This document shows positions 1 through 64,000 of a DNA stretch of 64,000 bases, in pieces. This stretch comes from Bacteroidales bacterium. Its GTDB lineage: Bacteria; Bacteroidota; Bacteroidia; Bacteroidales; UBA10428. Both the position numbers and the translations under genes were made by a program. The notes below the pieces were generated by a model. That model made no database searches and was not told where the DNA came from. It saw only the letters and a program-made list of their open reading frames with translations. Every line of letters begins with the position of its first letter. Position 1 is the stretch's first letter. Location of the stretch: NCBI GenBank assembly GCA_016928305.1, contig JAFGKY010000004.1, positions 52 to 64,051 of the forward strand. Direction: 5' to 3'.

Positions 1-143
1 TGCTCGCGGGCATACCACTTCACCAGGTCGAGCGTGGCAGCCAGGGCCGTGTTAAAACGGGCGCTTTCAATGGGAAGAAAGAAGGCAAATACAAAAACGA
101 CGATGATCCAAAGGAGGATTTTTATTTCTTTTTTAGTTTCCAT
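1..143 (-). CDS. ArsP/DUF318-family permease, N-terminal part (runs off the window)
   Basis: Manual translation from the ATG at 143 gives METKKEIKILLWIIVVFVFAFFLPIESARFNTALAATLDLVKWYARE; hydrophobic and in ars-cluster context. Confidence 0.7.
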   Translation of the reverse strand, partial: METKKEIKILLWIIVVFVFAFFLPIESARFNTALAATLDLVKWYARE

Positions 144-203
144 TCTTAATAATTTGAATATTTAAAGATTAAGCCTACTCCGAAAAGTTTGAAATAATCC
201 ACT

Positions 204-219
204 CCGGCGCATGCGCCGG
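204..219. repeat. Perfect 16-bp palindrome CCGGCGCATGCGCCGG (hairpin or REP-like)
   Basis: GC-rich palindrome in an AT-rich intergenic region. Confidence 0.55.
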
Positions 220-389
220 TTATGATTTTAACCACCAAAGCACTAAAACACGAAAGAATATGCTGCATGTGCGATTGTTGATCACTATTTTGCATTTATT
301 TGTGCTTTTGTGTTTTAGTGGCAAAAACATATTTACAATTTTTTGTAGTGGACTAAGATTTGAAAATTGTGAGATCTTAAAAATTGTTA

Positions 390-406
390 TTCGTAAAAAG
401 ACGAAC
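390..406. promoter_or_regulatory. Putative ArsR operator TTCGTA-N6-CGAAC, copy 1
   Basis: TTCGTAAAAAGACGAAC; same motif at 2274 and 2616. Confidence 0.6.
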
Positions 407-422
407 ATTTATGTTAAAAAAA

Positions 423-1133
423 TTAAAACCAGGCCCTGAAAATATAATATATGCCTACTGCAATAAACAGCAGGGCTATGATACGGCGAAACCAGATTTC
501 GAAAGATTTTACTTTATTATAAACACCTCCGATACCTGATACGGTGTAGGCCAGTATCCATGCAAAAATGATTACGGGAATGCCGGTAGCTATCGCAAAT
601 ACAATGGGCAGATACAATCCCGATGCGCTGGCAACCGTCATGGGGACAAGCATGCCAAAATAAAGTACGCCGCTGTATGGGCAAAAGGCAAGGGCAAATA
701 CCAGTCCGAGCAACACCGCATCAAAATATCCCCACCGGTCTTTTTGCTGCATCCTGGAGGTAAGTCCGCTCATACCCGGGAATTTTATTTTAATGATATC
801 GAGCATGAACAAACCGATGATGATCAACAAAGGACCCAGAATTTTTTCCCCATAGCGTTGAAAAACACCTGAAAATTTGAATTGGTCAACGCCCAGGTAT
901 ATAATAAGCGCAATGGCGGTATAAGTAAAAGCCCTTCCCAGCGTATATAGCAGTCCGTTGATAAAAACACGGTTACGGTTTTCCAGGTCCTTGCTGATAA
1001 ATCCGATGGCAGTGATATTTGTTGCAAGGGGACAGGGACTGATGGCGGTCATGAAACCCAGCACCATGGCCGATAACCACGGCATGGTGCTGTTCTCCAG
1101 GATGTTATTTAAAACTTCGACCAAGGAATTCAT
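423..1133 (-). CDS. ArsG-like / DsbD-CcdA-type membrane protein
   Basis: Multi-TM protein with AISPCPLATN and ALAFCPYSG cysteine motifs; next to ArsF-like, thioredoxin and ArsR genes. Confidence 0.8.
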   Translation of the reverse strand: MNSLVEVLNNILENSTMPWLSAMVLGFMTAISPCPLATNITAIGFISKDLENRNRVFINGLLYTLGRAFTYTAIALIIYLGVDQFKFSGVFQRYGEKILGPLLIIIGLFMLDIIKIKFPGMSGLTSRMQQKDRWGYFDAVLLGLVFALAFCPYSGVLYFGMLVPMTVASASGLYLPIVFAIATGIPVIIFAWILAYTVSGIGGVYNKVKSFEIWFRRIIALLFIAVGIYYIFRAWF

Positions 1134-1150
1134 TCATTTGAAGATGAGAC

Positions 1151-1571
1151 AATTTGAAAATTTGAAAATGTTATTGTTTCTTAGATGAGCTTATAATTTT
1201 TGAAATTATCTTCATAATAATATTCAATTGGTCATGAAGTCCTTCATCATAAAAGTAATTTTTTGCTTCTTTGCATAAAAGGAACCAATAATCAGTTTCA
1301 TCTGCCTCTTTTGCAGCTATCTTCATCTTATGAATGAAGTCAGCTTTGCTTTCAGCATTCTGAGCTTCCCTTACACTAGAGCCAATGGAAGTTCCAGACC
1401 TTAGTATTTGTTTGGCAATGACATATTTGCGACTTTCTTCAAGTTTTTCAGTAAATTCAATTAATTTAACTGCAAACTGAATAGTCATTTCTACGATCTT
1501 GTTTCCTTTATCATTTCTCATAACCAAGAATATTTAATCTTCGCATTAACACATTTTCAAATTTTCAAATT
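1151..1571. repeat. 21-bp perfect inverted repeat made of 8-mer units, flanking the four-helix-bundle gene
   Basis: AATTTGAAAATTTGAAAATGT (1151-1171) is the reverse complement of ACATTTTCAAATTTTCAAATT (1551-1571). Confidence 0.85.
1171..1521 (-). CDS. Four-helix-bundle protein (23S rRNA IVP / TIGR02436-like)
   Basis: QILRSGTSIGSSVREAQNAESKADFIHKMKIAAKEADET signature; ATG at 1521 preferred over TTG at 1527. Confidence 0.88.
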   Translation of the reverse strand: MRNDKGNKIVEMTIQFAVKLIEFTEKLEESRKYVIAKQILRSGTSIGSSVREAQNAESKADFIHKMKIAAKEADETDYWFLLCKEAKNYFYDEGLHDQLNIIMKIISKIISSSKKQ

Positions 1572-1580
1572 ATCAAATTA

Positions 1581-1997
1581 TCACATTAACGAATCGATCT
1601 TCTCCTTCATGATGGCTTTAAACTTTTCGGGTTCACGTACGGCATACATAAATCCTTCGTTTGTTAGTATGATTTGTTTATCACCTTTTACAACGAGTAA
1701 GGTTTGACCATATACCTTTAATTTTTCAGCCAGCGCTTTACCTGATTCTTCGTCCAGATTTACAGACTGAAAACTGATCTTTCCCTGTTTCACCTGCTCC
1801 GTATACAGGGTTTCAATATTCAGCTTTGCCTGTGCTTCAACCGTTTTGCAGGTCATGCAACGGGCAGTAAAATGAAAATAATACGCCTCCACTTTATCGG
1901 CTGAACCGGTTTTTATATCTTTTTTCTCTGTTTGTGCGCTGCAGGCAATTACCGGTATAAACACGGCAAGAGCCAGCATGATTCTGATGGTTCTCAT
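1581..1997 (-). CDS. ArsF-like exported thioredoxin-fold protein
   Basis: Signal peptide followed by YYFHFTARCMTC (CxxC). Confidence 0.78.
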   Translation of the reverse strand: MRTIRIMLALAVFIPVIACSAQTEKKDIKTGSADKVEAYYFHFTARCMTCKTVEAQAKLNIETLYTEQVKQGKISFQSVNLDEESGKALAEKLKVYGQTLLVVKGDKQIILTNEGFMYAVREPEKFKAIMKEKIDSLM

Positions 1998-2009
1998 ATT
2001 TATTTTTAT

Positions 2010-2249
2010 TTATTGATGTTTAGTAATGATCTCTTTTATTTCTGATACAGACGGTACGCGGCCGCTAAGGGCAACTTTCTCATTGATAACCAATCCGGGC
2101 GTGTGGAGAATACCGTAACCCATAATCTTCATAATATCTTCTTCTTTTTCAATGTATGCGTCAATGCCGAGTTCAGCCACGGCATCCCTTGCCGTTTTTT
2201 CAAGCGCCTTGCATCTCGGACAACCTGTTCCTAAGATTTTTATGTTCAT
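2010..2249 (-). CDS. Small redox-active disulfide protein (MTH895/thioredoxin-like)
   Basis: IKILGTGCPRC and TPGLVINEKV motifs, 79 aa. Confidence 0.88.
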   Translation of the reverse strand: MNIKILGTGCPRCKALEKTARDAVAELGIDAYIEKEEDIMKIMGYGILHTPGLVINEKVALSGRVPSVSEIKEIITKHQ

Positions 2250-2273
2250 AAACGTAAATTTTTATGTTCGTGT

Positions 2274-2290
2274 TTCGTAAAATAACGAAC
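2274..2290. promoter_or_regulatory. Putative ArsR operator, copy 2
   Basis: TTCGTAAAATAACGAAC upstream of the thioredoxin gene. Confidence 0.6.
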
Positions 2291-2308
2291 GAAAATAGTA
2301 AAAAAATG

Positions 2309-2602
2309 TTACAAATCGAAACTGTTTTTAAAAAGTTTTTTTGCTTCCTTCCAGTTTTCTTTGTTGAGGCAATACCTGATCTTTGGTGCTTCAATTTCAC
2401 CCTGTATTAATCCGGCTTCTTTCAATTCTTTCAGGTGCTGTGAAAGGGTTGATTTGGCAATGGGAAGATCTTCAGTCAGGTCACCGCTGTAACAACAGCT
2501 TTGCCTGGAAAGCAACTCCAGCACGTAAATCCGGATAGGATGCCCCATGGCCTTGGCATAGCGGGCAATTTTCTTCTGTCTTCCGGTTATTGTTTCTTTC
2601 AT
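2309..2602 (-). CDS. arsR: ArsR/SmtB-family transcriptional repressor
   Basis: KAMGHPIR, SCCYSGDL, STLSQHLKELKEAGLI winged-HTH motifs. Confidence 0.88.
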   Translation of the reverse strand: MKETITGRQKKIARYAKAMGHPIRIYVLELLSRQSCCYSGDLTEDLPIAKSTLSQHLKELKEAGLIQGEIEAPKIRYCLNKENWKEAKKLFKNSFDL

Positions 2603-2615
2603 GGATAAGCTTATG

Positions 2616-2639
2616 TTCGTATAATATCGAACAAATTTA
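2616..2639 (-). promoter_or_regulatory. ArsR operator copy 3 abutting a Bacteroidota -7 promoter box
   Basis: TTCGTATAATATCGAAC (2616-2632) and TAAATTTG on the minus strand (2632-2639). Confidence 0.65.
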
Positions 2640-2676
2640 CAATTTTAATTTGTAACATTCAAGCCTCTTTAAGGCA

Positions 2677-4029
2677 TTAGCGGTTTGTTTCATTCCATAC
2701 TGTAATCTTTTCGTTGAATTTTATGCTATATAATTCAAGCTCATTCAGCACGGGTTCATAAATCTCTTTATGAGTAGGAATTTGGACACCGGTTAATTGG
2801 ATCTGTCCGGTCAGTAACATTTTAACGGCTATGGCCAGCGGCAGTCCTACGGTTTTTGCCATGGCCGTGTTAACTGTATCATCACCGATGGAAACCATCG
2901 AAGAAGTCAGCAGGGTAGGCTTTTTCTTGTTGGATTCCTGGTATATAAACTTATGCCACATGACCAGCATATCTTTATCTTCTGGTTCCAGCACCCATTT
3001 TTTACAGATAATCTGTTCAAGTACTTGTGCCGGAGTTGCGTCTTTCAATCCGATAACCGTATCATCAAATATGCCCAGCCATTCGATTTTTTCGCGTACA
3101 TCCGAATCCTGGTCAATATGCATGTATTGGTACAATTTTGTTTTAACCGGATCTTCAATACTGTAATACAGGAATGAGTTAATGAATTGCTTGTACGTCA
3201 TATCTTCCGTATTTCTCATCTTATAGCCGTCATCCGTGGCGCCCAGCTGAACGAACACATCCCAGGCACGGCAGTAACCCGGCCTTCGCAGAGTTCCGCG
3301 ATAAACAGTCGGAACATCCTGTAGATTGTACTTTTCAATATATTTCAGCGAATCACGGTTGGCATACCCTTCAAACTTTCCATATCCCTCTATATCAATT
3401 ACTTCGGTACGGCGAAACAGTCGGTTATAAGGAATATATTTGTATGTTCCTTCCTGGATGAAGCATGCAGGGCCCCCCTGACCGGCCAGCACAACATTTC
3501 GCGGATTCCAGGTGATCTTGTAATGCCAGGGATTGTTATCGGATTCCGGAGCGATCAGTCCGCCGGTAAAGGATTCAAAACAAAGTAATTTATGGCCCTG
3601 CTCACGGATACGGTTAATTACACGCATGGCTGACATGTGATCAATGCCCGGGTCAACACCCAGCTCATTCAGGAACAAAATACCCTGGGATTTGGCAAGA
3701 GTTGCCATTTCAGCTATTTCATTGGACTCATAAGATGCCGTAAGCATTGATTTTTTATACTTCAGGCATGCAAGTGCAACAATCGGATGAAACCTGGCCG
3801 GCAACATGGATACCACTACATCTGCAGCCTGAACTTCGTCGTGCAACTGCTGCTCGTTAAAAACATCAAAAGCAATCACCTTTGTTGATGGTGAGACTTT
3901 TTTACGTGCCGTTTCCAGGGTATGCGCACCAACCATAATTTCCCATCCGTATTTCTGAGCATTCTCTTCAAGATAGCTGATGAGTGTTGAAGAAGATCGT
4001 CCGACACCAAGGATAAGTATTTTTTTCAT
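2677..4029 (-). CDS. Saccharopine dehydrogenase (glutamate-forming, Lys9/SDH-like)
   Basis: ILILGVG Rossmann motif, ELGVDPGIDHMSAM, YKITWNP, RGTLR, AMAKTVGLP. Confidence 0.9.
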   Translation of the reverse strand: MKKILILGVGRSSSTLISYLEENAQKYGWEIMVGAHTLETARKKVSPSTKVIAFDVFNEQQLHDEVQAADVVVSMLPARFHPIVALACLKYKKSMLTASYESNEIAEMATLAKSQGILFLNELGVDPGIDHMSAMRVINRIREQGHKLLCFESFTGGLIAPESDNNPWHYKITWNPRNVVLAGQGGPACFIQEGTYKYIPYNRLFRRTEVIDIEGYGKFEGYANRDSLKYIEKYNLQDVPTVYRGTLRRPGYCRAWDVFVQLGATDDGYKMRNTEDMTYKQFINSFLYYSIEDPVKTKLYQYMHIDQDSDVREKIEWLGIFDDTVIGLKDATPAQVLEQIICKKWVLEPEDKDMLVMWHKFIYQESNKKKPTLLTSSMVSIGDDTVNTAMAKTVGLPLAIAVKMLLTGQIQLTGVQIPTHKEIYEPVLNELELYSIKFNEKITVWNETNR

Positions 4030-4138
4030 GCGAAATCAGTTATTATATTTCGAAAGGTAGAAATCGTAAGCCGGATGACCAAAGACTAAAATCAGTTTTC
4101 AAAAGTTGGTGATTGATAAAATTTTTTTTAATGATTTA

Positions 4139-5344
4139 TTACTCGTTTACCCATTCCTCCAGATATCTATATTTTTCTGTAAGTTTTCCTTCTTCTGCAA
4201 TGGTTGCCCGTGAAAGAATGTTCTCATGATCCCCATAAACCAATAGCGGGATTATGTGTTTCATGAGGTTGTTACCAAAATCCGTTGAGGCTTCAATGGG
4301 CAGACCGCATGGCAGATTATCGATAGCCATAACGGTAGTGTTCCCGGGGCGGCTGAAAGCGGATTCCGCTTTTCCTGTTAACGGATTGAAATCATAAAAC
4401 GGATCACTGAATGTGGTCGTCCTGATGGTGGAGGGCACGGATCCGTTCAGGTCACAGGTTATGTCAGCTATTGTTTTTATGTTGAAATTCCTGTCTTTCA
4501 TCTGGCTGAGCGAGAACAAAACCGGTGCTTCGGGATCCCAGTATGCCGCCATAATTAACATATCCGTTTTGTCACAAAATTGTCCAAAATGACTTTCATA
4601 CTGGGAGGGAAAAATGAAAAAATGATTCAGGTCAAAGGATTTTCCTGATTTATGCCGGTTGTATTTATCGGGACTGAGTTGAACATATACCGGCTTGTCA
4701 GGCTTAAGGTTACGGAGGTATTCCCCCACACCTGTTTTTTTTACACCAAAAGCCGTTAACATCTCTTCCGATCCGCCGGCTACCCTGCCGTCACCCGTCA
4801 GGGTAATCTTCACCGGAGGCAGTATGCAGGAGGCAGCTTGTTTCATCATATTCTCCAGTGTATGACACTCCTGTGGTGGTATCAATTCAGGCAATCCGTA
4901 CCGTTTACACAAAGCCCTGATACCGTTGTAGGCACCTACAAGTCCCGCCCACCGTCCGAATCCGATAATGCGCAGCCCACTATTGTCGATTAAGGTTTCG
5001 TAGTCCACCATCCGGATATGTTTGTCTAATATTGCTTTCAGCAAAGCCTTATTGTACTGTTGCTTTTTAATAGTGTGTGAAAAAAACAGATAGGTCTTGC
5101 CATACAAGAGATACTGTGGTTGAACTTCCTTTACACCCAGCAGTACATCACATTCATCGAGATCTTCTTTTACCCTAATCCCTTCCTGCTCATATTCCGT
5201 GTCACGAAAACATCGTACAACGCTGGGTTGCACAAATACGTGCACGTCTGGATACAGATCCTCCAGTTGCCTGCATTGTTTCGGCGTTAAGGGTACACGG
5301 TTATCCGCCGGTGTTTTGGTCTCTCTTAAAATACCAATAATCAT
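4139..5344 (-). CDS. Lysine-ketoglutarate reductase / saccharopine dehydrogenase (AlaDh/PNT fold, LKR-like)
   Basis: RVPLTP, LGVKEV, FFSHTIKKQ, DYE, FGRWAG, ADITCD, IDNLP motifs of the LKR domain. Confidence 0.82.
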   Translation of the reverse strand: MIIGILRETKTPADNRVPLTPKQCRQLEDLYPDVHVFVQPSVVRCFRDTEYEQEGIRVKEDLDECDVLLGVKEVQPQYLLYGKTYLFFSHTIKKQQYNKALLKAILDKHIRMVDYETLIDNSGLRIIGFGRWAGLVGAYNGIRALCKRYGLPELIPPQECHTLENMMKQAASCILPPVKITLTGDGRVAGGSEEMLTAFGVKKTGVGEYLRNLKPDKPVYVQLSPDKYNRHKSGKSFDLNHFFIFPSQYESHFGQFCDKTDMLIMAAYWDPEAPVLFSLSQMKDRNFNIKTIADITCDLNGSVPSTIRTTTFSDPFYDFNPLTGKAESAFSRPGNTTVMAIDNLPCGLPIEASTDFGNNLMKHIIPLLVYGDHENILSRATIAEEGKLTEKYRYLEEWVNE

Positions 5345-5359
5345 TGAAAACTATTTTAC

Positions 5360-5398
5360 ACAATCACGACAATCACAACAATCACAACAATCACAACA
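5360..5398. repeat. 9-bp tandem repeat (ACAATCACR)x4
   Basis: acaatcacg acaatcaca acaatcaca acaatcaca aca, just upstream of the LKR start. Confidence 0.9.
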
Positions 5399-5414
5399 TC
5401 CTTAACTTCACTCT

Positions 5415-6962
5415 TTACACTTCAAACTCAATCCCCTGCGCCAATGGCAATTCCGTACTGAAATTTATGGTGTTTGTCTGCCTGCGCATGTATGCTTTCC
5501 AGGCGTCGGAACCCGACTCACGTCCTCCGCCGGTATCTTTTTCACCACCGAAGGCGCCACCGATTTCAGCTCCGGAAGTTCCGATATTCACATTGGCGAT
5601 ACCACAATCGGATCCGGCATGTGAAAGAAATCGTTCGGTTTCCTGCACGTTATCTGAAAATATAGCGGATGAAAGTCCTTGCGGAACAGCATTATGTAAC
5701 TGTATAGCTTCATCCAGGTTCCGGTACCGGACCAGATAGAGCAGGGGAGCAAATGTTTCTTCCCGGACAATGGCATAATGATTCTCGACTTCGGCAATAC
5801 AGGGTACAACATAATATCCTGAAGCACATCCGGTAGGTTCATAGGATGTTCCGCCAAAGACAATTTTGCCCCCGGCTTTTCGGACCTCTTCAATGGCTTT
5901 GAAAAAATTCTCCGCCGCTTGTTTATCAATAAGCGGGCCTATATGTGTCGAAGGATCCAAAGGATTCCCGATTTTCAGGCTTGAATAGGTTTTCACCAGC
6001 AGGTTTTTGAATTCGTCAAATAACGATTCATGGATGATGATCCGTCTCGTTGTCGTGCAACGTTGCCCTGCTGTTCCAACGGCACCGAAAACGGTGGCAC
6101 GCAATGCAAGGTCTATGTTGGCATGGGGTGTTATGATGATGGCATTGTTGCCTCCGAGTTCCAGGATGGTTTTACCCAGTCGTTCTCCCACAAGCCTTCC
6201 GGCATGTTTACCGGTTTTGGTTGATCCGGTGAAAGAAATCAGGGGAATGTTTCTGTCGCTGAACAATTCATCTCCCAGGTATTTTGAGCTGGTAGCCAGC
6301 AGGTTGAGCACACCCTCGGGAACATTATTGTCGTGCAATACCCTGGAAATAATTTTATGAACTGCAACGGCACAAAGCAGTACCCTGGATGAGGGCTTCC
6401 ATAACACCACATCGCCACATACCATAGCTATCATGGCATTCCATGACCATACCGCTACCGGAAAATTAAAGGACGTAACTACTCCTACGATCCCTAACGG
6501 ATGATACTGTTCATACATGCGATGACCAGGACGTTCGGAATGCATGGTCAGCCCATAGAGCTGCCGTGAAAGCCCTACCGCAAAATCACATATATCGATC
6601 ATCTCCTGCACTTCCCCCAGTCCTTCCTGGTAAATCTTGCCCATTTCATACGTTACAAGTTTACCAAGAGGTTGCTTATACCTGCGTAGTTCCATCCCTA
6701 TCTGTCGTACAATCTCACCACGGCGTGGTGCGGGTATCATCCTCCATTTCTTAAAGGCTTCACCGGCTTTTGAAACCAGCAGGTTATAATCGGTATGGGT
6801 TCCTTGTTTTACTCCGGCGATCGGTTTACCGTCAACCGGCGATACTGAAACAAGCGTGTCGCCGGCCGTCTTAATCCATTCCGTGCCTGTGCATGCCCCT
6901 TCATTCATTTGCTGTATACCAAGCTGGTTAAGCGCTTCCTGAATGTCGTATTCGTTATTCAT
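5415..6962 (-). CDS. Alpha-aminoadipate semialdehyde dehydrogenase (ALDH7/antiquitin/AmaB-like)
   Basis: PAPRRGEIVRQIG, GEVQEMIDICDFAVGLSRQL, LELGGNNA, GTAGQRCTT, GRESGSDAWKAYMRR. Confidence 0.92.
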   Translation of the reverse strand: MNNEYDIQEALNQLGIQQMNEGACTGTEWIKTAGDTLVSVSPVDGKPIAGVKQGTHTDYNLLVSKAGEAFKKWRMIPAPRRGEIVRQIGMELRRYKQPLGKLVTYEMGKIYQEGLGEVQEMIDICDFAVGLSRQLYGLTMHSERPGHRMYEQYHPLGIVGVVTSFNFPVAVWSWNAMIAMVCGDVVLWKPSSRVLLCAVAVHKIISRVLHDNNVPEGVLNLLATSSKYLGDELFSDRNIPLISFTGSTKTGKHAGRLVGERLGKTILELGGNNAIIITPHANIDLALRATVFGAVGTAGQRCTTTRRIIIHESLFDEFKNLLVKTYSSLKIGNPLDPSTHIGPLIDKQAAENFFKAIEEVRKAGGKIVFGGTSYEPTGCASGYYVVPCIAEVENHYAIVREETFAPLLYLVRYRNLDEAIQLHNAVPQGLSSAIFSDNVQETERFLSHAGSDCGIANVNIGTSGAEIGGAFGGEKDTGGGRESGSDAWKAYMRRQTNTINFSTELPLAQGIEFEV

Positions 6963-7051
6963 AATTTACGGATTTATTTATACATTGAATTGTATATATC
7001 AATTCTATTATATTAATACCAGCACCTAACACTACCTAATACGGTTTACCA

Positions 7052-7091
7052 TTCACTTTTCATTTTTCACTGTTCACTGTTCACTGTTCAC
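7052..7091. repeat. Heptamer tandem repeat (TTCACTG/TTCACTT) overlapping the aconitase stop codon
   Basis: ttcacttttcatttttcactgttcactgttcactgttcac. Confidence 0.8.
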
Positions 7092-8859
7092 CGTTAATCC
7101 ACTTTACCAGACCTCCCTGCTCAAGGATCTGCATCAGTTTGTCAGGTAATGGACTGAAATGAAATTTCTTGTTCCCGATAGCGATGATACCGTCTGTCAT
7201 ATCTATCAAAACAGGATCACCGTTTGTGTATGCCTCAACGGCATCAGGAATAACCAATATGGGTAACCCCTGGTTAATGGCCGAACGGAAGAATATGCGG
7301 GATACCGATTTTACGAGGACAGCCCTTATACCGGCGTATACCAGACCGACTGCAGGATGTTCACGTGAACTGCCACAGCCGAAATTCTCACCGCATATCA
7401 TGATATCTCCTTTCCGGACACAGGATGAAAACTTTTCATCAAAGCCTTTCAGCAGGTGTGGTGCAATTTTTTCGGGCTGAGAGCTGCTAATCTCATAAGT
7501 CAGATTCCCGGCAAACATCTGATCAGTATTGAGGTTATCAGCATCTTTGTAGTTCCAAACTCCGTTTGTATAACGGTTTTCAGAGGCACTGACAGTTATG
7601 GTTGCCGATTGCCTTATATGATAAGGGAAAACCGATTTTTCAGCAGAAGCTGCCGGTGATGTTATTTCACCATGAATTGCAGATAATGCCACTGTAGCCG
7701 GTGATGCCAGGTATATGGACGATTTGGTATTGCCCATTCGTCCAAGAAAATTCCGGTTGGCTGTAGAAATGATATTGATACCGTCGGGGGGGATTCCCTG
7801 GCCTGTTCCCAGGCAAGGTCCACAGGAAGGTGTGAGAATATTGGCCCCTGCCAACAGGAATATTTCTGCAAGACCTTCTTTCACGGCTTGAAGGTATATC
7901 TCACGTGAAGCGGGAGTTATCAGGAGCTGTAAACCTTCTGCTACCTTCTTATCTTTCAGTATGGCAGCGGCAATTCTGAGGTCTTCGAGACGACCGTTGG
8001 TACATGTGCCGATGAGGGCCTGACTGATCTTTGTCCCTGCCACCTCATCAACACTTTTAACATTATCGACGTGGTGAGGACATGAGACCAGGGGAAACAA
8101 CAGGTCAAGATCAATTTCATATTCTTTATGATAACAGGCACCCGAATCAGCCCATACGCCTGTCGTCCTCTTTCCGAGGAATGCATGCAATGGCTCATCA
8201 GCTGGGAAGACGGCATTCTTGGCCCCCATTTCCGAAGAAAGATTGGCGATGGTCATACGGTCGGCAAGAGAGAGTGTTTTGACTCCTTCCCCGTGAAATT
8301 CAACCGACATATAATCGGCTCCGCTGGAACCGATCATACCGATGATATACAAGGCAAGGTCTTTGGCATAAACGTATTCAGGCAACCTGCCGTGCAGGGT
8401 GATTTTTATCGAATCAGGCACCCTGAACCATGTCTCCCCCTGTTTCCATAAACCAGCAGTCTCGGTCCGGTCTATTCCTGCAGCAAATGCATTAAAAGCA
8501 CCTGCAGTGCATGTGTGGCTGTCACTTCCAACTATGACCATGCCGGGGCGTGCATATTTTCCCATTAGTTGATGGCATATACCGTCTCCGGCGTCATGAA
8601 ACTTATTGATTCCCTGATTCCTGACAAAATTACGGATCTGCTGGTAATCGTTGGCCAGCTTGCTGCTGGTTGGAGGAGCATTATGATCAAGCACGATGAG
8701 CAAACGCTGAGGATCATATACCTTTATACCTCCCATTTTTTTAAAGGTACTTTCTATACTGGCTGTATTATCATGGCTTAGAACTATATCCGGCTTATGG
8801 AAGACAACGCTCCCGGCCTGTGCCCCAAATATTTTCTCTGTAAAGGTTTGTTTCGGCAT
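7081..8859 (-). CDS. Homoaconitase-like hydratase, large and small subunits fused (LeuC-LeuD/Lys4-like)
   Basis: SHDN, DH, GICHQ, DSHT, GTCTNGR, CGPCLG, NRNF and C-terminal NFGCGSSRE. Confidence 0.85.
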   Translation of the reverse strand: MPKQTFTEKIFGAQAGSVVFHKPDIVLSHDNTASIESTFKKMGGIKVYDPQRLLIVLDHNAPPTSSKLANDYQQIRNFVRNQGINKFHDAGDGICHQLMGKYARPGMVIVGSDSHTCTAGAFNAFAAGIDRTETAGLWKQGETWFRVPDSIKITLHGRLPEYVYAKDLALYIIGMIGSSGADYMSVEFHGEGVKTLSLADRMTIANLSSEMGAKNAVFPADEPLHAFLGKRTTGVWADSGACYHKEYEIDLDLLFPLVSCPHHVDNVKSVDEVAGTKISQALIGTCTNGRLEDLRIAAAILKDKKVAEGLQLLITPASREIYLQAVKEGLAEIFLLAGANILTPSCGPCLGTGQGIPPDGINIISTANRNFLGRMGNTKSSIYLASPATVALSAIHGEITSPAASAEKSVFPYHIRQSATITVSASENRYTNGVWNYKDADNLNTDQMFAGNLTYEISSSQPEKIAPHLLKGFDEKFSSCVRKGDIMICGENFGCGSSREHPAVGLVYAGIRAVLVKSVSRIFFRSAINQGLPILVIPDAVEAYTNGDPVLIDMTDGIIAIGNKKFHFSPLPDKLMQILEQGGLVKWINGEQ

Positions 8860-8960
8860 ATGCTTATCCTTGTTTGTATGATTTCAGGCATTGGAACTTA
8901 GAATCAGGAACCAAGAACCAAGAAAAAAGAACAAAGACGGTTTAAATGTTGACAGTATAC

Positions 8961-9010
8961 CGTGAACTGTTAACTGTGAACCGTGAACCGTGAACTGTTA
9001 ACCGTTAACT
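8961..9010. repeat. Heptamer tandem repeat (YGTKAAC)x7
   Basis: cgtgaac tgttaac tgtgaac cgtgaac cgtgaac tgttaac cgttaac. Confidence 0.85.
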
Positions 9011-9037
9011 ATTCAATGCTTGTCATCCTGCTAAAAT

Positions 9038-10843
9038 CTACAATAATAACAAATCTCCCTTTTGATATATCATCATCTGTACTTCTGAGAACCTGCTTAT
9101 GTTCGCAGACTTTTTGTTTTTATGATTGGTTATCGTCCCTTTTTCAAAGTCAATCGTTACCGTATCGCGATTCTTAAGATCCAGTTCACTGAGATCGGTA
9201 TAAGTCAATGCCGGAAATCCTGCATTGATAGCATTTCTTTCATAAATAGATCCGAATGATTTTGCAAGTATCGCCTGGTTACCAAGTGCCCGGAAGCAAT
9301 CCACCGCATGTTGCCGCGAACTGCCTGCTCCGAAATTCCTTCCGGTGATGATGATATCACCGGGTTCAGAACGGGAAGGATAATCTTCCCAGCCTTTCAG
9401 ATTTCCCAAAGCATATTTCCCCATTTCTTCCAGGTCGGTTACAGCAAGATGCCGGTTGTGATATATCATGTCGGTATCGATATTATCCTGCTCTATAATC
9501 CAGATCTTGCCTTCTATGATGTTTTTTTTCTTTTCCATTTGCTTAACTGCAGGTGATATGGTTTTTCTCCATTTCCCCTGAGAAGTGAAAGTTGACGGTT
9601 TTTCAGGAATATCATCCACAGTGGTAATATGTCCGGCAATAGCTGACGCAGCAGCTGTGGCAACGGATGCCAGGTACACCTCTCCCTTTCCCTGTTTGCC
9701 TTCGAAATTCCGGTTGCCGGTGCTTATGGTTTTTTCTCCCGGTCCGTTCTGTCCAATCTGTCCTGATGCACATCCGGCACATCCGGCATTACTGACAAGT
9801 GCTCCGGCTGACTTAAACACTGAGATCAATCCTTGCTGCATACAGGTATTCCATATTTCATCGGTAGAGGGAACAATTTTCAGTACCACGCCGGGGGCTA
9901 TTTTTCTGCCTTTTAAAATCATCGCCGTTTCAATCATGTCCTGCATTCTTCCGTTTGTGCAGCTGCCGATGAATACCGAGTCGATTTTCGTCCCTTTAAT
10001 ATCCATTACGGATGTCACATTGTGGGGTTGACCGGGAAGGGAAACAGCCTGTGTGAAATCCTCAAGGTTTACTTCATATTGATGCTTGTATGCAGCATCG
10101 GGATCAGCATATACAGGTTTGAAAGGCACCAGGGTTCTCGACTGGCAATAATTGATCACGGCAGGCGATGGCGGAAACAAAAGGGCAATAGCCCCCATCT
10201 CTGTGGCCATGGAAGAAATTGTTATACGTTCATCCAGGGTAAGAACTTCGGCTTCCTGACCATACAGTTCAACGGAATATCCCAGTAATCCGTCAGCCCC
10301 GAATTTTTTCAGCAGGTTGAGTACGATATCTTTAGCTGAAACAAGAGGTGGTCTCTTTCCCCTGAAGGTGATTTTTACGGAATCCGGAACCCTGAACCAT
10401 ACAGCTCCCCGTGACCAGGCAGCAGCAATATCCCGGTCACCCATACCCTGACCAAATGCCCCGATGGCTCCCACAATATTGGCGTGTGAATCGGTTGAAA
10501 CAAGCGTAGAACCCGGTACAGAAAGCCCTTCATCCATAGCCAGGTGTGTGCCGATACCGGCATTGATATCATAGACTTTTATATTATTTTCACGTGCATA
10601 CAAACGGCACTTCTGCTGGTTTGTTGCATATTGCTGATCGGATCCCGTCGGATTGCAGTCAAAAGTAAAAAAAGTCCGGCTGTTGTCATTGATCCGAAGA
10701 TTATTCTTTAGCAGGTTTTGAACTACTCCGGCCCCTCCGAAATCCCGGGCCAGTCGTACATCAATGGTCACATTCACAATCTCACCGGGCACGACTTTTT
10801 TTCTGTTGCTGTGTGATACAAGTATCTTTTCAATTATCGTCAT
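9038..10843 (-). CDS. Second fused aconitase-family (LeuC-LeuD) hydratase with a divergent active site
   Basis: DSHA, GSCTNGR, CAGC, NRNF, NFGAGSSRQ; start MTIIEKIL at 10843 preferred. Confidence 0.82.
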   Translation of the reverse strand: MTIIEKILVSHSNRKKVVPGEIVNVTIDVRLARDFGGAGVVQNLLKNNLRINDNSRTFFTFDCNPTGSDQQYATNQQKCRLYARENNIKVYDINAGIGTHLAMDEGLSVPGSTLVSTDSHANIVGAIGAFGQGMGDRDIAAAWSRGAVWFRVPDSVKITFRGKRPPLVSAKDIVLNLLKKFGADGLLGYSVELYGQEAEVLTLDERITISSMATEMGAIALLFPPSPAVINYCQSRTLVPFKPVYADPDAAYKHQYEVNLEDFTQAVSLPGQPHNVTSVMDIKGTKIDSVFIGSCTNGRMQDMIETAMILKGRKIAPGVVLKIVPSTDEIWNTCMQQGLISVFKSAGALVSNAGCAGCASGQIGQNGPGEKTISTGNRNFEGKQGKGEVYLASVATAAASAIAGHITTVDDIPEKPSTFTSQGKWRKTISPAVKQMEKKKNIIEGKIWIIEQDNIDTDMIYHNRHLAVTDLEEMGKYALGNLKGWEDYPSRSEPGDIIITGRNFGAGSSRQHAVDCFRALGNQAILAKSFGSIYERNAINAGFPALTYTDLSELDLKNRDTVTIDFEKGTITNHKNKKSANISRFSEVQMMIYQKGDLLLL

Positions 10844-10884
10844 AAGTTTAATATTATTAAAATATCTCCATCCGCTTTTCCCCA

Positions 10885-10932
10885 TTCACTGTTCCCTTTT
10901 CACTTTTCACTTTTCACTGTTCACTGTTCACT
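10885..10932. repeat. Heptamer tandem repeat (TTCACTK) overlapping the HD-protein stop codon
   Basis: ttcactgttcccttttcacttttcacttttcactgttcactgttcact. Confidence 0.8.
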
Positions 10933-11475
10933 CCTGTTCTTGAACGGCAAAAACGTCATAAAATCAGCATGGTGAACAATATAAGCCTCTGTTGACCGTT
11001 TCACCAGATCACCTTCCCCGGCATGAGCAGCAATGATATGGCATACTTCGGGTGGTATGCCGCATTGTTCGGCCAATGAAACTCCGGAAAAAGGATGTCT
11101 TATCCATTCTCCGTATTTGCCCTGCATGCATTTGCCGTTTTCATCAAGTTCATACTCAAGTAACTTTCCTACATCGCAAAGAATAGCTCCTGCAATGAGA
11201 ACATCCATGTTTACAGGCAGTTCGTCGTTAAAGAATTCGTTAAATTTCAAACCGCTTTCTCGTGCAATATGAACAACAGCTCTTTTATGGTCCATGAAGC
11301 TGACTTTCAGATCGGGACCGGCCTGTAGGGTAAAGGGAATACGTTTCAGATCCTCCGGTTTCAGTACGCTCTTCTGTAATGCCAATTCCCAGGTCTTCGC
11401 CGTTTTCTCACGAAGGCTTGAATCCTTTATCCATTCAAGCTCAGGCCACAGATCATTGATTTTGTTTGAAGACAT
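10921..11475 (-). CDS. HD/HDIG-fold protein
   Basis: H..AV, LIAGAILCDVGKLLEY, RHPFSG, IIAAH, VHHAD motifs; the HD dyad reads CD. Confidence 0.78.
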   Translation of the reverse strand: MSSNKINDLWPELEWIKDSSLREKTAKTWELALQKSVLKPEDLKRIPFTLQAGPDLKVSFMDHKRAVVHIARESGLKFNEFFNDELPVNMDVLIAGAILCDVGKLLEYELDENGKCMQGKYGEWIRHPFSGVSLAEQCGIPPEVCHIIAAHAGEGDLVKRSTEAYIVHHADFMTFLPFKNRSEQ

Positions 11476-11547
11476 ATTTTTTGGTTTAGTAGCTAGAAGT
11501 TAGTAGTTAGTAGTTTGAAGACTGTTCCACTTTTCCATTCTTGCATG

Positions 11548-12747
11548 TCACCCGTCCCTTGTCACCTTTTTAATAATCGCATCGCCCATTTCCTTCGTTG
11601 AAGCGGCTCCCTGTGTTATCACATCCGGCCCACCTTTCAGTTTCATCATATCATAGGTGCGTACTTTCCCTTCCTGAATAACCATGGCAATGGCAGCCCT
11701 GATTTTTGCCGACAAAACTTTTTCATTAAGATGATCGAGCATCATACAGGCAGATTCAATCATGGCTATCGGATTTACAATGGGTATGTCGTATCGGGCA
11801 TATTTAGGTGCTGATCCATGGGTGGGTTCAAAAACTGCTGCCTTTTCACCTATATTAGCACTGCAGGCAAATCCAAGGCCACCGATCAATCCTGCAAATC
11901 CGTCAGAGACAATATCACCGAACATGTTACCGGCTACGATCACTCCATAATCTTCCGGGTTTTTTGTCAGCCACATCATTTGTGCATCGATGTTGGTGTT
12001 CCAGAGCTCGACACCGGGATATTCCGGCTGCAGGTCCTTTGCCATTTTATACATCATTCCCGAGGTTTCCCGGATAACATTGGGTTTTTCACAAAGGGTA
12101 ACCGATCGATAACCATTTATCGACGCATGTTCAAAAGCTGCACGTAATATTCTTTCTGTGGCTTTGCGTGTGAATATCCGTGTGGAAACGGCTATTTCTT
12201 CCCTGGGTATATGGCTGAAATTCTTTTTGAAATTCGGGTGTGAATTTAACGCTTCATAAACAATGCCGTCCGGATGGCTCCACTCTACTCCGCAATACAA
12301 ACCTTCGGTATTCTGCCTGAAAATTACCACATCAATGGCAGGTTCTTCTATTTGACCTTCAGCACCCCGCCGGATAAAATTCAACGGATTTCCTTTATAA
12401 GTATGACAAGGCCGGATACAGGTATCAAGATTAAAATGCTGGCGTAAGCCTACTATGGGACTGGAATAAACATATCCTTTCCCTTTTAGTTCAGGATTGA
12501 GTTCAGCGGCAGCTTCCTGTTTTGGTTTTGATGTAATGGCTCCAAACAGGCCAACCTTATGCTGTTCAAGCAATTTTATAGTTCTCCCCGGTAAGGCATT
12601 GCCCTCTTTGCACCAGAAATCCCATCCGATATCACCTTCGGTATAATCTGCATCAAATCCTGCTGCCTCCAGTACCCTGATAGCTTCCTTCATTACCACC
12701 CGGCCGATTCCATCGCCAGGCATGGTTACAATCGTGTGTTTTGGCAT
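11548..12747 (-). CDS. Homoisocitrate-dehydrogenase-like enzyme (isocitrate/isopropylmalate dehydrogenase family)
   Basis: PGDGIG, LFGAITS, YSSPIVGLR, RQNTEGLY, NMFGDIVSD, FEPTHGSAP; start MPKH at 12747. Confidence 0.82.
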   Translation of the reverse strand: MPKHTIVTMPGDGIGRVVMKEAIRVLEAAGFDADYTEGDIGWDFWCKEGNALPGRTIKLLEQHKVGLFGAITSKPKQEAAAELNPELKGKGYVYSSPIVGLRQHFNLDTCIRPCHTYKGNPLNFIRRGAEGQIEEPAIDVVIFRQNTEGLYCGVEWSHPDGIVYEALNSHPNFKKNFSHIPREEIAVSTRIFTRKATERILRAAFEHASINGYRSVTLCEKPNVIRETSGMMYKMAKDLQPEYPGVELWNTNIDAQMMWLTKNPEDYGVIVAGNMFGDIVSDGFAGLIGGLGFACSANIGEKAAVFEPTHGSAPKYARYDIPIVNPIAMIESACMMLDHLNEKVLSAKIRAAIAMVIQEGKVRTYDMMKLKGGPDVITQGAASTKEMGDAIIKKVTRDG

Positions 12748-12773
12748 AAAAGCATATATTGAATTCCATGGCA

Positions 12774-12801
12774 GTAGAGAGGATGCATGCATCGTCTCTA
12801 C
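12774..12801. repeat. GTAG-type REP-like palindrome
   Basis: GTAGAGAGGATGCATGCATCGTCTCTAC, one mismatch from a perfect palindrome. Confidence 0.75.
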
Positions 12802-14357
12802 TATGTTTCCAACTGTCTTACAACATCAATCACTGTTCCGTCCACCCACTTAATGGCGGCTACGATTTTATCGGTAAACACGGGTTTCTGCGGTATTCCG
12901 CATATCGTTTCAGCTTCTTCTTTCAGTTGATGTATTGTTTTTACAGGTAGTCCTGATCCTTTTGTTTTATCAATAAGGTCCTTGCGCAAGGGATTTATGG
13001 CGATGCCTCTTTCGGTAATGATCACGTCAATAAGTTCTCCCGGCCCGCAAAGGGTTGTTACTTCATCCCTGATAACAGGTATTCTGTCTCTGAATAAAGG
13101 CACAGGAAGAATCACTGTTTTCCCGAACAGGCAGTTCTGCCATCCTCCCAAACCATGCAGGAGATAACCATCAGAATGGGTGACCACATTGGCATTGAAG
13201 TTTATGTCAATTTCTGTGGCACCAAGGATTACAACATCAACCATACTGGCAAAGTTACCTTTACTGTGGTAATTGTAACTGGTAAATGGACTGGTCATTA
13301 CGTGACAGGGATTATCACGGATTGATCGTACTCCTTCGAGGTCAAATGTCTGTCCGTCCAGAATATACTCCACCAGGCCTTCTTCAAGCATATTAACAAG
13401 ATATTGGTTGCTTCCTCCACGTGCAAAACGGGCTTTAATTCCCTTTTTTCGCATGATGTCACCAAAAAAAATTCCTATCGAAAGAGCTGTTCCTCCCGCG
13501 CCTGCTTGAAAAGAAAATCCGTCATGGATAATTCCGGTTACATCACAAAACCGGGCAGTCGTTTCAGCAATCAGCAGCCGGTCGGGACTGCGTGTTATCG
13601 CTGTTGTTCCGGAAACGATTTTTTCGGGAATACCCACTTTGTCAACCTTTACCGTATAGTCAACATAATTACCATGGATTTGCCATGGAATACAGGGGAA
13701 GGGAACCATGTTATCCGTTACTACTATTACCTTGTCAGCATACCGGGCATCTGCCAGGGCAAAGCCAAGCGATCCGCTGGCTGACGGGCCATGAACACCA
13801 TTGGCATTACCAAAAGAATCGGCACAGCCAGCGCCGATGACAGCTATATCGATCTTTACATCGCCATCCTGAATTGCCTGATATCGTCCGCCATGAGAAC
13901 GAAGTACGGCTGTTTTGCGCATCTTTCCTTCGGAACAATATCTTCCTAACGGACCGTTCATGCTTCCTTCGATGTGACTTATGGTACCGTCATCCAGGTA
14001 TTTTAACAGGTAGGCATGACATGAAAATGATGCTGAAGGAAACCAGCACAGATCTTTAACGCCAAGTTCACTGGCACAGTCAAATACCATATTGGCGACC
14101 CGATCACCTTCCCTGAAATGATGATGTGTGGAGATGGTCATCCCGTTATTCAGTCCGGCCTTTATAAGCGCCTCCTTTAGAGAACCGACCTGTTTGTTGC
14201 CATCCGCCGGAAAATCGATGTTGGTTGTTATCCGGGGACCATGATGGTTTCCCTTTGGGTGGTATTTCCCGACACCTGCAAAGGGCACCACCTGCTTGCC
14301 GTTTATTTTTTCAGGCACCATTCTGCCAATGGCATTTCTTATCAATTTGTCATGCAT
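12801..14357 (-). CDS. citF: Citrate lyase alpha subunit-like CoA/ACP transferase
   Basis: GMTISTHHHFREGD, RSHGGR, FSFQAGAGG, LGATEID, ERGIAINP. Confidence 0.88.
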   Translation of the reverse strand: MHDKLIRNAIGRMVPEKINGKQVVPFAGVGKYHPKGNHHGPRITTNIDFPADGNKQVGSLKEALIKAGLNNGMTISTHHHFREGDRVANMVFDCASELGVKDLCWFPSASFSCHAYLLKYLDDGTISHIEGSMNGPLGRYCSEGKMRKTAVLRSHGGRYQAIQDGDVKIDIAVIGAGCADSFGNANGVHGPSASGSLGFALADARYADKVIVVTDNMVPFPCIPWQIHGNYVDYTVKVDKVGIPEKIVSGTTAITRSPDRLLIAETTARFCDVTGIIHDGFSFQAGAGGTALSIGIFFGDIMRKKGIKARFARGGSNQYLVNMLEEGLVEYILDGQTFDLEGVRSIRDNPCHVMTSPFTSYNYHSKGNFASMVDVVILGATEIDINFNANVVTHSDGYLLHGLGGWQNCLFGKTVILPVPLFRDRIPVIRDEVTTLCGPGELIDVIITERGIAINPLRKDLIDKTKGSGLPVKTIHQLKEEAETICGIPQKPVFTDKIVAAIKWVDGTVIDVVRQLET

Positions 14358-15552
14358 GGCTGTTCCTCCAGGTTTTTGATAGTTTTCCGGCTTTTACGGC
14401 CATTTCAATGGTTCTAAGCGCCTGTTTTACTACAGGAGGATCAATCATTTTTGAATCAAGAGCGACTACACCGTATCCCTCTTTTTCTGCTTTTTCAAAG
14501 GCCAGCACTATTTTCATTGCCCTTTCGGTTTCCGCCTCTCCGGGCAGAAAACATTTGTTGATGATCGCAACCTGACGCGGGTGGATACATCCCATACCTG
14601 CAAAACCCAGCGCTTTTGATTCAAGAGCAGCCCGCTCAAGACCTGTCACATCATCGATATCGGAGAACACAGAGTCGATTGGCTGAATACCAGCTGCCCT
14701 GGCTGCATTCACTACCACGGAACGGGCGAAGAACGACTCTCTGCCCTCTGCGGTTCGCTGAGCAGCAATATCAGCGGTATAGTCTTCAAGACCGATTGCC
14801 AGTGCAACAACACTTTCTGAGGCACAGGCTATTTCATAAGCATTCATTACACCTGTCGCATTTTCGATGATAGGCATCAGGTAGATTTTGTCATTCTTGT
14901 GTCCCAGAATTTCTGATATTTTTTCTTCTGTCCGGATGACCTCTGTTTTGCATTCACATTTGGGGATAAGGATCAGATTAACAGGGTGTGGTACAACATA
15001 ATTCAGATCATCGAGCCCGGCAGGCAACGGATTTATTCTGACCATACGTTCGGCGCCATAGAAATCAACCGATCTCAAGGCATTACGGACAAGGTAACGG
15101 GCCTCAAATTTTTTATCCGGCGCAACGGAATCTTCGAGATCAAGAATAATTCCATGACACCCATAGATACCTGCATTGATCATTAGTTTTGGATTGTTAC
15201 CCGGCAGGTATAACCTTGATATGCGCTCTGTATCCTTTGCAGTGGAATATTTATTTTGCGGAAGAACCGGTAGTAAATATTCACGATCTGATTTTAAGTA
15301 TTTTTTAATTGCTGCCTCAATCCTGCCGGCCAGGGTGAAGGGCAATGCTCCGTAATCTTCGATTTCAACGTGTGCATGCTTTATACCAAAAAATTCAAGC
15401 ATCTCAGTGCACAAACCAAGAATGGATTCACCGTATAAAGCCTTAACCCTGCTTTTAAGATCAACAGACAGGCCATTATTCTCCTGTATAGTCAGACTAA
15501 TAAAACAGTCTGACCGGATATTATCTCCACGGTTGCCTGCTGTATATATCAT
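14350..15552 (-). CDS. citE: Fusion of a CitD-like acyl-carrier domain and a CitE-like acyl-CoA lyase
   Basis: N-terminal ~86 aa resemble CitD (SDC...S.V..LYG..I...D.GAL.F.L..R.EAA); then LYLPGNNP, LDLEDSVAP, GLEDYTAD, IHPRQ, MIDPPV. Confidence 0.85.
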   Translation of the reverse strand: MIYTAGNRGDNIRSDCFISLTIQENNGLSVDLKSRVKALYGESILGLCTEMLEFFGIKHAHVEIEDYGALPFTLAGRIEAAIKKYLKSDREYLLPVLPQNKYSTAKDTERISRLYLPGNNPKLMINAGIYGCHGIILDLEDSVAPDKKFEARYLVRNALRSVDFYGAERMVRINPLPAGLDDLNYVVPHPVNLILIPKCECKTEVIRTEEKISEILGHKNDKIYLMPIIENATGVMNAYEIACASESVVALAIGLEDYTADIAAQRTAEGRESFFARSVVVNAARAAGIQPIDSVFSDIDDVTGLERAALESKALGFAGMGCIHPRQVAIINKCFLPGEAETERAMKIVLAFEKAEKEGYGVVALDSKMIDPPVVKQALRTIEMAVKAGKLSKTWRNSHA

Positions 15553-15688
15553 TTGCTGAGATTATTGGACAGGAAATTACTGAAAAAAATCGTGAAAAAT
15601 GCTGATTGTTATCAGTTGCAAGATATAAAACGCTGACAGAGTATCTTCATGCTAACTTCGCATCAACAGTCTCTTTACCCGGCCACCC

Positions 15689-16927
15689 TTATAATTTTAC
15701 ATCCACCTGGTTGCGCAACAGATCTTCGAGGGTCTCACGATGCCGGATAAGGTAATCCTTACCTTCATATATCATCACCTCGGGAGGCCTTAACCGGGCA
15801 TTATAATTAGATGACATGGTATAGCAATATGCCCCTGCATTCAGAAATACCAGGTAGTCACCTTCGTGTATTTCGCTGATTTTCCGGTTCCATCCAAAGG
15901 TGTCCGTTTCACAGATGTAACCTACCACCGTATAAATCCGCGGTTTGCCTTTGGGATTGGATACGTTGAGAATCTGGTGATAGGCATCGTAAAACATAGG
16001 TCTTATTAGATGATTCAGACCGGTATCAAGACCTGCAAAAACAGTTGCCAGCGTTTGTTTAATAACGTTAACGCGGGCAAACAGGTAGCCTGCTTCACTT
16101 ACCAGGAATTTCCCCGGTTCAAAAATAAGGGTCAGGTCTTTACCATAGGTTTTGCAGAATTTTTTGAATGAGCGGGTAAGGTCTTTGCCCAGCATATCGA
16201 TATCGGTAAAATAATCGTCGGGCTTATAGGGTACTTTGAAACCACTTCCGAAATCAATATAGTCCAGTTCATGAAAGTTTTTAGCTGTTTCAAGCATTAT
16301 CTCTGTTCCGCGCAAGAATACTTCCACATCCAGGATATCAGATCCGGTATGCATATGCAGACCTTCCACTTTCATGTGATTTGCTTCCACAACCCGGAGG
16401 ACATGAGGCAGCTGATAAATTGAAATGCCGAATTTGGAATCGATATGTCCGGTAGATATCTTTGTGTTTCCCCCTGCAAGGATATGCGGATTAATGCGGA
16501 TGCAAACGGGCATTGCATTGCCGTATAGATGTCCGAACTGTTCAAGAATAGAAATATTATCAATGTTAATCTTTACTCCAAGACTTGCTCCTTCCTGAAT
16601 CTCTTCAATGGAAACGCAATTGGGTGTGAAGATTATGTCCTTCGGATTAAATCCGGCCTTCAATCCCATCTGCACTTCCTGGATAGAAACTGCATCAAGT
16701 CCTGAACCCAGATTATTGAAAAAACGCAGGATATTTATATTTCCCAAAGCTTTGCATGCAAAATTAATTTTCAGGTTAACTTCCTTGAAAGCATTCAGCA
16801 TCTTATTATATTGATACTTCATTTTAGAAGTATCGTATACGTATAACGGTGAGCCATATTTTTCGCATAAGGCTATGACATCAAGACCACCAATTTGATA
16901 TCGATTGTTTATTAGTTTCATGGACAT
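15689..16927 (-). CDS. lysA: Diaminopimelate decarboxylase
   Basis: FACKA PLP lysine, SKFG, HMHTGS, EPGKFLV, ICETD, GAYCYTMSSNYN. Confidence 0.95.
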   Translation of the reverse strand: MSMKLINNRYQIGGLDVIALCEKYGSPLYVYDTSKMKYQYNKMLNAFKEVNLKINFACKALGNINILRFFNNLGSGLDAVSIQEVQMGLKAGFNPKDIIFTPNCVSIEEIQEGASLGVKINIDNISILEQFGHLYGNAMPVCIRINPHILAGGNTKISTGHIDSKFGISIYQLPHVLRVVEANHMKVEGLHMHTGSDILDVEVFLRGTEIMLETAKNFHELDYIDFGSGFKVPYKPDDYFTDIDMLGKDLTRSFKKFCKTYGKDLTLIFEPGKFLVSEAGYLFARVNVIKQTLATVFAGLDTGLNHLIRPMFYDAYHQILNVSNPKGKPRIYTVVGYICETDTFGWNRKISEIHEGDYLVFLNAGAYCYTMSSNYNARLRPPEVMIYEGKDYLIRHRETLEDLLRNQVDVKL

Positions 16928-17083
16928 AGGTAATCAATCTTTACTGTTTTTTATATCCTGTCGTTTATCTTAATCCAATTTCGGGCAGTCCTATATTTTA
17001 TTTTCAGCCTCTATAACCCGGTTAAATTAACAGAGCAGGCCAGATCAGATTCTCAAAACTTGTCGGTAGAAAAACGGTAAACC

Positions 17084-18958
17084 TTACCTTTTCTTAGGAG
17101 GTTTGTATCCCTTTTGTTTAGCCATTTCTTCAAGCCGCTGCTGAAACTTCGATTTTTTTATCGGTTTGACTTTTCGGGCTTCCATTTTCTTCAGCAGCTC
17201 TTTTTCATCAATAAACTGTTTAAACAGAAAATTCTGCCCTATGGTAATGATATTAGCCAGGAAATAATAATAGGTGAGCCCTGCCGAGAAATTATTCAGA
17301 ATAAACATAAACATTACCGGCATAATGTACATCATGGTTTTCATTCCCGGCATCTGTTGTGTTTGTGCTGAAGAACCTTCACCCATCTTCATGCTCACGA
17401 TGGTTGATATAGTCATCAGCAAGGTAAACAAACTTATATGATTACCATAGATACTGCTCAAGATTGGAATGTGAGCTTTCCAGGAAATAATGGCATCGTA
17501 TGTTGACAAATCGGTTGCCCATAAGAAACTTTCCTGTCTCAGTTCAATAGAAGTAGGAAAGAACCTGAACATGGCATATAATATAGGAAATTGTAACAGC
17601 ATGGGCAAACAGCCACCCAGCGGACTTACTCCGGCCTTTTTATACAGCGCCATGGTAGCCTGCTGCTTTTCCATCTCCTTGCCTTTGGGATATTTCTTGG
17701 TCAGTTCATCGATTTGTGGTTTCAAAACCCGCATTTTGGCCTGGGACAGGTATGACCTGTAGGTTAACGGTAGCAGGCCGATTTTAATGATGATGGTCAG
17801 CAATAGAATGATGAGTCCGTAGTTATCAATGAACCTGCTTAACCAGTCGAACATGGGAATAATGACAAACCGGTTGATCCATCGGATAATATTACTGCCC
17901 AGTGTCACCAGGTTCTGAAGATCCAGGTCTTTATATTCATTTAACAGCTTAAATTTATTGGGTCCATAATACATCCTCATAGTAATGGATTCCGATTCTT
18001 TCCTTTTAAAGGGTATCCCAATTTCAGCACTGAAATGTTTCAGAAATTTATCTTCCTCAGGTAAATTGACCATTTTTATAAAAGCGTTCTCGAAACATTC
18101 GTCAGGAATAAGAACCGATGAGAAAAACTGATCTTTGAAGGCAATCCATTCCAACTTGGTAGGGAAGTCGACTTGCTGTTCATCTTTATTACTTCTTGCT
18201 TTGAAATTCTCAACTTTTTCCTGCATCGGTTTGTAATAAGCGGAGACATACTGATTCTCATTCTTTTTCAGTTGTTCCTGCTGAGGAGCGTACATAGACC
18301 ATTGCATATCAAGGACATCGGGAGAACGTGTACCAATGGTATTCATCCCTGAAAGGTTTATGCTGAAATCCACCATGTAGCTCTCAGGACTAAGCGTATA
18401 AACAAACTCTATGTACTTGGTTTCACTAATATTAAGTTTCATGTTGACGCTATCCCGATATTTTGAAACCATTTTAGATGATAAGTTGTCACCCGGGATG
18501 AAGTAAAGACTGTTGGTTGAGATGGTGTTGTTCTGGCTGTAAAAATACAAGCCAAATTCAGTTGAATCTCCGGAGAATAAAATGACAGGCGTCCGACTAT
18601 GGGTCTTGTAGTTTTTCAGTTCAACCGAATAAGGCTTTCCTCCAAGTGTGGAAATGGTCAGTTTTATCAGATCATTCTCGATCGTAACATACTTACTTTC
18701 ACCTTTGGCAGCAAAGGAAAATTCTCCCAGTTGTTCAATCCTTTTAATATCTGTTGAGTCAACGGCCTGAATCGTGATGGTATCTGCAGCTGACTGCTTT
18801 ATTTGTTGTTGTTCAGCCTGTTGTTTCAAAACCAGTGCAAGGGAATCCTGTTGTCTTTTTCGTTCCGCCATTTCTTTTTTATCCGGACCAAAGAAAACAC
18901 CCCAGAGAATTAAAATAGCTGCTATTAATATTATTCCTAAAATTGAGTTCCTGTCCAT
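17084..18958 (-). CDS. yidC: Membrane protein insertase YidC
   Basis: GGCLPMLLQFPI, FLWATDLS, periplasmic domain. Confidence 0.96.
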   Translation of the reverse strand: MDRNSILGIILIAAILILWGVFFGPDKKEMAERKRQQDSLALVLKQQAEQQQIKQSAADTITIQAVDSTDIKRIEQLGEFSFAAKGESKYVTIENDLIKLTISTLGGKPYSVELKNYKTHSRTPVILFSGDSTEFGLYFYSQNNTISTNSLYFIPGDNLSSKMVSKYRDSVNMKLNISETKYIEFVYTLSPESYMVDFSINLSGMNTIGTRSPDVLDMQWSMYAPQQEQLKKNENQYVSAYYKPMQEKVENFKARSNKDEQQVDFPTKLEWIAFKDQFFSSVLIPDECFENAFIKMVNLPEEDKFLKHFSAEIGIPFKRKESESITMRMYYGPNKFKLLNEYKDLDLQNLVTLGSNIIRWINRFVIIPMFDWLSRFIDNYGLIILLLTIIIKIGLLPLTYRSYLSQAKMRVLKPQIDELTKKYPKGKEMEKQQATMALYKKAGVSPLGGCLPMLLQFPILYAMFRFFPTSIELRQESFLWATDLSTYDAIISWKAHIPILSSIYGNHISLFTLLMTISTIVSMKMGEGSSAQTQQMPGMKTMMYIMPVMFMFILNNFSAGLTYYYFLANIITIGQNFLFKQFIDEKELLKKMEARKVKPIKKSKFQQRLEEMAKQKGYKPPKKR

Positions 18959-19007
18959 TCTTTTTTTAAGGTGTTAAATCGTTCTACTTATTTCAATATA
19001 TAATGCT

Positions 19008-20627
<1,620 letters not shown>

Positions 20628-20705
20628 TTATAGAGTCCGTATCAATAATAAAAAAGATCATAGAAATCCATTAGGTGATATTCCTCAGCAATGAACGATC
20701 TCTCT

Positions 20706-22742
20706 CTAATCTTCAATTTCATCAATCATGCCGATTTTTTCCTTGAGCAAATCAATTGTTTTCTTGGCATCCTCAATCTTTGATTCAACTTCTTTGATCA
20801 TCGATTCTGCGTTTTTACTTTTTGCGAAGAAACCAATATTGTTTTCCCACAATACGATATCATTTTCCAGCTGCTTAAGCCTGTTTATATATTTTTCCCG
20901 CTCCTGACGAATTCGCTGACCGCTATTCGGTTTGTCCAGCATGTTATCAAGTTTTGATTTGAACTTGAGAATATTTTTCCGTCCTTCATCAATTTGTAAT
21001 TCATCAAATTTTTTATTAATAGCAGCCCGGTATTTTTCCAGGACCTCCTCCTTCATTTTAAGCGGTACAAATCCGATTTCAGCCCAGAGCCGCTGGAATT
21101 CTTTAAGCTTATTCAGGGACTCTTCTGCATTATCTGATAACTGATACTCTTCAATTTCACGAATAAGATCATTTTTCTTCTGCAGGTTATTTTCGAATGA
21201 GTCATCTACTTCGGCATAGTGCTTTGACTTTCGATCAAAAAATGTATCGCAGGCAGTTCGAAATCGTTTCCAGATTTTATCGGAGGCCCTGAAGGGCACG
21301 GGACCTATTTCCTTCCATCGTTGCTGTAAGGCTATCAGTTCTTCAGTTGTTTTCTTCCATTCCGTACTTTCCTGCAAAGCTTCAGCCTGAACACAAAGAT
21401 CGGTCTTCAGTTGAAGATTGTTATCCTGTTCTTCCTTAATGGTTGAATAAAAATCACGTTTCCTGTTAAAAAAAGTATCACAAGCGGTCCTGAACCGAAT
21501 ATAAATCCTGTTATTATCTTTTTTAGGTGCAAAACCAATTGTTTTCCATACTTTCTGCAATTCCATCATCTCACCGGATAATTGGTTCCAATCCCTGTTG
21601 GAAGAGATCTCCATATTACTTATCTCCTCAGCTTTTTCACACAATACGATCTTGGTCTCCAGGTTTTTCTTCTGTTCGTTCTTAAGGTTTACAAAATGAT
21701 CCTGGTGTCTTTTGTTAATTTTTGCAGTAGCTTCCCTAAACCTATCCCATATTTCTGTACGCATATCCGGAGGAACAGGCCCGATTTCCCTCCAGTGATC
21801 GTGCAATTCCTGAAGAACCTTAAAGGCATTCATAATATTTGATTCAAGCAACAATTCTTCTGCTTTTTCACACAGAATGAGTTTGGCCTCAAGGTTTTTC
21901 TTCAGATCAAGATCACGTAACTCCTGATTGATCTTAATATAATCATAGAATGCTTCAACATGATGATGGTAATTATCCCACAGGTTTTTAACATTTGCCT
22001 GGGGTACAGGTCCGATGGTTCTCCATTTACGTTGTAAATCCCGGAATTCCTGAAAAGTTTTGTTGATGGATTCCTGTTTGTTTGACAGTTCCTTGATTTC
22101 TTCAATAATCTTGTATTTCTCCTCCAGGTTTTTTTGCTTCTGCTCTTCCAGAAGTTTGGTATATTCGGCTTTCTGGTCTTTAAATATTTTCAGCAGTTCC
22201 TTCAGCTCTTTTTCCAACGGATCTTCCTCGGGCATGAAATCTTCAAGCGAACCTCCTGATTCAATAAAGTTCTTGCGTTTTCTTTCAATATCAGCTTTAT
22301 GCTTTTTATAAAAATTGATCTTGATGTTCTCTACATCATTGATTATTTCGTGAATTGCCTTTTTGTGGATCAGGTCTTTGAGCATAGCAACCAGGTCCTC
22401 CATTGACAAAGCAGCGTATTGGATCTTTTCCGGACCATCAGGAATAGGTTCTGCAGGTTTTTCAGAGGCAGGGATTTCAACTTTCACAAAAACCGGTTCC
22501 GCAGGCTTGGTATCGGGTTCATTTTTGGGAGGAATAACAGTCTCGGATGTAACAACAGAAGCGTCAGGTTCCTTGTTGGATTCAACGTCCTTTTTAGCAG
22601 ATGAATCAGCCTTTGACTCTTTCTTGGGTTTTCTTCTTCCTGTAGATGCTTTTGTAGTGTTTTTTGAATCTTCAGGGATCTCAGTCGGCTGTAATGCTTC
22701 ACTTTTTATATCTTCAGATGCCTGCTTCTTTGTACTTTTCAT
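20706..22742 (-). CDS. DUF349 repeat protein
   Basis: Repeated LQ..WK.IGPVP...W.RFR.AC units; low-complexity N-terminus. Confidence 0.88.
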   Translation of the reverse strand: MKSTKKQASEDIKSEALQPTEIPEDSKNTTKASTGRRKPKKESKADSSAKKDVESNKEPDASVVTSETVIPPKNEPDTKPAEPVFVKVEIPASEKPAEPIPDGPEKIQYAALSMEDLVAMLKDLIHKKAIHEIINDVENIKINFYKKHKADIERKRKNFIESGGSLEDFMPEEDPLEKELKELLKIFKDQKAEYTKLLEEQKQKNLEEKYKIIEEIKELSNKQESINKTFQEFRDLQRKWRTIGPVPQANVKNLWDNYHHHVEAFYDYIKINQELRDLDLKKNLEAKLILCEKAEELLLESNIMNAFKVLQELHDHWREIGPVPPDMRTEIWDRFREATAKINKRHQDHFVNLKNEQKKNLETKIVLCEKAEEISNMEISSNRDWNQLSGEMMELQKVWKTIGFAPKKDNNRIYIRFRTACDTFFNRKRDFYSTIKEEQDNNLQLKTDLCVQAEALQESTEWKKTTEELIALQQRWKEIGPVPFRASDKIWKRFRTACDTFFDRKSKHYAEVDDSFENNLQKKNDLIREIEEYQLSDNAEESLNKLKEFQRLWAEIGFVPLKMKEEVLEKYRAAINKKFDELQIDEGRKNILKFKSKLDNMLDKPNSGQRIRQEREKYINRLKQLENDIVLWENNIGFFAKSKNAESMIKEVESKIEDAKKTIDLLKEKIGMIDEIED

Positions 22743-23064
22743 ACCATGAATCTCATATCTGCTGCTTTTTCATCCGTATTTTGCAACGGCAGAAATGCAG
22801 TCATTTAGTTAGTAAACCGGATAATCCCCATAAAACATCACGATGTTCGGGGTGTTCAATTTGAACAGATCAATATAAATAATTGCTAATCAATACGATT
22901 AGCAAAGATGATTGCATTTACGAACTACGAAATTATATATTAATGACTAATAGTCAAAGTTTTTTTGTGAATTTAAGGATCGATATCAATATAAACCAGC
23001 TAATGACCTGCAGGTACAAATATCCGACCTTTATTGAGGTTCAGTTTTCAAGAGCGTACCCGCG

Positions 23065-23186
23065 AACCTGCCTGCTGCAGTCAGGTTGAAAACTGAAAGC
23101 CGAACTTTCTCAAGAACGTAGTGAGTACTTATCCCGATAGCGGAGCGTATCGGTATCGGGTTAATTCCCCGCTGCTTGCGGCGGAT
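23065..23186. repeat. Cluster of REP-like palindromes
   Basis: AACCTGCCTGCTGCAGTCAGGTT; CCCGATAGCGGAGCGTATCGG(TATCGGG); CCGCTGCTTGCGGCGG. Confidence 0.6.
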
Positions 23187-23207
23187 ATAATAAGGAATTA
23201 TCCATTG

Positions 23208-24842
23208 TTATTGTAATCCAAGTACTTCTATTCCCTGTTCAAAAATTATATCAACAGGAATATCTTTTTCTTCCACCTCTTTTAATGCGGTTTTCAGTGT
23301 TTCATCCGTTACACAGTACTGACGAATCAATTCATCGGCTTTTTCATAATTGCCATCACCTTGTATTGTTATAATCAGGTTTGATAACGACTTAATTGCC
23401 TTTTGCATCGCATCAAAATTTACTGAGAACCTGCCGCTTTCTGATACGGTGAAAGCCATATTCTCTTTAAAATAGTTGAAGATCATCAGGTTTGCCTTAC
23501 CGTGTGCACTTGAGGCTCCAAAACGTATGGAACGGAATATACTGGATAGAAAAGTCGTATACTCACTCATCAGGTCAGCATCGGTTTCTCCCATTTCCTT
23601 TAACTGTCCCACGAGGTAAAGTCCCAGTATATCAGCTTTCCCTTCTTCAAGGGTGGTATATTTCTCTTTCAGGGCTTCCCGGACCGTCCCCTTACCATCG
23701 ATTGTATTGTTGATCGTTCCCAGGCCATGCCCTGTTTCATGAAACATGGTGTGGGAAAAAAAAGCATCAAAGGTGATATACTGCAATTGATCATCGGCAA
23801 TAAGCTGCTGTGCAATAGGTATAAGAATTTTATCAAATTTAGCCTGCATGGAATTCTTTAACTGCAGCTTGCGGCTGCCTTTTGCCAGCTGTACCTTTTC
23901 ATCATTCGGAAGGTTAATGGCAATAGTTTTACTGCCTGCATTACAGTCTCCGGCATAATAGATAGCATCATAGACTCCCAGGTCGGATCCGATTCCGGGC
24001 ATATCCTTTTTATATTTTGCATCCACCGGCAGGCTTTGCTGTAAAGCCGGTAACAGTGTTGCATAATGTGCAAGTCTGCCTGTCCATTCCTTGTCTTTCA
24101 CCAGAATAAATGCTTCATGAGCCGCTTTATACCCAAACAATTGATCTTCGTATGTTTCAATGGGTCCCACAACAAAATCAATGGTATTCGTTTTCATATC
24201 CATCCATGCCAAATCACTTTCGTAATAATCATCCGACAATAAAGCTTTTGCTCGCAGTTCAAGATATTTCTTCAAACCTGGATTCTCAGCAAGTTCAGAT
24301 GCCCGGGCAATCAGCGATGAAGCTTTTGTCACTTTTTCCCTGAAAGCTTCGTGATAAGGGATCACAGTCAGATTTCCTGCACCATCCCTTTCAATAAGAG
24401 TATACAAACTATTTTTACCGGGATTGGCAAGCTGTTCGAATTCATCTTTGGTCATGTTGTCCGGATAAAAACAGGCTCCCGGAGGTTTTGTCCCATATCC
24501 CGGTAAAAATGGCTGGTTATTGTTAAGACGTTCCCACGGGCCATAATTGATCAGGGCAAGCTTTTTTTCTGCATCAGTATCCAGGCCATCCAGAAAGGTA
24601 TTCTTATCGCCACAGGCTTCCATCCAGAAAATATCATCCATCAGTTTTGCCACTTCTATCAGTATGGGAATCATTTGTTTTTCTTTTTCCGTCAACACAC
24701 TGAGGTCTGTCGTAAGGCGGAATACGCTGAAATCATTTAGTTTTACCATAAGTGAATCGGTTGTTACGTTATTGGCCTGCGGGATGGCGGTACCCGTCAT
24801 CAATAATCCCGTTAAAATAAATACAGCAGTTATTCGGTTCAT
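23208..24842 (-). CDS. Secreted dipeptidyl-peptidase III-like zinc hydrolase (M49)
   Basis: Signal peptide; GPIETYED, AINLPND, HETGH, EEGKAD. Confidence 0.85.
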   Translation of the reverse strand: MNRITAVFILTGLLMTGTAIPQANNVTTDSLMVKLNDFSVFRLTTDLSVLTEKEKQMIPILIEVAKLMDDIFWMEACGDKNTFLDGLDTDAEKKLALINYGPWERLNNNQPFLPGYGTKPPGACFYPDNMTKDEFEQLANPGKNSLYTLIERDGAGNLTVIPYHEAFREKVTKASSLIARASELAENPGLKKYLELRAKALLSDDYYESDLAWMDMKTNTIDFVVGPIETYEDQLFGYKAAHEAFILVKDKEWTGRLAHYATLLPALQQSLPVDAKYKKDMPGIGSDLGVYDAIYYAGDCNAGSKTIAINLPNDEKVQLAKGSRKLQLKNSMQAKFDKILIPIAQQLIADDQLQYITFDAFFSHTMFHETGHGLGTINNTIDGKGTVREALKEKYTTLEEGKADILGLYLVGQLKEMGETDADLMSEYTTFLSSIFRSIRFGASSAHGKANLMIFNYFKENMAFTVSESGRFSVNFDAMQKAIKSLSNLIITIQGDGNYEKADELIRQYCVTDETLKTALKEVEEKDIPVDIIFEQGIEVLGLQ

Positions 24843-24987
24843 TTCAGAAGTATTTTGAGTTGGATCAAAAATAGTATTTTACAGCCAAGAAAACCAGTCT
24901 CTTCATCAAGGAATTCATGGAATAAATATGCACTCATCAGTGATGGTATATTTTTGTAATTTTCACTTAATGAACGCTTATTGCATA

Positions 24988-25935
24988 TTACTCGAATGCT
25001 CCGATTTTCTTTCCCTGCCACAGATCCTTTTCCTCCAATATTTTCTTAAACTGTACCAGTATCTCATCATACCTTGGACCCCATCGATTCACGGCCGAAA
25101 AGCGGGGAGGTGTTTCCCCTGCAATTCGTTCAATGACAAAGGCGGGATTCAGGCGCGCTATATACTCAGCCATGAACGATAGGTATTGATCAATGGAAAA
25201 CAATGTGAATTCCCCCGGATCATTCCTATACTCTTTCTCCATTGGCGTTCCCCTGAAGATCTGCAGCTGATGGAATTTAACCGTGGTCAGCGGGAGTGAC
25301 GATATGACGGATGCACTGTTAAGAATTGCCTCAGGAGTCTCTCCCGGCAGTCCGATGATCATATGGCATCCTGCTCTTATCCCCCGCATAGCTGTATTTT
25401 TAATTGCCTTGACAGAATCGGCGAATGTGTGCCCCCTGTTTATCCGTTGAAGGGTATTTTCATATACCGATTCAACACCGTATTCAAGGATCAGATAGGT
25501 TTTATCGGATAACGAAGCGAAATAATCAAGTTTGTTATCGTCAACGCAATCAGGTCTTGTCCCTATTACCAGTCCAACAATGGATTCAACAGCCAGCGCT
25601 TCTTCGTAAAGTTGCTTCAGACGGTCAAGTGACTGATAGGTGTTGGAATATGCCTGAAAATATGCCAGGTATCCGGTTGCCCTCCTGTAACGTCTCTCAT
25701 GAAATTTGATTCCTTCAAGTATCTGTTGCCGTATGGACTTTTCCGGATTGCAATACGACGGATTGAAAGCTTCATTCAGGCAATAGGTACAACCTCCAAG
25801 ACCTGCACTTCCATCCCTGTTTGGGCAGGTGAATCCAGCATCAATGGTAACTTTCTGAACCCTGCTGCCGAAGACCTTCTTCAGGTATTCAGTGTACGAG
25901 TTGAATCTTCGGTTATTTCCCCAGGGGTAAGACAT
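24988..25935 (-). CDS. TIGR01212/YhcC-family radical SAM protein
   Basis: GFTCPNRDG..G..GCTYC, YFQAYSNTY, GTRPDC. Confidence 0.92.
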   Translation of the reverse strand: MSYPWGNNRRFNSYTEYLKKVFGSRVQKVTIDAGFTCPNRDGSAGLGGCTYCLNEAFNPSYCNPEKSIRQQILEGIKFHERRYRRATGYLAYFQAYSNTYQSLDRLKQLYEEALAVESIVGLVIGTRPDCVDDNKLDYFASLSDKTYLILEYGVESVYENTLQRINRGHTFADSVKAIKNTAMRGIRAGCHMIIGLPGETPEAILNSASVISSLPLTTVKFHQLQIFRGTPMEKEYRNDPGEFTLFSIDQYLSFMAEYIARLNPAFVIERIAGETPPRFSAVNRWGPRYDEILVQFKKILEEKDLWQGKKIGAFE

Positions 25936-25984
25936 TTGAGGTTTGTGTTTGGTATGTTTTATCGTATCTTTCCATCATACATAC

Positions 25985-26012
25985 GGAGAGACGTAATATA
26001 TTACGTCTCTAC
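25985..26012. repeat. GTAG-type REP-like palindrome
   Basis: Perfect 24-bp core AGAGACGTAATATATTACGTCTCT (25987-26010). Confidence 0.78.
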
Positions 26013-26049
26013 CAATAATATATTAACAACAACCATCACAACATAATCT

Positions 26050-29000
26050 TTAACCCACCTGAACCACCTCATTAAGGATTACATACCAAAGCCATGCTTC
26101 GGAGTTTCTGTATCCCATATCGATCAACAGCTGACGGTATTCCAGGATCTGTTTTTTATGATTTTCTTCAATGTTCTTACCGAATTTGTAATCGATGACG
26201 ATGGCTTTGTCATCTTTTATTAATACGCGGTCGGGGCGTCTTATAATGCCTCCGGGAAGAATAAACTCTGTTTCGGTCATGATCTTCCAGTCACCCGAAA
26301 ACCAGCTGGCCACCTGAACATCGGCAAATAAGCCCTGAAGGTTGGTGATCATATCGGCTGATTCAGCTGTGGCAATCTTCCCTTCCATGGCCATGCTGGA
26401 CACTACAACCGGGATATCAGTCGTAAGATATATACGGGAAAAGACCTCATGCATTAAGCGGCCATCGGAAACAGAACGTTTTATCTGACCTGTACCTGTT
26501 TCCAGAAATATTTTTCCCTGATATGCGACCTTCAGCTTGTCACGGGCATCAGAGGCTGGATAATGATTCGGTATTGTTGTTGTGGAATCGGATTGATCTT
26601 CGATTTTTTTGTTCATGAGCAGCTGGCCATATTCAAAAACCTGGTCTGATGAGCGATAAAAGTCTGCAAGGTGAATCATAGAATTGGTTTCATCGGTCAC
26701 CGTCTCTTGTTGAAACAGCTGTTTAAACAGATCCGACAGAGTGATGAGCCGATCGGAGTCCGGCTTCGGAGAAAAACAAAATAATGCCTTTGAAGCCCGG
26801 GTGAAGGCGACGTATAATAAATTAATCGTATCGATGTATTGTTTCACAAGTTCTTCGAAATATACATCGGCAAAATACGTTTGAACCAGCCTGGAAGTGA
26901 ACTCAACAGGGACAATATTCAGCTTGTTGAATGGAGATTGCCCGGGTTTGCACCATATAATAGGACGGTTCACCTGATCAACCAATTCCCATTTGCAATA
27001 TGGGAGAATTACAACCGGGAATTCTAGTCCTTTTGCCTTATGTATGGTAAGCACCCGGATGGCATCATGGCTGCCGGTCAGGGCAACGGGTTTTGTTTGC
27101 CCCCTTTCTTCCCAGAAGTCAATAAAATCAGCCACAGAAGGAGATTCCCGGTTTGAAAAGTCCAGTATCTGATCCTGAAAGGCTTGCAGATATATTGATT
27201 CTCCTATAATGCTGTTCAGCCTGAAAAGAGAAATTAAATTTTCTACCAGTTCAAACAAGGAAAAATTACCGGCATTTTCAATCAGTTGCTGAACGGATTC
27301 AGGAAATACCGATGTCAGCGGAACATTCGTAAAATCAACAGGTTCAATGAATTCATGAGGTGGGTTGTTATCCATACAGGGTCGCAGGTAGGACAGGTAT
27401 TCATTGATAATATAGTATTTGTTTATACTGTCTTCCGGAGAATGAAGGTAACGGATTATCCCCATCAGAAAACACACGACAGATGAATTGGAGAGGTACA
27501 GGGTTTCATCGGATATAACATCAACCGGATGGAGCAGGGAACCGGCTGTATTTTTTTGTCGGAGAATGAAATCGGTTATGCTGGTTGCCTCTTCATTTTT
27601 CCTTGTCAATATGGCGATATCACCTGCTGCATATCCTTTTTCGAGCAATTCATTGATCAAACGTATTAATTTTCCTTCCATAGCCGACTTGAATTCGTTC
27701 TTGTCAAGAAAGGAAATGCGAACTTGACCTCCTGCTTTTTCCGTTTGTCCGGGTACCTGAATGGCATCATCAAAATTGCGGACAATAGCCTGACGAAGGT
27801 TATCCGGCAGGGTCAAAGGCTTTCCTTCGGTTTGATGATCAAAATGATCCTGCAGCATTCGGGATGCTCTTTGAAAAAAAGTATTGTTAAAATGGATCAT
27901 TTCGATGCAACTTCGGTGGTTGTGTCTGAGGGTATTAAACGACAAGCTTTGCTCATAAAACTCATCGTCGACAGCATGGGCCAAAATTTCCCAGCTGCTG
28001 TTACGCCAACGGTAAATTGACTGCTTGACGTCTCCAACGATCAGGCTATCGTAGTCCTGTGACAAGCTGTTGCTGATCAACGGTTTAAAGTTATTCCACT
28101 GCAATCGTGACGTATCCTGGAATTCATCGATCATAAAATGATGAAAATGATTTCCGGTTTTTTCATAAACGAACGGTGTATCGTTATTGTCAATGATGGC
28201 GTTCAGAAACGATGATGCTTCTGATAAAAGGAAAACGTTATTCTCCTGGCAATAGTTTCTCAGATGGATTGACAGATCAGTCAGAATACCGAGGGCATAT
28301 AAGTTCTTCATAATCTGTCCGGCTGTATGATAGCTTCGGCTTTCCCGGTCATAATAGTTCACAATTTCCTGCAACAGCTCAAATAAACCGGCATGACAGA
28401 TTTCCTTTATGTCGTCTATACGGATTGAATTTTTTGCATGCCATCCCGTTATGTCTATGGTTGCCTGTCGGACATAGGAATTAGGCTCTGGTATATTTCC
28501 CGCAGAAGCTTTATACAGAAAACCGGCAGGGCCATTTCTTGTCTGGTAAAAGTCTCCCGCATCCAGGCCGGCAGCGCGGATTTTGTCAATGCCCTTTGAG
28601 GCCAGTTCGCGAATGGTCGATTCAAACTTTTTTCTGATCCCGAAAAGCTCTTGCTGGTATCCGTTCATGAATTTCTTATCAGAGATTTTATCAGACAGGT
28701 TAAGGCTGAATGTTTTAAATTGTTCGTTGAAAAGTTGCTGTCCCAGTTTTGCAATGTCTTTCCGGAAGTTCCAGGTATTCCCTTTTTCAATCTTTTCCAT
28801 CGCAAATTCAGTGAGCCAGTATAATAACGTTTTGTTTGTTGTTGTTTCGGTTTGTAACCTGTCGATCGCTTCATCGAGTATGGATTCAGCATCCAATTCA
28901 ATGGTATAACCACTCTGAATTCCGATCTCACGGGTGAAGGAACGGATGATCCGTTGAAAAAAACTGTCGATCGTCCCGACAAAAAAATGTGAATAATCAT

Positions 29001-29289
29001 GGAGAATTTTTTGCAGGATCAATGTTGCCTTGTTACGTACAACATCCTCTGAAAGATTAAGTGATATCTTAAGTTTTTCCAGATGCCTTGAATCCTTGCC
29101 GGCAGAAAGCTTGTGCAATTCATCAATCAGTCTGTTTTTCATCTCGGCTGTTGCCTTGTTTGTAAAAGTAACCGCCAGAATATGCCGGAAGGATTCCGCA
29201 TTAATGAAAGCAAGTTTAAGGTACTCTTCCGTTAATGTATAAGTTTTGCCTGATCCGGCTGATGCCCGTATAATGTTTAATTTGGCCAA
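26050..29289 (-). CDS. UvrD/AddA-like helicase with C-terminal PD-(D/E)XK nuclease
   Basis: ASAGSGKT, DEFQDTS, VGDVKQSIYRWR, TIHKAKGLEF, YVAFTRA, RPDR...IDYKFG. Confidence 0.92.
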   Translation of the reverse strand: MAKLNIIRASAGSGKTYTLTEEYLKLAFINAESFRHILAVTFTNKATAEMKNRLIDELHKLSAGKDSRHLEKLKISLNLSEDVVRNKATLILQKILHDYSHFFVGTIDSFFQRIIRSFTREIGIQSGYTIELDAESILDEAIDRLQTETTTNKTLLYWLTEFAMEKIEKGNTWNFRKDIAKLGQQLFNEQFKTFSLNLSDKISDKKFMNGYQQELFGIRKKFESTIRELASKGIDKIRAAGLDAGDFYQTRNGPAGFLYKASAGNIPEPNSYVRQATIDITGWHAKNSIRIDDIKEICHAGLFELLQEIVNYYDRESRSYHTAGQIMKNLYALGILTDLSIHLRNYCQENNVFLLSEASSFLNAIIDNNDTPFVYEKTGNHFHHFMIDEFQDTSRLQWNNFKPLISNSLSQDYDSLIVGDVKQSIYRWRNSSWEILAHAVDDEFYEQSLSFNTLRHNHRSCIEMIHFNNTFFQRASRMLQDHFDHQTEGKPLTLPDNLRQAIVRNFDDAIQVPGQTEKAGGQVRISFLDKNEFKSAMEGKLIRLINELLEKGYAAGDIAILTRKNEEATSITDFILRQKNTAGSLLHPVDVISDETLYLSNSSVVCFLMGIIRYLHSPEDSINKYYIINEYLSYLRPCMDNNPPHEFIEPVDFTNVPLTSVFPESVQQLIENAGNFSLFELVENLISLFRLNSIIGESIYLQAFQDQILDFSNRESPSVADFIDFWEERGQTKPVALTGSHDAIRVLTIHKAKGLEFPVVILPYCKWELVDQVNRPIIWCKPGQSPFNKLNIVPVEFTSRLVQTYFADVYFEELVKQYIDTINLLYVAFTRASKALFCFSPKPDSDRLITLSDLFKQLFQQETVTDETNSMIHLADFYRSSDQVFEYGQLLMNKKIEDQSDSTTTIPNHYPASDARDKLKVAYQGKIFLETGTGQIKRSVSDGRLMHEVFSRIYLTTDIPVVVSSMAMEGKIATAESADMITNLQGLFADVQVASWFSGDWKIMTETEFILPGGIIRRPDRVLIKDDKAIVIDYKFGKNIEENHKKQILEYRQLLIDMGYRNSEAWLWYVILNEVVQVG

Positions 29290-29473
29290 TATGGTTAATT
29301 ATTGCATGAAAATTATTACAATTTCAGCAATAATTCCATACAGGGAACGGAGTATTTATTCAGCAGTATGATGAGAAATTAGGTTATTTCGGTTACAGTG
29401 TTTGAAAGAATTGTTCTGAAGGCTCTGTTGTCAGGCAGGCTTTCGTCTGCTGACCTTCAATCATCCAATCAAC

Positions 29474-29504
29474 AAAAAAAAACCTCCCGGTAGAACCGGG
29501 AGGT
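29474..29504 (-). terminator. Intrinsic terminator after rplI
   Basis: Stem ACCTCCCGGT/ACCGGGAGGT followed by a T run on the minus strand. Confidence 0.85.
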
Positions 29505-29526
29505 GAAAAAACTTATACAATTCATT

Positions 29527-29973
29527 CTATTCCGCAACAATCTCAAAAGGTATCTCTATCTGTACTTCTTTGTGCAGTTTTATTCTTGCGTGATATTTTC
29601 CGACTTCTTTGATTAAATCTTCCTTAAAGGTAATATTCTTTCTGTCAATATCAAATCCCTTTTCCTTCAGGGCTTCTGAAATCTGAATCGAATTAACGGA
29701 TCCAAAGATCTTGCCCTTTGAACTGGTTTTTGCACCAATGCTCAGGCTGAGTGTTTTCAGCTTTTCAGCTAATGATTCAGCTTCCTGGCGGATTTTTGCC
29801 TCTTTATGTGCCCGTTGCTTTATTATTTCAGCATGAGCTTTTTTGGCTGAATCCGTAGCATTAATGGCTAGTCCTTTTGGGATCAGATAGTTGACGGCAA
29901 AGCCGTTTTTAACCTTAATAATATCATCTTTGTAGCCCAGGTTTGGGATATCTTGCATTAAGATCACTTCCAT
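29527..29973 (-). CDS. rplI: 50S ribosomal protein L9
   Basis: MEVILMQDIPNLG...VKNGFAVNYLIP, KIFGSV. Confidence 0.97.
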   Translation of the reverse strand: MEVILMQDIPNLGYKDDIIKVKNGFAVNYLIPKGLAINATDSAKKAHAEIIKQRAHKEAKIRQEAESLAEKLKTLSLSIGAKTSSKGKIFGSVNSIQISEALKEKGFDIDRKNITFKEDLIKEVGKYHARIKLHKEVQIEIPFEIVAE

Positions 29974-29988
29974 ATTCGTTACTTTTTA

Positions 29989-30270
29989 TTATTTTAACAA
30001 ATCGGCAACGTAAGGCAGCAAAGCCAGGTGCCTTGCCCTTTTTACTGCAACGGCGACTTTCTTCTGATATTTAAGTGAAGTGCCGGTTACGCGCCGAGGT
30101 AAAATCTTACCTTGCTCGTTCAGAAACTTCTTAAGAAATTCCGGGTCTTTATAATCAAGGTATTTTATCTTGTTCTTTTTGAACCGGCAATATTTCTTCT
30201 TCTTTATTTCGACCGTAGGTGGTGTGAGAAATCTTATTTCACTCTGATTGGCTGGTGCTTGTGCATTCAT
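29989..30270 (-). CDS. rpsR: 30S ribosomal protein S18
   Basis: [25 protein letters not shown]. Confidence 0.97.
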
Positions 30271-30273
30271 ATG

Positions 30274-30630
30274 TTATTCCTCCTTTACTTTTTCAGCGGT
30301 TTCTTGTTTGTTCCTTCTCTTTTCACTGAATTCGACAGCATACTTATCCATTTTGATGGTCTGGAAACGGATGACACGCTCATCACGTTTGTACTCGGTT
30401 TCCAGCACCTGGATAAGGTTTCCCGGTGCCTTAAAATCAATCAGGTAAAAGAATCCGGTTGATTTTTTCTTAATGGGATATGCCAGTTTTCGCAATCCCC
30501 AGTTCTCTTCATGAACAATTTCACCGCCTTTGTCGACGATCACCTTCCTGAATTTGTCAACCGCTTCCTTCATCTGGGCCTCAGATAAAACGGGAGTTAC
30601 AATGAAAACGGTTTCGTAATGGTTCACCAT
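30274..30630 (-). CDS. rpsF: 30S ribosomal protein S6
   Basis: [18 protein letters not shown]. Confidence 0.97.
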
Positions 30631-30667
30631 AAATACAGTTTTAATTATAAATTATTTTTTTGGCACG

Positions 30668-30753
30668 CAAAAATATTAACTTTTTTTATCTAATCAAATT
30701 AATTTTAGGATTTTATCCGTTTTTAGTTATCTGTGGCATTTTATATATATTTG
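30668..30753. promoter_or_regulatory. Divergent Bacteroidota -7 boxes for rpsF and dnaX
   Basis: TATTTTTG on minus (30668-30675) and TATATTTG on plus (30746-30753), both matching TAnnTTTG. Confidence 0.6.
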
Positions 30754-30771
30754 CCGTTGAAATCCTACAAC

Positions 30772-32544
30772 ATGGATAATTATCTTGTTTCTGCCCGAAA
30801 ATACAGACCCGATACCTTTGATACAGTGGTGGGTCAACCGGTTATTACTTCCACACTGAAAAGAGCAATTCTCTCGGGTCACCTGGCACATGCCTACCTC
30901 TTCTGCGGGCCAAGGGGGATTGGAAAGACAACCTGTGCGCGCATTTTTGCAAAAACCATCAATTGCATAAACCCGGGTCCCGATGCTGAACCCTGCAATC
31001 GGTGTGATTCATGTAAATCCTTCAATGAATCCAGATCGTTCAATATCCATGAGCTCGATGCTGCATCAAATAATTCGGTAGATGATATTCGTAACCTTAT
31101 AGAAAGCATACGAATTATACCTCAATCGGGAAAATACAGTGTGTACATCATTGATGAAGTACATATGTTGTCCCAGCAGGCATTCAATGCATTTCTTAAA
31201 ACCCTTGAAGAACCACCTTCGCATGCAGTTTTTATCCTGGCAACCACCGAAAAACATAAAATCATTCCTACGATCCTTTCTCGTTGCCAGATATATGATT
31301 TCAACCGGATAAAAGTGGATGATATTATCGGATACCTGAAAAAAATAGCAGCAAAAGAAGGTGTCGATGCCGAAGAAGAAGCTCTTTCGGTTATCGCCTT
31401 AAAAGCCGACGGAGCTATGCGGGATGCCCTTACTATTTTTGATCAGCTTGTGAGCTTTTCCCAGCATGCCATAACCTATAAAGCGGTCATAGAGAATCTG
31501 AACGTAATTGATTATGAGTATTATTTTGGCATGACCGAATGTTTCATCAGGCAGGATATAGCCAAAGCACTGCTGCTATTCAATGAAATTCTGTTGAAAG
31601 GATTTGACGGATTGAATTTTATCAGCGGACTGGCAGGACATATGAGGGATATACTGGTATCGCGCGATGCTGTCACACTTCCATTACTGGAAACCGGCGA
31701 ATCGATTCGTGAAAAATATAGAGAGCAGGCCCTGAAATGCGAAACGGAATTCATATATAAAGCCCTTGACATCCTGAATCAGTGTGAAATTAATTATAAG
31801 GCAAGCAGAAATCAACGGCTGCATGTGGAGATTGCTTTGATCCGGCTGAGCAATATCAAAGCGGAAAAAAAAACTCTGCCTGACAGAAAATCCAAAGAAT
31901 TGAAAACACCTGAGAAGGAAAAAAGAGCTGATACAAAGGATAATACGCAGACTTCAAAAGATCAGCCAGATACGGCAGAACCAGGTTATGGAAAAAGCAA
32001 TGAAGAAGAAAGACCGGAAGTAAAGGAAGAAAATGGTTCCTATCCAAAAAAAGTTCAGACCATTTCCATAAAAAACGCTCTGCAAAACCTCGGAAATGAA
32101 AACAGGGCAAATAGTATCGAAAGTGAATTTATTGAAGTAAACGAAGATTCATCCGAATGTGAATCTGTTATCGATACCCCTATTGTCCCTGAGTTTATGA
32201 TGAAATGCTGGGAAGCCTTTGCAGAATTAATTCGGAGCGAGAAGCCACGGTTTTCATCCGCGCTTAAGAATGTAACGCCGGTAATAAGAGAAAACCGGAT
32301 ACTTGAGATCTCATTTAGCAACCAGGCCCAACTCGATGCCTTTCATAAGAGTGTGAAGGCTGACCTGGAACGCTTTCTGAGGAGGGAGCTGCAGAAGCCC
32401 GGCATTTGTGTTGAAGCGAATATATTGCCGCCCGACGGACAACATAAAAAATTATATACCGCGGAAGAAAAACTGACCTATTTGAATGAAAAAAATCCAT
32501 TGGTTACAAAATTTGTACAGGATCTGGGACTTGAATTGGAATAA
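30772..32544 (+). CDS. dnaX: DNA polymerase III subunit gamma/tau
   Basis: ARKYRP, GPRGIGKT, DEVHML, SRCQ; ATG at 30772 lies downstream of the promoter box. Confidence 0.95.
   Translation: MDNYLVSARKYRPDTFDTVVGQPVITSTLKRAILSGHLAHAYLFCGPRGIGKTTCARIFAKTINCINPGPDAEPCNRCDSCKSFNESRSFNIHELDAASNNSVDDIRNLIESIRIIPQSGKYSVYIIDEVHMLSQQAFNAFLKTLEEPPSHAVFILATTEKHKIIPTILSRCQIYDFNRIKVDDIIGYLKKIAAKEGVDAEEEALSVIALKADGAMRDALTIFDQLVSFSQHAITYKAVIENLNVIDYEYYFGMTECFIRQDIAKALLLFNEILLKGFDGLNFISGLAGHMRDILVSRDAVTLPLLETGESIREKYREQALKCETEFIYKALDILNQCEINYKASRNQRLHVEIALIRLSNIKAEKKTLPDRKSKELKTPEKEKRADTKDNTQTSKDQPDTAEPGYGKSNEEERPEVKEENGSYPKKVQTISIKNALQNLGNENRANSIESEFIEVNEDSSECESVIDTPIVPEFMMKCWEAFAELIRSEKPRFSSALKNVTPVIRENRILEISFSNQAQLDAFHKSVKADLERFLRRELQKPGICVEANILPPDGQHKKLYTAEEKLTYLNEKNPLVTKFVQDLGLELE
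31865..31873 (+). other. A9 run in dnaX, a candidate slippage/frameshift site
   Basis: GCGG-AAAAAAAAA-CTC; nearby stops in both alternative frames. Confidence 0.65.
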
Positions 32545-32564
32545 ATGATTGGCAAACATGAAAA

Positions 32565-33809
32565 ATGGAATATGAATCGATGAAAGGCCAGGCTATATCC
32601 ATATACAACGGTATTTTAAAAGTGCCTCATAATCCCGTAATACCTTTTATTGAAGGTGATGGAACCGGTCCTGATATATGGAATGCCTCCGTCAGGGTTT
32701 TTGATGAATCCATAAAGAAAGCATATGGAAATGACAGAAAGATAAGCTGGAAAGAAGTGCTGGCCGGAGAAAAGGCATTTCATCAAACCGGTAACTGGTT
32801 GCCCGATGAAACACTAACTGCTATCCGTGATTACCGTGTGGCCATTAAGGGACCGCTTACAACTCCCGTTGGAGGAGGTATCCGGTCAATCAACGTGGCC
32901 CTTCGTCAGCTGCTCGATCTGTATGTGTGCCTCCGCCCGGTCAGATATTACGATGGAGTTCCTTCACCTGTGAAAGATCCGTCTGCTACCGATATGGTCA
33001 TTTTCAGGGAAAATACGGAGGATATATATGCCGGCATTGAATGGATGAACGGAACACCCGGGGCTGCAAAAATTCTTACTTTTCTGCAGCAGGAAATGGG
33101 TGTGACGAAAATACGATTTCCGGAAACAACCTCGGTAGGTATTAAGCCGGTATCAAAGCAGGGTACGGAAAGGCTGGTAAGAGCAGCTATCCGCTATGCC
33201 ATCGATAAGAACCTTCCGTCGGTTACACTTGTGCATAAAGGTAATATTATGAAATTTACCGAGGGAGCTTTCCGTGACTGGGGTTATGACCTTGCCCGGT
33301 CCGAATTTGGTGCGGAAAACATTGACGGTGGACCCTGGTGTGTGATAAAAAATGCTGCATCCGGCAGCAAGATTGTTATCAAGGATGTAATTGCCGATGC
33401 ATTCCTGCAACAGATCCTTACCCGGCCTGCAGAATATTCCGTCATCGCTACACTGAATCTGAATGGTGATTATATATCCGATGCGCTGGCTGCCATCGTG
33501 GGAGGAATCGGCATAGCACCTGGCGCCAATATCAATTTTGAAACCGGACATGCTGTGTTTGAGGCAACGCATGGCACAGCACCAAAATACGCCGGAAAGG
33601 ATATGGTGAATCCGGGTTCTTTGATTCTTTCAGGTGTTATGATGCTCGAATACATAGGATGGGTTGAGGCAGCTCTCCTGATCGTACAAGGCTTGCAGGC
33701 ATCCATCAAAGCCAAACGTGTTACATACGATTTTGAAAGACAAATGACAGGGGCAATAAAATTGAAATGCTCCGAATTTGCCGATGAAATCATACGGAAT
33801 ATGAAGTAA
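32565..33809 (+). CDS. icd: NADP-dependent isocitrate dehydrogenase
   Basis: [54 protein letters not shown]. Confidence 0.96.
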
Positions 33810-33950
33810 AACAATGTCCGATGAAGAACGCCCGGATCACGAACCGGTAAATGTTGAACGGTATTCTATGGGGAATTAAACTCTTACACCTATGCAATAC
33901 AATCCTTCATAACTTCGTATAAACCTTCGGCAAATCACTAATCGCATACC

Positions 33951-34895
33951 ATGAACCGGATTGATCGTATTTCGGCTATTCTCATTCAACTGCAGACAAA
34001 AAAATACATCACTGCCGGAGAGATTGCAGAAAGGTTTTTCATAAGCAAAAGAACTGTTTATCGTGATCTGAAAGCCCTGGAAGAGGCTGGTATTCCGCTT
34101 GGCGCTGAGCCAGGCAGAGGATATTTTCTGGTTGAGGGCTTTCATTTACCTCCTGTTATGTTTACTTCGCATGAGGCCAATGCACTCCTGATTGCCGGGA
34201 AAATGGTGGAGAAGTTTACCGATCAGTCGGTAAGCAGACAGTTTGAATCAGCCCTTTATAAAATTAAATCTGTGCTGCCGGAAAAGGAAAAACAGCTTCT
34301 GGCCGATCTGCATACTACCATACAGGTATTTTATTCACCTGCTGCAGAACCTTCACCGGGTTATCTTTCCGATCTCCAGCTGGCAGTGGCACAAAGACGA
34401 ACACTGACCATTGACTATCGTTCACAATATAAAGAGGAACATACGAAAAACAGGATTATTGAACCTATAGGAATCTGTTTTTACAGCATGAACTGGCATC
34501 TGATTGCCTATTGCCGGATGAGAGAAGAATATCGTGATTTTCGGATTGACCGGATTCAATCCCTGAAGACGAATGAGGAGGTTTTTATTCCGAAGAACAG
34601 ACTTTCGATGCATGAATATTTTTCGCGCTTAACAAAGGAAGCCGATTTAACCGAAGTAATCCTGAGGTTTGATAAATCAACAGCTGCTGTATTACAGAAT
34701 ATAAAGTATTACTACGGCTTTGTAAGTGAAGAAAAAATTGGTGATCAAACCGAAATGGATTTTCTGGTGAACGATCTGAATTATTTTGGCCGGTGGCTCC
34801 TGATGTTTGCTGACGGAATGGAGGTAATCAGCCCAATCGAATTAAAAAATATTCTGAAAGACCTGATCCGTAAAATCAGAATGAAACAGGAGTGA
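33951..34895 (+). CDS. YafY-family HTH-WYL transcriptional regulator
   Basis: RTVYRDLKAL HTH; WHLIAYC...RDFRIDRI WYL domain. Confidence 0.92.
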   Translation: MNRIDRISAILIQLQTKKYITAGEIAERFFISKRTVYRDLKALEEAGIPLGAEPGRGYFLVEGFHLPPVMFTSHEANALLIAGKMVEKFTDQSVSRQFESALYKIKSVLPEKEKQLLADLHTTIQVFYSPAAEPSPGYLSDLQLAVAQRRTLTIDYRSQYKEEHTKNRIIEPIGICFYSMNWHLIAYCRMREEYRDFRIDRIQSLKTNEEVFIPKNRLSMHEYFSRLTKEADLTEVILRFDKSTAAVLQNIKYYYGFVSEEKIGDQTEMDFLVNDLNYFGRWLLMFADGMEVISPIELKNILKDLIRKIRMKQE

Positions 34896-35000
34896 TGTAA
34901 ATACATACGTTTGATCAATGTTTTCGGGTCTTCCATTCGTTTTTCTTCGTTGTTATATCTTTTAATATCTTTGTCCTTCAGGATGAATTTGTGACTTACT

Positions 35001-38000
35001 TTGTACTTGCGTATGAACGATATGAGAATCGGGATGGGTAACATACATTATACTTTGTTAGTGATATGCATGTCCTTTGGCCTTAATCTTTGTGGCCGAT
35101 CTTTTACTATTAATTTTACACACCTGGATGTCAATAACGGGCTGTCTCATAACCAGGTCAATTGCATTTATAAGGACAGTCGAGGTTTTATGTGGTTCGG
35201 AACCATGTCGGGCTTAAATCGCTTTGATGGCTATACCTTTAAGATATACCGGCATAATCCGGACGATTCTTCCAACATTAATGACAGTTATATCAGTTCC
35301 ATTGAGGAAGATCACATGGGTAGGCTATGGATTCAAACACGTATAGGATATACAATATACAATCCCGAGACTGAATCATTTTCTGATAATATGAATGATT
35401 ATCTCACCAGTATGGGTTTCCCTGCAAGCCAGGTGTCAGATGTATACAGGGACAGAGGAGGGATGCTATGGCTGACCCAGGTAAATACGGGCATTACAGG
35501 GTATGATCCTGAAAAACAGGATATCAGGACGATATGTCATATAGCAAATGATGACAGATCTATCGTTTCAAATGATATTTCTGATTTTATACAGGACAAT
35601 AACAAGGATTACTGGCTGATTACGCATAACGGTATCCTGCAAAAAATAGACGGCAGAAGCTTTAATCTGGTATATAAAGACTTCAGGATACACCGAAAAA
35701 AAGGAGAGCACTGGATGCAATACCAGTTATTTGTCGATCATGATAACGATATCTGGATATATACTTCAAATTATAGCAGTGGTGTCTATTTTCTGGATAC
35801 CCGAACGAAAACTATACAGCTGATCAGCAAAGAATCCGGAGATTCACGCTTGAACAATAACACCATTAAGGGCATTATTCAGGATGATGACAATATGATA
35901 TGGATAGGGACTGATCATGGCGGTATTAACCTGGTCAGAAAACATAATCAAACTGTGGATTACCTGGTTTCGAATCCTTATGATGAGAGGAGCCTGAATC
36001 ATAACAGTATAACCTCATTATACAAAGATGATGCAGGTATTGTCTGGGTTGGAACCTTTAAGAAAGGAATCAATTATTATCATCCGGATATAATCAGGTT
36101 TGGGCTGGTAAGTCATCAGTCGCTTGATCCGGTTAACTATGACTATGATGATGTAAATGCTTTTTTTGAAGATGAAAGAGGGAATCTCTGGATAGGAACA
36201 AATGGGGGAGGGCTGATTTATTTTGACCGAATAAATAATCGGTTCAGTCATTTTCGCCATAATCCCTCTGATCCGAATAGTCTCAGCAATGATGTTATTA
36301 TCAGTCTGTTTATCGACAGCAACAAAAAGCTTTGGATCGGGACATTCTATGGTGGACTGAACTGCTTTGACGGCATCAGGTTTCTTCATTACCGTCATCA
36401 TGCATCTGATCCGGGAAGCCTGGCCGATGATCGTGTATGGACAATTAATGAAGATTCCGAAAATCGTCTCTGGATTGGAACATTGGGTGGAGGCTTAGAC
36501 CTTCTTGACAGAAAAACCGGCTTGTTTAAACATTACAGATTCGGAGATGCTAATTCCGTCCAGTCCGATTTCATATTTTCCGTTACTGAAGACCGGGAGA
36601 AAAACCTGTGGATAGGAACTGCCCATGGAATTAGTATATTGGATAAACAAAGCGGAATCTTCAGGCATATTCTGCAGGAGCCTGGCAATAAGGAAGGACT
36701 GAGTAACAATAATATTATCAACATAACCTGTGACAGCAGGGGATGGATATGGATAGGCACAAGAGAGGGACTGAACCTGTATAACCGGGAAAAATCTTCT
36801 TTCGTAAAAATTACCAGGGCCGACGGATTAGCCGATAACACTGTTTTATCGATACTCGAAGATGAGAATGGTAACCTTTGGATGGCCACATCGTATGGCC
36901 TGTCTAATATGATTATCGATCCCAAATCAACACCGGACAACCTGAAATATGTCGTTCTGAATTATGACGAACCGGATGGGCTCCAGGGTAAAGAATTCAA
37001 TGAGCGATCCGCTTGCAGAACCAGGGGAGGGGAGCTGATTTTTGGAGGGGCCAAGGGATTTAACATTTTCAGACCCGGTGATATTAACATAAACAAAAAC
37101 AAACCCGAAATCGTTTTTACCGGATTTGAAATCTACAATACACCCGTTAAAGTAAATGAAAGGATCAATGGCAGGATTGTGATGAAAAATGCCATAGCCA
37201 GTACAGATGAAATCGTTCTGAAGCATCGCGAAAATATGTTCTCCATTGAATTCGCAGCACTTGACTATTTTCAGCCCCGGAAGAACAAATACAAATACAA
37301 GCTTGAGGGATTCAATACTAACTGGATCGATACGGATGCATCTTTAAGGAAGGCTACCTATACCAATCTGAATCCGGGCCATTATATGTTTCGCGTTATT
37401 GCATCGAACAACGACGGATACTGGAACGAATCAGGTGCCAGCATTAAAATTACCGTGTTGCCTCCTTTCTGGAAAACAAAGGCTGCATTTCTTATCTATT
37501 TTATCGCAATAGCCTTATTGCTGTTATTATTGCGCTTTATCATACTTGAACGTGAAAGAATGAATTTCCGTTTCCAGCAGGAACGCAAGGAAGCCAATCG
37601 CAGGCATGAAATCGATATGCTTAAGATCAAGTTCATTACAAACATAAGTCATGAATTCAGGACTCCATTATCACTGATCATTACACCCATTGAGAAGATA
37701 TTGAAACATGTGGACAAAGTGGAAATAAAAGACCAGCTGTTGTTTATTTACAGGAATGCCCGGCGACTGCTTAACCTTGTGAACCAATTGCTGGATTTCA
37801 GGCGGATGGAATATCAGCAGCTCAAGCTCTGTCCCGCATGGGGTGATATCGTTACCTTTACCCGTGATATTACTTATTCCTTTTCTGATTTGGCTGAAAA
37901 GAAAAATATTGCATTGCTTTTTAAAACCAGTGTTGAGAATTTGCAAACCTTTTTCGATCATGATAAAGTGGAAAAAATCATTTTCAATCTTTTGTCAAAT

Positions 38001-39209
38001 GCATTCAAATTTACACCGGTGAATGGTGAAATTACTGTATCCCTTGACCGGCAATCAAATGATGAACTGCCCGGAGGGAATGGCGATCCGTCTTTGTCCT
38101 GGGTGGTACTTAAGGTAAAGGATACAGGTATTGGAATACCTGAAGAAAAGCAGGAAAAAGTATTTGAGCAGTTTTTTCAGGATGACAATTTCCAGGTGCA
38201 GATCAACCAGGGAACAGGCATTGGATTGTCACTTGTAAGTGAATTTGTTAAACTGCACAAAGGCAGAATTATACTGGATAGCGAGCCGGGTAAAGGTAGC
38301 TGTTTTACGGTTTTGTTGCCGGTTATAGCCGAATCCGTTTTGAATGAGCTGCATACAGCGGATACCTTACAGGCCATTGGAGAGCCTGATCCGGCCCGGG
38401 ATAAAATTCCCGGTCCGAAAGATAAGGATAAACCCACCGTATTGATTGTTGATGATAATGATGATTTTTTGTTTTATCTGAAGGATAACCTTAAAGCCCG
38501 ATACAATATCCTTGAGGCTTCAAATGGAATAATGGGACTTAATATCGCACGGAATAAGTCACCCGACCTGGTAGTCAGCGATATTATGATGCCCGGGATG
38601 GACGGTATCGTACTTTGCCGTACACTTAAAAACGACAGGCATACATCCCATATTCCGGTTATCCTTCTTACCGCAAGAACTTCTGAAACACAACGGATGG
38701 AAGGCTTTGAAACAGGAGCTGATGAATACATTACAAAGCCTTTTAGTTTCGAGTTACTTGAATCAAGAATAAAAAACCTCATTCATCAACGGGAAATTCT
38801 CAAAAAAACATTCCAAAAACGATTTGATCTGACTCCTTCCGAAATTCAGGTAACATCACTCGATGAAAAATTGATCCGGAAGGCCATTTCCATCGTGGAA
38901 AAAAACATGGCAAACACCGAGTTTTCAGTTGATCAACTGGCCAGGGAAATAGGGATGAGCAGGGTTCATTTGTATAAAAAACTTACTTCACTTACCGGGA
39001 AATCACCCATTGAATTCATCCGTGTGATCCGGCTGAGAAGAGCTGTACGCCTGGTAGAAAAAAGCCAGCTTTCAATAGCTGAAATTGCGTACCAGGTTGG
39101 CTTTAACAATCCAAAATATTTTACCCGTTATTTTAAGGAGGAATTTAAAATATTGCCATCCGAATACGCTTCGAAAATAACCAGTGAAAATAACCTTCAA
39201 ATAGATTAG
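35001..39209 (+). CDS. Hybrid two-component system sensor-regulator
   Basis: WIGT beta-propeller repeats, Y_Y_Y, TM, SHEFRTPL kinase, receiver (SDIMMP), AraC HTH; true start may be an ATG at 35013-35034. Confidence 0.95.
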   Translation: MYLRMNDMRIGMGNIHYTLLVICMSFGLNLCGRSFTINFTHLDVNNGLSHNQVNCIYKDSRGFMWFGTMSGLNRFDGYTFKIYRHNPDDSSNINDSYISSIEEDHMGRLWIQTRIGYTIYNPETESFSDNMNDYLTSMGFPASQVSDVYRDRGGMLWLTQVNTGITGYDPEKQDIRTICHIANDDRSIVSNDISDFIQDNNKDYWLITHNGILQKIDGRSFNLVYKDFRIHRKKGEHWMQYQLFVDHDNDIWIYTSNYSSGVYFLDTRTKTIQLISKESGDSRLNNNTIKGIIQDDDNMIWIGTDHGGINLVRKHNQTVDYLVSNPYDERSLNHNSITSLYKDDAGIVWVGTFKKGINYYHPDIIRFGLVSHQSLDPVNYDYDDVNAFFEDERGNLWIGTNGGGLIYFDRINNRFSHFRHNPSDPNSLSNDVIISLFIDSNKKLWIGTFYGGLNCFDGIRFLHYRHHASDPGSLADDRVWTINEDSENRLWIGTLGGGLDLLDRKTGLFKHYRFGDANSVQSDFIFSVTEDREKNLWIGTAHGISILDKQSGIFRHILQEPGNKEGLSNNNIINITCDSRGWIWIGTREGLNLYNREKSSFVKITRADGLADNTVLSILEDENGNLWMATSYGLSNMIIDPKSTPDNLKYVVLNYDEPDGLQGKEFNERSACRTRGGELIFGGAKGFNIFRPGDININKNKPEIVFTGFEIYNTPVKVNERINGRIVMKNAIASTDEIVLKHRENMFSIEFAALDYFQPRKNKYKYKLEGFNTNWIDTDASLRKATYTNLNPGHYMFRVIASNNDGYWNESGASIKITVLPPFWKTKAAFLIYFIAIALLLLLLRFIILERERMNFRFQQERKEANRRHEIDMLKIKFITNISHEFRTPLSLIITPIEKILKHVDKVEIKDQLLFIYRNARRLLNLVNQLLDFRRMEYQQLKLCPAWGDIVTFTRDITYSFSDLAEKKNIALLFKTSVENLQTFFDHDKVEKIIFNLLSNAFKFTPVNGEITVSLDRQSNDELPGGNGDPSLSWVVLKVKDTGIGIPEEKQEKVFEQFFQDDNFQVQINQGTGIGLSLVSEFVKLHKGRIILDSEPGKGSCFTVLLPVIAESVLNELHTADTLQAIGEPDPARDKIPGPKDKDKPTVLIVDDNDDFLFYLKDNLKARYNILEASNGIMGLNIARNKSPDLVVSDIMMPGMDGIVLCRTLKNDRHTSHIPVILLTARTSETQRMEGFETGADEYITKPFSFELLESRIKNLIHQREILKKTFQKRFDLTPSEIQVTSLDEKLIRKAISIVEKNMANTEFSVDQLAREIGMSRVHLYKKLTSLTGKSPIEFIRVIRLRRAVRLVEKSQLSIAEIAYQVGFNNPKYFTRYFKEEFKILPSEYASKITSENNLQID

Positions 39210-39412
39210 TTCAGCTTATTTGTTCTATTTACAGGGTAAAGCGATTATAGGGTCGGCTTTAACATGCTGTAATAGGAATCAAGAAATGAATATTTGATTC
39301 ATTGTCTTAACAAACAATACCCTTTTGTGAAAGATTCTGAGCCCGCTATTTCTTTAAGATGATATACATTTGGAACAATTCAGAATTATAAATATCTAAA
39401 TATAATATTTCT

Positions 39413-39517
39413 GTGAGTTCTCCCGATTTGAAGAGGCGGTACCGGTTGATTCTGATTCTTGAGATTGTGCTGGTAACATTAATAGCCGCCGCTGTCGCAT
39501 TGATCATAATTCTCTGA
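39413..39517 (+). CDS. Putative 34-aa single-pass membrane peptide
   Basis: GTG...TGA encodes MSSPDLKRRYRLILILEIVLVTLIAAAVALIIIL; TACATTTG box at 39365-39372. Confidence 0.45.
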   Translation: MSSPDLKRRYRLILILEIVLVTLIAAAVALIIIL

Positions 39518-39679
39518 CAAATCCTGACCACCACCACGACCCGGTTGAAAAGCAAAAGTCTGCAAGTATATAACTTCTAAAACTATTTTTTTATCATTGC
39601 CATAAATAGAAATGAATGCTGGAGAATGAAAATGAAACACTAATACTTGATTAATTGCATAAATAATATTTATAAGCCT

Positions 39680-41173
39680 ATGAAGAATCTTTTAATACTG
39701 TTAATGCTAATTCCGTTAGTGATCATTGCCCGTTCTGAAAGTACATACAATAAGGACTTTGATCTTATTGCTGATATACCGGAACAGAATGATGAACGAT
39801 TTATACCCGTGCCGGACGATATTGAACCTGACACAACCGGTATGAGTATTATGACTTCTGTGGAATTGTCTGAGAAAATGGTCCCGGGATGGAATGTCGG
39901 CAACTGCCTTGAAGCAACACCCGGAGGTGAAACCTCATGGGGTAATCCATTAATTTCACAGGTTCTCATTGATTCCGTGAAAGCAGCCGGTTTTAAAGCC
40001 ATTCGCATCCCGGTGGCGTGGAGTAAATTCTCGGATACGTCAACTTATACGATTAAAACTGAACTGCTGGAAAGGGTTAAAGAGGTAATTGACTATGTGT
40101 TGAATGACAGTATGTATGCCATCATTAATTGTCACTGGGATGGCGGTTGGATGCAACCAACCTATGCTATGCAGGATTATGTGAATTACCGTTTAGCTGT
40201 AATGTGGGAGCAGATAGCCATGTATTTCCGTGATTATGACCATCGCCTTTTATTTGCAGGTACAAATGAGGTAACGGTCGAAGGCTATTATGGACCACCA
40301 AACACGGAATATGCCGCCGTTCAAAATAGTTTTAACCAGACCTTTGTTACGACGGTCAGGTCGACTGGCGGACGAAATGTATATCGTTACCTGGTTGTGC
40401 AGGGATTTAACACAAATATCAATTACACGATCAGTACTTTCTTGATCCCTGAGGATATTATTGAAAACAGGCTTATGGTTGAGGTTCATTATTACGATCC
40501 CTATAATTTTGCTTTGAATTCCGCTAGTAATATCACACAATGGGGAATGTATGCCACGGATCCCTTAAAAACAGAAACCTGGGCCAATGAAGCCTATGCG
40601 GATAACCAGTTCTTAAAAATGAAAACCAATTATGTCGATAAGGGCTATGCTGTTATCCTGGGTGAATACGGTGCCATATCGCGTTTGAGCCTGGGCAGTG
40701 ATGAACTCAATAACGACCATGCCGAATACAGAAAATATTATATCGGATATATTACCGCATCCATTATAAGCCGGGGATTGGTCCCCTTTTATTGGGATAA
40801 CGGTTATACGGGAGACCATGCATTTGGTCTTTTTAACCGGGCGACAGGAGCCCGGGTATACCGTGATATCATAAATGCGATCATGGTTGCTGCTGATTCA
40901 AGTGAAGTAATTACCGATGTATCAGATGATATAGTCAATTCAGAGATGCTGAAATTATATCCAAATCCGGCAAAGGGAGAACTCAACCTTGAACTGTATA
41001 TTACCGACGGTAAATATTGTCAGTTGTACGATGTGAATGGTCAAATAATCAGGGTTTTCAGTGTAAGCAGAGGCATTAACCGCTATGATATTCATAACCT
41101 GAAAGCCGGCCTGTATTTCGTAAGGATATCAACTCCAACAGGAATCCTTATGACAAAATTCCTGAAACAATAA
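39680..41173 (+). CDS. GH5 endoglucanase/xyloglucanase-like enzyme with T9SS C-terminal domain
   Basis: GWNVGN, IRIPVAW, NE acid/base, HYYDP, GEYG nucleophile, WDNG; YPNP...GLYF CTD; signal peptide from ATG 39680. Confidence 0.9.
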   Translation: MKNLLILLMLIPLVIIARSESTYNKDFDLIADIPEQNDERFIPVPDDIEPDTTGMSIMTSVELSEKMVPGWNVGNCLEATPGGETSWGNPLISQVLIDSVKAAGFKAIRIPVAWSKFSDTSTYTIKTELLERVKEVIDYVLNDSMYAIINCHWDGGWMQPTYAMQDYVNYRLAVMWEQIAMYFRDYDHRLLFAGTNEVTVEGYYGPPNTEYAAVQNSFNQTFVTTVRSTGGRNVYRYLVVQGFNTNINYTISTFLIPEDIIENRLMVEVHYYDPYNFALNSASNITQWGMYATDPLKTETWANEAYADNQFLKMKTNYVDKGYAVILGEYGAISRLSLGSDELNNDHAEYRKYYIGYITASIISRGLVPFYWDNGYTGDHAFGLFNRATGARVYRDIINAIMVAADSSEVITDVSDDIVNSEMLKLYPNPAKGELNLELYITDGKYCQLYDVNGQIIRVFSVSRGINRYDIHNLKAGLYFVRISTPTGILMTKFLKQ

Positions 41174-41185
41174 CCAAATTATATT

Positions 41186-41239
41186 CTCCTCTCCTTCAGG
41201 AGAGGGGTCAGGCCTGCCTGCCGGCAGGCAGGGGTGAGG
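41186..41239. repeat. Nested REP-like palindromes between convergent genes; possible bidirectional terminator
   Basis: CTCCTCTCCTTCAGGAGAGGGGTCAGG[CCTGCCTGCCGGCAGGCAGG]GGTGAGG. Confidence 0.75.
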
Positions 41240-41240
41240 C

Positions 41241-43175
41241 TTACTCCACCGTTATCTTCACTATATAATTCTTGTTATGATTACCGGTTGTAACGGATAA
41301 TCTACCGATATATAACCCGGAACGTACCTGCGGACTCCATTTAAATTCATGAATTCCGGCCTTCAGCTGTCCCTGGCTGAGTGTCTGTATATGTTTACCG
41401 TCCACGGAATATATTTCCAGAAAAACAAGAGCATTTTGTTCCAGGTTGAATTGAAATGTTGCTGAAGTTTTAACCGGATTCGGATAAATTAACAAGGACG
41501 ATGTCAGCTGGTGCTCAGGAATGCTGTTTAGCAAATCGGTTACATACAGTAGTTCTATACCGTTGCCGGTTTTCAGGTTACGCGTATATTGTTTATTGGT
41601 GGCGTTATTCCAATGCTCATGGGTTCCCATGCTTGACAATGCCAATCCGTCATTTTCCGGGTCATAGGTGATGCCATTTGGCCAGTTTGTCGGATCAGCA
41701 GCCTGATGCAGGTAGTCGTCCGTTCCTTCAAATCGAGGGTAAGGCCCTTTATCTTCATCGGCCGGAGAACCTTCGGTCGGGTGGGCTTCGTCGAATTCTT
41801 CATAAAGGAAATCATAGCATACCGATTCTATGGCAACCGGATCGAGCGAGAGGAATAATGAATTGGGCCAATCGCCATTGAATGGTGCCATGCGCCATTT
41901 GATGGGCGGGTGTCCCCAGTTGACTGAACTCCAGAGGCCATCGACAAGATGAAGAATGGTTTTTCCTCCGAGATCCTTATGTCCCATGATATCAACGAAA
42001 CAGCGGTATGCGCCATAATTGCCATTAACAGCTTCTCCCGATGCCTGCGGACAAGGTAAGGAATAATGAAGATGCTCGGCTCCACTGGTGCTCTTGGTGT
42101 AAGCACCTATAGAACCAAAATGATTCTTACAGCTAATTGAGATGCCTGCACGATGATGCTTTTTGAAGACCGGGAGATTGATCAGGTAAGCTGCATCGAG
42201 ATATGCCTGAGGCAGTGCATCTTCAAAATGATTTTCTCCGGGGTCACTGGAAATAAGTACCATATCCACAGACGGTTCAGCCAGAACACGACCCTCTCCC
42301 CATCCCCAGTAAACCACATTGGGAAAAGCATCATGCAAATGGTTGTATGTGACATCATTCAGTGAACAGTTGGGATCACCAATAGAGATATTGCTTTGCG
42401 CAACACCTACAACATTCACCAGTTGGTCAAGTACGGCAAGGGCAACCTGCGGAGAAGTATTGATAGCCGGATCGCCGCCCCATATGCCATTCATATTCAT
42501 TTTGATGGCGATCTTTTCACCCGCGGTATAACCCAAATCCCCTTTGTCGTGATTGTTGTTGTAGAAACGAAAAATGGCATCCCATGCAGCGGATTCTGAG
42601 GAGGTTCCTGTAAGTTGCTGTATTCCGGCAACAACCATGAGGTTAACTTCCGACTGCTTTGTATTGCCATCCATATACCAGAAATCATTATATGTATTTG
42701 TACAATTTTTATCCGTGGCATCCGGACTGTGTACCCATACTACTCTTCCGGGAAAAATACCTTTGGCAACACCAATGGGCTCGTTTGGTGTTTGTGGTTC
42801 CTGTAAAACAGCAGTTGCAGAAGCCGTCTGGTTGGTACTGATAATCGTCCATGCGCCGGCACCCAAACCCAGCATTAAGCACATGGCAGCCAGCAGATAT
42901 CTTGACTGATATATACGTTGCTGTGCTTTCCTGAAGAAGAATGTGATACCGGTAATGCCGATTATATAAGTAATAAATGAAGCCGCCAGCGGTGCTGTGG
43001 CTTTCATACAGGGGTAATACACACGACTTGGCTTGGGGATTACCCGGATGAGAAACCAGGCCGTTGATAACACTCCCAACAGGATGAAAATTACCCGTGA
43101 TGGAACATGCTGTGTCCTGAGAAATGAAAATATCCTTTCTTTCCATGTTGATTTCAAATCCCGAATGTTTTTCAT
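41241..43175 (-). CDS. DUF362-domain protein with T9SS CTD
   Basis: PGRVVW, KKH..AGISISCKNHFG, DPVAIESV; YPNP CTD. Confidence 0.78.
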   Translation of the reverse strand: MKNIRDLKSTWKERIFSFLRTQHVPSRVIFILLGVLSTAWFLIRVIPKPSRVYYPCMKATAPLAASFITYIIGITGITFFFRKAQQRIYQSRYLLAAMCLMLGLGAGAWTIISTNQTASATAVLQEPQTPNEPIGVAKGIFPGRVVWVHSPDATDKNCTNTYNDFWYMDGNTKQSEVNLMVVAGIQQLTGTSSESAAWDAIFRFYNNNHDKGDLGYTAGEKIAIKMNMNGIWGGDPAINTSPQVALAVLDQLVNVVGVAQSNISIGDPNCSLNDVTYNHLHDAFPNVVYWGWGEGRVLAEPSVDMVLISSDPGENHFEDALPQAYLDAAYLINLPVFKKHHRAGISISCKNHFGSIGAYTKSTSGAEHLHYSLPCPQASGEAVNGNYGAYRCFVDIMGHKDLGGKTILHLVDGLWSSVNWGHPPIKWRMAPFNGDWPNSLFLSLDPVAIESVCYDFLYEEFDEAHPTEGSPADEDKGPYPRFEGTDDYLHQAADPTNWPNGITYDPENDGLALSSMGTHEHWNNATNKQYTRNLKTGNGIELLYVTDLLNSIPEHQLTSSLLIYPNPVKTSATFQFNLEQNALVFLEIYSVDGKHIQTLSQGQLKAGIHEFKWSPQVRSGLYIGRLSVTTGNHNKNYIVKITVE

Positions 43176-43227
43176 TTATAATATCTTTTAATGATTTTTA
43201 TTGCAATAAAATCCCTCATTAATAAAA

Positions 43228-46200
43228 CTACAGGATCGTAAACTTTATCTTTTTACTGAATGTCTCTCCTGTGACCTGCATAATATAAACCCCTGTCGGA
43301 TACTTTGCCTTGTCTGATATATCCATAATGAACCTGAAATCTTTTCCATAGTTATAAAAGTCAACAGGTGTAGCAATCAGTTGTCCGCTTATCGTATAAA
43401 TGTTTACACGGATCTGAGTTTTCTCCTGTCTGCCCTGCAGATAAATATAATCGTTAGCAGGGTTAGGATAGGCAACAATAAAATCAGCGATGGCTTCTGA
43501 CGCTGGTATGCTGCTGAACTCATCTTTGGTAGTAAAATTCCAATATTCCGACCAGGGCCCTTCACTACCGGCACGCGTGGCGGCAACACGCCAGAAATAC
43601 TGTTGTTTATTGTCCAACCCGCTTAAACTGTATGTAGTTGTATATATGTCTTCACCGACATGTGCAGGATTCACAAAATCTCCTGCCGTATCCACCTGGA
43701 GCATATAAGCGATAGCCCCCGACACAGGATTCCAGGTAAGCATAATGTCAGCTTCGATATCTGTTGAATTATTAGCCGGTGAAATCAAACCGGGTGCCCT
43801 CAATACAACCAATCCCGGAATATAGGAAAACAATTCGATACCGGCAGGAGTGGCTACCCAGATATTACCATTCATGTCTGACGTAATGTGATTAATGGTA
43901 TTGTTGATCAGCCCTTCCTCTTCGGTATAGTTATACCAGTCAGCACCTGTATGTACTGTTAAACCCTCTGTTGTCCCATACCAGATATTGTTATCCTTAT
44001 CAACGAATACAGCAACCACGTTGTTGTTTACCAGGCCCGAATCGGTTTTGTATTGTGTCCATCCTTCCTTGGTGATATGGGAATTATGCATGGCTGCCCC
44101 GTCATCGGTGCCGTACCATTGAGCCTCTCCTTTTACAGCTATGGCCTGAACGTTATCCGAATTTATATAGGACCAGGGCTGACCATACGCTGAAGCTCCC
44201 GTGAAACCATCTACTGCATCATAACTCATTCTGGCGATACCTTTGCCGGCTGTGCTGATGAATGCCTGTGAATCGATGTCGTATGATTCGATATCGGTAA
44301 TGGCATAATCCGATACTTTAAAATATTGATGATTGACATCCTTAAATGAGTCGATGGATGCCCATTGGTCCCCACGGAATACTGAGATGGCTGAGTCTGT
44401 CGCTATCCAGCGGTTATGACGAATATCCACGGCCACGTTGGAGACGTTGTTGCCTGCAATGCTTGAATTATCCTTATGGTATGTTGTAGCTGAAGTTATA
44501 CCATCTAAATTGTAGGAGGCAACGGTGAGACCGCTGTCGGTTGCCATCCAAAGTTCGGTACCATAGGCGGTGCGTTCATAAGCTATGTCCTTGATATTTC
44601 CATTCAGTAAAACAACATCACCGTTTGCCAGTGTGTCATTTTTAACAAATACGGTCCATGTGCTGTCATCATACCGCGCAAGTCCCTCATGGGTGCCAAT
44701 CCATTTTACATTGGAAGAATCCACGTAGATGACATTCACATTATTGTCCGGAAGATCACTGTTCTCAGCAGTAAGGGTTGATGAAATGATAATTTTTTCG
44801 CTGTCAACCAGCAGAAGTTCAATACCATTGCCTGTTTTGAGGTTACGGGAATACTGCTTGTTAAGGGGATCGTTCCAATGCTCTTTAACCCCAAGGCTTG
44901 GCAGTATGGAACCATCTCCTTCGGGGTCATAATTGATATTGTCAGGCCAGTACGAGGAATCGGCTGACTGGAAGAGGTAATCGTCAACACCCGATATGTA
45001 AGGGTATTTAATATTGGAAGCCTTGTTCTTGTATTCTTCAAGCAGGAAATCAAACCCTACTGATTCTATGGCAACCGGATCCTGAGACAGAAACAGAGAA
45101 TTGGGATAGTCGTTGCTAAATGGAGCCATTTGCCATTTTTCAACAATGCCTTCCCAGTTCCTGCCTGCCCATATACCGTCAACAATATAAAACAAGGTTT
45201 TTCCTCCCAGTTGCTCATGGCCTAAATAATCAACGGTATGCCTGTATTTACCGTATCCCTGACTGTTTGCAGGTAATGAGTAATGCATAAAATAGGCGTA
45301 TTGTTCACTCGGGGACTGGTTGGAGGCAATTATGGAACCCTGGTGATTTTTGGCTCCCATGGTAATACCTCCCTCATTATGGGTTTTCAGGCAGGACATA
45401 TTGATAAAGTAAGCCGCATTGACATATTCCTGAGGCAAGCGTGACTGATATTGTCCATCGCTGAATTTCATTAAAGCTTCACTGGTGGGGACTGTCTGTT
45501 CTCTTCCATTATATCCAAAACCGTCCATATAATGTACATCAGGGAACTCGGGATGCATCATATCCCAGTAAACATCATGAAATTTCCTGTAGGGGTCGCC
45601 CAGGTATATATCCGACTGTTGAACACCAACTACATTAACCAGCTGCCTGAGAATGGCCAGACAGAGCTGAGGTGTGGCATCCATGTGATCAAGCCAGCTG
45701 AGTTTCTCCGTCAGGTTTCTGTATCCTGAACTGCCGGATGTGGTAAGGTTAATTTTAATATAAATCTTCTCTCCGGCGGTATAACCGACAGAACCTTTGC
45801 CGTGGTTTTGATTATAGTATATAAAAACATCATTCCAGGCTTGTTCAATATCATTCTTCCCGGCCAGTTGTCTGATTCCTTTCGACAACATGCTTTCAAC
45901 CGTTGGCAGATCGGTATTCTGAAACCAGTAATCGCCTGCAGTATTCGTACAGGTAGAATCAGTGGCGTTACGATCATAAACCCATACAACCCTACCGGGA
46001 AATATTCCTTTGGCAATACCGATCGGATTATTGGGATCCTCTTGTATATTTACAATATTAGGTCGTGCAGATCCCGGAGTAAAAGGAATTGTCAGAAATC
46101 CTGAAAGTGCGGCACCAGCGAGAAAAAGTAACGCCATTGTATATTTTGACATGCGAAAATAATGCCTGAATTTCTTCACTGAGAAAAATGTAGCAGTTAT

Positions 46201-46425
46201 GCCCAGCAGGTATATTACAAATGCTGAGGCCAGCGGAGCGGTTGCCCGGACACAGGGATATGTGGCGCGGCTGGGTTTGGGGATAACCCTTATCAGGAAC
46301 CATATCAGGGAACCTAAACCTAAAAAAACAAATACTATGAAGGAAAATAAACGTGATCTTTCTTTACGCGTTTTGTTCAATATCCTGGAAAAATAAATCC
46401 TGCATTTCGTAAATAGATAATTCAT
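43228..46425 (-). CDS. DUF362-domain protein with beta-propeller, Fn3-like domain and T9SS CTD
   Basis: KTH..GGITMGAKNHQG, DPVAIESV; WIGT/WYGT propeller repeats; YFWRV...GPWS; YPNP CTD. Confidence 0.78.
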   Translation of the reverse strand: MNYLFTKCRIYFSRILNKTRKERSRLFSFIVFVFLGLGSLIWFLIRVIPKPSRATYPCVRATAPLASAFVIYLLGITATFFSVKKFRHYFRMSKYTMALLFLAGAALSGFLTIPFTPGSARPNIVNIQEDPNNPIGIAKGIFPGRVVWVYDRNATDSTCTNTAGDYWFQNTDLPTVESMLSKGIRQLAGKNDIEQAWNDVFIYYNQNHGKGSVGYTAGEKIYIKINLTTSGSSGYRNLTEKLSWLDHMDATPQLCLAILRQLVNVVGVQQSDIYLGDPYRKFHDVYWDMMHPEFPDVHYMDGFGYNGREQTVPTSEALMKFSDGQYQSRLPQEYVNAAYFINMSCLKTHNEGGITMGAKNHQGSIIASNQSPSEQYAYFMHYSLPANSQGYGKYRHTVDYLGHEQLGGKTLFYIVDGIWAGRNWEGIVEKWQMAPFSNDYPNSLFLSQDPVAIESVGFDFLLEEYKNKASNIKYPYISGVDDYLFQSADSSYWPDNINYDPEGDGSILPSLGVKEHWNDPLNKQYSRNLKTGNGIELLLVDSEKIIISSTLTAENSDLPDNNVNVIYVDSSNVKWIGTHEGLARYDDSTWTVFVKNDTLANGDVVLLNGNIKDIAYERTAYGTELWMATDSGLTVASYNLDGITSATTYHKDNSSIAGNNVSNVAVDIRHNRWIATDSAISVFRGDQWASIDSFKDVNHQYFKVSDYAITDIESYDIDSQAFISTAGKGIARMSYDAVDGFTGASAYGQPWSYINSDNVQAIAVKGEAQWYGTDDGAAMHNSHITKEGWTQYKTDSGLVNNNVVAVFVDKDNNIWYGTTEGLTVHTGADWYNYTEEEGLINNTINHITSDMNGNIWVATPAGIELFSYIPGLVVLRAPGLISPANNSTDIEADIMLTWNPVSGAIAYMLQVDTAGDFVNPAHVGEDIYTTTYSLSGLDNKQQYFWRVAATRAGSEGPWSEYWNFTTKDEFSSIPASEAIADFIVAYPNPANDYIYLQGRQEKTQIRVNIYTISGQLIATPVDFYNYGKDFRFIMDISDKAKYPTGVYIMQVTGETFSKKIKFTIL

Positions 46426-46463
46426 GATATTGGTATGTTAATGATTGAATGATAATATATTTA

Positions 46464-48473
46464 TTACATAACCTCGATCTTTTTAAGATACTCTTGGGGT
46501 AAAGGGTATCCCTTAATGGATAATTTCAGTATACATATTCCTTTTTGATTTCCCGGGTACCATTCAATACTATGATCGCCTGCCTTCATCGGTTCATCCA
46601 GCAATGTTTGGATCCGTTTTCCATCCAGTGAATATGCTTCGAGTTTAACCGTAGTATTCTTATCAAGATGAAACCGGATGATGGCATGTGTCGTAACCGG
46701 ATTAGGGAATACTTCCAACGTATTATCGGGTGCATTTTCTTCAACTGCAGTTGCGCCTGTAAATATTTTGATCAGCTCGATCCCTTCTCCTGTAGCAAGG
46801 TTACGTGAATACTGCATATCAACCGTGTTGTTCCAGTGTTCATGAACACCGAGGCTGCTAATTGGTGTGCCGGAATTATCCGGATCATAAGTGATACCTT
46901 CGGGCCACCATTCAGAACTCGCGGCCTGGTGAAGATAATCATCGACTCCTTCCCATTGAACGAAGGTATAACGTGGAGGATTAGCACCCAGGTCTTCCTC
47001 CGTAAATTCTTTTTGCATAATATCGAGACAAACGGATTCAATGGCAACCGGATCAAGTGAGAACATAAGGGAGGAAGTCCAGTCGTTATTGAAAGGAGGT
47101 GTCTGATACTTTTGCGGTTTCTGGTGTTCATAGGAAGTTGACCACAAAGCATCCATATAATATAATAAAGTATTGCCACCTAAATATTTACATGCCATCA
47201 GATCTACGAAAACGCGGTATAGCCTGTAACCGGTCCGTACGGGACCGTTTTCGACTGTTCTCATCAGTCCCTCATGTAATCTCCAGGATCCTTCAGGGCA
47301 TGTATTGGATCCGAAATGATTCTTGGCAAAAAAGGTAACACCACCCCAACGATGCCCTTTCATGACAGGAACATTAAGCAAATAATCAGCATCCATCATG
47401 GCGGTAAAAAAGTAGTTGGTCTCCGTATCTTCACCCATGACCGTTCCTTTATCGGAGTATGTAATCCCTTTTACGGTGCTGGCTGTTATCTTTGTCCTGT
47501 TAGTGACGTTTCTTTTTGATGCATATTTAATATTGGGAAATTCTGCATAAAAATAATCGTACAGCGTATTCCAGATATCACACATCGGATCTCCAATATA
47601 TATATACTGCTGCGGAATACCGGCCTGATTCACCAGTTGTCTTAACAAAGCCATAATGGCTTGCGGAGAAGTATCGTATTCTATCTCCTTATATGAGGGC
47701 ATCTCACCATCGGGTTCAGCACCGCTCCATGCAGTTACAGCATTTATTTTAATGAACAGGGTTTCTCCGGAAACATATCCTGTATCTCCTTTACCATGAT
47801 TGATGTTGAAATACCTGAAAACAGCATCCCATGCTTCGGCATGAGTTTCTTTACCCGTCAGTGATTTGATACCATTTGAAAACATTTTGTCTACCACCGC
47901 CTGATCACAGTTCTTTGGCAGCCAATAGGCATCACTGTGACTCGAATTTGTGCAGTTTTTATTGGTTGCATCCGGATCGTAAATCCATACAACTCTTCCG
48001 GGATAAACTCCTTTGGGTGTACCAATGGGAACATTGGGTCCCAGGGGATCAACAAAAAGTCCGATGCCACTGCTGGTCATGGCTGCCGAAGGAACAGCCT
48101 GGTATATGAGCGTACCTGCGCTTATCATAATACCAATGAGCAGGAATAAAAACGCATATTTATACCGGTTATTCCGAAAATGTGTCAGCGCTTTTTTAAA
48201 TATCAATACGGATGCAGTCATCGTTACCAGCCAGGTGATAAACGAATAGGCCAGCGGCATAGCGACTTTCATACAGGGATAAGTGGCACGACTGGGCTTA
48301 GGTATTACCCTGACAAGGAACCAGAGAAGTGAAGTAGTTCCAACCGCCAGAAACGGGATAAATGAAAAAAAACCCGGTTTCCGAAAGGACGATGTCTTTC
48401 CTGTTTCTGGATCAAATTCGAAAAATCGCAACAATCGCTGACGAAATGCTTTTTTCATATTGTTTTGCATCAC
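46464..48473 (-). CDS. DUF362-domain protein with T9SS CTD
   Basis: KGH..GGVTFFAKNHFG, DPVAIESV; FPNP CTD. Confidence 0.78.
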   Translation of the reverse strand: MMQNNMKKAFRQRLLRFFEFDPETGKTSSFRKPGFFSFIPFLAVGTTSLLWFLVRVIPKPSRATYPCMKVAMPLAYSFITWLVTMTASVLIFKKALTHFRNNRYKYAFLFLLIGIMISAGTLIYQAVPSAAMTSSGIGLFVDPLGPNVPIGTPKGVYPGRVVWIYDPDATNKNCTNSSHSDAYWLPKNCDQAVVDKMFSNGIKSLTGKETHAEAWDAVFRYFNINHGKGDTGYVSGETLFIKINAVTAWSGAEPDGEMPSYKEIEYDTSPQAIMALLRQLVNQAGIPQQYIYIGDPMCDIWNTLYDYFYAEFPNIKYASKRNVTNRTKITASTVKGITYSDKGTVMGEDTETNYFFTAMMDADYLLNVPVMKGHRWGGVTFFAKNHFGSNTCPEGSWRLHEGLMRTVENGPVRTGYRLYRVFVDLMACKYLGGNTLLYYMDALWSTSYEHQKPQKYQTPPFNNDWTSSLMFSLDPVAIESVCLDIMQKEFTEEDLGANPPRYTFVQWEGVDDYLHQAASSEWWPEGITYDPDNSGTPISSLGVHEHWNNTVDMQYSRNLATGEGIELIKIFTGATAVEENAPDNTLEVFPNPVTTHAIIRFHLDKNTTVKLEAYSLDGKRIQTLLDEPMKAGDHSIEWYPGNQKGICILKLSIKGYPLPQEYLKKIEVM

Positions 48474-48817
48474 ACTGCTGAATTAACAATATAGTAACTC
48501 TTAATTCCAGTTTATGGAATAATACAATCAATTATCCTGACTATATCCCTGCTTAGTAATAGGTTAAACCGGTCTGGTAGGGGAGATGTAGTAGGCTTGT
48601 TTTTAAATATTTCAATGAAAAGCCTGAATACAGTTAAAAACAAATGCAAGATAGAGAAATTTCACGATATCCCATGAGGTAAATGCTGTTAGAATTAATA
48701 TAAATAATGCAAATAGGTTGGATTAATCTGTTGATAAAATAATCACGGAAGCTTTTTTCATTTCAATGCAATCTACCTGCCTGCTGATATAATTACCCTG
48801 TCAGGCGGATACGATTA

Positions 48818-51800
48818 TTATCTTCCCGGAATCGTGATCTTTGTATGATACCTCCCGTCATCAAACAGAATCTCAAAGAGATACAGGCCACTGTGCAGGT
48901 GGGAAAGATTAACAGGGATTACGGTACCTGCCGTATATGCATGTTCTTTGTTATAATATACGATCTTCCCGTTGACGTTTCTTATGAAAAGCTGGAAATC
49001 ACTATGATAATCCTTTTCCATAGACAAGTTAAAGATACCTTCCTGCGATGGATTGGGATAAATGCTGACCGGATAAACCAGATCTGCTTTTGCTTCAATA
49101 ATTCCGCTGAGCGGTCCATTGGTCAGGGTTAAAGTAAATGTTCCGCTTACTCCTCCATACGAACCGTCAATTTGTACCCAGTAGGTCACTCCGGGTGTCA
49201 GTCCGCTTAATTCTTCTATACAGCCTGAATAATCCTCTTTGGAGGGAAAATCATCATTGGCAGCCAGCATTTCATAATTGCTGTTCAGAATATCATCGCA
49301 AGATGATGCGGAGTATATGGCAATCTGGTTATCGAAGCCATGTGATCCGATGGAAACCAGTCCATTATCGGGCGCAATAAAGGTAAACCACAGGCTGTTG
49401 TCGATACGGTCTTCACCATCGCACCATCCGTCTTGTGTCTGGCAGCCATCCCCGGATGAACCCGGAGGCGGAACCGGTTCAGTTTCTTCCTTTGTTGCAC
49501 AATCGTTGTCAAAGGGTCCGTTAACACCATATTGCAGGGGAATGGCATCGCATACGTTATCGTTTTTGGTAACCATGACGGTTGCATTTCTTTGGGCACT
49601 GCATGTTCCGTGTTGTGCAGTCACCGTATAGATAGTGGTTTCATCCGGAGAAACCGTGAATTTGTTTTCATCCTTGGTTTCCAGTCCCCCGGAAGGTGAA
49701 ACGTCATAACTAAAATTGCCGGTGACATAAACCGATACAGGTATTTGCTGGCATGAGTTAAAAATATTGGGTGAGACCACAAAATCAATTGTTGAACCAA
49801 CCTCCACTACGCTGTTTTTTGTTTCATCATCGTTGCCTGTATCTTTAGTAACAGAAAGTGATATGTTCTTTTTTCCGGTTGTCGTATAGTAAACAGTATG
49901 TGGGCCTTTTGTATCGGCTGTTGCAGGTATGGCATTGGCGCCAAAATTCCATAGGTATCCGGTGGGATTTCCCAGTGAATGATCTTCAACGGTTATTGTC
50001 CCGTTCAAGCATGCATACGTGTTAGAAACTGAAAAATCAGCCCGGATAATATTCGGATCAAAAGCAACGACAGGGGTTTGCCATATCCCCCTTCCATAGG
50101 TAGCTGCCTTAAGTAACGAGGTGGAATAATCAATTTCCAGATCAGTGATGATCACATTGGGCAGGTTCCCGCTATAATCGGTCCATTCGGTTTGCTGTTC
50201 ATCCCTGTAATACACACCAATATCTGTGCCTGCATACAATCCTCCCGGTGAGCCCTTCTGGTATACGATACAATTAACCGGAATATTGGGCAGTCCGCCG
50301 GAGTAATTGGTCCATGAACTGCCACCGTCAGAAGTACCAAATACCTTCATCCCTGCTGTATAGGAGGCGTATGTGATCCATAGCTTGTTGGGATCGGTAG
50401 GTGATACGGCTATTGAAGATATCGGTGAGGATGGCAGTTTGGTTGTGATGTTAATCCAGGTTTTTCCTCCGTCGGTTGATTTAACAATGGTAGAATAAGA
50501 TGAGGCATAGAGATAACGATCGTTGCTGGGAGCAACGGCCAATGCATTGATTTTATTGCCGAGTATGCTAATGGGCATTTCTGTCCAGCTTTTTCCACCG
50601 TTTACAGACTTATAGATATCTTCATAACCAGCGTACAAAATCGTTGGTACATAAGCGTGCATGACAAAAGGAGTAACCCAGGCTCCTTCAGGACTCCCGG
50701 GTGGTGATATGGAATTAAAACTGATGCCTTTGTTTATCGATTTACGCAGATCTCCATTATACATAGTGGCATATATAATATTTTCATCGGTATAATCGGT
50801 AAAACATTCCATACCGTCGCCTCCAACAACTTCGAAGTAGTTCTCGCCATCCATCAGTATAGAACCATTGTCCTGGTTACCTGTTATGATAAGATCCGGA
50901 TCCAATGCCGATAATCCAAACCGGTAGGTTTGTAATATGTTAAGGTCATTGCTAATGTCCTGCCAGCTTTCCCCGCTGTTGTATGTTTTTGAGATTCCTC
51001 CGTCGTTGCCGGAGAATAGGATTTCGCGGTGCGGGCTGTAAACGAGAATATGATGATCGGCATGGACATATTCATTATCATCGTCGTGAAACCAGTTGCA
51101 GTTCAGTGTCCAGTTTGAGCCGCCGTTCATGGAACGCCATACATTTACACCGCCAACATAGATTTCGTTAATATTGCTGGGAGAAACCGCCATTGAAAGA
51201 TCATACCACCCCTGGCCCCCCACATCAGATCCTGTAACAGACCATCCCAACAGGTTGAGCTTGCCATTGCCATAAATTTCTGTCCATGATATCCCGCTGT
51301 TTGTCGATTTATAAAGTGCATAGAAGCCATCGTTTTGGACATCCGAGCATAGCGCGTAAACAACGTCGGGATCGGCGGGTGAAACGGCAAGTTCTATACG
51401 ATTAACCTTTCCGGTTATATTCATTCCGGTCATGCTCAGGTTAAAGGTGGCACCCTGACTGGTTGACTTGTATATTTTAGCGTTTCCGCTACTGCTGTAA
51501 GAAGTTGCATATACCACTGCAGGATTTCCGGGTTTGAATTCCAGGTCTCTGAAGCTGCCGGCCACTACACGTGTATAAGAATTCCAGCCGGTAATCGTCC
51601 GGTAAATCCCATCCGTAGCAGTAGCGATCATAATTTCCGGGGAAGAGGGATACATGAGAATTTTCCTGAATGCATGCGTTTCTGAAACATCCTGAGTAAG
51701 TTTTGTGGCAGTCCATGTTACTCCGCCGTCGGTAGATTTGAGTATACCGATACTGTATGTGTCCATCGCATCACCATCACCGGTGGCAATGTATAGATTA

Positions 51801-52351
51801 TCCGGATTGAGCGGATCGACAGCTATATCCGATATTCCAATGGCAGCCAGCTGGTCACCGGTTGGAATCCAGTGTTTTCCTCCGTCCGTAGTTATCCATA
51901 TTCCGCCCGAAGGAGCTCCAGTCCACATGATGGATGAATCGGTGGGATGAAAGGCAATGCAATTTATCCGTCCGGCACCTCCTATTTTTTTTGAATTAAT
52001 ATCAACGGATACTTCTGACGGACCTAAAAAAGTCCATATCACATCGGCTGTCGACCATAATGATTTTGCATTTTGTTTTTCCTGAATGGCCTGCCATAAT
52101 GTTATCGAAGATAGTTTTCCGGAGGGATGGATTCGGGGTTCCATAAAATATTCCCACCGCTTGAAGGGTTTATAGCCTTTTCCTTTTTCCGGTTCCTTGT
52201 TTTTCCAGTATTCGTTGAATGCCTGCTGGATATCATAAAAAGTAATCGATTCCGTGGATTTTTTACGGGATAGCTCATACATCCATGGTTGACAATATGT
52301 TACAGATATCCCGAACAGGAGCAGGTACAATAATAAAATAAAACTGCGCAT
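48818..52351 (-). CDS. Secreted BNR/Asp-box (VPS10-like) beta-propeller protein with PKD domain and T9SS CTD
   Basis: Many S.DGG.TW Asp-boxes, ATYGRGIW, PKD-like WNFG, Cys-containing domain, YPNP CTD. Confidence 0.85.
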   Translation of the reverse strand: MRSFILLLYLLLFGISVTYCQPWMYELSRKKSTESITFYDIQQAFNEYWKNKEPEKGKGYKPFKRWEYFMEPRIHPSGKLSSITLWQAIQEKQNAKSLWSTADVIWTFLGPSEVSVDINSKKIGGAGRINCIAFHPTDSSIMWTGAPSGGIWITTDGGKHWIPTGDQLAAIGISDIAVDPLNPDNLYIATGDGDAMDTYSIGILKSTDGGVTWTATKLTQDVSETHAFRKILMYPSSPEIMIATATDGIYRTITGWNSYTRVVAGSFRDLEFKPGNPAVVYATSYSSSGNAKIYKSTSQGATFNLSMTGMNITGKVNRIELAVSPADPDVVYALCSDVQNDGFYALYKSTNSGISWTEIYGNGKLNLLGWSVTGSDVGGQGWYDLSMAVSPSNINEIYVGGVNVWRSMNGGSNWTLNCNWFHDDDNEYVHADHHILVYSPHREILFSGNDGGISKTYNSGESWQDISNDLNILQTYRFGLSALDPDLIITGNQDNGSILMDGENYFEVVGGDGMECFTDYTDENIIYATMYNGDLRKSINKGISFNSISPPGSPEGAWVTPFVMHAYVPTILYAGYEDIYKSVNGGKSWTEMPISILGNKINALAVAPSNDRYLYASSYSTIVKSTDGGKTWINITTKLPSSPISSIAVSPTDPNKLWITYASYTAGMKVFGTSDGGSSWTNYSGGLPNIPVNCIVYQKGSPGGLYAGTDIGVYYRDEQQTEWTDYSGNLPNVIITDLEIDYSTSLLKAATYGRGIWQTPVVAFDPNIIRADFSVSNTYACLNGTITVEDHSLGNPTGYLWNFGANAIPATADTKGPHTVYYTTTGKKNISLSVTKDTGNDDETKNSVVEVGSTIDFVVSPNIFNSCQQIPVSVYVTGNFSYDVSPSGGLETKDENKFTVSPDETTIYTVTAQHGTCSAQRNATVMVTKNDNVCDAIPLQYGVNGPFDNDCATKEETEPVPPPGSSGDGCQTQDGWCDGEDRIDNSLWFTFIAPDNGLVSIGSHGFDNQIAIYSASSCDDILNSNYEMLAANDDFPSKEDYSGCIEELSGLTPGVTYWVQIDGSYGGVSGTFTLTLTNGPLSGIIEAKADLVYPVSIYPNPSQEGIFNLSMEKDYHSDFQLFIRNVNGKIVYYNKEHAYTAGTVIPVNLSHLHSGLYLFEILFDDGRYHTKITIPGR

Positions 52352-52387
52352 GGTATGAAACTTAAATTAAATAATTACAGCTATATG

Positions 52388-52455
52388 CAAAGTTATTGAG
52401 ATTTATTTCAACTGTTGCATAAAAACTTATTTACTTTGCAATGTAATTATCTTTG
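52388..52455. promoter_or_regulatory. Divergent -7 boxes for the BNR gene and secA
   Basis: TAACTTTG on minus (52388-52395); TATCTTTG on plus (52448-52455). Confidence 0.55.
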
Positions 52456-52517
52456 TATTCAAAAAGTTTTATAAGGTAAACGAAAAAATAAACATTAAGA
52501 TTCAAAAATAGGTAACA

Positions 52518-55500
52518 ATGGCAATTCAGATCAATACTATACTGAGAAGGTTTTTTGGCAGCAAATCCGAACGGGATATACGGGAGATACTTCCGGTTGT
52601 TGAGAAAATACGTGTAGAATTCGATGCCTTGCAGGGAATAAGCAACGATGCATTGCGTGAAAAAACCCGGGAACTCAGGATCCATGTGAAGGAATCCATA
52701 AAGCCGGCCGAAGACGAAATTACCGCTATCAAAGAAAAGATTGAAAATGAAGATCTTGATATCGAACTGGTGGAAGATCTCTATAAAAAGATCGAAGAGG
52801 TTGAAAAAGATATCATCAAAACACTGGAAAATGTGCTTAATGAAATACTACCTGTTGCTTTTGCCATTGTTAAGGAGACCGCCAGGCGTTTTGTGGAGAA
52901 TGAGTACCTGGAAGCCACGGCCACTGATCATGACAAAAATCTGGCCGCCTCACGGGAAAGTATTAAGATTCATGACGATAAAGTAAGATGGTACAATACA
53001 TGGATTGCCGGAGGTAATCCGATTAAATGGGATATGGTACATTACGATGTGCAATTGATCGGTGGTGTTGTCCTGCATGAGGGTAAAATATCAGAAATGG
53101 CTACCGGTGAAGGGAAAACGCTTGTAGCTACGCTCCCCGTTTTTCTTAATGCTATGGCAGGAAGAGGTGTACACATCGTCACCGTGAACGATTACCTGTC
53201 AAAGCGCGATTCAGAATGGATGGGGCCTGTTTATGAGTTTCATGGTTTGGTGGTGGATTGTATTGACAAACACCAGCCTAATTCAGAAGCAAGACGGAAA
53301 GCTTATCTGGCTGACATTACTTACGGAACCAATAACGAATTCGGATTTGATTACCTGCGGGATAATATGGCTATTAGTCCGCACGATCTGGTGCAGCGGA
53401 AACATCATTATGCCATCGTTGATGAGGTGGATTCCGTGCTTATCGATGATGCACGAACTCCACTGATCATCTCCGGCCCTGTGCCCCGCGGTGAAAATCA
53501 GGAGTTTGAAGAACTTAAACCCCGCGTGGAAAAGCTGGTAAATGCACAACGCAATCTTGTCAATTCCATCCTGGCTGAAGCTAAAAAACTAATCGGTGAA
53601 GAAAAATTTGAGGAAGGTGGTTTCAAATTATTGCAAGCCTTTAAAGGTTTGCCAAAGAATAAAGCTTTGATCAAATTCCTGAGTGAACAGGGTAATAAAG
53701 CGTTGCTCCTGAAAACTGAGAATTTTTATATGCAGGAGAACAGTAAAAATATGTTCAAGGTCACAGATGAACTTTATTTTGTCATTGAAGAAAAGCTTAA
53801 TTCAGTTGAAATGACGGAAAAAGGTATTGATATGATGACCACCTCCGCGGAAGATGCTAATTTCTTTATAATGCCCGACATCGGATCGGAAATTGCGGAA
53901 CTCGAAAAATCAGGGCTGTCCATAGAGGAAAAACTGACACGCAAGGATAAACTATTGCAGGATTATGCTACAAAATCAGACCGGATTCATACAATTAACC
54001 AGCTTTTGAAGGCTTATGCCATGTTTGAGAAAGATGTGGAGTATGTAGTGATCGATAATAAGGTTAAGATTGTGGATGAACAGACGGGACGTATCCTTGA
54101 GGGTCGCAGGTATTCAGACGGATTACACCAGGCCATAGAGGCAAAGGAAAAGGTCAAAGTGGAAGCCGCCACACAGACATTTGCGACAATAACCCTTCAG
54201 AACTATTTCAGGATGTACCATAAACTGGCGGGTATGACCGGAACGGCTGAAACAGAAGCTGCTGAATTCTGGAATATTTATAAACTCGATGTGGTAACGA
54301 TTCCAACTCATCGCAAAGTCGTACGGGATGACCGTGAGGATCTGATCTATAAAACGAAACGTGAAAAATATAATGCGGTCATAGACGAAATCGTAAATCT
54401 CAATAATCAGGGCAGACCATCGCTGGTAGGTACAACTTCCGTTGAAATATCGGAGCTTTTAAGCAGAATGCTGAAAATGAAAGGATTGAAGCATAATGTA
54501 TTAAATGCCAAATTGCATCAGCGTGAAGCAGAAATTGTAGCCGAAGCCGGCAAAAGCGGTACCATTACTATTGCTACCAACATGGCTGGTCGTGGTACAG
54601 ATATTAAACTGACCACTGAAACACGGGGTGCCGGAGGTTTGGCAATTTTAGGTACCGAAAGGCATGAATCAAGGCGAGTAGACAGGCAGTTACGTGGTCG
54701 TTCAGGAAGACAGGGCGATCCGGGCAGTTCCCAGTTTTATGTTTCTCTCGAGGATGATCTTATGCGGTTGTTCGGCTCAGAACGGATTGCCGGTGTGATG
54801 GACAGGATGGGACTAAAAGAAGGTGAGGTCATTCAGCATGCATGGATTACCAAATCCATTGAAAGAGCGCAAAAAAAAGTTGAAGAGAACAACTTTGGTA
54901 TTCGCAAAAGGCTACTTGAATATGACGATGTGATGAACTCGCAGCGTGAGGTCATCTATACCAAACGGCGTAATGCATTGTTCGGAGAGAAAATACAGGT
55001 TGACGTGGCTAACATGATGTACGATGCTTGTGAAAGCCTGTCAAACCAGTTTCACGGTCAGGTTGGTTTTGAAGAATTCCGCTTTGAGGTCTTCCGTACA
55101 CTGTTTATCGAGCCCGGGTTTTCCGCCAGTGAATACCTGAAGTTTTCGGAGCGTGAAATTACGGAAAGCCTCTATCATTCCATAAGGGAAGCTTATAAAC
55201 GTAAGCAGGAAGCTATTGCCAAACAGGCTTTCCCGGTTATAAAAGATGTATATGAGAAGCAGGGCAAATTATATGAAAACATTGTTGTCCCCATCACAGA
55301 TGGTGTACGTGTTTACCATATTCTTACCAACCTCGAGAAAGCTTATAAGACGCATGCTGAAGATCTTATGCGTTCGTATGAGAAGAGCATTGTGCTTGCC
55401 ATTATTGATGAATCATGGAAAGAACATTTGCGTGAACTGGATGACCTCAGGCAATCGGTACAGACTGCTACCTACGAACAAAAGGATCCGCTTCTCATTT

Positions 55501-55838
55501 ATAAATTTGAGTCGTTTGAACTGTTCCGCACCATGATTGATATAGTAAACAAGCAGGTGGTGGGCGTTTTGCTGAAAGGCCAGATACCCATTCAGGATTC
55601 ATCCGGCGTTCAGCGTGGTCAGGCTCCAAAACGAACCGATTACAGCCAAATGGAGGCTAACAAGAGTGAATACAAGCCCAATGCTCCTGATGGAGGTTTG
55701 CCCGGAAAAAGAGGCGACGAGAAAGTCCAACCTGTGAGGGTTGAAAAGAAGGTGGGACGGAATGAGCTTTGCCCATGCGGCAGCGGAAAAAAATACAAAC
55801 ATTGCCATGGTGCGCAAAGCATGGCGGCGAGAATATAG
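52518..55838 (+). CDS. secA: Preprotein translocase ATPase SecA
   Basis: [44 protein letters not shown] motif [14 protein letters not shown]. Confidence 0.98.
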
Positions 55839-56006
55839 AATGCGGTGAACAGTAAGTGGTAATCGGGAAGAAGACCCTGACAGTGGTGTGTGCCGGCTAT
55901 ATGGGTGGTAACCCTGGCAGTGGTCGGATAAGTGATAGTAAAACCATCTGTAGTACTTTCCGAAAATATCATAAACTGATTCCTCAACCCTGCTAACTTC
56001 TCTTCC

Positions 56007-56891
56007 CTATTTCATCTTCTTCGCCAGTGCATCAAGCTTTGCATACAGCTTTTCACTTACCGGTGCAAGCGGAAGCCTCACGTTGTTGCGTGCAATTTTA
56101 AGAATCTCGAGAAGTGCTTTGATCCCTGCCGGACTTCCTTCTTCAAACAAAGCGTTGATTATATCCAGCAATTTATAATGCACCATATTTGCCTTTGACA
56201 GATCACCCTTTAGTGCCAGGTTCACCATGGTCGAGAACTCCTTGGGAAAAGCATTGGCTACAACCGATATAACACCGTTTGCACCGATCGCTATCATAGG
56301 AAGTGTGATCGCATCATCACCTGAAATTACCTGAAAATCTTTTGGCTTTCGTTTTATAATCTGCATGATCTGAGTAAAATTGCCGGATGCTTCTTTAATA
56401 GCAACAATATTCTGGAATTCAGCAGCGAGCTTTATAGTGGTATCTGCAGCAATATTCGAGCCAGTCCGGCCGGGCACGTTGTATAGGATAACCGGAACAG
56501 GACTTGCGGTGGCAATCGCTTTATAATGTAAATATATCCCCGTCTGAGAGGGTTTATTATAATAGGGTGAAACCGAAAGGATAGCATCAATATTATCATA
56601 TTCAGTTGCACTAATAGTGCTTAGTATTTCCTGGGTGTTGTTGCCTCCAATACCCAGCACTACACGTATACGTTGATCAACGATATCATTAACAAAATTG
56701 ATCACAGCTTTCTTTTCATCTTTGGATAGCGTTACCGATTCACCGGTTGTGCCCAGCACAACCACATAATCAACTCCGCCACTGATAATGTGTTCAAGGA
56801 TCTTTTCAAGGGACTTGAAATCAATGCTGCTGTCATTCCTGAAAGGAGTGACAATAGCAACACCTGTACCGGTAAAAGGCTTTAGTGACAT
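56007..56891 (-). CDS. dapA: 4-hydroxy-tetrahydrodipicolinate synthase
   Basis: GTTGES, PYYNKP, LYNVPGRTG, IKEASG, SGDD. Confidence 0.96.
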   Translation of the reverse strand: MSLKPFTGTGVAIVTPFRNDSSIDFKSLEKILEHIISGGVDYVVVLGTTGESVTLSKDEKKAVINFVNDIVDQRIRVVLGIGGNNTQEILSTISATEYDNIDAILSVSPYYNKPSQTGIYLHYKAIATASPVPVILYNVPGRTGSNIAADTTIKLAAEFQNIVAIKEASGNFTQIMQIIKRKPKDFQVISGDDAITLPMIAIGANGVISVVANAFPKEFSTMVNLALKGDLSKANMVHYKLLDIINALFEEGSPAGIKALLEILKIARNNVRLPLAPVSEKLYAKLDALAKKMK

Positions 56892-56894
56892 ATC

Positions 56895-57545
56895 TTAGTT
56901 TTTTTTAAGGATGGAAAGATAGTGAACAATTTGGTTGATCAGAAAACTAAGCTGCAATTCCGTTTGTGTTTTCTTTTCTATTTCTTTTTCAATTTCATCC
57001 GGCGTTGATTGATCCTTGTGATCCTTTATGATCTCTTCATGAAGCTTTTTCATCTGCTCATTTTCTTTATCCATGTCGATCATCAAATCAAGGTATTTTT
57101 CGCCGGGTGAGTATTTCCCAACTTTGAATGAAGCGAGAGAAAGTGCAACAATATATTGAATCGGATAATAAGGTTCAAGGCTAAGATTGATTAATATGTC
57201 GAAAGGCTTTTTAATAAAAGCGTCCGTTACTGCTGACACAGGTCTATAATACCAGTTGAGGTCATTCCGTGAAAAAAAATCAAAACCTTTCCTGTACAAA
57301 TAATGATCGATCAACTTTTTGCTGTTCACATATCCCAGAATACTGATATGGGGTGTATGTTGAGTAAGTTTTTTGGCAAAATCCTTAATGATTTCAAAAC
57401 TGACAAACTCCGTAGCATTATATATTATTCCTATGTTCTGAGCATATTTTAAACTGCAAACAGAAACAATCCGTTGTTGATTTTTTAGTTTTCTTTCAAG
57501 TATCCGGACACCAAGTTTGTCTTTTATTCTTTCAGCAAATTTCAT
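56895..57545 (-). CDS. Conserved Bacteroidota hypothetical protein (DUF6913-like)
   Basis: FDILINL...A.FKVG...DLMI pattern; directly upstream of dapA. Confidence 0.65.
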   Translation of the reverse strand: MKFAERIKDKLGVRILERKLKNQQRIVSVCSLKYAQNIGIIYNATEFVSFEIIKDFAKKLTQHTPHISILGYVNSKKLIDHYLYRKGFDFFSRNDLNWYYRPVSAVTDAFIKKPFDILINLSLEPYYPIQYIVALSLASFKVGKYSPGEKYLDLMIDMDKENEQMKKLHEEIIKDHKDQSTPDEIEKEIEKKTQTELQLSFLINQIVHYLSILKKN

Positions 57546-57712
57546 CCTACAATGTTATAAAAATATGCTGATTAAATAAAAAGATGACCAAGGATTTCAT
57601 TTCCATGACGAAATTTTTTTATAGATGAATCTATACCTTTTTCTGTTAACGCCCTTACCCTTGACCCCTAACCCCTAACTAGCCATTAACAATTAACCAC
57701 TAATACCTTCAT

Positions 57713-58630
57713 TCATTTTTCAATGAAAACCCGGCCTGCGAATAGCAATGCCGGTACAAGCGCTGCCTTCCAGTATGCTCTTTCATGACCTCCTGATCGT
57801 ATGTGGAATTCGTGGGGTATTTTATGGGTAATGAGCAAATCATGCAGGGCTTCATTTCCCGGTAATAAATAATCCGAAAGCCCGCAGTCAAAATACCAGC
57901 TGATGGTTCTGAGTGAATCCGGGTGCCGGCTGACCATGTAAATCGGATTGTTCTCAATCCAATGGTGAGTTAGTTGTTTGTATTGTTGAATGCTGTCACC
58001 AAAAATCGGACTGAAGTTTTGGCTATACTTGTCAGCCTTTTCGTTGATGATCATGCTATCGGTACGTACAGCTGCACTTAAGGCTATGGCTGCCGAAAAA
58101 TACCCCGGATACCGGATACAGTATATCAAAGTTCCAAATCCTCCCATGGAAAGACCTCCGATTATCCTGAACGGTTTACCTTTTTTTGTTCTGTACATAC
58201 TATCAATAAAAGGAATAAATTCCTGAATAAAAACTGACTCATACGGAAAATCATTACGAACATCGTTGATATAATATGATCTTCGGCCGTCAGGCATAAC
58301 AATGATTATGGAAGGGATCGCACCATCGGCAATCAGGCTGTCGGTTACCCGGTGAACGGAAAAATCCTCTATCCAGCTGTTCTCATTACCTCCCAGTCCA
58401 TGCAATAGAAATAAGACCGGGAAACCGTCCGGTGAAGTACTGTAATCCGGTGGAAGGTATATTGTGTAGTTTATTTCTTCTCCAGCTGCCATACTGTAAA
58501 AGGAAAGACTATGCTGTACCATCCCTTTTATTTCTCTATCGACACTCTCAAGCGACTGTGGACAAACAGTTGCAGAATGGGCGATAAGGCTTGATATGAA
58601 AATAAATGCAACCGGAAAACGTTTTATCAT
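57713..58630 (-). CDS. Secreted alpha/beta-hydrolase esterase (CE1-like)
   Basis: YLPPDY, LLHGLGG, GLSMGG nucleophile elbow, DCG..D, GGH. Confidence 0.88.
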   Translation of the reverse strand: MIKRFPVAFIFISSLIAHSATVCPQSLESVDREIKGMVQHSLSFYSMAAGEEINYTIYLPPDYSTSPDGFPVLFLLHGLGGNENSWIEDFSVHRVTDSLIADGAIPSIIIVMPDGRRSYYINDVRNDFPYESVFIQEFIPFIDSMYRTKKGKPFRIIGGLSMGGFGTLIYCIRYPGYFSAAIALSAAVRTDSMIINEKADKYSQNFSPIFGDSIQQYKQLTHHWIENNPIYMVSRHPDSLRTISWYFDCGLSDYLLPGNEALHDLLITHKIPHEFHIRSGGHERAYWKAALVPALLFAGRVFIEK

Positions 58631-58801
58631 TGAAATAAGGAATTGCAGTTTTTGAATGATAAAACCCCTAAGGATTTTTCAAAATTCCGTTCAGAGTTAA
58701 CAGTTATCGAATTTAGTAATTATTATGCATATGAAACAAATACGACTAGCATGGAAAAGGATAGAATCATTTTTCCTGACTGACTTATTACTTGTCACTT
58801 G

Positions 58802-59974
58802 TCACTTCTTCCTTACCATTCCAACCAACAGACCGATCAACAGGAGCACAACAAAAGCCCCTGAAACAATAACCGGCCCTTTATTAACCTTCTTTGATTC
58901 AACCATCAGTGTATAGTCTTTTTCGTAAAAGTCATCGGATTCAATATACCATGAAACTGTATTCCCATTAATTGTTGTGGAATTGGTTGAAATGATCACA
59001 CCCGGCATTATTGCCAGGTTTGTATATGTGTCTCCGATATCCCACCAGCCAATACCCAGTTTCTTGTTTATACTGTCAAAGCCGCTATGGTTTGCCTGAT
59101 AAAGAGTTGCAGTGTCAACCTGGTAGAATCTTGATGCCAGCAACAGTGGAAAGTCACAGGAGTCAGAGAACCATAATGGTTCATCGTTAGCATTATCAGT
59201 AAAAAATGCAAAAAGACTATCACGTGTCTTTTCCGCTTCCGGTAGTTTCATAATGCCGATTTTTTCAAGAGCCTTTTTCAGCATATCAAAGTATTCTTCG
59301 AAAAAATTAATATTCATCCATTCAAAGTACTTTTTTTCAAGTGCCTCTTTTATCTCTGCCATTCTGTTACTGTCAGCTTTCGATAAGGCATGCCTTACCA
59401 GTGTATCCTTTTTCAGCATCAACCGGTCGGATTCAGCTGAATAATATATTTCATCATCATCGGCATGGATCAGTTCAAGTTCTTCATCCGTCAAGTAATC
59501 GTTCACGGATTTCCGTGTGAAAGGAAATATTTGTTTATAGGTCTCGGTATACCGGTAAAATGTATGGAACCACCGGAATCTTTTCTCTACCTTAATATTT
59601 CTTGATACATGATTATCCCCGGCTGAATCCCAATTGATCTCTTTGTTCAGCTCGTCTGAGTTACAAAACATTTTACGGGCTCTGTAGTAATATATGGTGT
59701 CGTTGGTCGAATCGTTGATTGATCTTTCCTCCAAACCGGTAACTATTTCCCACGTGGAATCAGCCGGTACAGGAAGTGAACCGGCTAAAACCGAAGACGG
59801 ATCTCCTTTTACCAGCGTCGAGTCGCCTCCTTCCACCAGCATGGTTCTTTCGATGGAACCATCGGGCAATATCCGGGTTGTTATGATATATTTAAGGTAT
59901 TCCTTACATCCCGTTGCCAGAGTAATTAACAGCATCAGGCTGAACAGATGATGAATTGTTTTGATCTTTTTCAT
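58802..59974 (-). CDS. Hypothetical lipoprotein with C-terminal TM helix
   Basis: Lipobox-like LATGC; C-terminal hydrophobic segment followed by RKK. Confidence 0.7.
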   Translation of the reverse strand: MKKIKTIHHLFSLMLLITLATGCKEYLKYIITTRILPDGSIERTMLVEGGDSTLVKGDPSSVLAGSLPVPADSTWEIVTGLEERSINDSTNDTIYYYRARKMFCNSDELNKEINWDSAGDNHVSRNIKVEKRFRWFHTFYRYTETYKQIFPFTRKSVNDYLTDEELELIHADDDEIYYSAESDRLMLKKDTLVRHALSKADSNRMAEIKEALEKKYFEWMNINFFEEYFDMLKKALEKIGIMKLPEAEKTRDSLFAFFTDNANDEPLWFSDSCDFPLLLASRFYQVDTATLYQANHSGFDSINKKLGIGWWDIGDTYTNLAIMPGVIISTNSTTINGNTVSWYIESDDFYEKDYTLMVESKKVNKGPVIVSGAFVVLLLIGLLVGMVRKK

Positions 59975-60022
59975 GGTATGATGTTTTTACTAAATCCTAC
60001 CGTTGTAATAAACATGTCGGAT

Positions 60023-60700
60023 TTATTTGTTTTCCATTTTATACGTTATTATCAGATCTTGTAATGAATGATTATCCCGGGTGACAAGCTTTTCCAGTGA
60101 TCCGTACTGGCGATTGCACAGCAGCGACATATACAGGTTCAATTTTTCAGGATTTTTGGTGAAATACTGTTGCAGGTTTATATTCATTTCTCCCTGACCT
60201 GCTTTGATCTTCGACAGATAACGGGCTGACCTTTGCAGACAGTCTTTCATATCTTTGCTTTCCGCTGTCATTAATCCGGATTTTCCTGCTGCTGCAAGCT
60301 GTTTTTCCATGGTTGTGATACGTGAAAATATATAAAACTGCTGATAGCTGAAGGTTGCAATTAAGAGGACCGTAAAGGCTATAATAATACGCCGTGTAAC
60401 AGGCAAGAACAGCAGGTTTATAAGCATATCCCATCGGTTGGTGATACTAATTTCAGCGTGCTTGCCTTCAAATTGAGCAATGGTATTGAGAATACGATCG
60501 GTAAGGTTTTCCGCATTATCCGGTGCAATAAGTTGAAAACGAATTTGCGCAGCAATCCGGTCATTTTGCCTATAGGCACGATAGAGTCTGCTGCATGATT
60601 CACATTTTGCAAGATGATCCCGGAGCCTTTGCTGAATTTTAACATCCAGTTCCCCATCCCGGTGAAGAGCAATCAACCTATGAGCTTTTTTGCATTTCAT
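60023..60700 (-). CDS. Zinc-finger (zf-HC2) anti-sigma factor
   Basis: C...HLAKCESC and one TM segment; directly after the ECF sigma gene. Confidence 0.85.
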   Translation of the reverse strand: MKCKKAHRLIALHRDGELDVKIQQRLRDHLAKCESCSRLYRAYRQNDRIAAQIRFQLIAPDNAENLTDRILNTIAQFEGKHAEISITNRWDMLINLLFLPVTRRIIIAFTVLLIATFSYQQFYIFSRITTMEKQLAAAGKSGLMTAESKDMKDCLQRSARYLSKIKAGQGEMNINLQQYFTKNPEKLNLYMSLLCNRQYGSLEKLVTRDNHSLQDLIITYKMENK

Positions 60701-60701
60701 T

Positions 60702-61280
60702 TTACCTTTCCTCTGTTTTGATCAGATTCAGCCGGATAGCATTCCGGGCATGATACAGGTTGGTTTTAACCGAACCCTCCGATAGTTGCATAACCTGGCA
60801 GACCTCCTCGATTTTGAGATCCTGCAGGTCACGCAGAATAAACACCATTCGCTGTTTCGGACTCAGATGATCCGCCAGCATTTTTATATGTTCTGCCATA
60901 TCTTTTTCTTCCAGTTTTTTCATTTCATCCTGCTGATTCATCCAGTCCTGACTATTATCCGCTGATGATGTCTGATAATCCGTAAACCTGTTTTTGCTCT
61001 TAAGCCTGTCAATACATAGATTCACTACGATCCGGTATACCCAGGTGGTAAATTTTCCCCTGAAATTAAAAAAACTGAGGTTCAGCCAGACTTTGATAAA
61101 TGTATCCTGCACAATATCTTCTGCTTCCTGTCTGTGAAGGAGAGACCGGAATGCCAGGCTGTATACATAATGCTGATGGCGTTCCACCAGCCTGCGAAAG
61201 GCCGAAAGATCACCCTGGATGCTTTGCCTGATCAAGGTATGATCATTTTCGGGGTGATCTTCAATGGTATGTCCTTTCAC
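60702..61280 (-). CDS. ECF RNA polymerase sigma-70 factor
   Basis: AEDIVQDTFIKVW, FTTWVYRIVVNLCID, GSVKTNLYHAR. Confidence 0.93.
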   Translation of the reverse strand: MKGHTIEDHPENDHTLIRQSIQGDLSAFRRLVERHQHYVYSLAFRSLLHRQEAEDIVQDTFIKVWLNLSFFNFRGKFTTWVYRIVVNLCIDRLKSKNRFTDYQTSSADNSQDWMNQQDEMKKLEEKDMAEHIKMLADHLSPKQRMVFILRDLQDLKIEEVCQVMQLSEGSVKTNLYHARNAIRLNLIKTEER

Positions 61281-61372
61281 AGATAATCTTGTTTATGGAT
61301 GATACGATCGGGCACCAAAAAGGTCAAATTCCTATACTTCATTGGGATTTCAAACACTACAACGGAGTATAT

Positions 61373-64000
<2,628 letters not shown>

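What the first reader, a model, noticed from the sequence alone, without database searches (positions are those of the whole stretch)
2677..15552. Candidate new lysine catabolic pathway: alpha-aminoadipate route in reverse, with CO2 incorporation and a homocitrate lyase
Seen: nine consecutive minus-strand genes, citDE-fusion > citF > HICDH-like > HD > aconitase-2 > aconitase-1 > ALDH7 > LKR > SDH. Known: LKR, SDH and ALDH7 convert lysine to saccharopine, aminoadipate semialdehyde and 2-aminoadipate. Homoaconitase and homoisocitrate dehydrogenase link homocitrate to 2-oxoadipate in fungal/Thermus biosynthesis. CitF/CitE cleave a tricarboxylate to an acetyl unit and a 2-oxo acid. Inference: the biosynthesis-only steps (homocitrate synthase; aminoadipate reductase or LysW machinery) are absent from the cluster, and catabolic counterparts (a lyase and an oxidative ALDH) stand in their place. 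The proposed route is lysine > aminoadipate > 2-oxoadipate + CO2 > homoisocitrate > homocitrate > acetate + 2-oxoglutarate. Net: lysine + CO2 + 2-oxoglutarate > 2 glutamate + acetate. This balances C and N and is redox-neutral (LKR and HICDH consume NAD(P)H; SDH and ALDH produce it), so an anaerobe could bypass glutaryl-CoA oxidation. I do not know of a description of this route.
Basis: partly seen in the sequence, partly recalled or inferred. Interest (0 to 1): 0.92.

Follow-up and report, generated by a model that had tools for sequence, protein, structure and literature searches.

The report
Candidate reverse-aminoadipate lysine breakdown cluster
Nine neighbouring genes in an anaerobic Bacteroidales genome look like an undescribed way to break lysine down to glutamate and acetate by running the upper half of the fungal lysine-synthesis route backwards, and the same gene set travels together in many uncultured anaerobes.

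Summary
Nine co-directional minus-strand genes (15552..2677) encode a CitD-CitE fusion, CitF, an Iso_dh-family dehydrogenase, an HD protein, two fused LeuCD/HacAB-type hydro-lyases, an ALDH7-type P6C dehydrogenase, an LKR-like and an SDH-like enzyme.

The two halves are co-conserved:
- The full cluster recurs in 7 related loci, including cultured Carboxylicivirga caseinilyticus. In 6 Cloacimonadota loci LKR-like genes (with SDH-like genes in 4) sit beside the lyase module.
- In 120 Bacteroidales genomes, one per family, 50 carry the hydro-lyase. All 50 also carry the CitF and dehydrogenase orthologues. SDH is present in 50/50 against 26/70 without the hydro-lyase, and LKR in 49/50 against 26/70.
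- In 81 Cloacimonadota, LKR is present in 20/20 against 1/61.

The genome has its own Icd, aconitase, LeuABCD and a DAP route.

The lyase is not a classical citrate lyase. CitG and CitX were not found in 6/6 module genomes, and CitC was not found in the window's genome. CitG is present in 5/5 genomes with a classical-type CitF.

Substrates, direction, the transaminase and the HD role are untested. ALDH7 occurs in only 22/50 module genomes. No description was found in print. The reading is partly supported and of high interest.

The parts
14350..15552 (-). Fusion of a CitD-like acyl-carrier domain (residues ~1-90) with a CitE-like C-C lyase (residues ~110-390). Proposed homocitryl-thioester lyase that releases 2-oxoglutarate.
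   Evidence: PF06857 2e-13 and PF03328 6.9e-50. TIGR01588 citE scores 263.8 bits, below its cut-off of 443.4, and TIGR01608 citD scores 48.4, below 63.5. The serine in the 'RSDC' motif at position 14 is invariant in 20 of 20 fusion orthologues. At least 120 homologue clusters at 65% identity or more are all named only 'citrate lyase subunit beta/citryl-CoA lyase'.
12801..14357 (-). CitF-like acyl-carrier:carboxylate transferase (alpha subunit). Proposed to load homocitrate onto the carrier and release acetate.
   Evidence: PF04223 1.7e-137. TIGR01584 509.7 bits, cut-off 501.45. It overlaps the fusion gene by 8 nt. Orthologues at 64% identity or more occur in 54 of 120 genomes, including 50 of 50 Acn2-positive ones.
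11548..12792 (-). Beta-decarboxylating dehydrogenase family protein. Proposed to run in reverse as a 2-oxoadipate reductive carboxylase (homoisocitrate dehydrogenase).
   Evidence: PF00180 4.3e-78. Best NCBIfam models are AksF2 at 268.5 and AksF at 253.6 bits, both below cut-off. Best solved relatives are an NAD-IDH (3.9e-51) and Thermus homoisocitrate DH (2.6e-49). In the substrate loop the Asn of the genome's own Icd ('RSINVALRQ') is replaced by Ile ('SSPIVGLRQ' in the window protein; the 'SPIV' part recurs in all 8 loop variants printed, of 33 orthologues aligned).
10921..11475 (-). Small HD-domain protein of unknown role, always next to the dehydrogenase gene.
   Evidence: PF01966 2.5e-09 and TIGR00277. 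It is adjacent to the dehydrogenase gene in the loci that carry it: HD family in 36 of 80 loci, dehydrogenase family in 34. Mean column identity is 72% over 32 sequences, and the His of the HD dyad is replaced by Ala/Cys/Ser/Ile in 30 of 32. AF2 model pLDDT 90.3. Foldseek gives only generic HD folds, best YhaM at E 4.7e-4.
9038..10885 (-). Acn2: fused large + small subunit hydro-lyase of the LeuCD/HacAB type. Proposed to catalyse one of the two half-reactions between homoisocitrate, cis-homoaconitate and homocitrate.
   Evidence: PF00330 + PF00694. PRK00402 405.6 bits, cut-off 385. 34% identical to Acn1. Specificity loop 'HLAV', conserved as HN[RKQS][YH][LI][ATS][IVT]T in 80 orthologues. Orthologues occur in 50 of 120 Bacteroidales families sampled.
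7081..8859 (-). Acn1: second fused hydro-lyase of the same type. Proposed partner for the other half-reaction.
   Evidence: hacA_fam TIGR01343 475.8 bits, cut-off 385.7. The small-domain loop carries a 3-residue insertion and no Arg. Next to Acn2 in 52 of 80 loci. A second, Acn1-type hit is seen in 48 of 50 Acn2-positive genomes.
5415..6962 (-). ALDH7-type L-piperideine-6-carboxylate / 2-aminoadipate-semialdehyde dehydrogenase. Oxidises the semialdehyde to 2-aminoadipate.
   Evidence: NF050084 790.9 bits, cut-off 730. Orthologues at 61% identity or more occur in 33 of 120 genomes, and all 33 also have an LKR homologue.
4139..5344 (-). Lysine-ketoglutarate reductase-like enzyme (lysine + 2-oxoglutarate to saccharopine).
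   Evidence: PF05222 1.8e-18. Best solved relative is the LKR domain of human AASS at 2.9e-38, against yeast Lys1 at 3e-10.
2677..4029 (-). Saccharopine dehydrogenase, glutamate-forming type (saccharopine to 2-aminoadipate semialdehyde + glutamate).
   Evidence: PF16653 2.4e-73 + PF03435. Best solved relatives are the AASS SDH domain (7.4e-64) and fungal saccharopine reductases (1e-59 and 5.6e-55).

Best explanation
The cluster most likely encodes one catabolic route from lysine to glutamate and acetate.

Proposed steps:
1. LKR, SDH and ALDH7 convert lysine plus 2-oxoglutarate to 2-aminoadipate plus glutamate. The families are shown; the activities are inferred.
2. An unlinked transaminase gives 2-oxoadipate. 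This enzyme was not found and is inferred.
3. The Iso_dh-family enzyme carboxylates and reduces 2-oxoadipate to homoisocitrate.
4. The two LeuCD/HacAB-type hydro-lyases isomerise homoisocitrate via cis-homoaconitate to homocitrate, one half-reaction each, as in fungi.
5. CitF and the carrier-lyase fusion cleave homocitrate to acetate and 2-oxoglutarate by the citrate-lyase mechanism: acyl exchange on a carrier thiol, then C-C cleavage.

The net reaction is lysine + 2-oxoglutarate + CO2 + H2O -> 2 glutamate + acetate, which is redox-neutral. It would feed lysine into glutamate metabolism in amino-acid-dependent anaerobes without glutaryl-CoA oxidation or O2.

Steps 3-5, the direction of flux, and how the carrier serine is modified without CitG/CitX are all inferred. 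The HD protein's role is unknown.
For: 1. Anatomy: nine tightly spaced co-directional genes of exactly the needed families.

2. Gene order is conserved.
- All nine genes recur in 7 of 80 loci fetched with Acn2 (L003, L004, L006, L007, L009, L010, L011). L010 is from the cultured Carboxylicivirga caseinilyticus.
- Four more loci are truncated by contig ends.
- In 4 Cloacimonadota loci divergent SDH-like and LKR-like genes lie directly upstream of citDE-citF-dehydrogenase-HD-Acn2-Acn1. Two further loci show the LKR-like gene alone there, at the contig edge in L021.

3. Phylogenetic profile in 120 genomes, one per family of the order.
- The Acn2 orthologue is in 50.
- CitF and the dehydrogenase orthologue are in 50/50 of those, even where the genes are scattered round a closed chromosome (G106).
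- The SDH family is in 50/50 against 26/70. The LKR family is in 49/50 against 26/70, and the one miss is a 63%-complete genome.
- ALDH7 is in 22/50 against 11/70.

4. Replicate in a second phylum: in 81 Cloacimonadota, LKR is in 20/20 Acn2-positive and 1/61 Acn2-negative genomes.

5. The three tricarboxylate enzymes are extra paralogues. The genome has NADP-Icd (728.8 bits), a mitochondrial-type aconitase (1133.6 bits), leuA-leuC-leuD-cimA-leuB, and DapL with a second LysA.

6. The dehydrogenase's substrate loop differs from the genome's own Icd (Asn to Ile) and from its LeuB.

7. The lyase is a distinct subfamily. CitG and CitX are in 0 of 6 module genomes and CitC in 0 of 1. CitG is in 5 of 5 genomes with a second, classical-type CitF (41-43% identity), and lies beside that gene in 2 of them.

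8. Fungi need two aconitase-family enzymes for homocitrate to homoisocitrate (abstract of PMC3556520). This matches the two paralogues here.

9. Direction.
- An oxidative ALDH7 is in the cluster.
- No HglS was found, and only one acyl-CoA dehydrogenase domain (in a 628-aa ORF) is in the genome.
- Module genomes tend to be auxotroph-like: hisD in 15/50 against 40/70. Of 30 LysA-less module genomes, 26 also lack hisD. Of 5 Cloacimonadota/Delongbacteria module genomes, 0 have hisD.
Against: - No enzyme activity, labelling or expression data exist.
- No transaminase is in the cluster or in any recurrent neighbourhood.
- ALDH7 is missing from 28 of 50 module genomes and from 4 of 4 Cloacimonadota genomes examined. 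There another aldehyde dehydrogenase must be assumed.
- Neither hydro-lyase has the Arg of the methanogen homoaconitase loop 'YLRT'. Acn2's 'HLAV' looks more like isopropylmalate/citramalate isomerase 'YLVY'.
- The dehydrogenase and CitE domain score far below every curated equivalog cut-off.
- The carrier's prosthetic-group enzymes were not found: CitG and CitX in any of 6 module genomes, CitC in the window's genome.
- Of the 50 module genomes, 30 lack LysA. This leaves room for a biosynthetic role in some lineages.
- Genomes in a profile are related. The Fisher values overstate significance.
Confidence: 0.5

Rival explanations
1. The six-gene module (lyase, transferase, dehydrogenase, HD, two hydro-lyases) shortens or cleaves a different acid. 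Candidates are 2-oxoglutarate via isocitrate and citrate to acetate + oxaloacetate, 2-oxobutyrate via methylmalate and citramalate to acetate + pyruvate, or a longer 2-oxo-dicarboxylate. On this reading its link to LKR/SDH is indirect, for instance disposal of the glutamate/2-oxoglutarate that the saccharopine steps turn over.
For: Acn2's specificity loop 'HLAV' resembles the isopropylmalate/citramalate isomerase loop, and no Arg is present in either paralogue. CitF passes the citrate-lyase alpha equivalog cut-off by only 8 bits. The module occurs without ALDH7 in 28 of 50 genomes. Citramalate lyase is a citrate-lyase homologue (recalled, not checked here).
Against: Housekeeping Icd, aconitase and LeuBCD/CimA are already present. 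The dehydrogenase loop lacks the Asn found in the genome's own Icd. LKR/SDH accompany the module in 49-50 of 50 and 20 of 20 genomes in two phyla and are fused into the same gene cluster in both. An indirect link does not predict this. No threonine, methionine or glutamate catabolic gene recurs beside the module.
Confidence: 0.2
2. The set is, at least in LysA-less lineages, an alpha-aminoadipate type lysine biosynthesis. The carrier-dependent lyase would act as a homocitrate synthase and LKR/SDH would run as Lys1/Lys9.
For: True LysA (over the TIGR01048 cut-off) is missing from 30 of 50 module genomes, and from 21 of the 28 that also lack ALDH7. It is also missing from 4 of 4 Cloacimonadota genomes. 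LKR and SDH belong to the Lys1 and Lys9 families.
Against: Of the 30 LysA-less module genomes, 26 also lack hisD. Of 5 Cloacimonadota/Delongbacteria module genomes, 0 have hisD. LysA loss therefore looks like general auxotrophy. No Lys2-type thioester reductase scored over cut-off in 5 genomes. The window's genome has DapL, two LysA copies and an oxidative ALDH7 in the cluster. Citrate-lyase chemistry without thioester hydrolysis favours cleavage at millimolar concentrations (established thermodynamics, recalled).
Confidence: 0.08
3. Two unrelated operons (a saccharopine operon and a tricarboxylate operon) lie side by side by chance or by recent rearrangement.
For: In most genomes the genes are scattered over several contigs. 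Intergenic gaps of 118 and 178 nt could hold promoters.
Against: Co-occurrence is 49-50 of 50 and 20 of 20 in two phyla. Two different fused arrangements exist: LKR/SDH downstream in Bacteroidales and upstream in Cloacimonadota.
Confidence: 0.03

Closest known systems
Saccharopine pathway of lysine catabolism (LKR/SDH = AASS, plus ALDH7A1/AASADH) of animals, plants and some bacteria (abstract of PMC7253579)
   Same: The same three enzyme families in the same logical order. The best solved relatives of the LKR-like and SDH-like proteins are the two domains of human AASS. ALDH7 passes its curated cut-off.
   Different: Here LKR and SDH are separate proteins. The product 2-aminoadipate is not followed by genes for 2-oxoadipate dehydrogenase/glutaryl-CoA dehydrogenase. 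The genes are instead clustered with a lyase/hydro-lyase/dehydrogenase module.
Upper half of the alpha-aminoadipate lysine biosynthesis of fungi and Thermus (homocitrate synthase, aconitase + homoaconitase, homoisocitrate dehydrogenase)
   Same: The same intermediates are proposed. The same enzyme superfamilies serve the isomerisation and the dehydrogenase step. Two aconitase-family proteins are needed (PMC3556520 abstract).
   Different: The proposed direction is reversed. A citrate-lyase-type carrier system replaces the LeuA-type homocitrate synthase. The hydro-lyases are fused large + small proteins. No equivalog model is passed.
Citrate lyase CitDEF with CitC, CitG, CitX (enterobacteria, lactic acid bacteria)
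   Same: Alpha (CitF), beta (CitE) and carrier (CitD) homologues are present, with the conserved carrier serine.
   Different: The carrier is fused to the beta subunit. CitG and CitX were found in none of 6 genomes and CitC was not found in the window's genome. Classical-type CitF genomes of the same order do have CitG. CitE and CitD score below their cut-offs.
Reductive carboxylation of 2-oxoglutarate followed by citrate cleavage in the reductive TCA cycle
   Same: The same three-step logic one CH2 shorter: reductive carboxylation by an Iso_dh enzyme, aconitase-type isomerisation, then cleavage to a C2 unit and a 2-oxo acid (established knowledge, recalled).
   Different: The substrate series would be the homo-acids. 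Cleavage uses an ATP-independent lyase that gives acetate. The purpose would be catabolic chain shortening, not CO2 fixation.
HglS route of Pseudomonas putida (2-oxoadipate to D-2-hydroxyglutarate to 2-oxoglutarate; recalled from Thompson et al. 2019, not read here)
   Same: It also turns lysine-derived 2-oxoadipate into 2-oxoglutarate without glutaryl-CoA.
   Different: HglS is an O2-dependent decarboxylating oxygenase. No HglS (PF07063) is in this genome. The route proposed here adds CO2 and releases acetate.

Membership tests
Classical citrate lyase system (CitCDEFXG) | Alpha subunit CitF (citrate:acetyl-ACP transferase) | tested here: met
   TIGR01584 509.7 bits against a cut-off of 501.45, so it only just passes. 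A second CitF class at 41-43% identity exists in 5 other genomes of the order.
Classical citrate lyase system (CitCDEFXG) | Beta subunit CitE and carrier CitD at equivalog level | tested here: not met
   TIGR01588 263.8 bits against cut-off 443.4. TIGR01608 48.4 bits against cut-off 63.5. The two are fused into one protein.
Classical citrate lyase system (CitCDEFXG) | Prosthetic-group and activation genes CitG, CitX, CitC | tested here: not met
   No hit in the own genome, which is 93.75% complete. CitG and CitX are also in 0 of 5 near-complete module genomes. Positive control: CitG is in 5 of 5 genomes with classical-type CitF.
Classical citrate lyase system (CitCDEFXG) | Conserved serine of the carrier that bears the prosthetic group | tested here: met
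   Ser14 in 'RSDC' is invariant in 20 of 20 fusion orthologues. That this is the canonical attachment site is recalled, not tested.
Homoisocitrate dehydrogenase | Member of the Iso_dh fold that passes a curated HICDH model | tested here: not met
   PF00180 is passed. AksF2 scores 268.5 against cut-off 540, AksF 253.6 against 500, and iso_homocit_dh 124.8 against 680. The HICDH models are nevertheless the best-scoring ones.
Homoisocitrate dehydrogenase | Activity on homoisocitrate / 2-oxoadipate + CO2 | not testable with these tools
   Needs an enzyme assay. The loop 'SSPIVGLRQ' differs from the genome's own Icd and LeuB.
Homoaconitase (HacAB / Lys4 type) | Membership of the hacA/LeuC-LeuD subfamily | tested here: met
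   Acn1: TIGR01343 475.8 bits against cut-off 385.7. Acn2: PRK00402 405.6 against cut-off 385, but TIGR01343 371.1, below its cut-off.
Homoaconitase (HacAB / Lys4 type) | Arg-containing specificity loop of the methanogen enzyme ('YLRT' in 2pkp) | tested here: not met
   Acn2 has 'HLAV'. Acn1 has an inserted loop without Arg. The pattern is conserved in 80 and 45 orthologues respectively. The feature is not universal: passages of PMC7308503 report that the Pyrococcus small subunit, which reads 'YNLT' in 1v7l, can replace the Thermus homoaconitase subunit.
ALDH7 / L-piperideine-6-carboxylate dehydrogenase | Passes the curated equivalog model | tested here: met
   NF050084 790.9 bits against cut-off 730.
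Saccharopine dehydrogenases (LKR/Lys1 type and SDH/Lys9 type) | Domain architecture and closest solved relatives | tested here: met
   LKR-like: AlaDh_PNT_N, AASS LKR domain 2.9e-38. SDH-like: Sacchrp_dh_NADP + Sacchrp_dh_C, AASS SDH domain 7.4e-64 and Lys9 5.6e-55. Cofactor and direction were not tested.
Alpha-aminoadipate lysine biosynthesis (fungal or LysW type) | Homocitrate synthase and aminoadipate reductase or LysW machinery linked to the pathway | tested here: not met
   None is in the cluster or in 80 related loci. The only LeuA-family genes seen in the genome sit in the leu operon. No thioester reductase scored over cut-off in 5 module genomes. LysW itself was not searched.

The most novel reading that the evidence does not exclude
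A widespread, undescribed anaerobic lysine catabolic pathway. It is seen in about 4 in 10 of the Bacteroidales families sampled and in a quarter of the Cloacimonadota sampled. Acn2 relatives also occur in MAGs labelled Delongbacteria, Aminicenantes, Neomarinimicrobiota, Anaerolineaceae and Chlorobi.

The pathway would shorten 2-oxoadipate to 2-oxoglutarate by adding CO2 and then splitting off acetate. It would use a new CitG/CitX-independent carrier-lyase ('homocitrate lyase'), whose carrier serine is modified by an unknown route. It also includes a conserved HD protein with an altered metal dyad as a new, functionally unassigned component.
Probability: 0.45. Interest if true: 0.9.

Novelty: new variant of a known kind. 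Interest (0 to 1): 0.8.

Why it matters
If true, this adds a new lysine degradation route to the handful known.

- It would be redox-neutral, O2-independent and CO2-consuming, and it would need no glutaryl-CoA dehydrogenase.
- It would explain how abundant uncultured amino-acid-dependent anaerobes of sediments and digesters (Bacteroidales, Cloacimonadota) feed lysine into the glutamate pool.
- It would assign functions to thousands of genes now annotated as citrate lyase, aconitase/isopropylmalate isomerase and isocitrate dehydrogenase. Those annotations distort metabolic reconstructions from metagenomes, for example false TCA, leucine or 'partial AAA lysine biosynthesis' calls.
- It would show that 2-oxoacid elongation modules can run backwards as chain-shortening modules.
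- It would reveal a citrate-lyase-type enzyme that works without the CitG/CitX prosthetic-group system.
- A cultured carrier of the full cluster (Carboxylicivirga caseinilyticus, L010) makes the hypothesis directly testable.

Tried and rejected
- Expression: the look-up of sequencing runs listed no RNA holder. I laid the one metatranscriptome of the same study (X4) and the probable source run (X1) on window 1-20000. Only ~30-40-nt pieces matched, at a simple heptamer repeat. Nothing can be said about transcription.
- The terminator/promoter scan gave counts equal to shuffles and no intergenic terminator on the coding strand. It is uninformative, and the sigma-70 consensus does not fit Bacteroidota.
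- HD protein: the Atlas gave only 'metal dependent phosphohydrolase' clusters. The AF2 model is confident, but Foldseek found only generic HD folds. No role could be assigned.
- lysA as part of the operon: rejected, because the adjacency is unique to this window among 80 loci.
- A ~450-aa decarboxylase common in LysA-less genomes was considered as a substitute LysA. Its best model is FslC-like (235.7 bits, cut-off 500) and it sits beside an ATP-grasp gene. It also co-exists with true LysA in several genomes, so it was not counted as LysA.
- Neighbours of LKR/SDH pairs in G057 and G080 showed no reductase or transaminase.
- Identity classes of SDH (49-57% against 34-39%) and LKR (41-49% against 31-37%) were examined as possible catabolic and biosynthetic types. 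They pair in mixed combinations, so no split was made.
- Literature: 'homocitrate lyase' appears in 0 papers. Five further full-text searches found nothing on this route. These cover only the held library. Subscription papers and supplements were not seen, and supplementary gene tables of MAG papers could mention these genes.
- The Jeyakanthan 2010 paper is not held. Its content is taken from passages of PMC7308503 and from recall.

Rows dropped and thresholds:
- One search counted only tblastn hits with E <= 1e-10 that cover at least half of the query.
- Families needed at least 35% identity over at least 60% of the longer protein.
- Orthologue thresholds in the profiles were set by eye after seeing bimodal score lists. 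Fragmentary high-identity hits (for example G048, G100, G024) were counted as present.
- One search kept the best 80 of 560 relatives, so the loci are biased towards close relatives of Acn2.

Full report
**Observation**

The nine minus-strand ORFs are real and lie at the stated coordinates. Pfam and NCBIfam assign them as follows.
- 14350-15552: a fusion of a CitD-like carrier domain with a CitE-like lyase.
- 12801-14357: CitF, which just passes its equivalog cut-off (509.7 against 501.45 bits).
- 11548-12792: an Iso_dh-family dehydrogenase. Its best models are the methanogen homoisocitrate dehydrogenases, but at half their cut-offs.
- 10921-11475: a 184-aa HD protein.
- 9038-10885 (Acn2) and 7081-8859 (Acn1): two proteins that fuse a LeuC/HacA-like large domain to a LeuD/HacB-like small domain. 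They are 34% identical to each other.
- 5415-6962: an L-piperideine-6-carboxylate (ALDH7) dehydrogenase that passes its cut-off (790.9 against 730 bits).
- 4139-5344: an AlaDh_PNT_N protein.
- 2677-4029: a Sacchrp_dh protein.

The closest solved relatives of the last two are the LKR and SDH domains of human aminoadipate-semialdehyde synthase (E 2.9e-38 and 7.4e-64). Spacing runs from an 8-nt overlap to a 178-nt gap.

Upstream on the same strand lies a diaminopimelate decarboxylase paralogue. Downstream lies an ArsR-family regulator. Neither neighbour recurs in related loci.

**Are these spare copies?**

The genome is 4.8 Mb in 173 contigs and 93.75% complete. It carries the following housekeeping genes.
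- A standard NADP-isocitrate dehydrogenase inside this same window (32565-33809, 728.8 bits).
- A mitochondrial-type aconitase.
- A complete leuA-leuC-leuD-cimA-leuB operon.
- An LL-diaminopimelate aminotransferase next to a second LysA.

The cluster's dehydrogenase and hydro-lyases are therefore additional paralogues with some other job. Lysine is made by the diaminopimelate route.

**Gene neighbourhoods elsewhere**

A scan of one genome per species with Acn2 found 560 relatives, and the best 80 loci were kept. I scored them by tblastn (E <= 1e-10, at least half the query covered) and by clustering all ORFs of the loci.
- All nine genes in the same order occur in 7 loci (L003, L004, L006, L007, L009, L010, L011). 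L010 is from the cultured Carboxylicivirga caseinilyticus.
- L001, L002, L005 and L008 show the same order up to a contig end.
- L029 lacks only LKR. L073 has the six-gene module plus ALDH7.
- L012, L015, L023 and L049 (Cloacimonadota) have divergent SDH-like (35-38% identity) and LKR-like (29-35%) genes directly upstream of citDE-citF-dehydrogenase-HD-Acn2-Acn1. L021 and L025 show the LKR-like gene alone there (28-32%), at the contig edge in L021.
- L014, L016, L026 and L027 show the six-gene module alone.
- Overall, CitF is beside the module in 21 of 80 loci, the dehydrogenase in 34, the HD gene in 36, and Acn1 beside Acn2 in 52.
- In about 16 Rikenellaceae-like loci the Acn2-Acn1 pair follows an AraC-family regulator within an unrelated syntenic block.
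- Record titles name Bacteroidales, Cloacimonadota, Delongbacteria, Aminicenantes, Neomarinimicrobiota, Anaerolineaceae and Chlorobi.

**Co-occurrence in whole genomes**

I searched 120 genomes drawn one per family from the window's order. The groups were defined by the Acn2 orthologue (at least 56% identity), which is present in 50.

| Gene | Acn2-positive (of 50) | Acn2-negative (of 70) |
|---|---|---|
| CitF orthologue | 50 | 4 |
| Dehydrogenase orthologue | 50 | 4 |
| SDH family | 50 | 26 |
| LKR family | 49 | 26 |
| ALDH7 orthologue | 22 | 11 |

- The single LKR miss is a 63%-complete genome.
- A second, Acn1-type hit appears in 48 of the 50.
- All 33 ALDH7-positive genomes have LKR.
- In closed or nearly closed genomes (G106, G057) the genes are spread around the chromosome. 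The pattern is therefore not one mobile island.
- The same-genus genome G007 lacks all of them.

Replicate in a second phylum: among 81 Cloacimonadota, LKR is in 20 of 20 genomes with an Acn2 homologue and in 1 of 61 without.

Genomes are related, so the Fisher values overstate significance. The asymmetry is still the pattern expected if the module acts downstream of the saccharopine steps. The module almost never occurs without LKR/SDH, while LKR/SDH often occur without the module.

**The lyase is not a classical citrate lyase**

- CitG, CitX and CitC are not found in the window's genome.
- CitG and CitX are also absent from five near-complete module genomes.
- As a control, the five genomes of the same sample that carry a second CitF class (41-43% identity) all have CitG. 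In two of them it lies next to that CitF.
- The carrier domain is nevertheless under selection. The serine at position 14 ('RSDC') is invariant in 20 of 20 fusions. That this corresponds to the canonical attachment serine is my recollection.
- How the serine is modified is unexplained.
- Public annotations of at least 120 homologue clusters say only 'citrate lyase subunit beta / citryl-CoA lyase'.

**Substrate clues are weak and mixed**

In the small-subunit specificity loop, the methanogen homoaconitase (2pkp) reads 'YLRT', the isopropylmalate/citramalate isomerase (3vba) 'YLVY', and the Pyrococcus subunit (1v7l) 'YNLT'. Acn2 reads 'HLAV'. Acn1 has a 3-residue insertion and serines. Both patterns are conserved among 80 and 45 orthologues, and neither has the arginine.

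Passages of PMC7308503 state two things. This region sets substrate preference. The Pyrococcus subunit can replace the Thermus homoaconitase subunit. The missing arginine therefore does not exclude homoaconitate.

In the dehydrogenase, the loop that reads 'RSINVALRQ' in the genome's own Icd reads 'SSPIVGLRQ'. The Asn is replaced by Ile in all 8 loop variants printed, of 33 orthologues aligned, and the loop is unlike LeuB. That the Ser and Asn bind isocitrate's distal carboxylate in E. coli Icd is recalled. This argues mildly against isocitrate as the substrate.

The need for two aconitase-family enzymes between homocitrate and homoisocitrate is documented for fungi and Thermus (abstract of PMC3556520). 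It matches the two paralogues here.

**Direction**

- The cluster holds an oxidative ALDH7, where biosynthesis would need an ATP-dependent reductase.
- The genome has no HglS and only one acyl-CoA dehydrogenase domain, in a 628-aa ORF. The known exits from 2-oxoadipate are therefore not evident. 2-oxoacid:ferredoxin oxidoreductases were not examined.
- Against a purely catabolic picture, true LysA is missing from 30 of 50 module genomes (21 of the 28 that lack ALDH7) and from 4 of 4 Cloacimonadota genomes.
- To test whether these are prototrophs that need another lysine route, I profiled hisD. hisD is in 15 of 50 module genomes against 40 of 70 others. Of the 30 LysA-less module genomes, 26 also lack hisD. 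The exceptions are G009, G015, G057 and G075. Of 5 Cloacimonadota/Delongbacteria module genomes, 0 have hisD.
- No Lys2-type reductase scored above cut-off in five genomes.
- The module thus marks amino-acid-dependent organisms, which fits catabolism. A biosynthetic use in a few lineages is not excluded.

**Proposed mechanism**

1. Lysine + 2-oxoglutarate go to saccharopine (LKR).
2. Saccharopine goes to 2-aminoadipate semialdehyde + glutamate (SDH).
3. The semialdehyde goes to 2-aminoadipate (ALDH7, or another aldehyde dehydrogenase where ALDH7 is absent).
4. 2-Aminoadipate goes to 2-oxoadipate (transaminase not identified).
5. 2-Oxoadipate + CO2 + NAD(P)H go to homoisocitrate (Iso_dh enzyme in reverse).
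6. Homoisocitrate goes via cis-homoaconitate to homocitrate (Acn1 and Acn2).
7. The homocitryl group is exchanged onto the carrier with release of acetate (CitF).
8. Cleavage gives 2-oxoglutarate and acetyl-carrier (CitE domain).

The families behind steps 1-3 are shown. Steps 4-8 are inferred from families, clustering and co-occurrence. The balance lysine + 2-oxoglutarate + CO2 + H2O = 2 glutamate + acetate closes for C, H, N, O and electrons (my arithmetic). The HD protein has no assigned role. It is always beside the dehydrogenase gene, is 72% conserved, and has the His of its HD dyad replaced in 30 of 32 sequences.

**Novelty**

No paper in the held library contains 'homocitrate lyase'. 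Five other full-text searches found nothing on such a route. Subscription journals and supplements were not searched.

The parts belong to known families, and the logic mirrors the reductive TCA steps one carbon longer. I therefore rate it a new variant of a known kind, with high interest because of its breadth and testability.

Confidence in the specific 2-oxoadipate-to-2-oxoglutarate reading is about 0.5. Confidence that the saccharopine genes and the module form one functional unit is higher, about 0.8 by my judgement.

Noticed in passing
window 15689-16927 (-) and G000:C144 (L083:1931-3187): The genome has two LysA paralogues, 37% identical, and both pass TIGR01048. One lies next to dapL on another contig. 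The other lies 136 nt upstream of the lysine-catabolic cluster on the same strand. The adjacency is unique to this window among 80 loci. The same-genus genome G007 also has two copies.
   Followed up: partly
window 7031-7105, 8956-9002, 10864-10945: Arrays of a 7-nt repeat (TTCACTG/TTCACTT on the + strand) fill three intergenic spaces of the cluster, one of them in inverted orientation. There are 10 matches in the window against 0 expected. Genome-wide there are 75 arrays on 42 contigs, so this is a dispersed REP-like element and not cluster-specific. It also occurs in L001 and L007, and many abundant contigs of a sediment metagenome match it.
   Followed up: partly
window 10921-11475 and alignment A1: In 30 of 32 orthologues of the HD protein the histidine of the HD dyad is replaced by Ala/Cys/Ser/Ile ('A[IL]LxDVGK'). 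Two divergent members (L031, L026) keep 'LLHDVGK'. The other metal-ligand-like His/Asp residues are invariant.
   Followed up: partly
G057:C5:56706-59944, G106:C1:1689160-1692437, L021:2579-5826: Tandem duplicates of the module-type citF gene occur in two Bacteroidales genomes and one Cloacimonadales locus.
   Followed up: no
L084:1168-3620 (G083) and about 40 other genomes: A ~450-aa PLP decarboxylase is widespread in this order. It scores about 185-240 bits on the LysA model, below the cut-off, and its best model is the FslC-like N-citrylornithine decarboxylase. In G083, the one locus examined, it sits beside an ATP-grasp protein. It co-exists with true LysA in several genomes. Its function is unknown.
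   Followed up: partly
L012:9153-9794: An IS200-like (Y1_Tnp) transposase gene is inserted between the HD gene and Acn2 in one Cloacimonadota cluster.
   Followed up: no
G147, G155, G166, G179, G181, G188, G191, G204: A second Cloacimonadota subgroup has an unfused large-subunit homologue of Acn2 (ORFs of about 350-430 aa, ~50% identity). It occurs together with a more divergent LKR (44-48%).
   Followed up: no
window 32565-33809 (+): The housekeeping NADP-isocitrate dehydrogenase (NF005425, 728.8 bits) lies in the same window, 20 kb from the cluster's divergent paralogue.
   Followed up: yes
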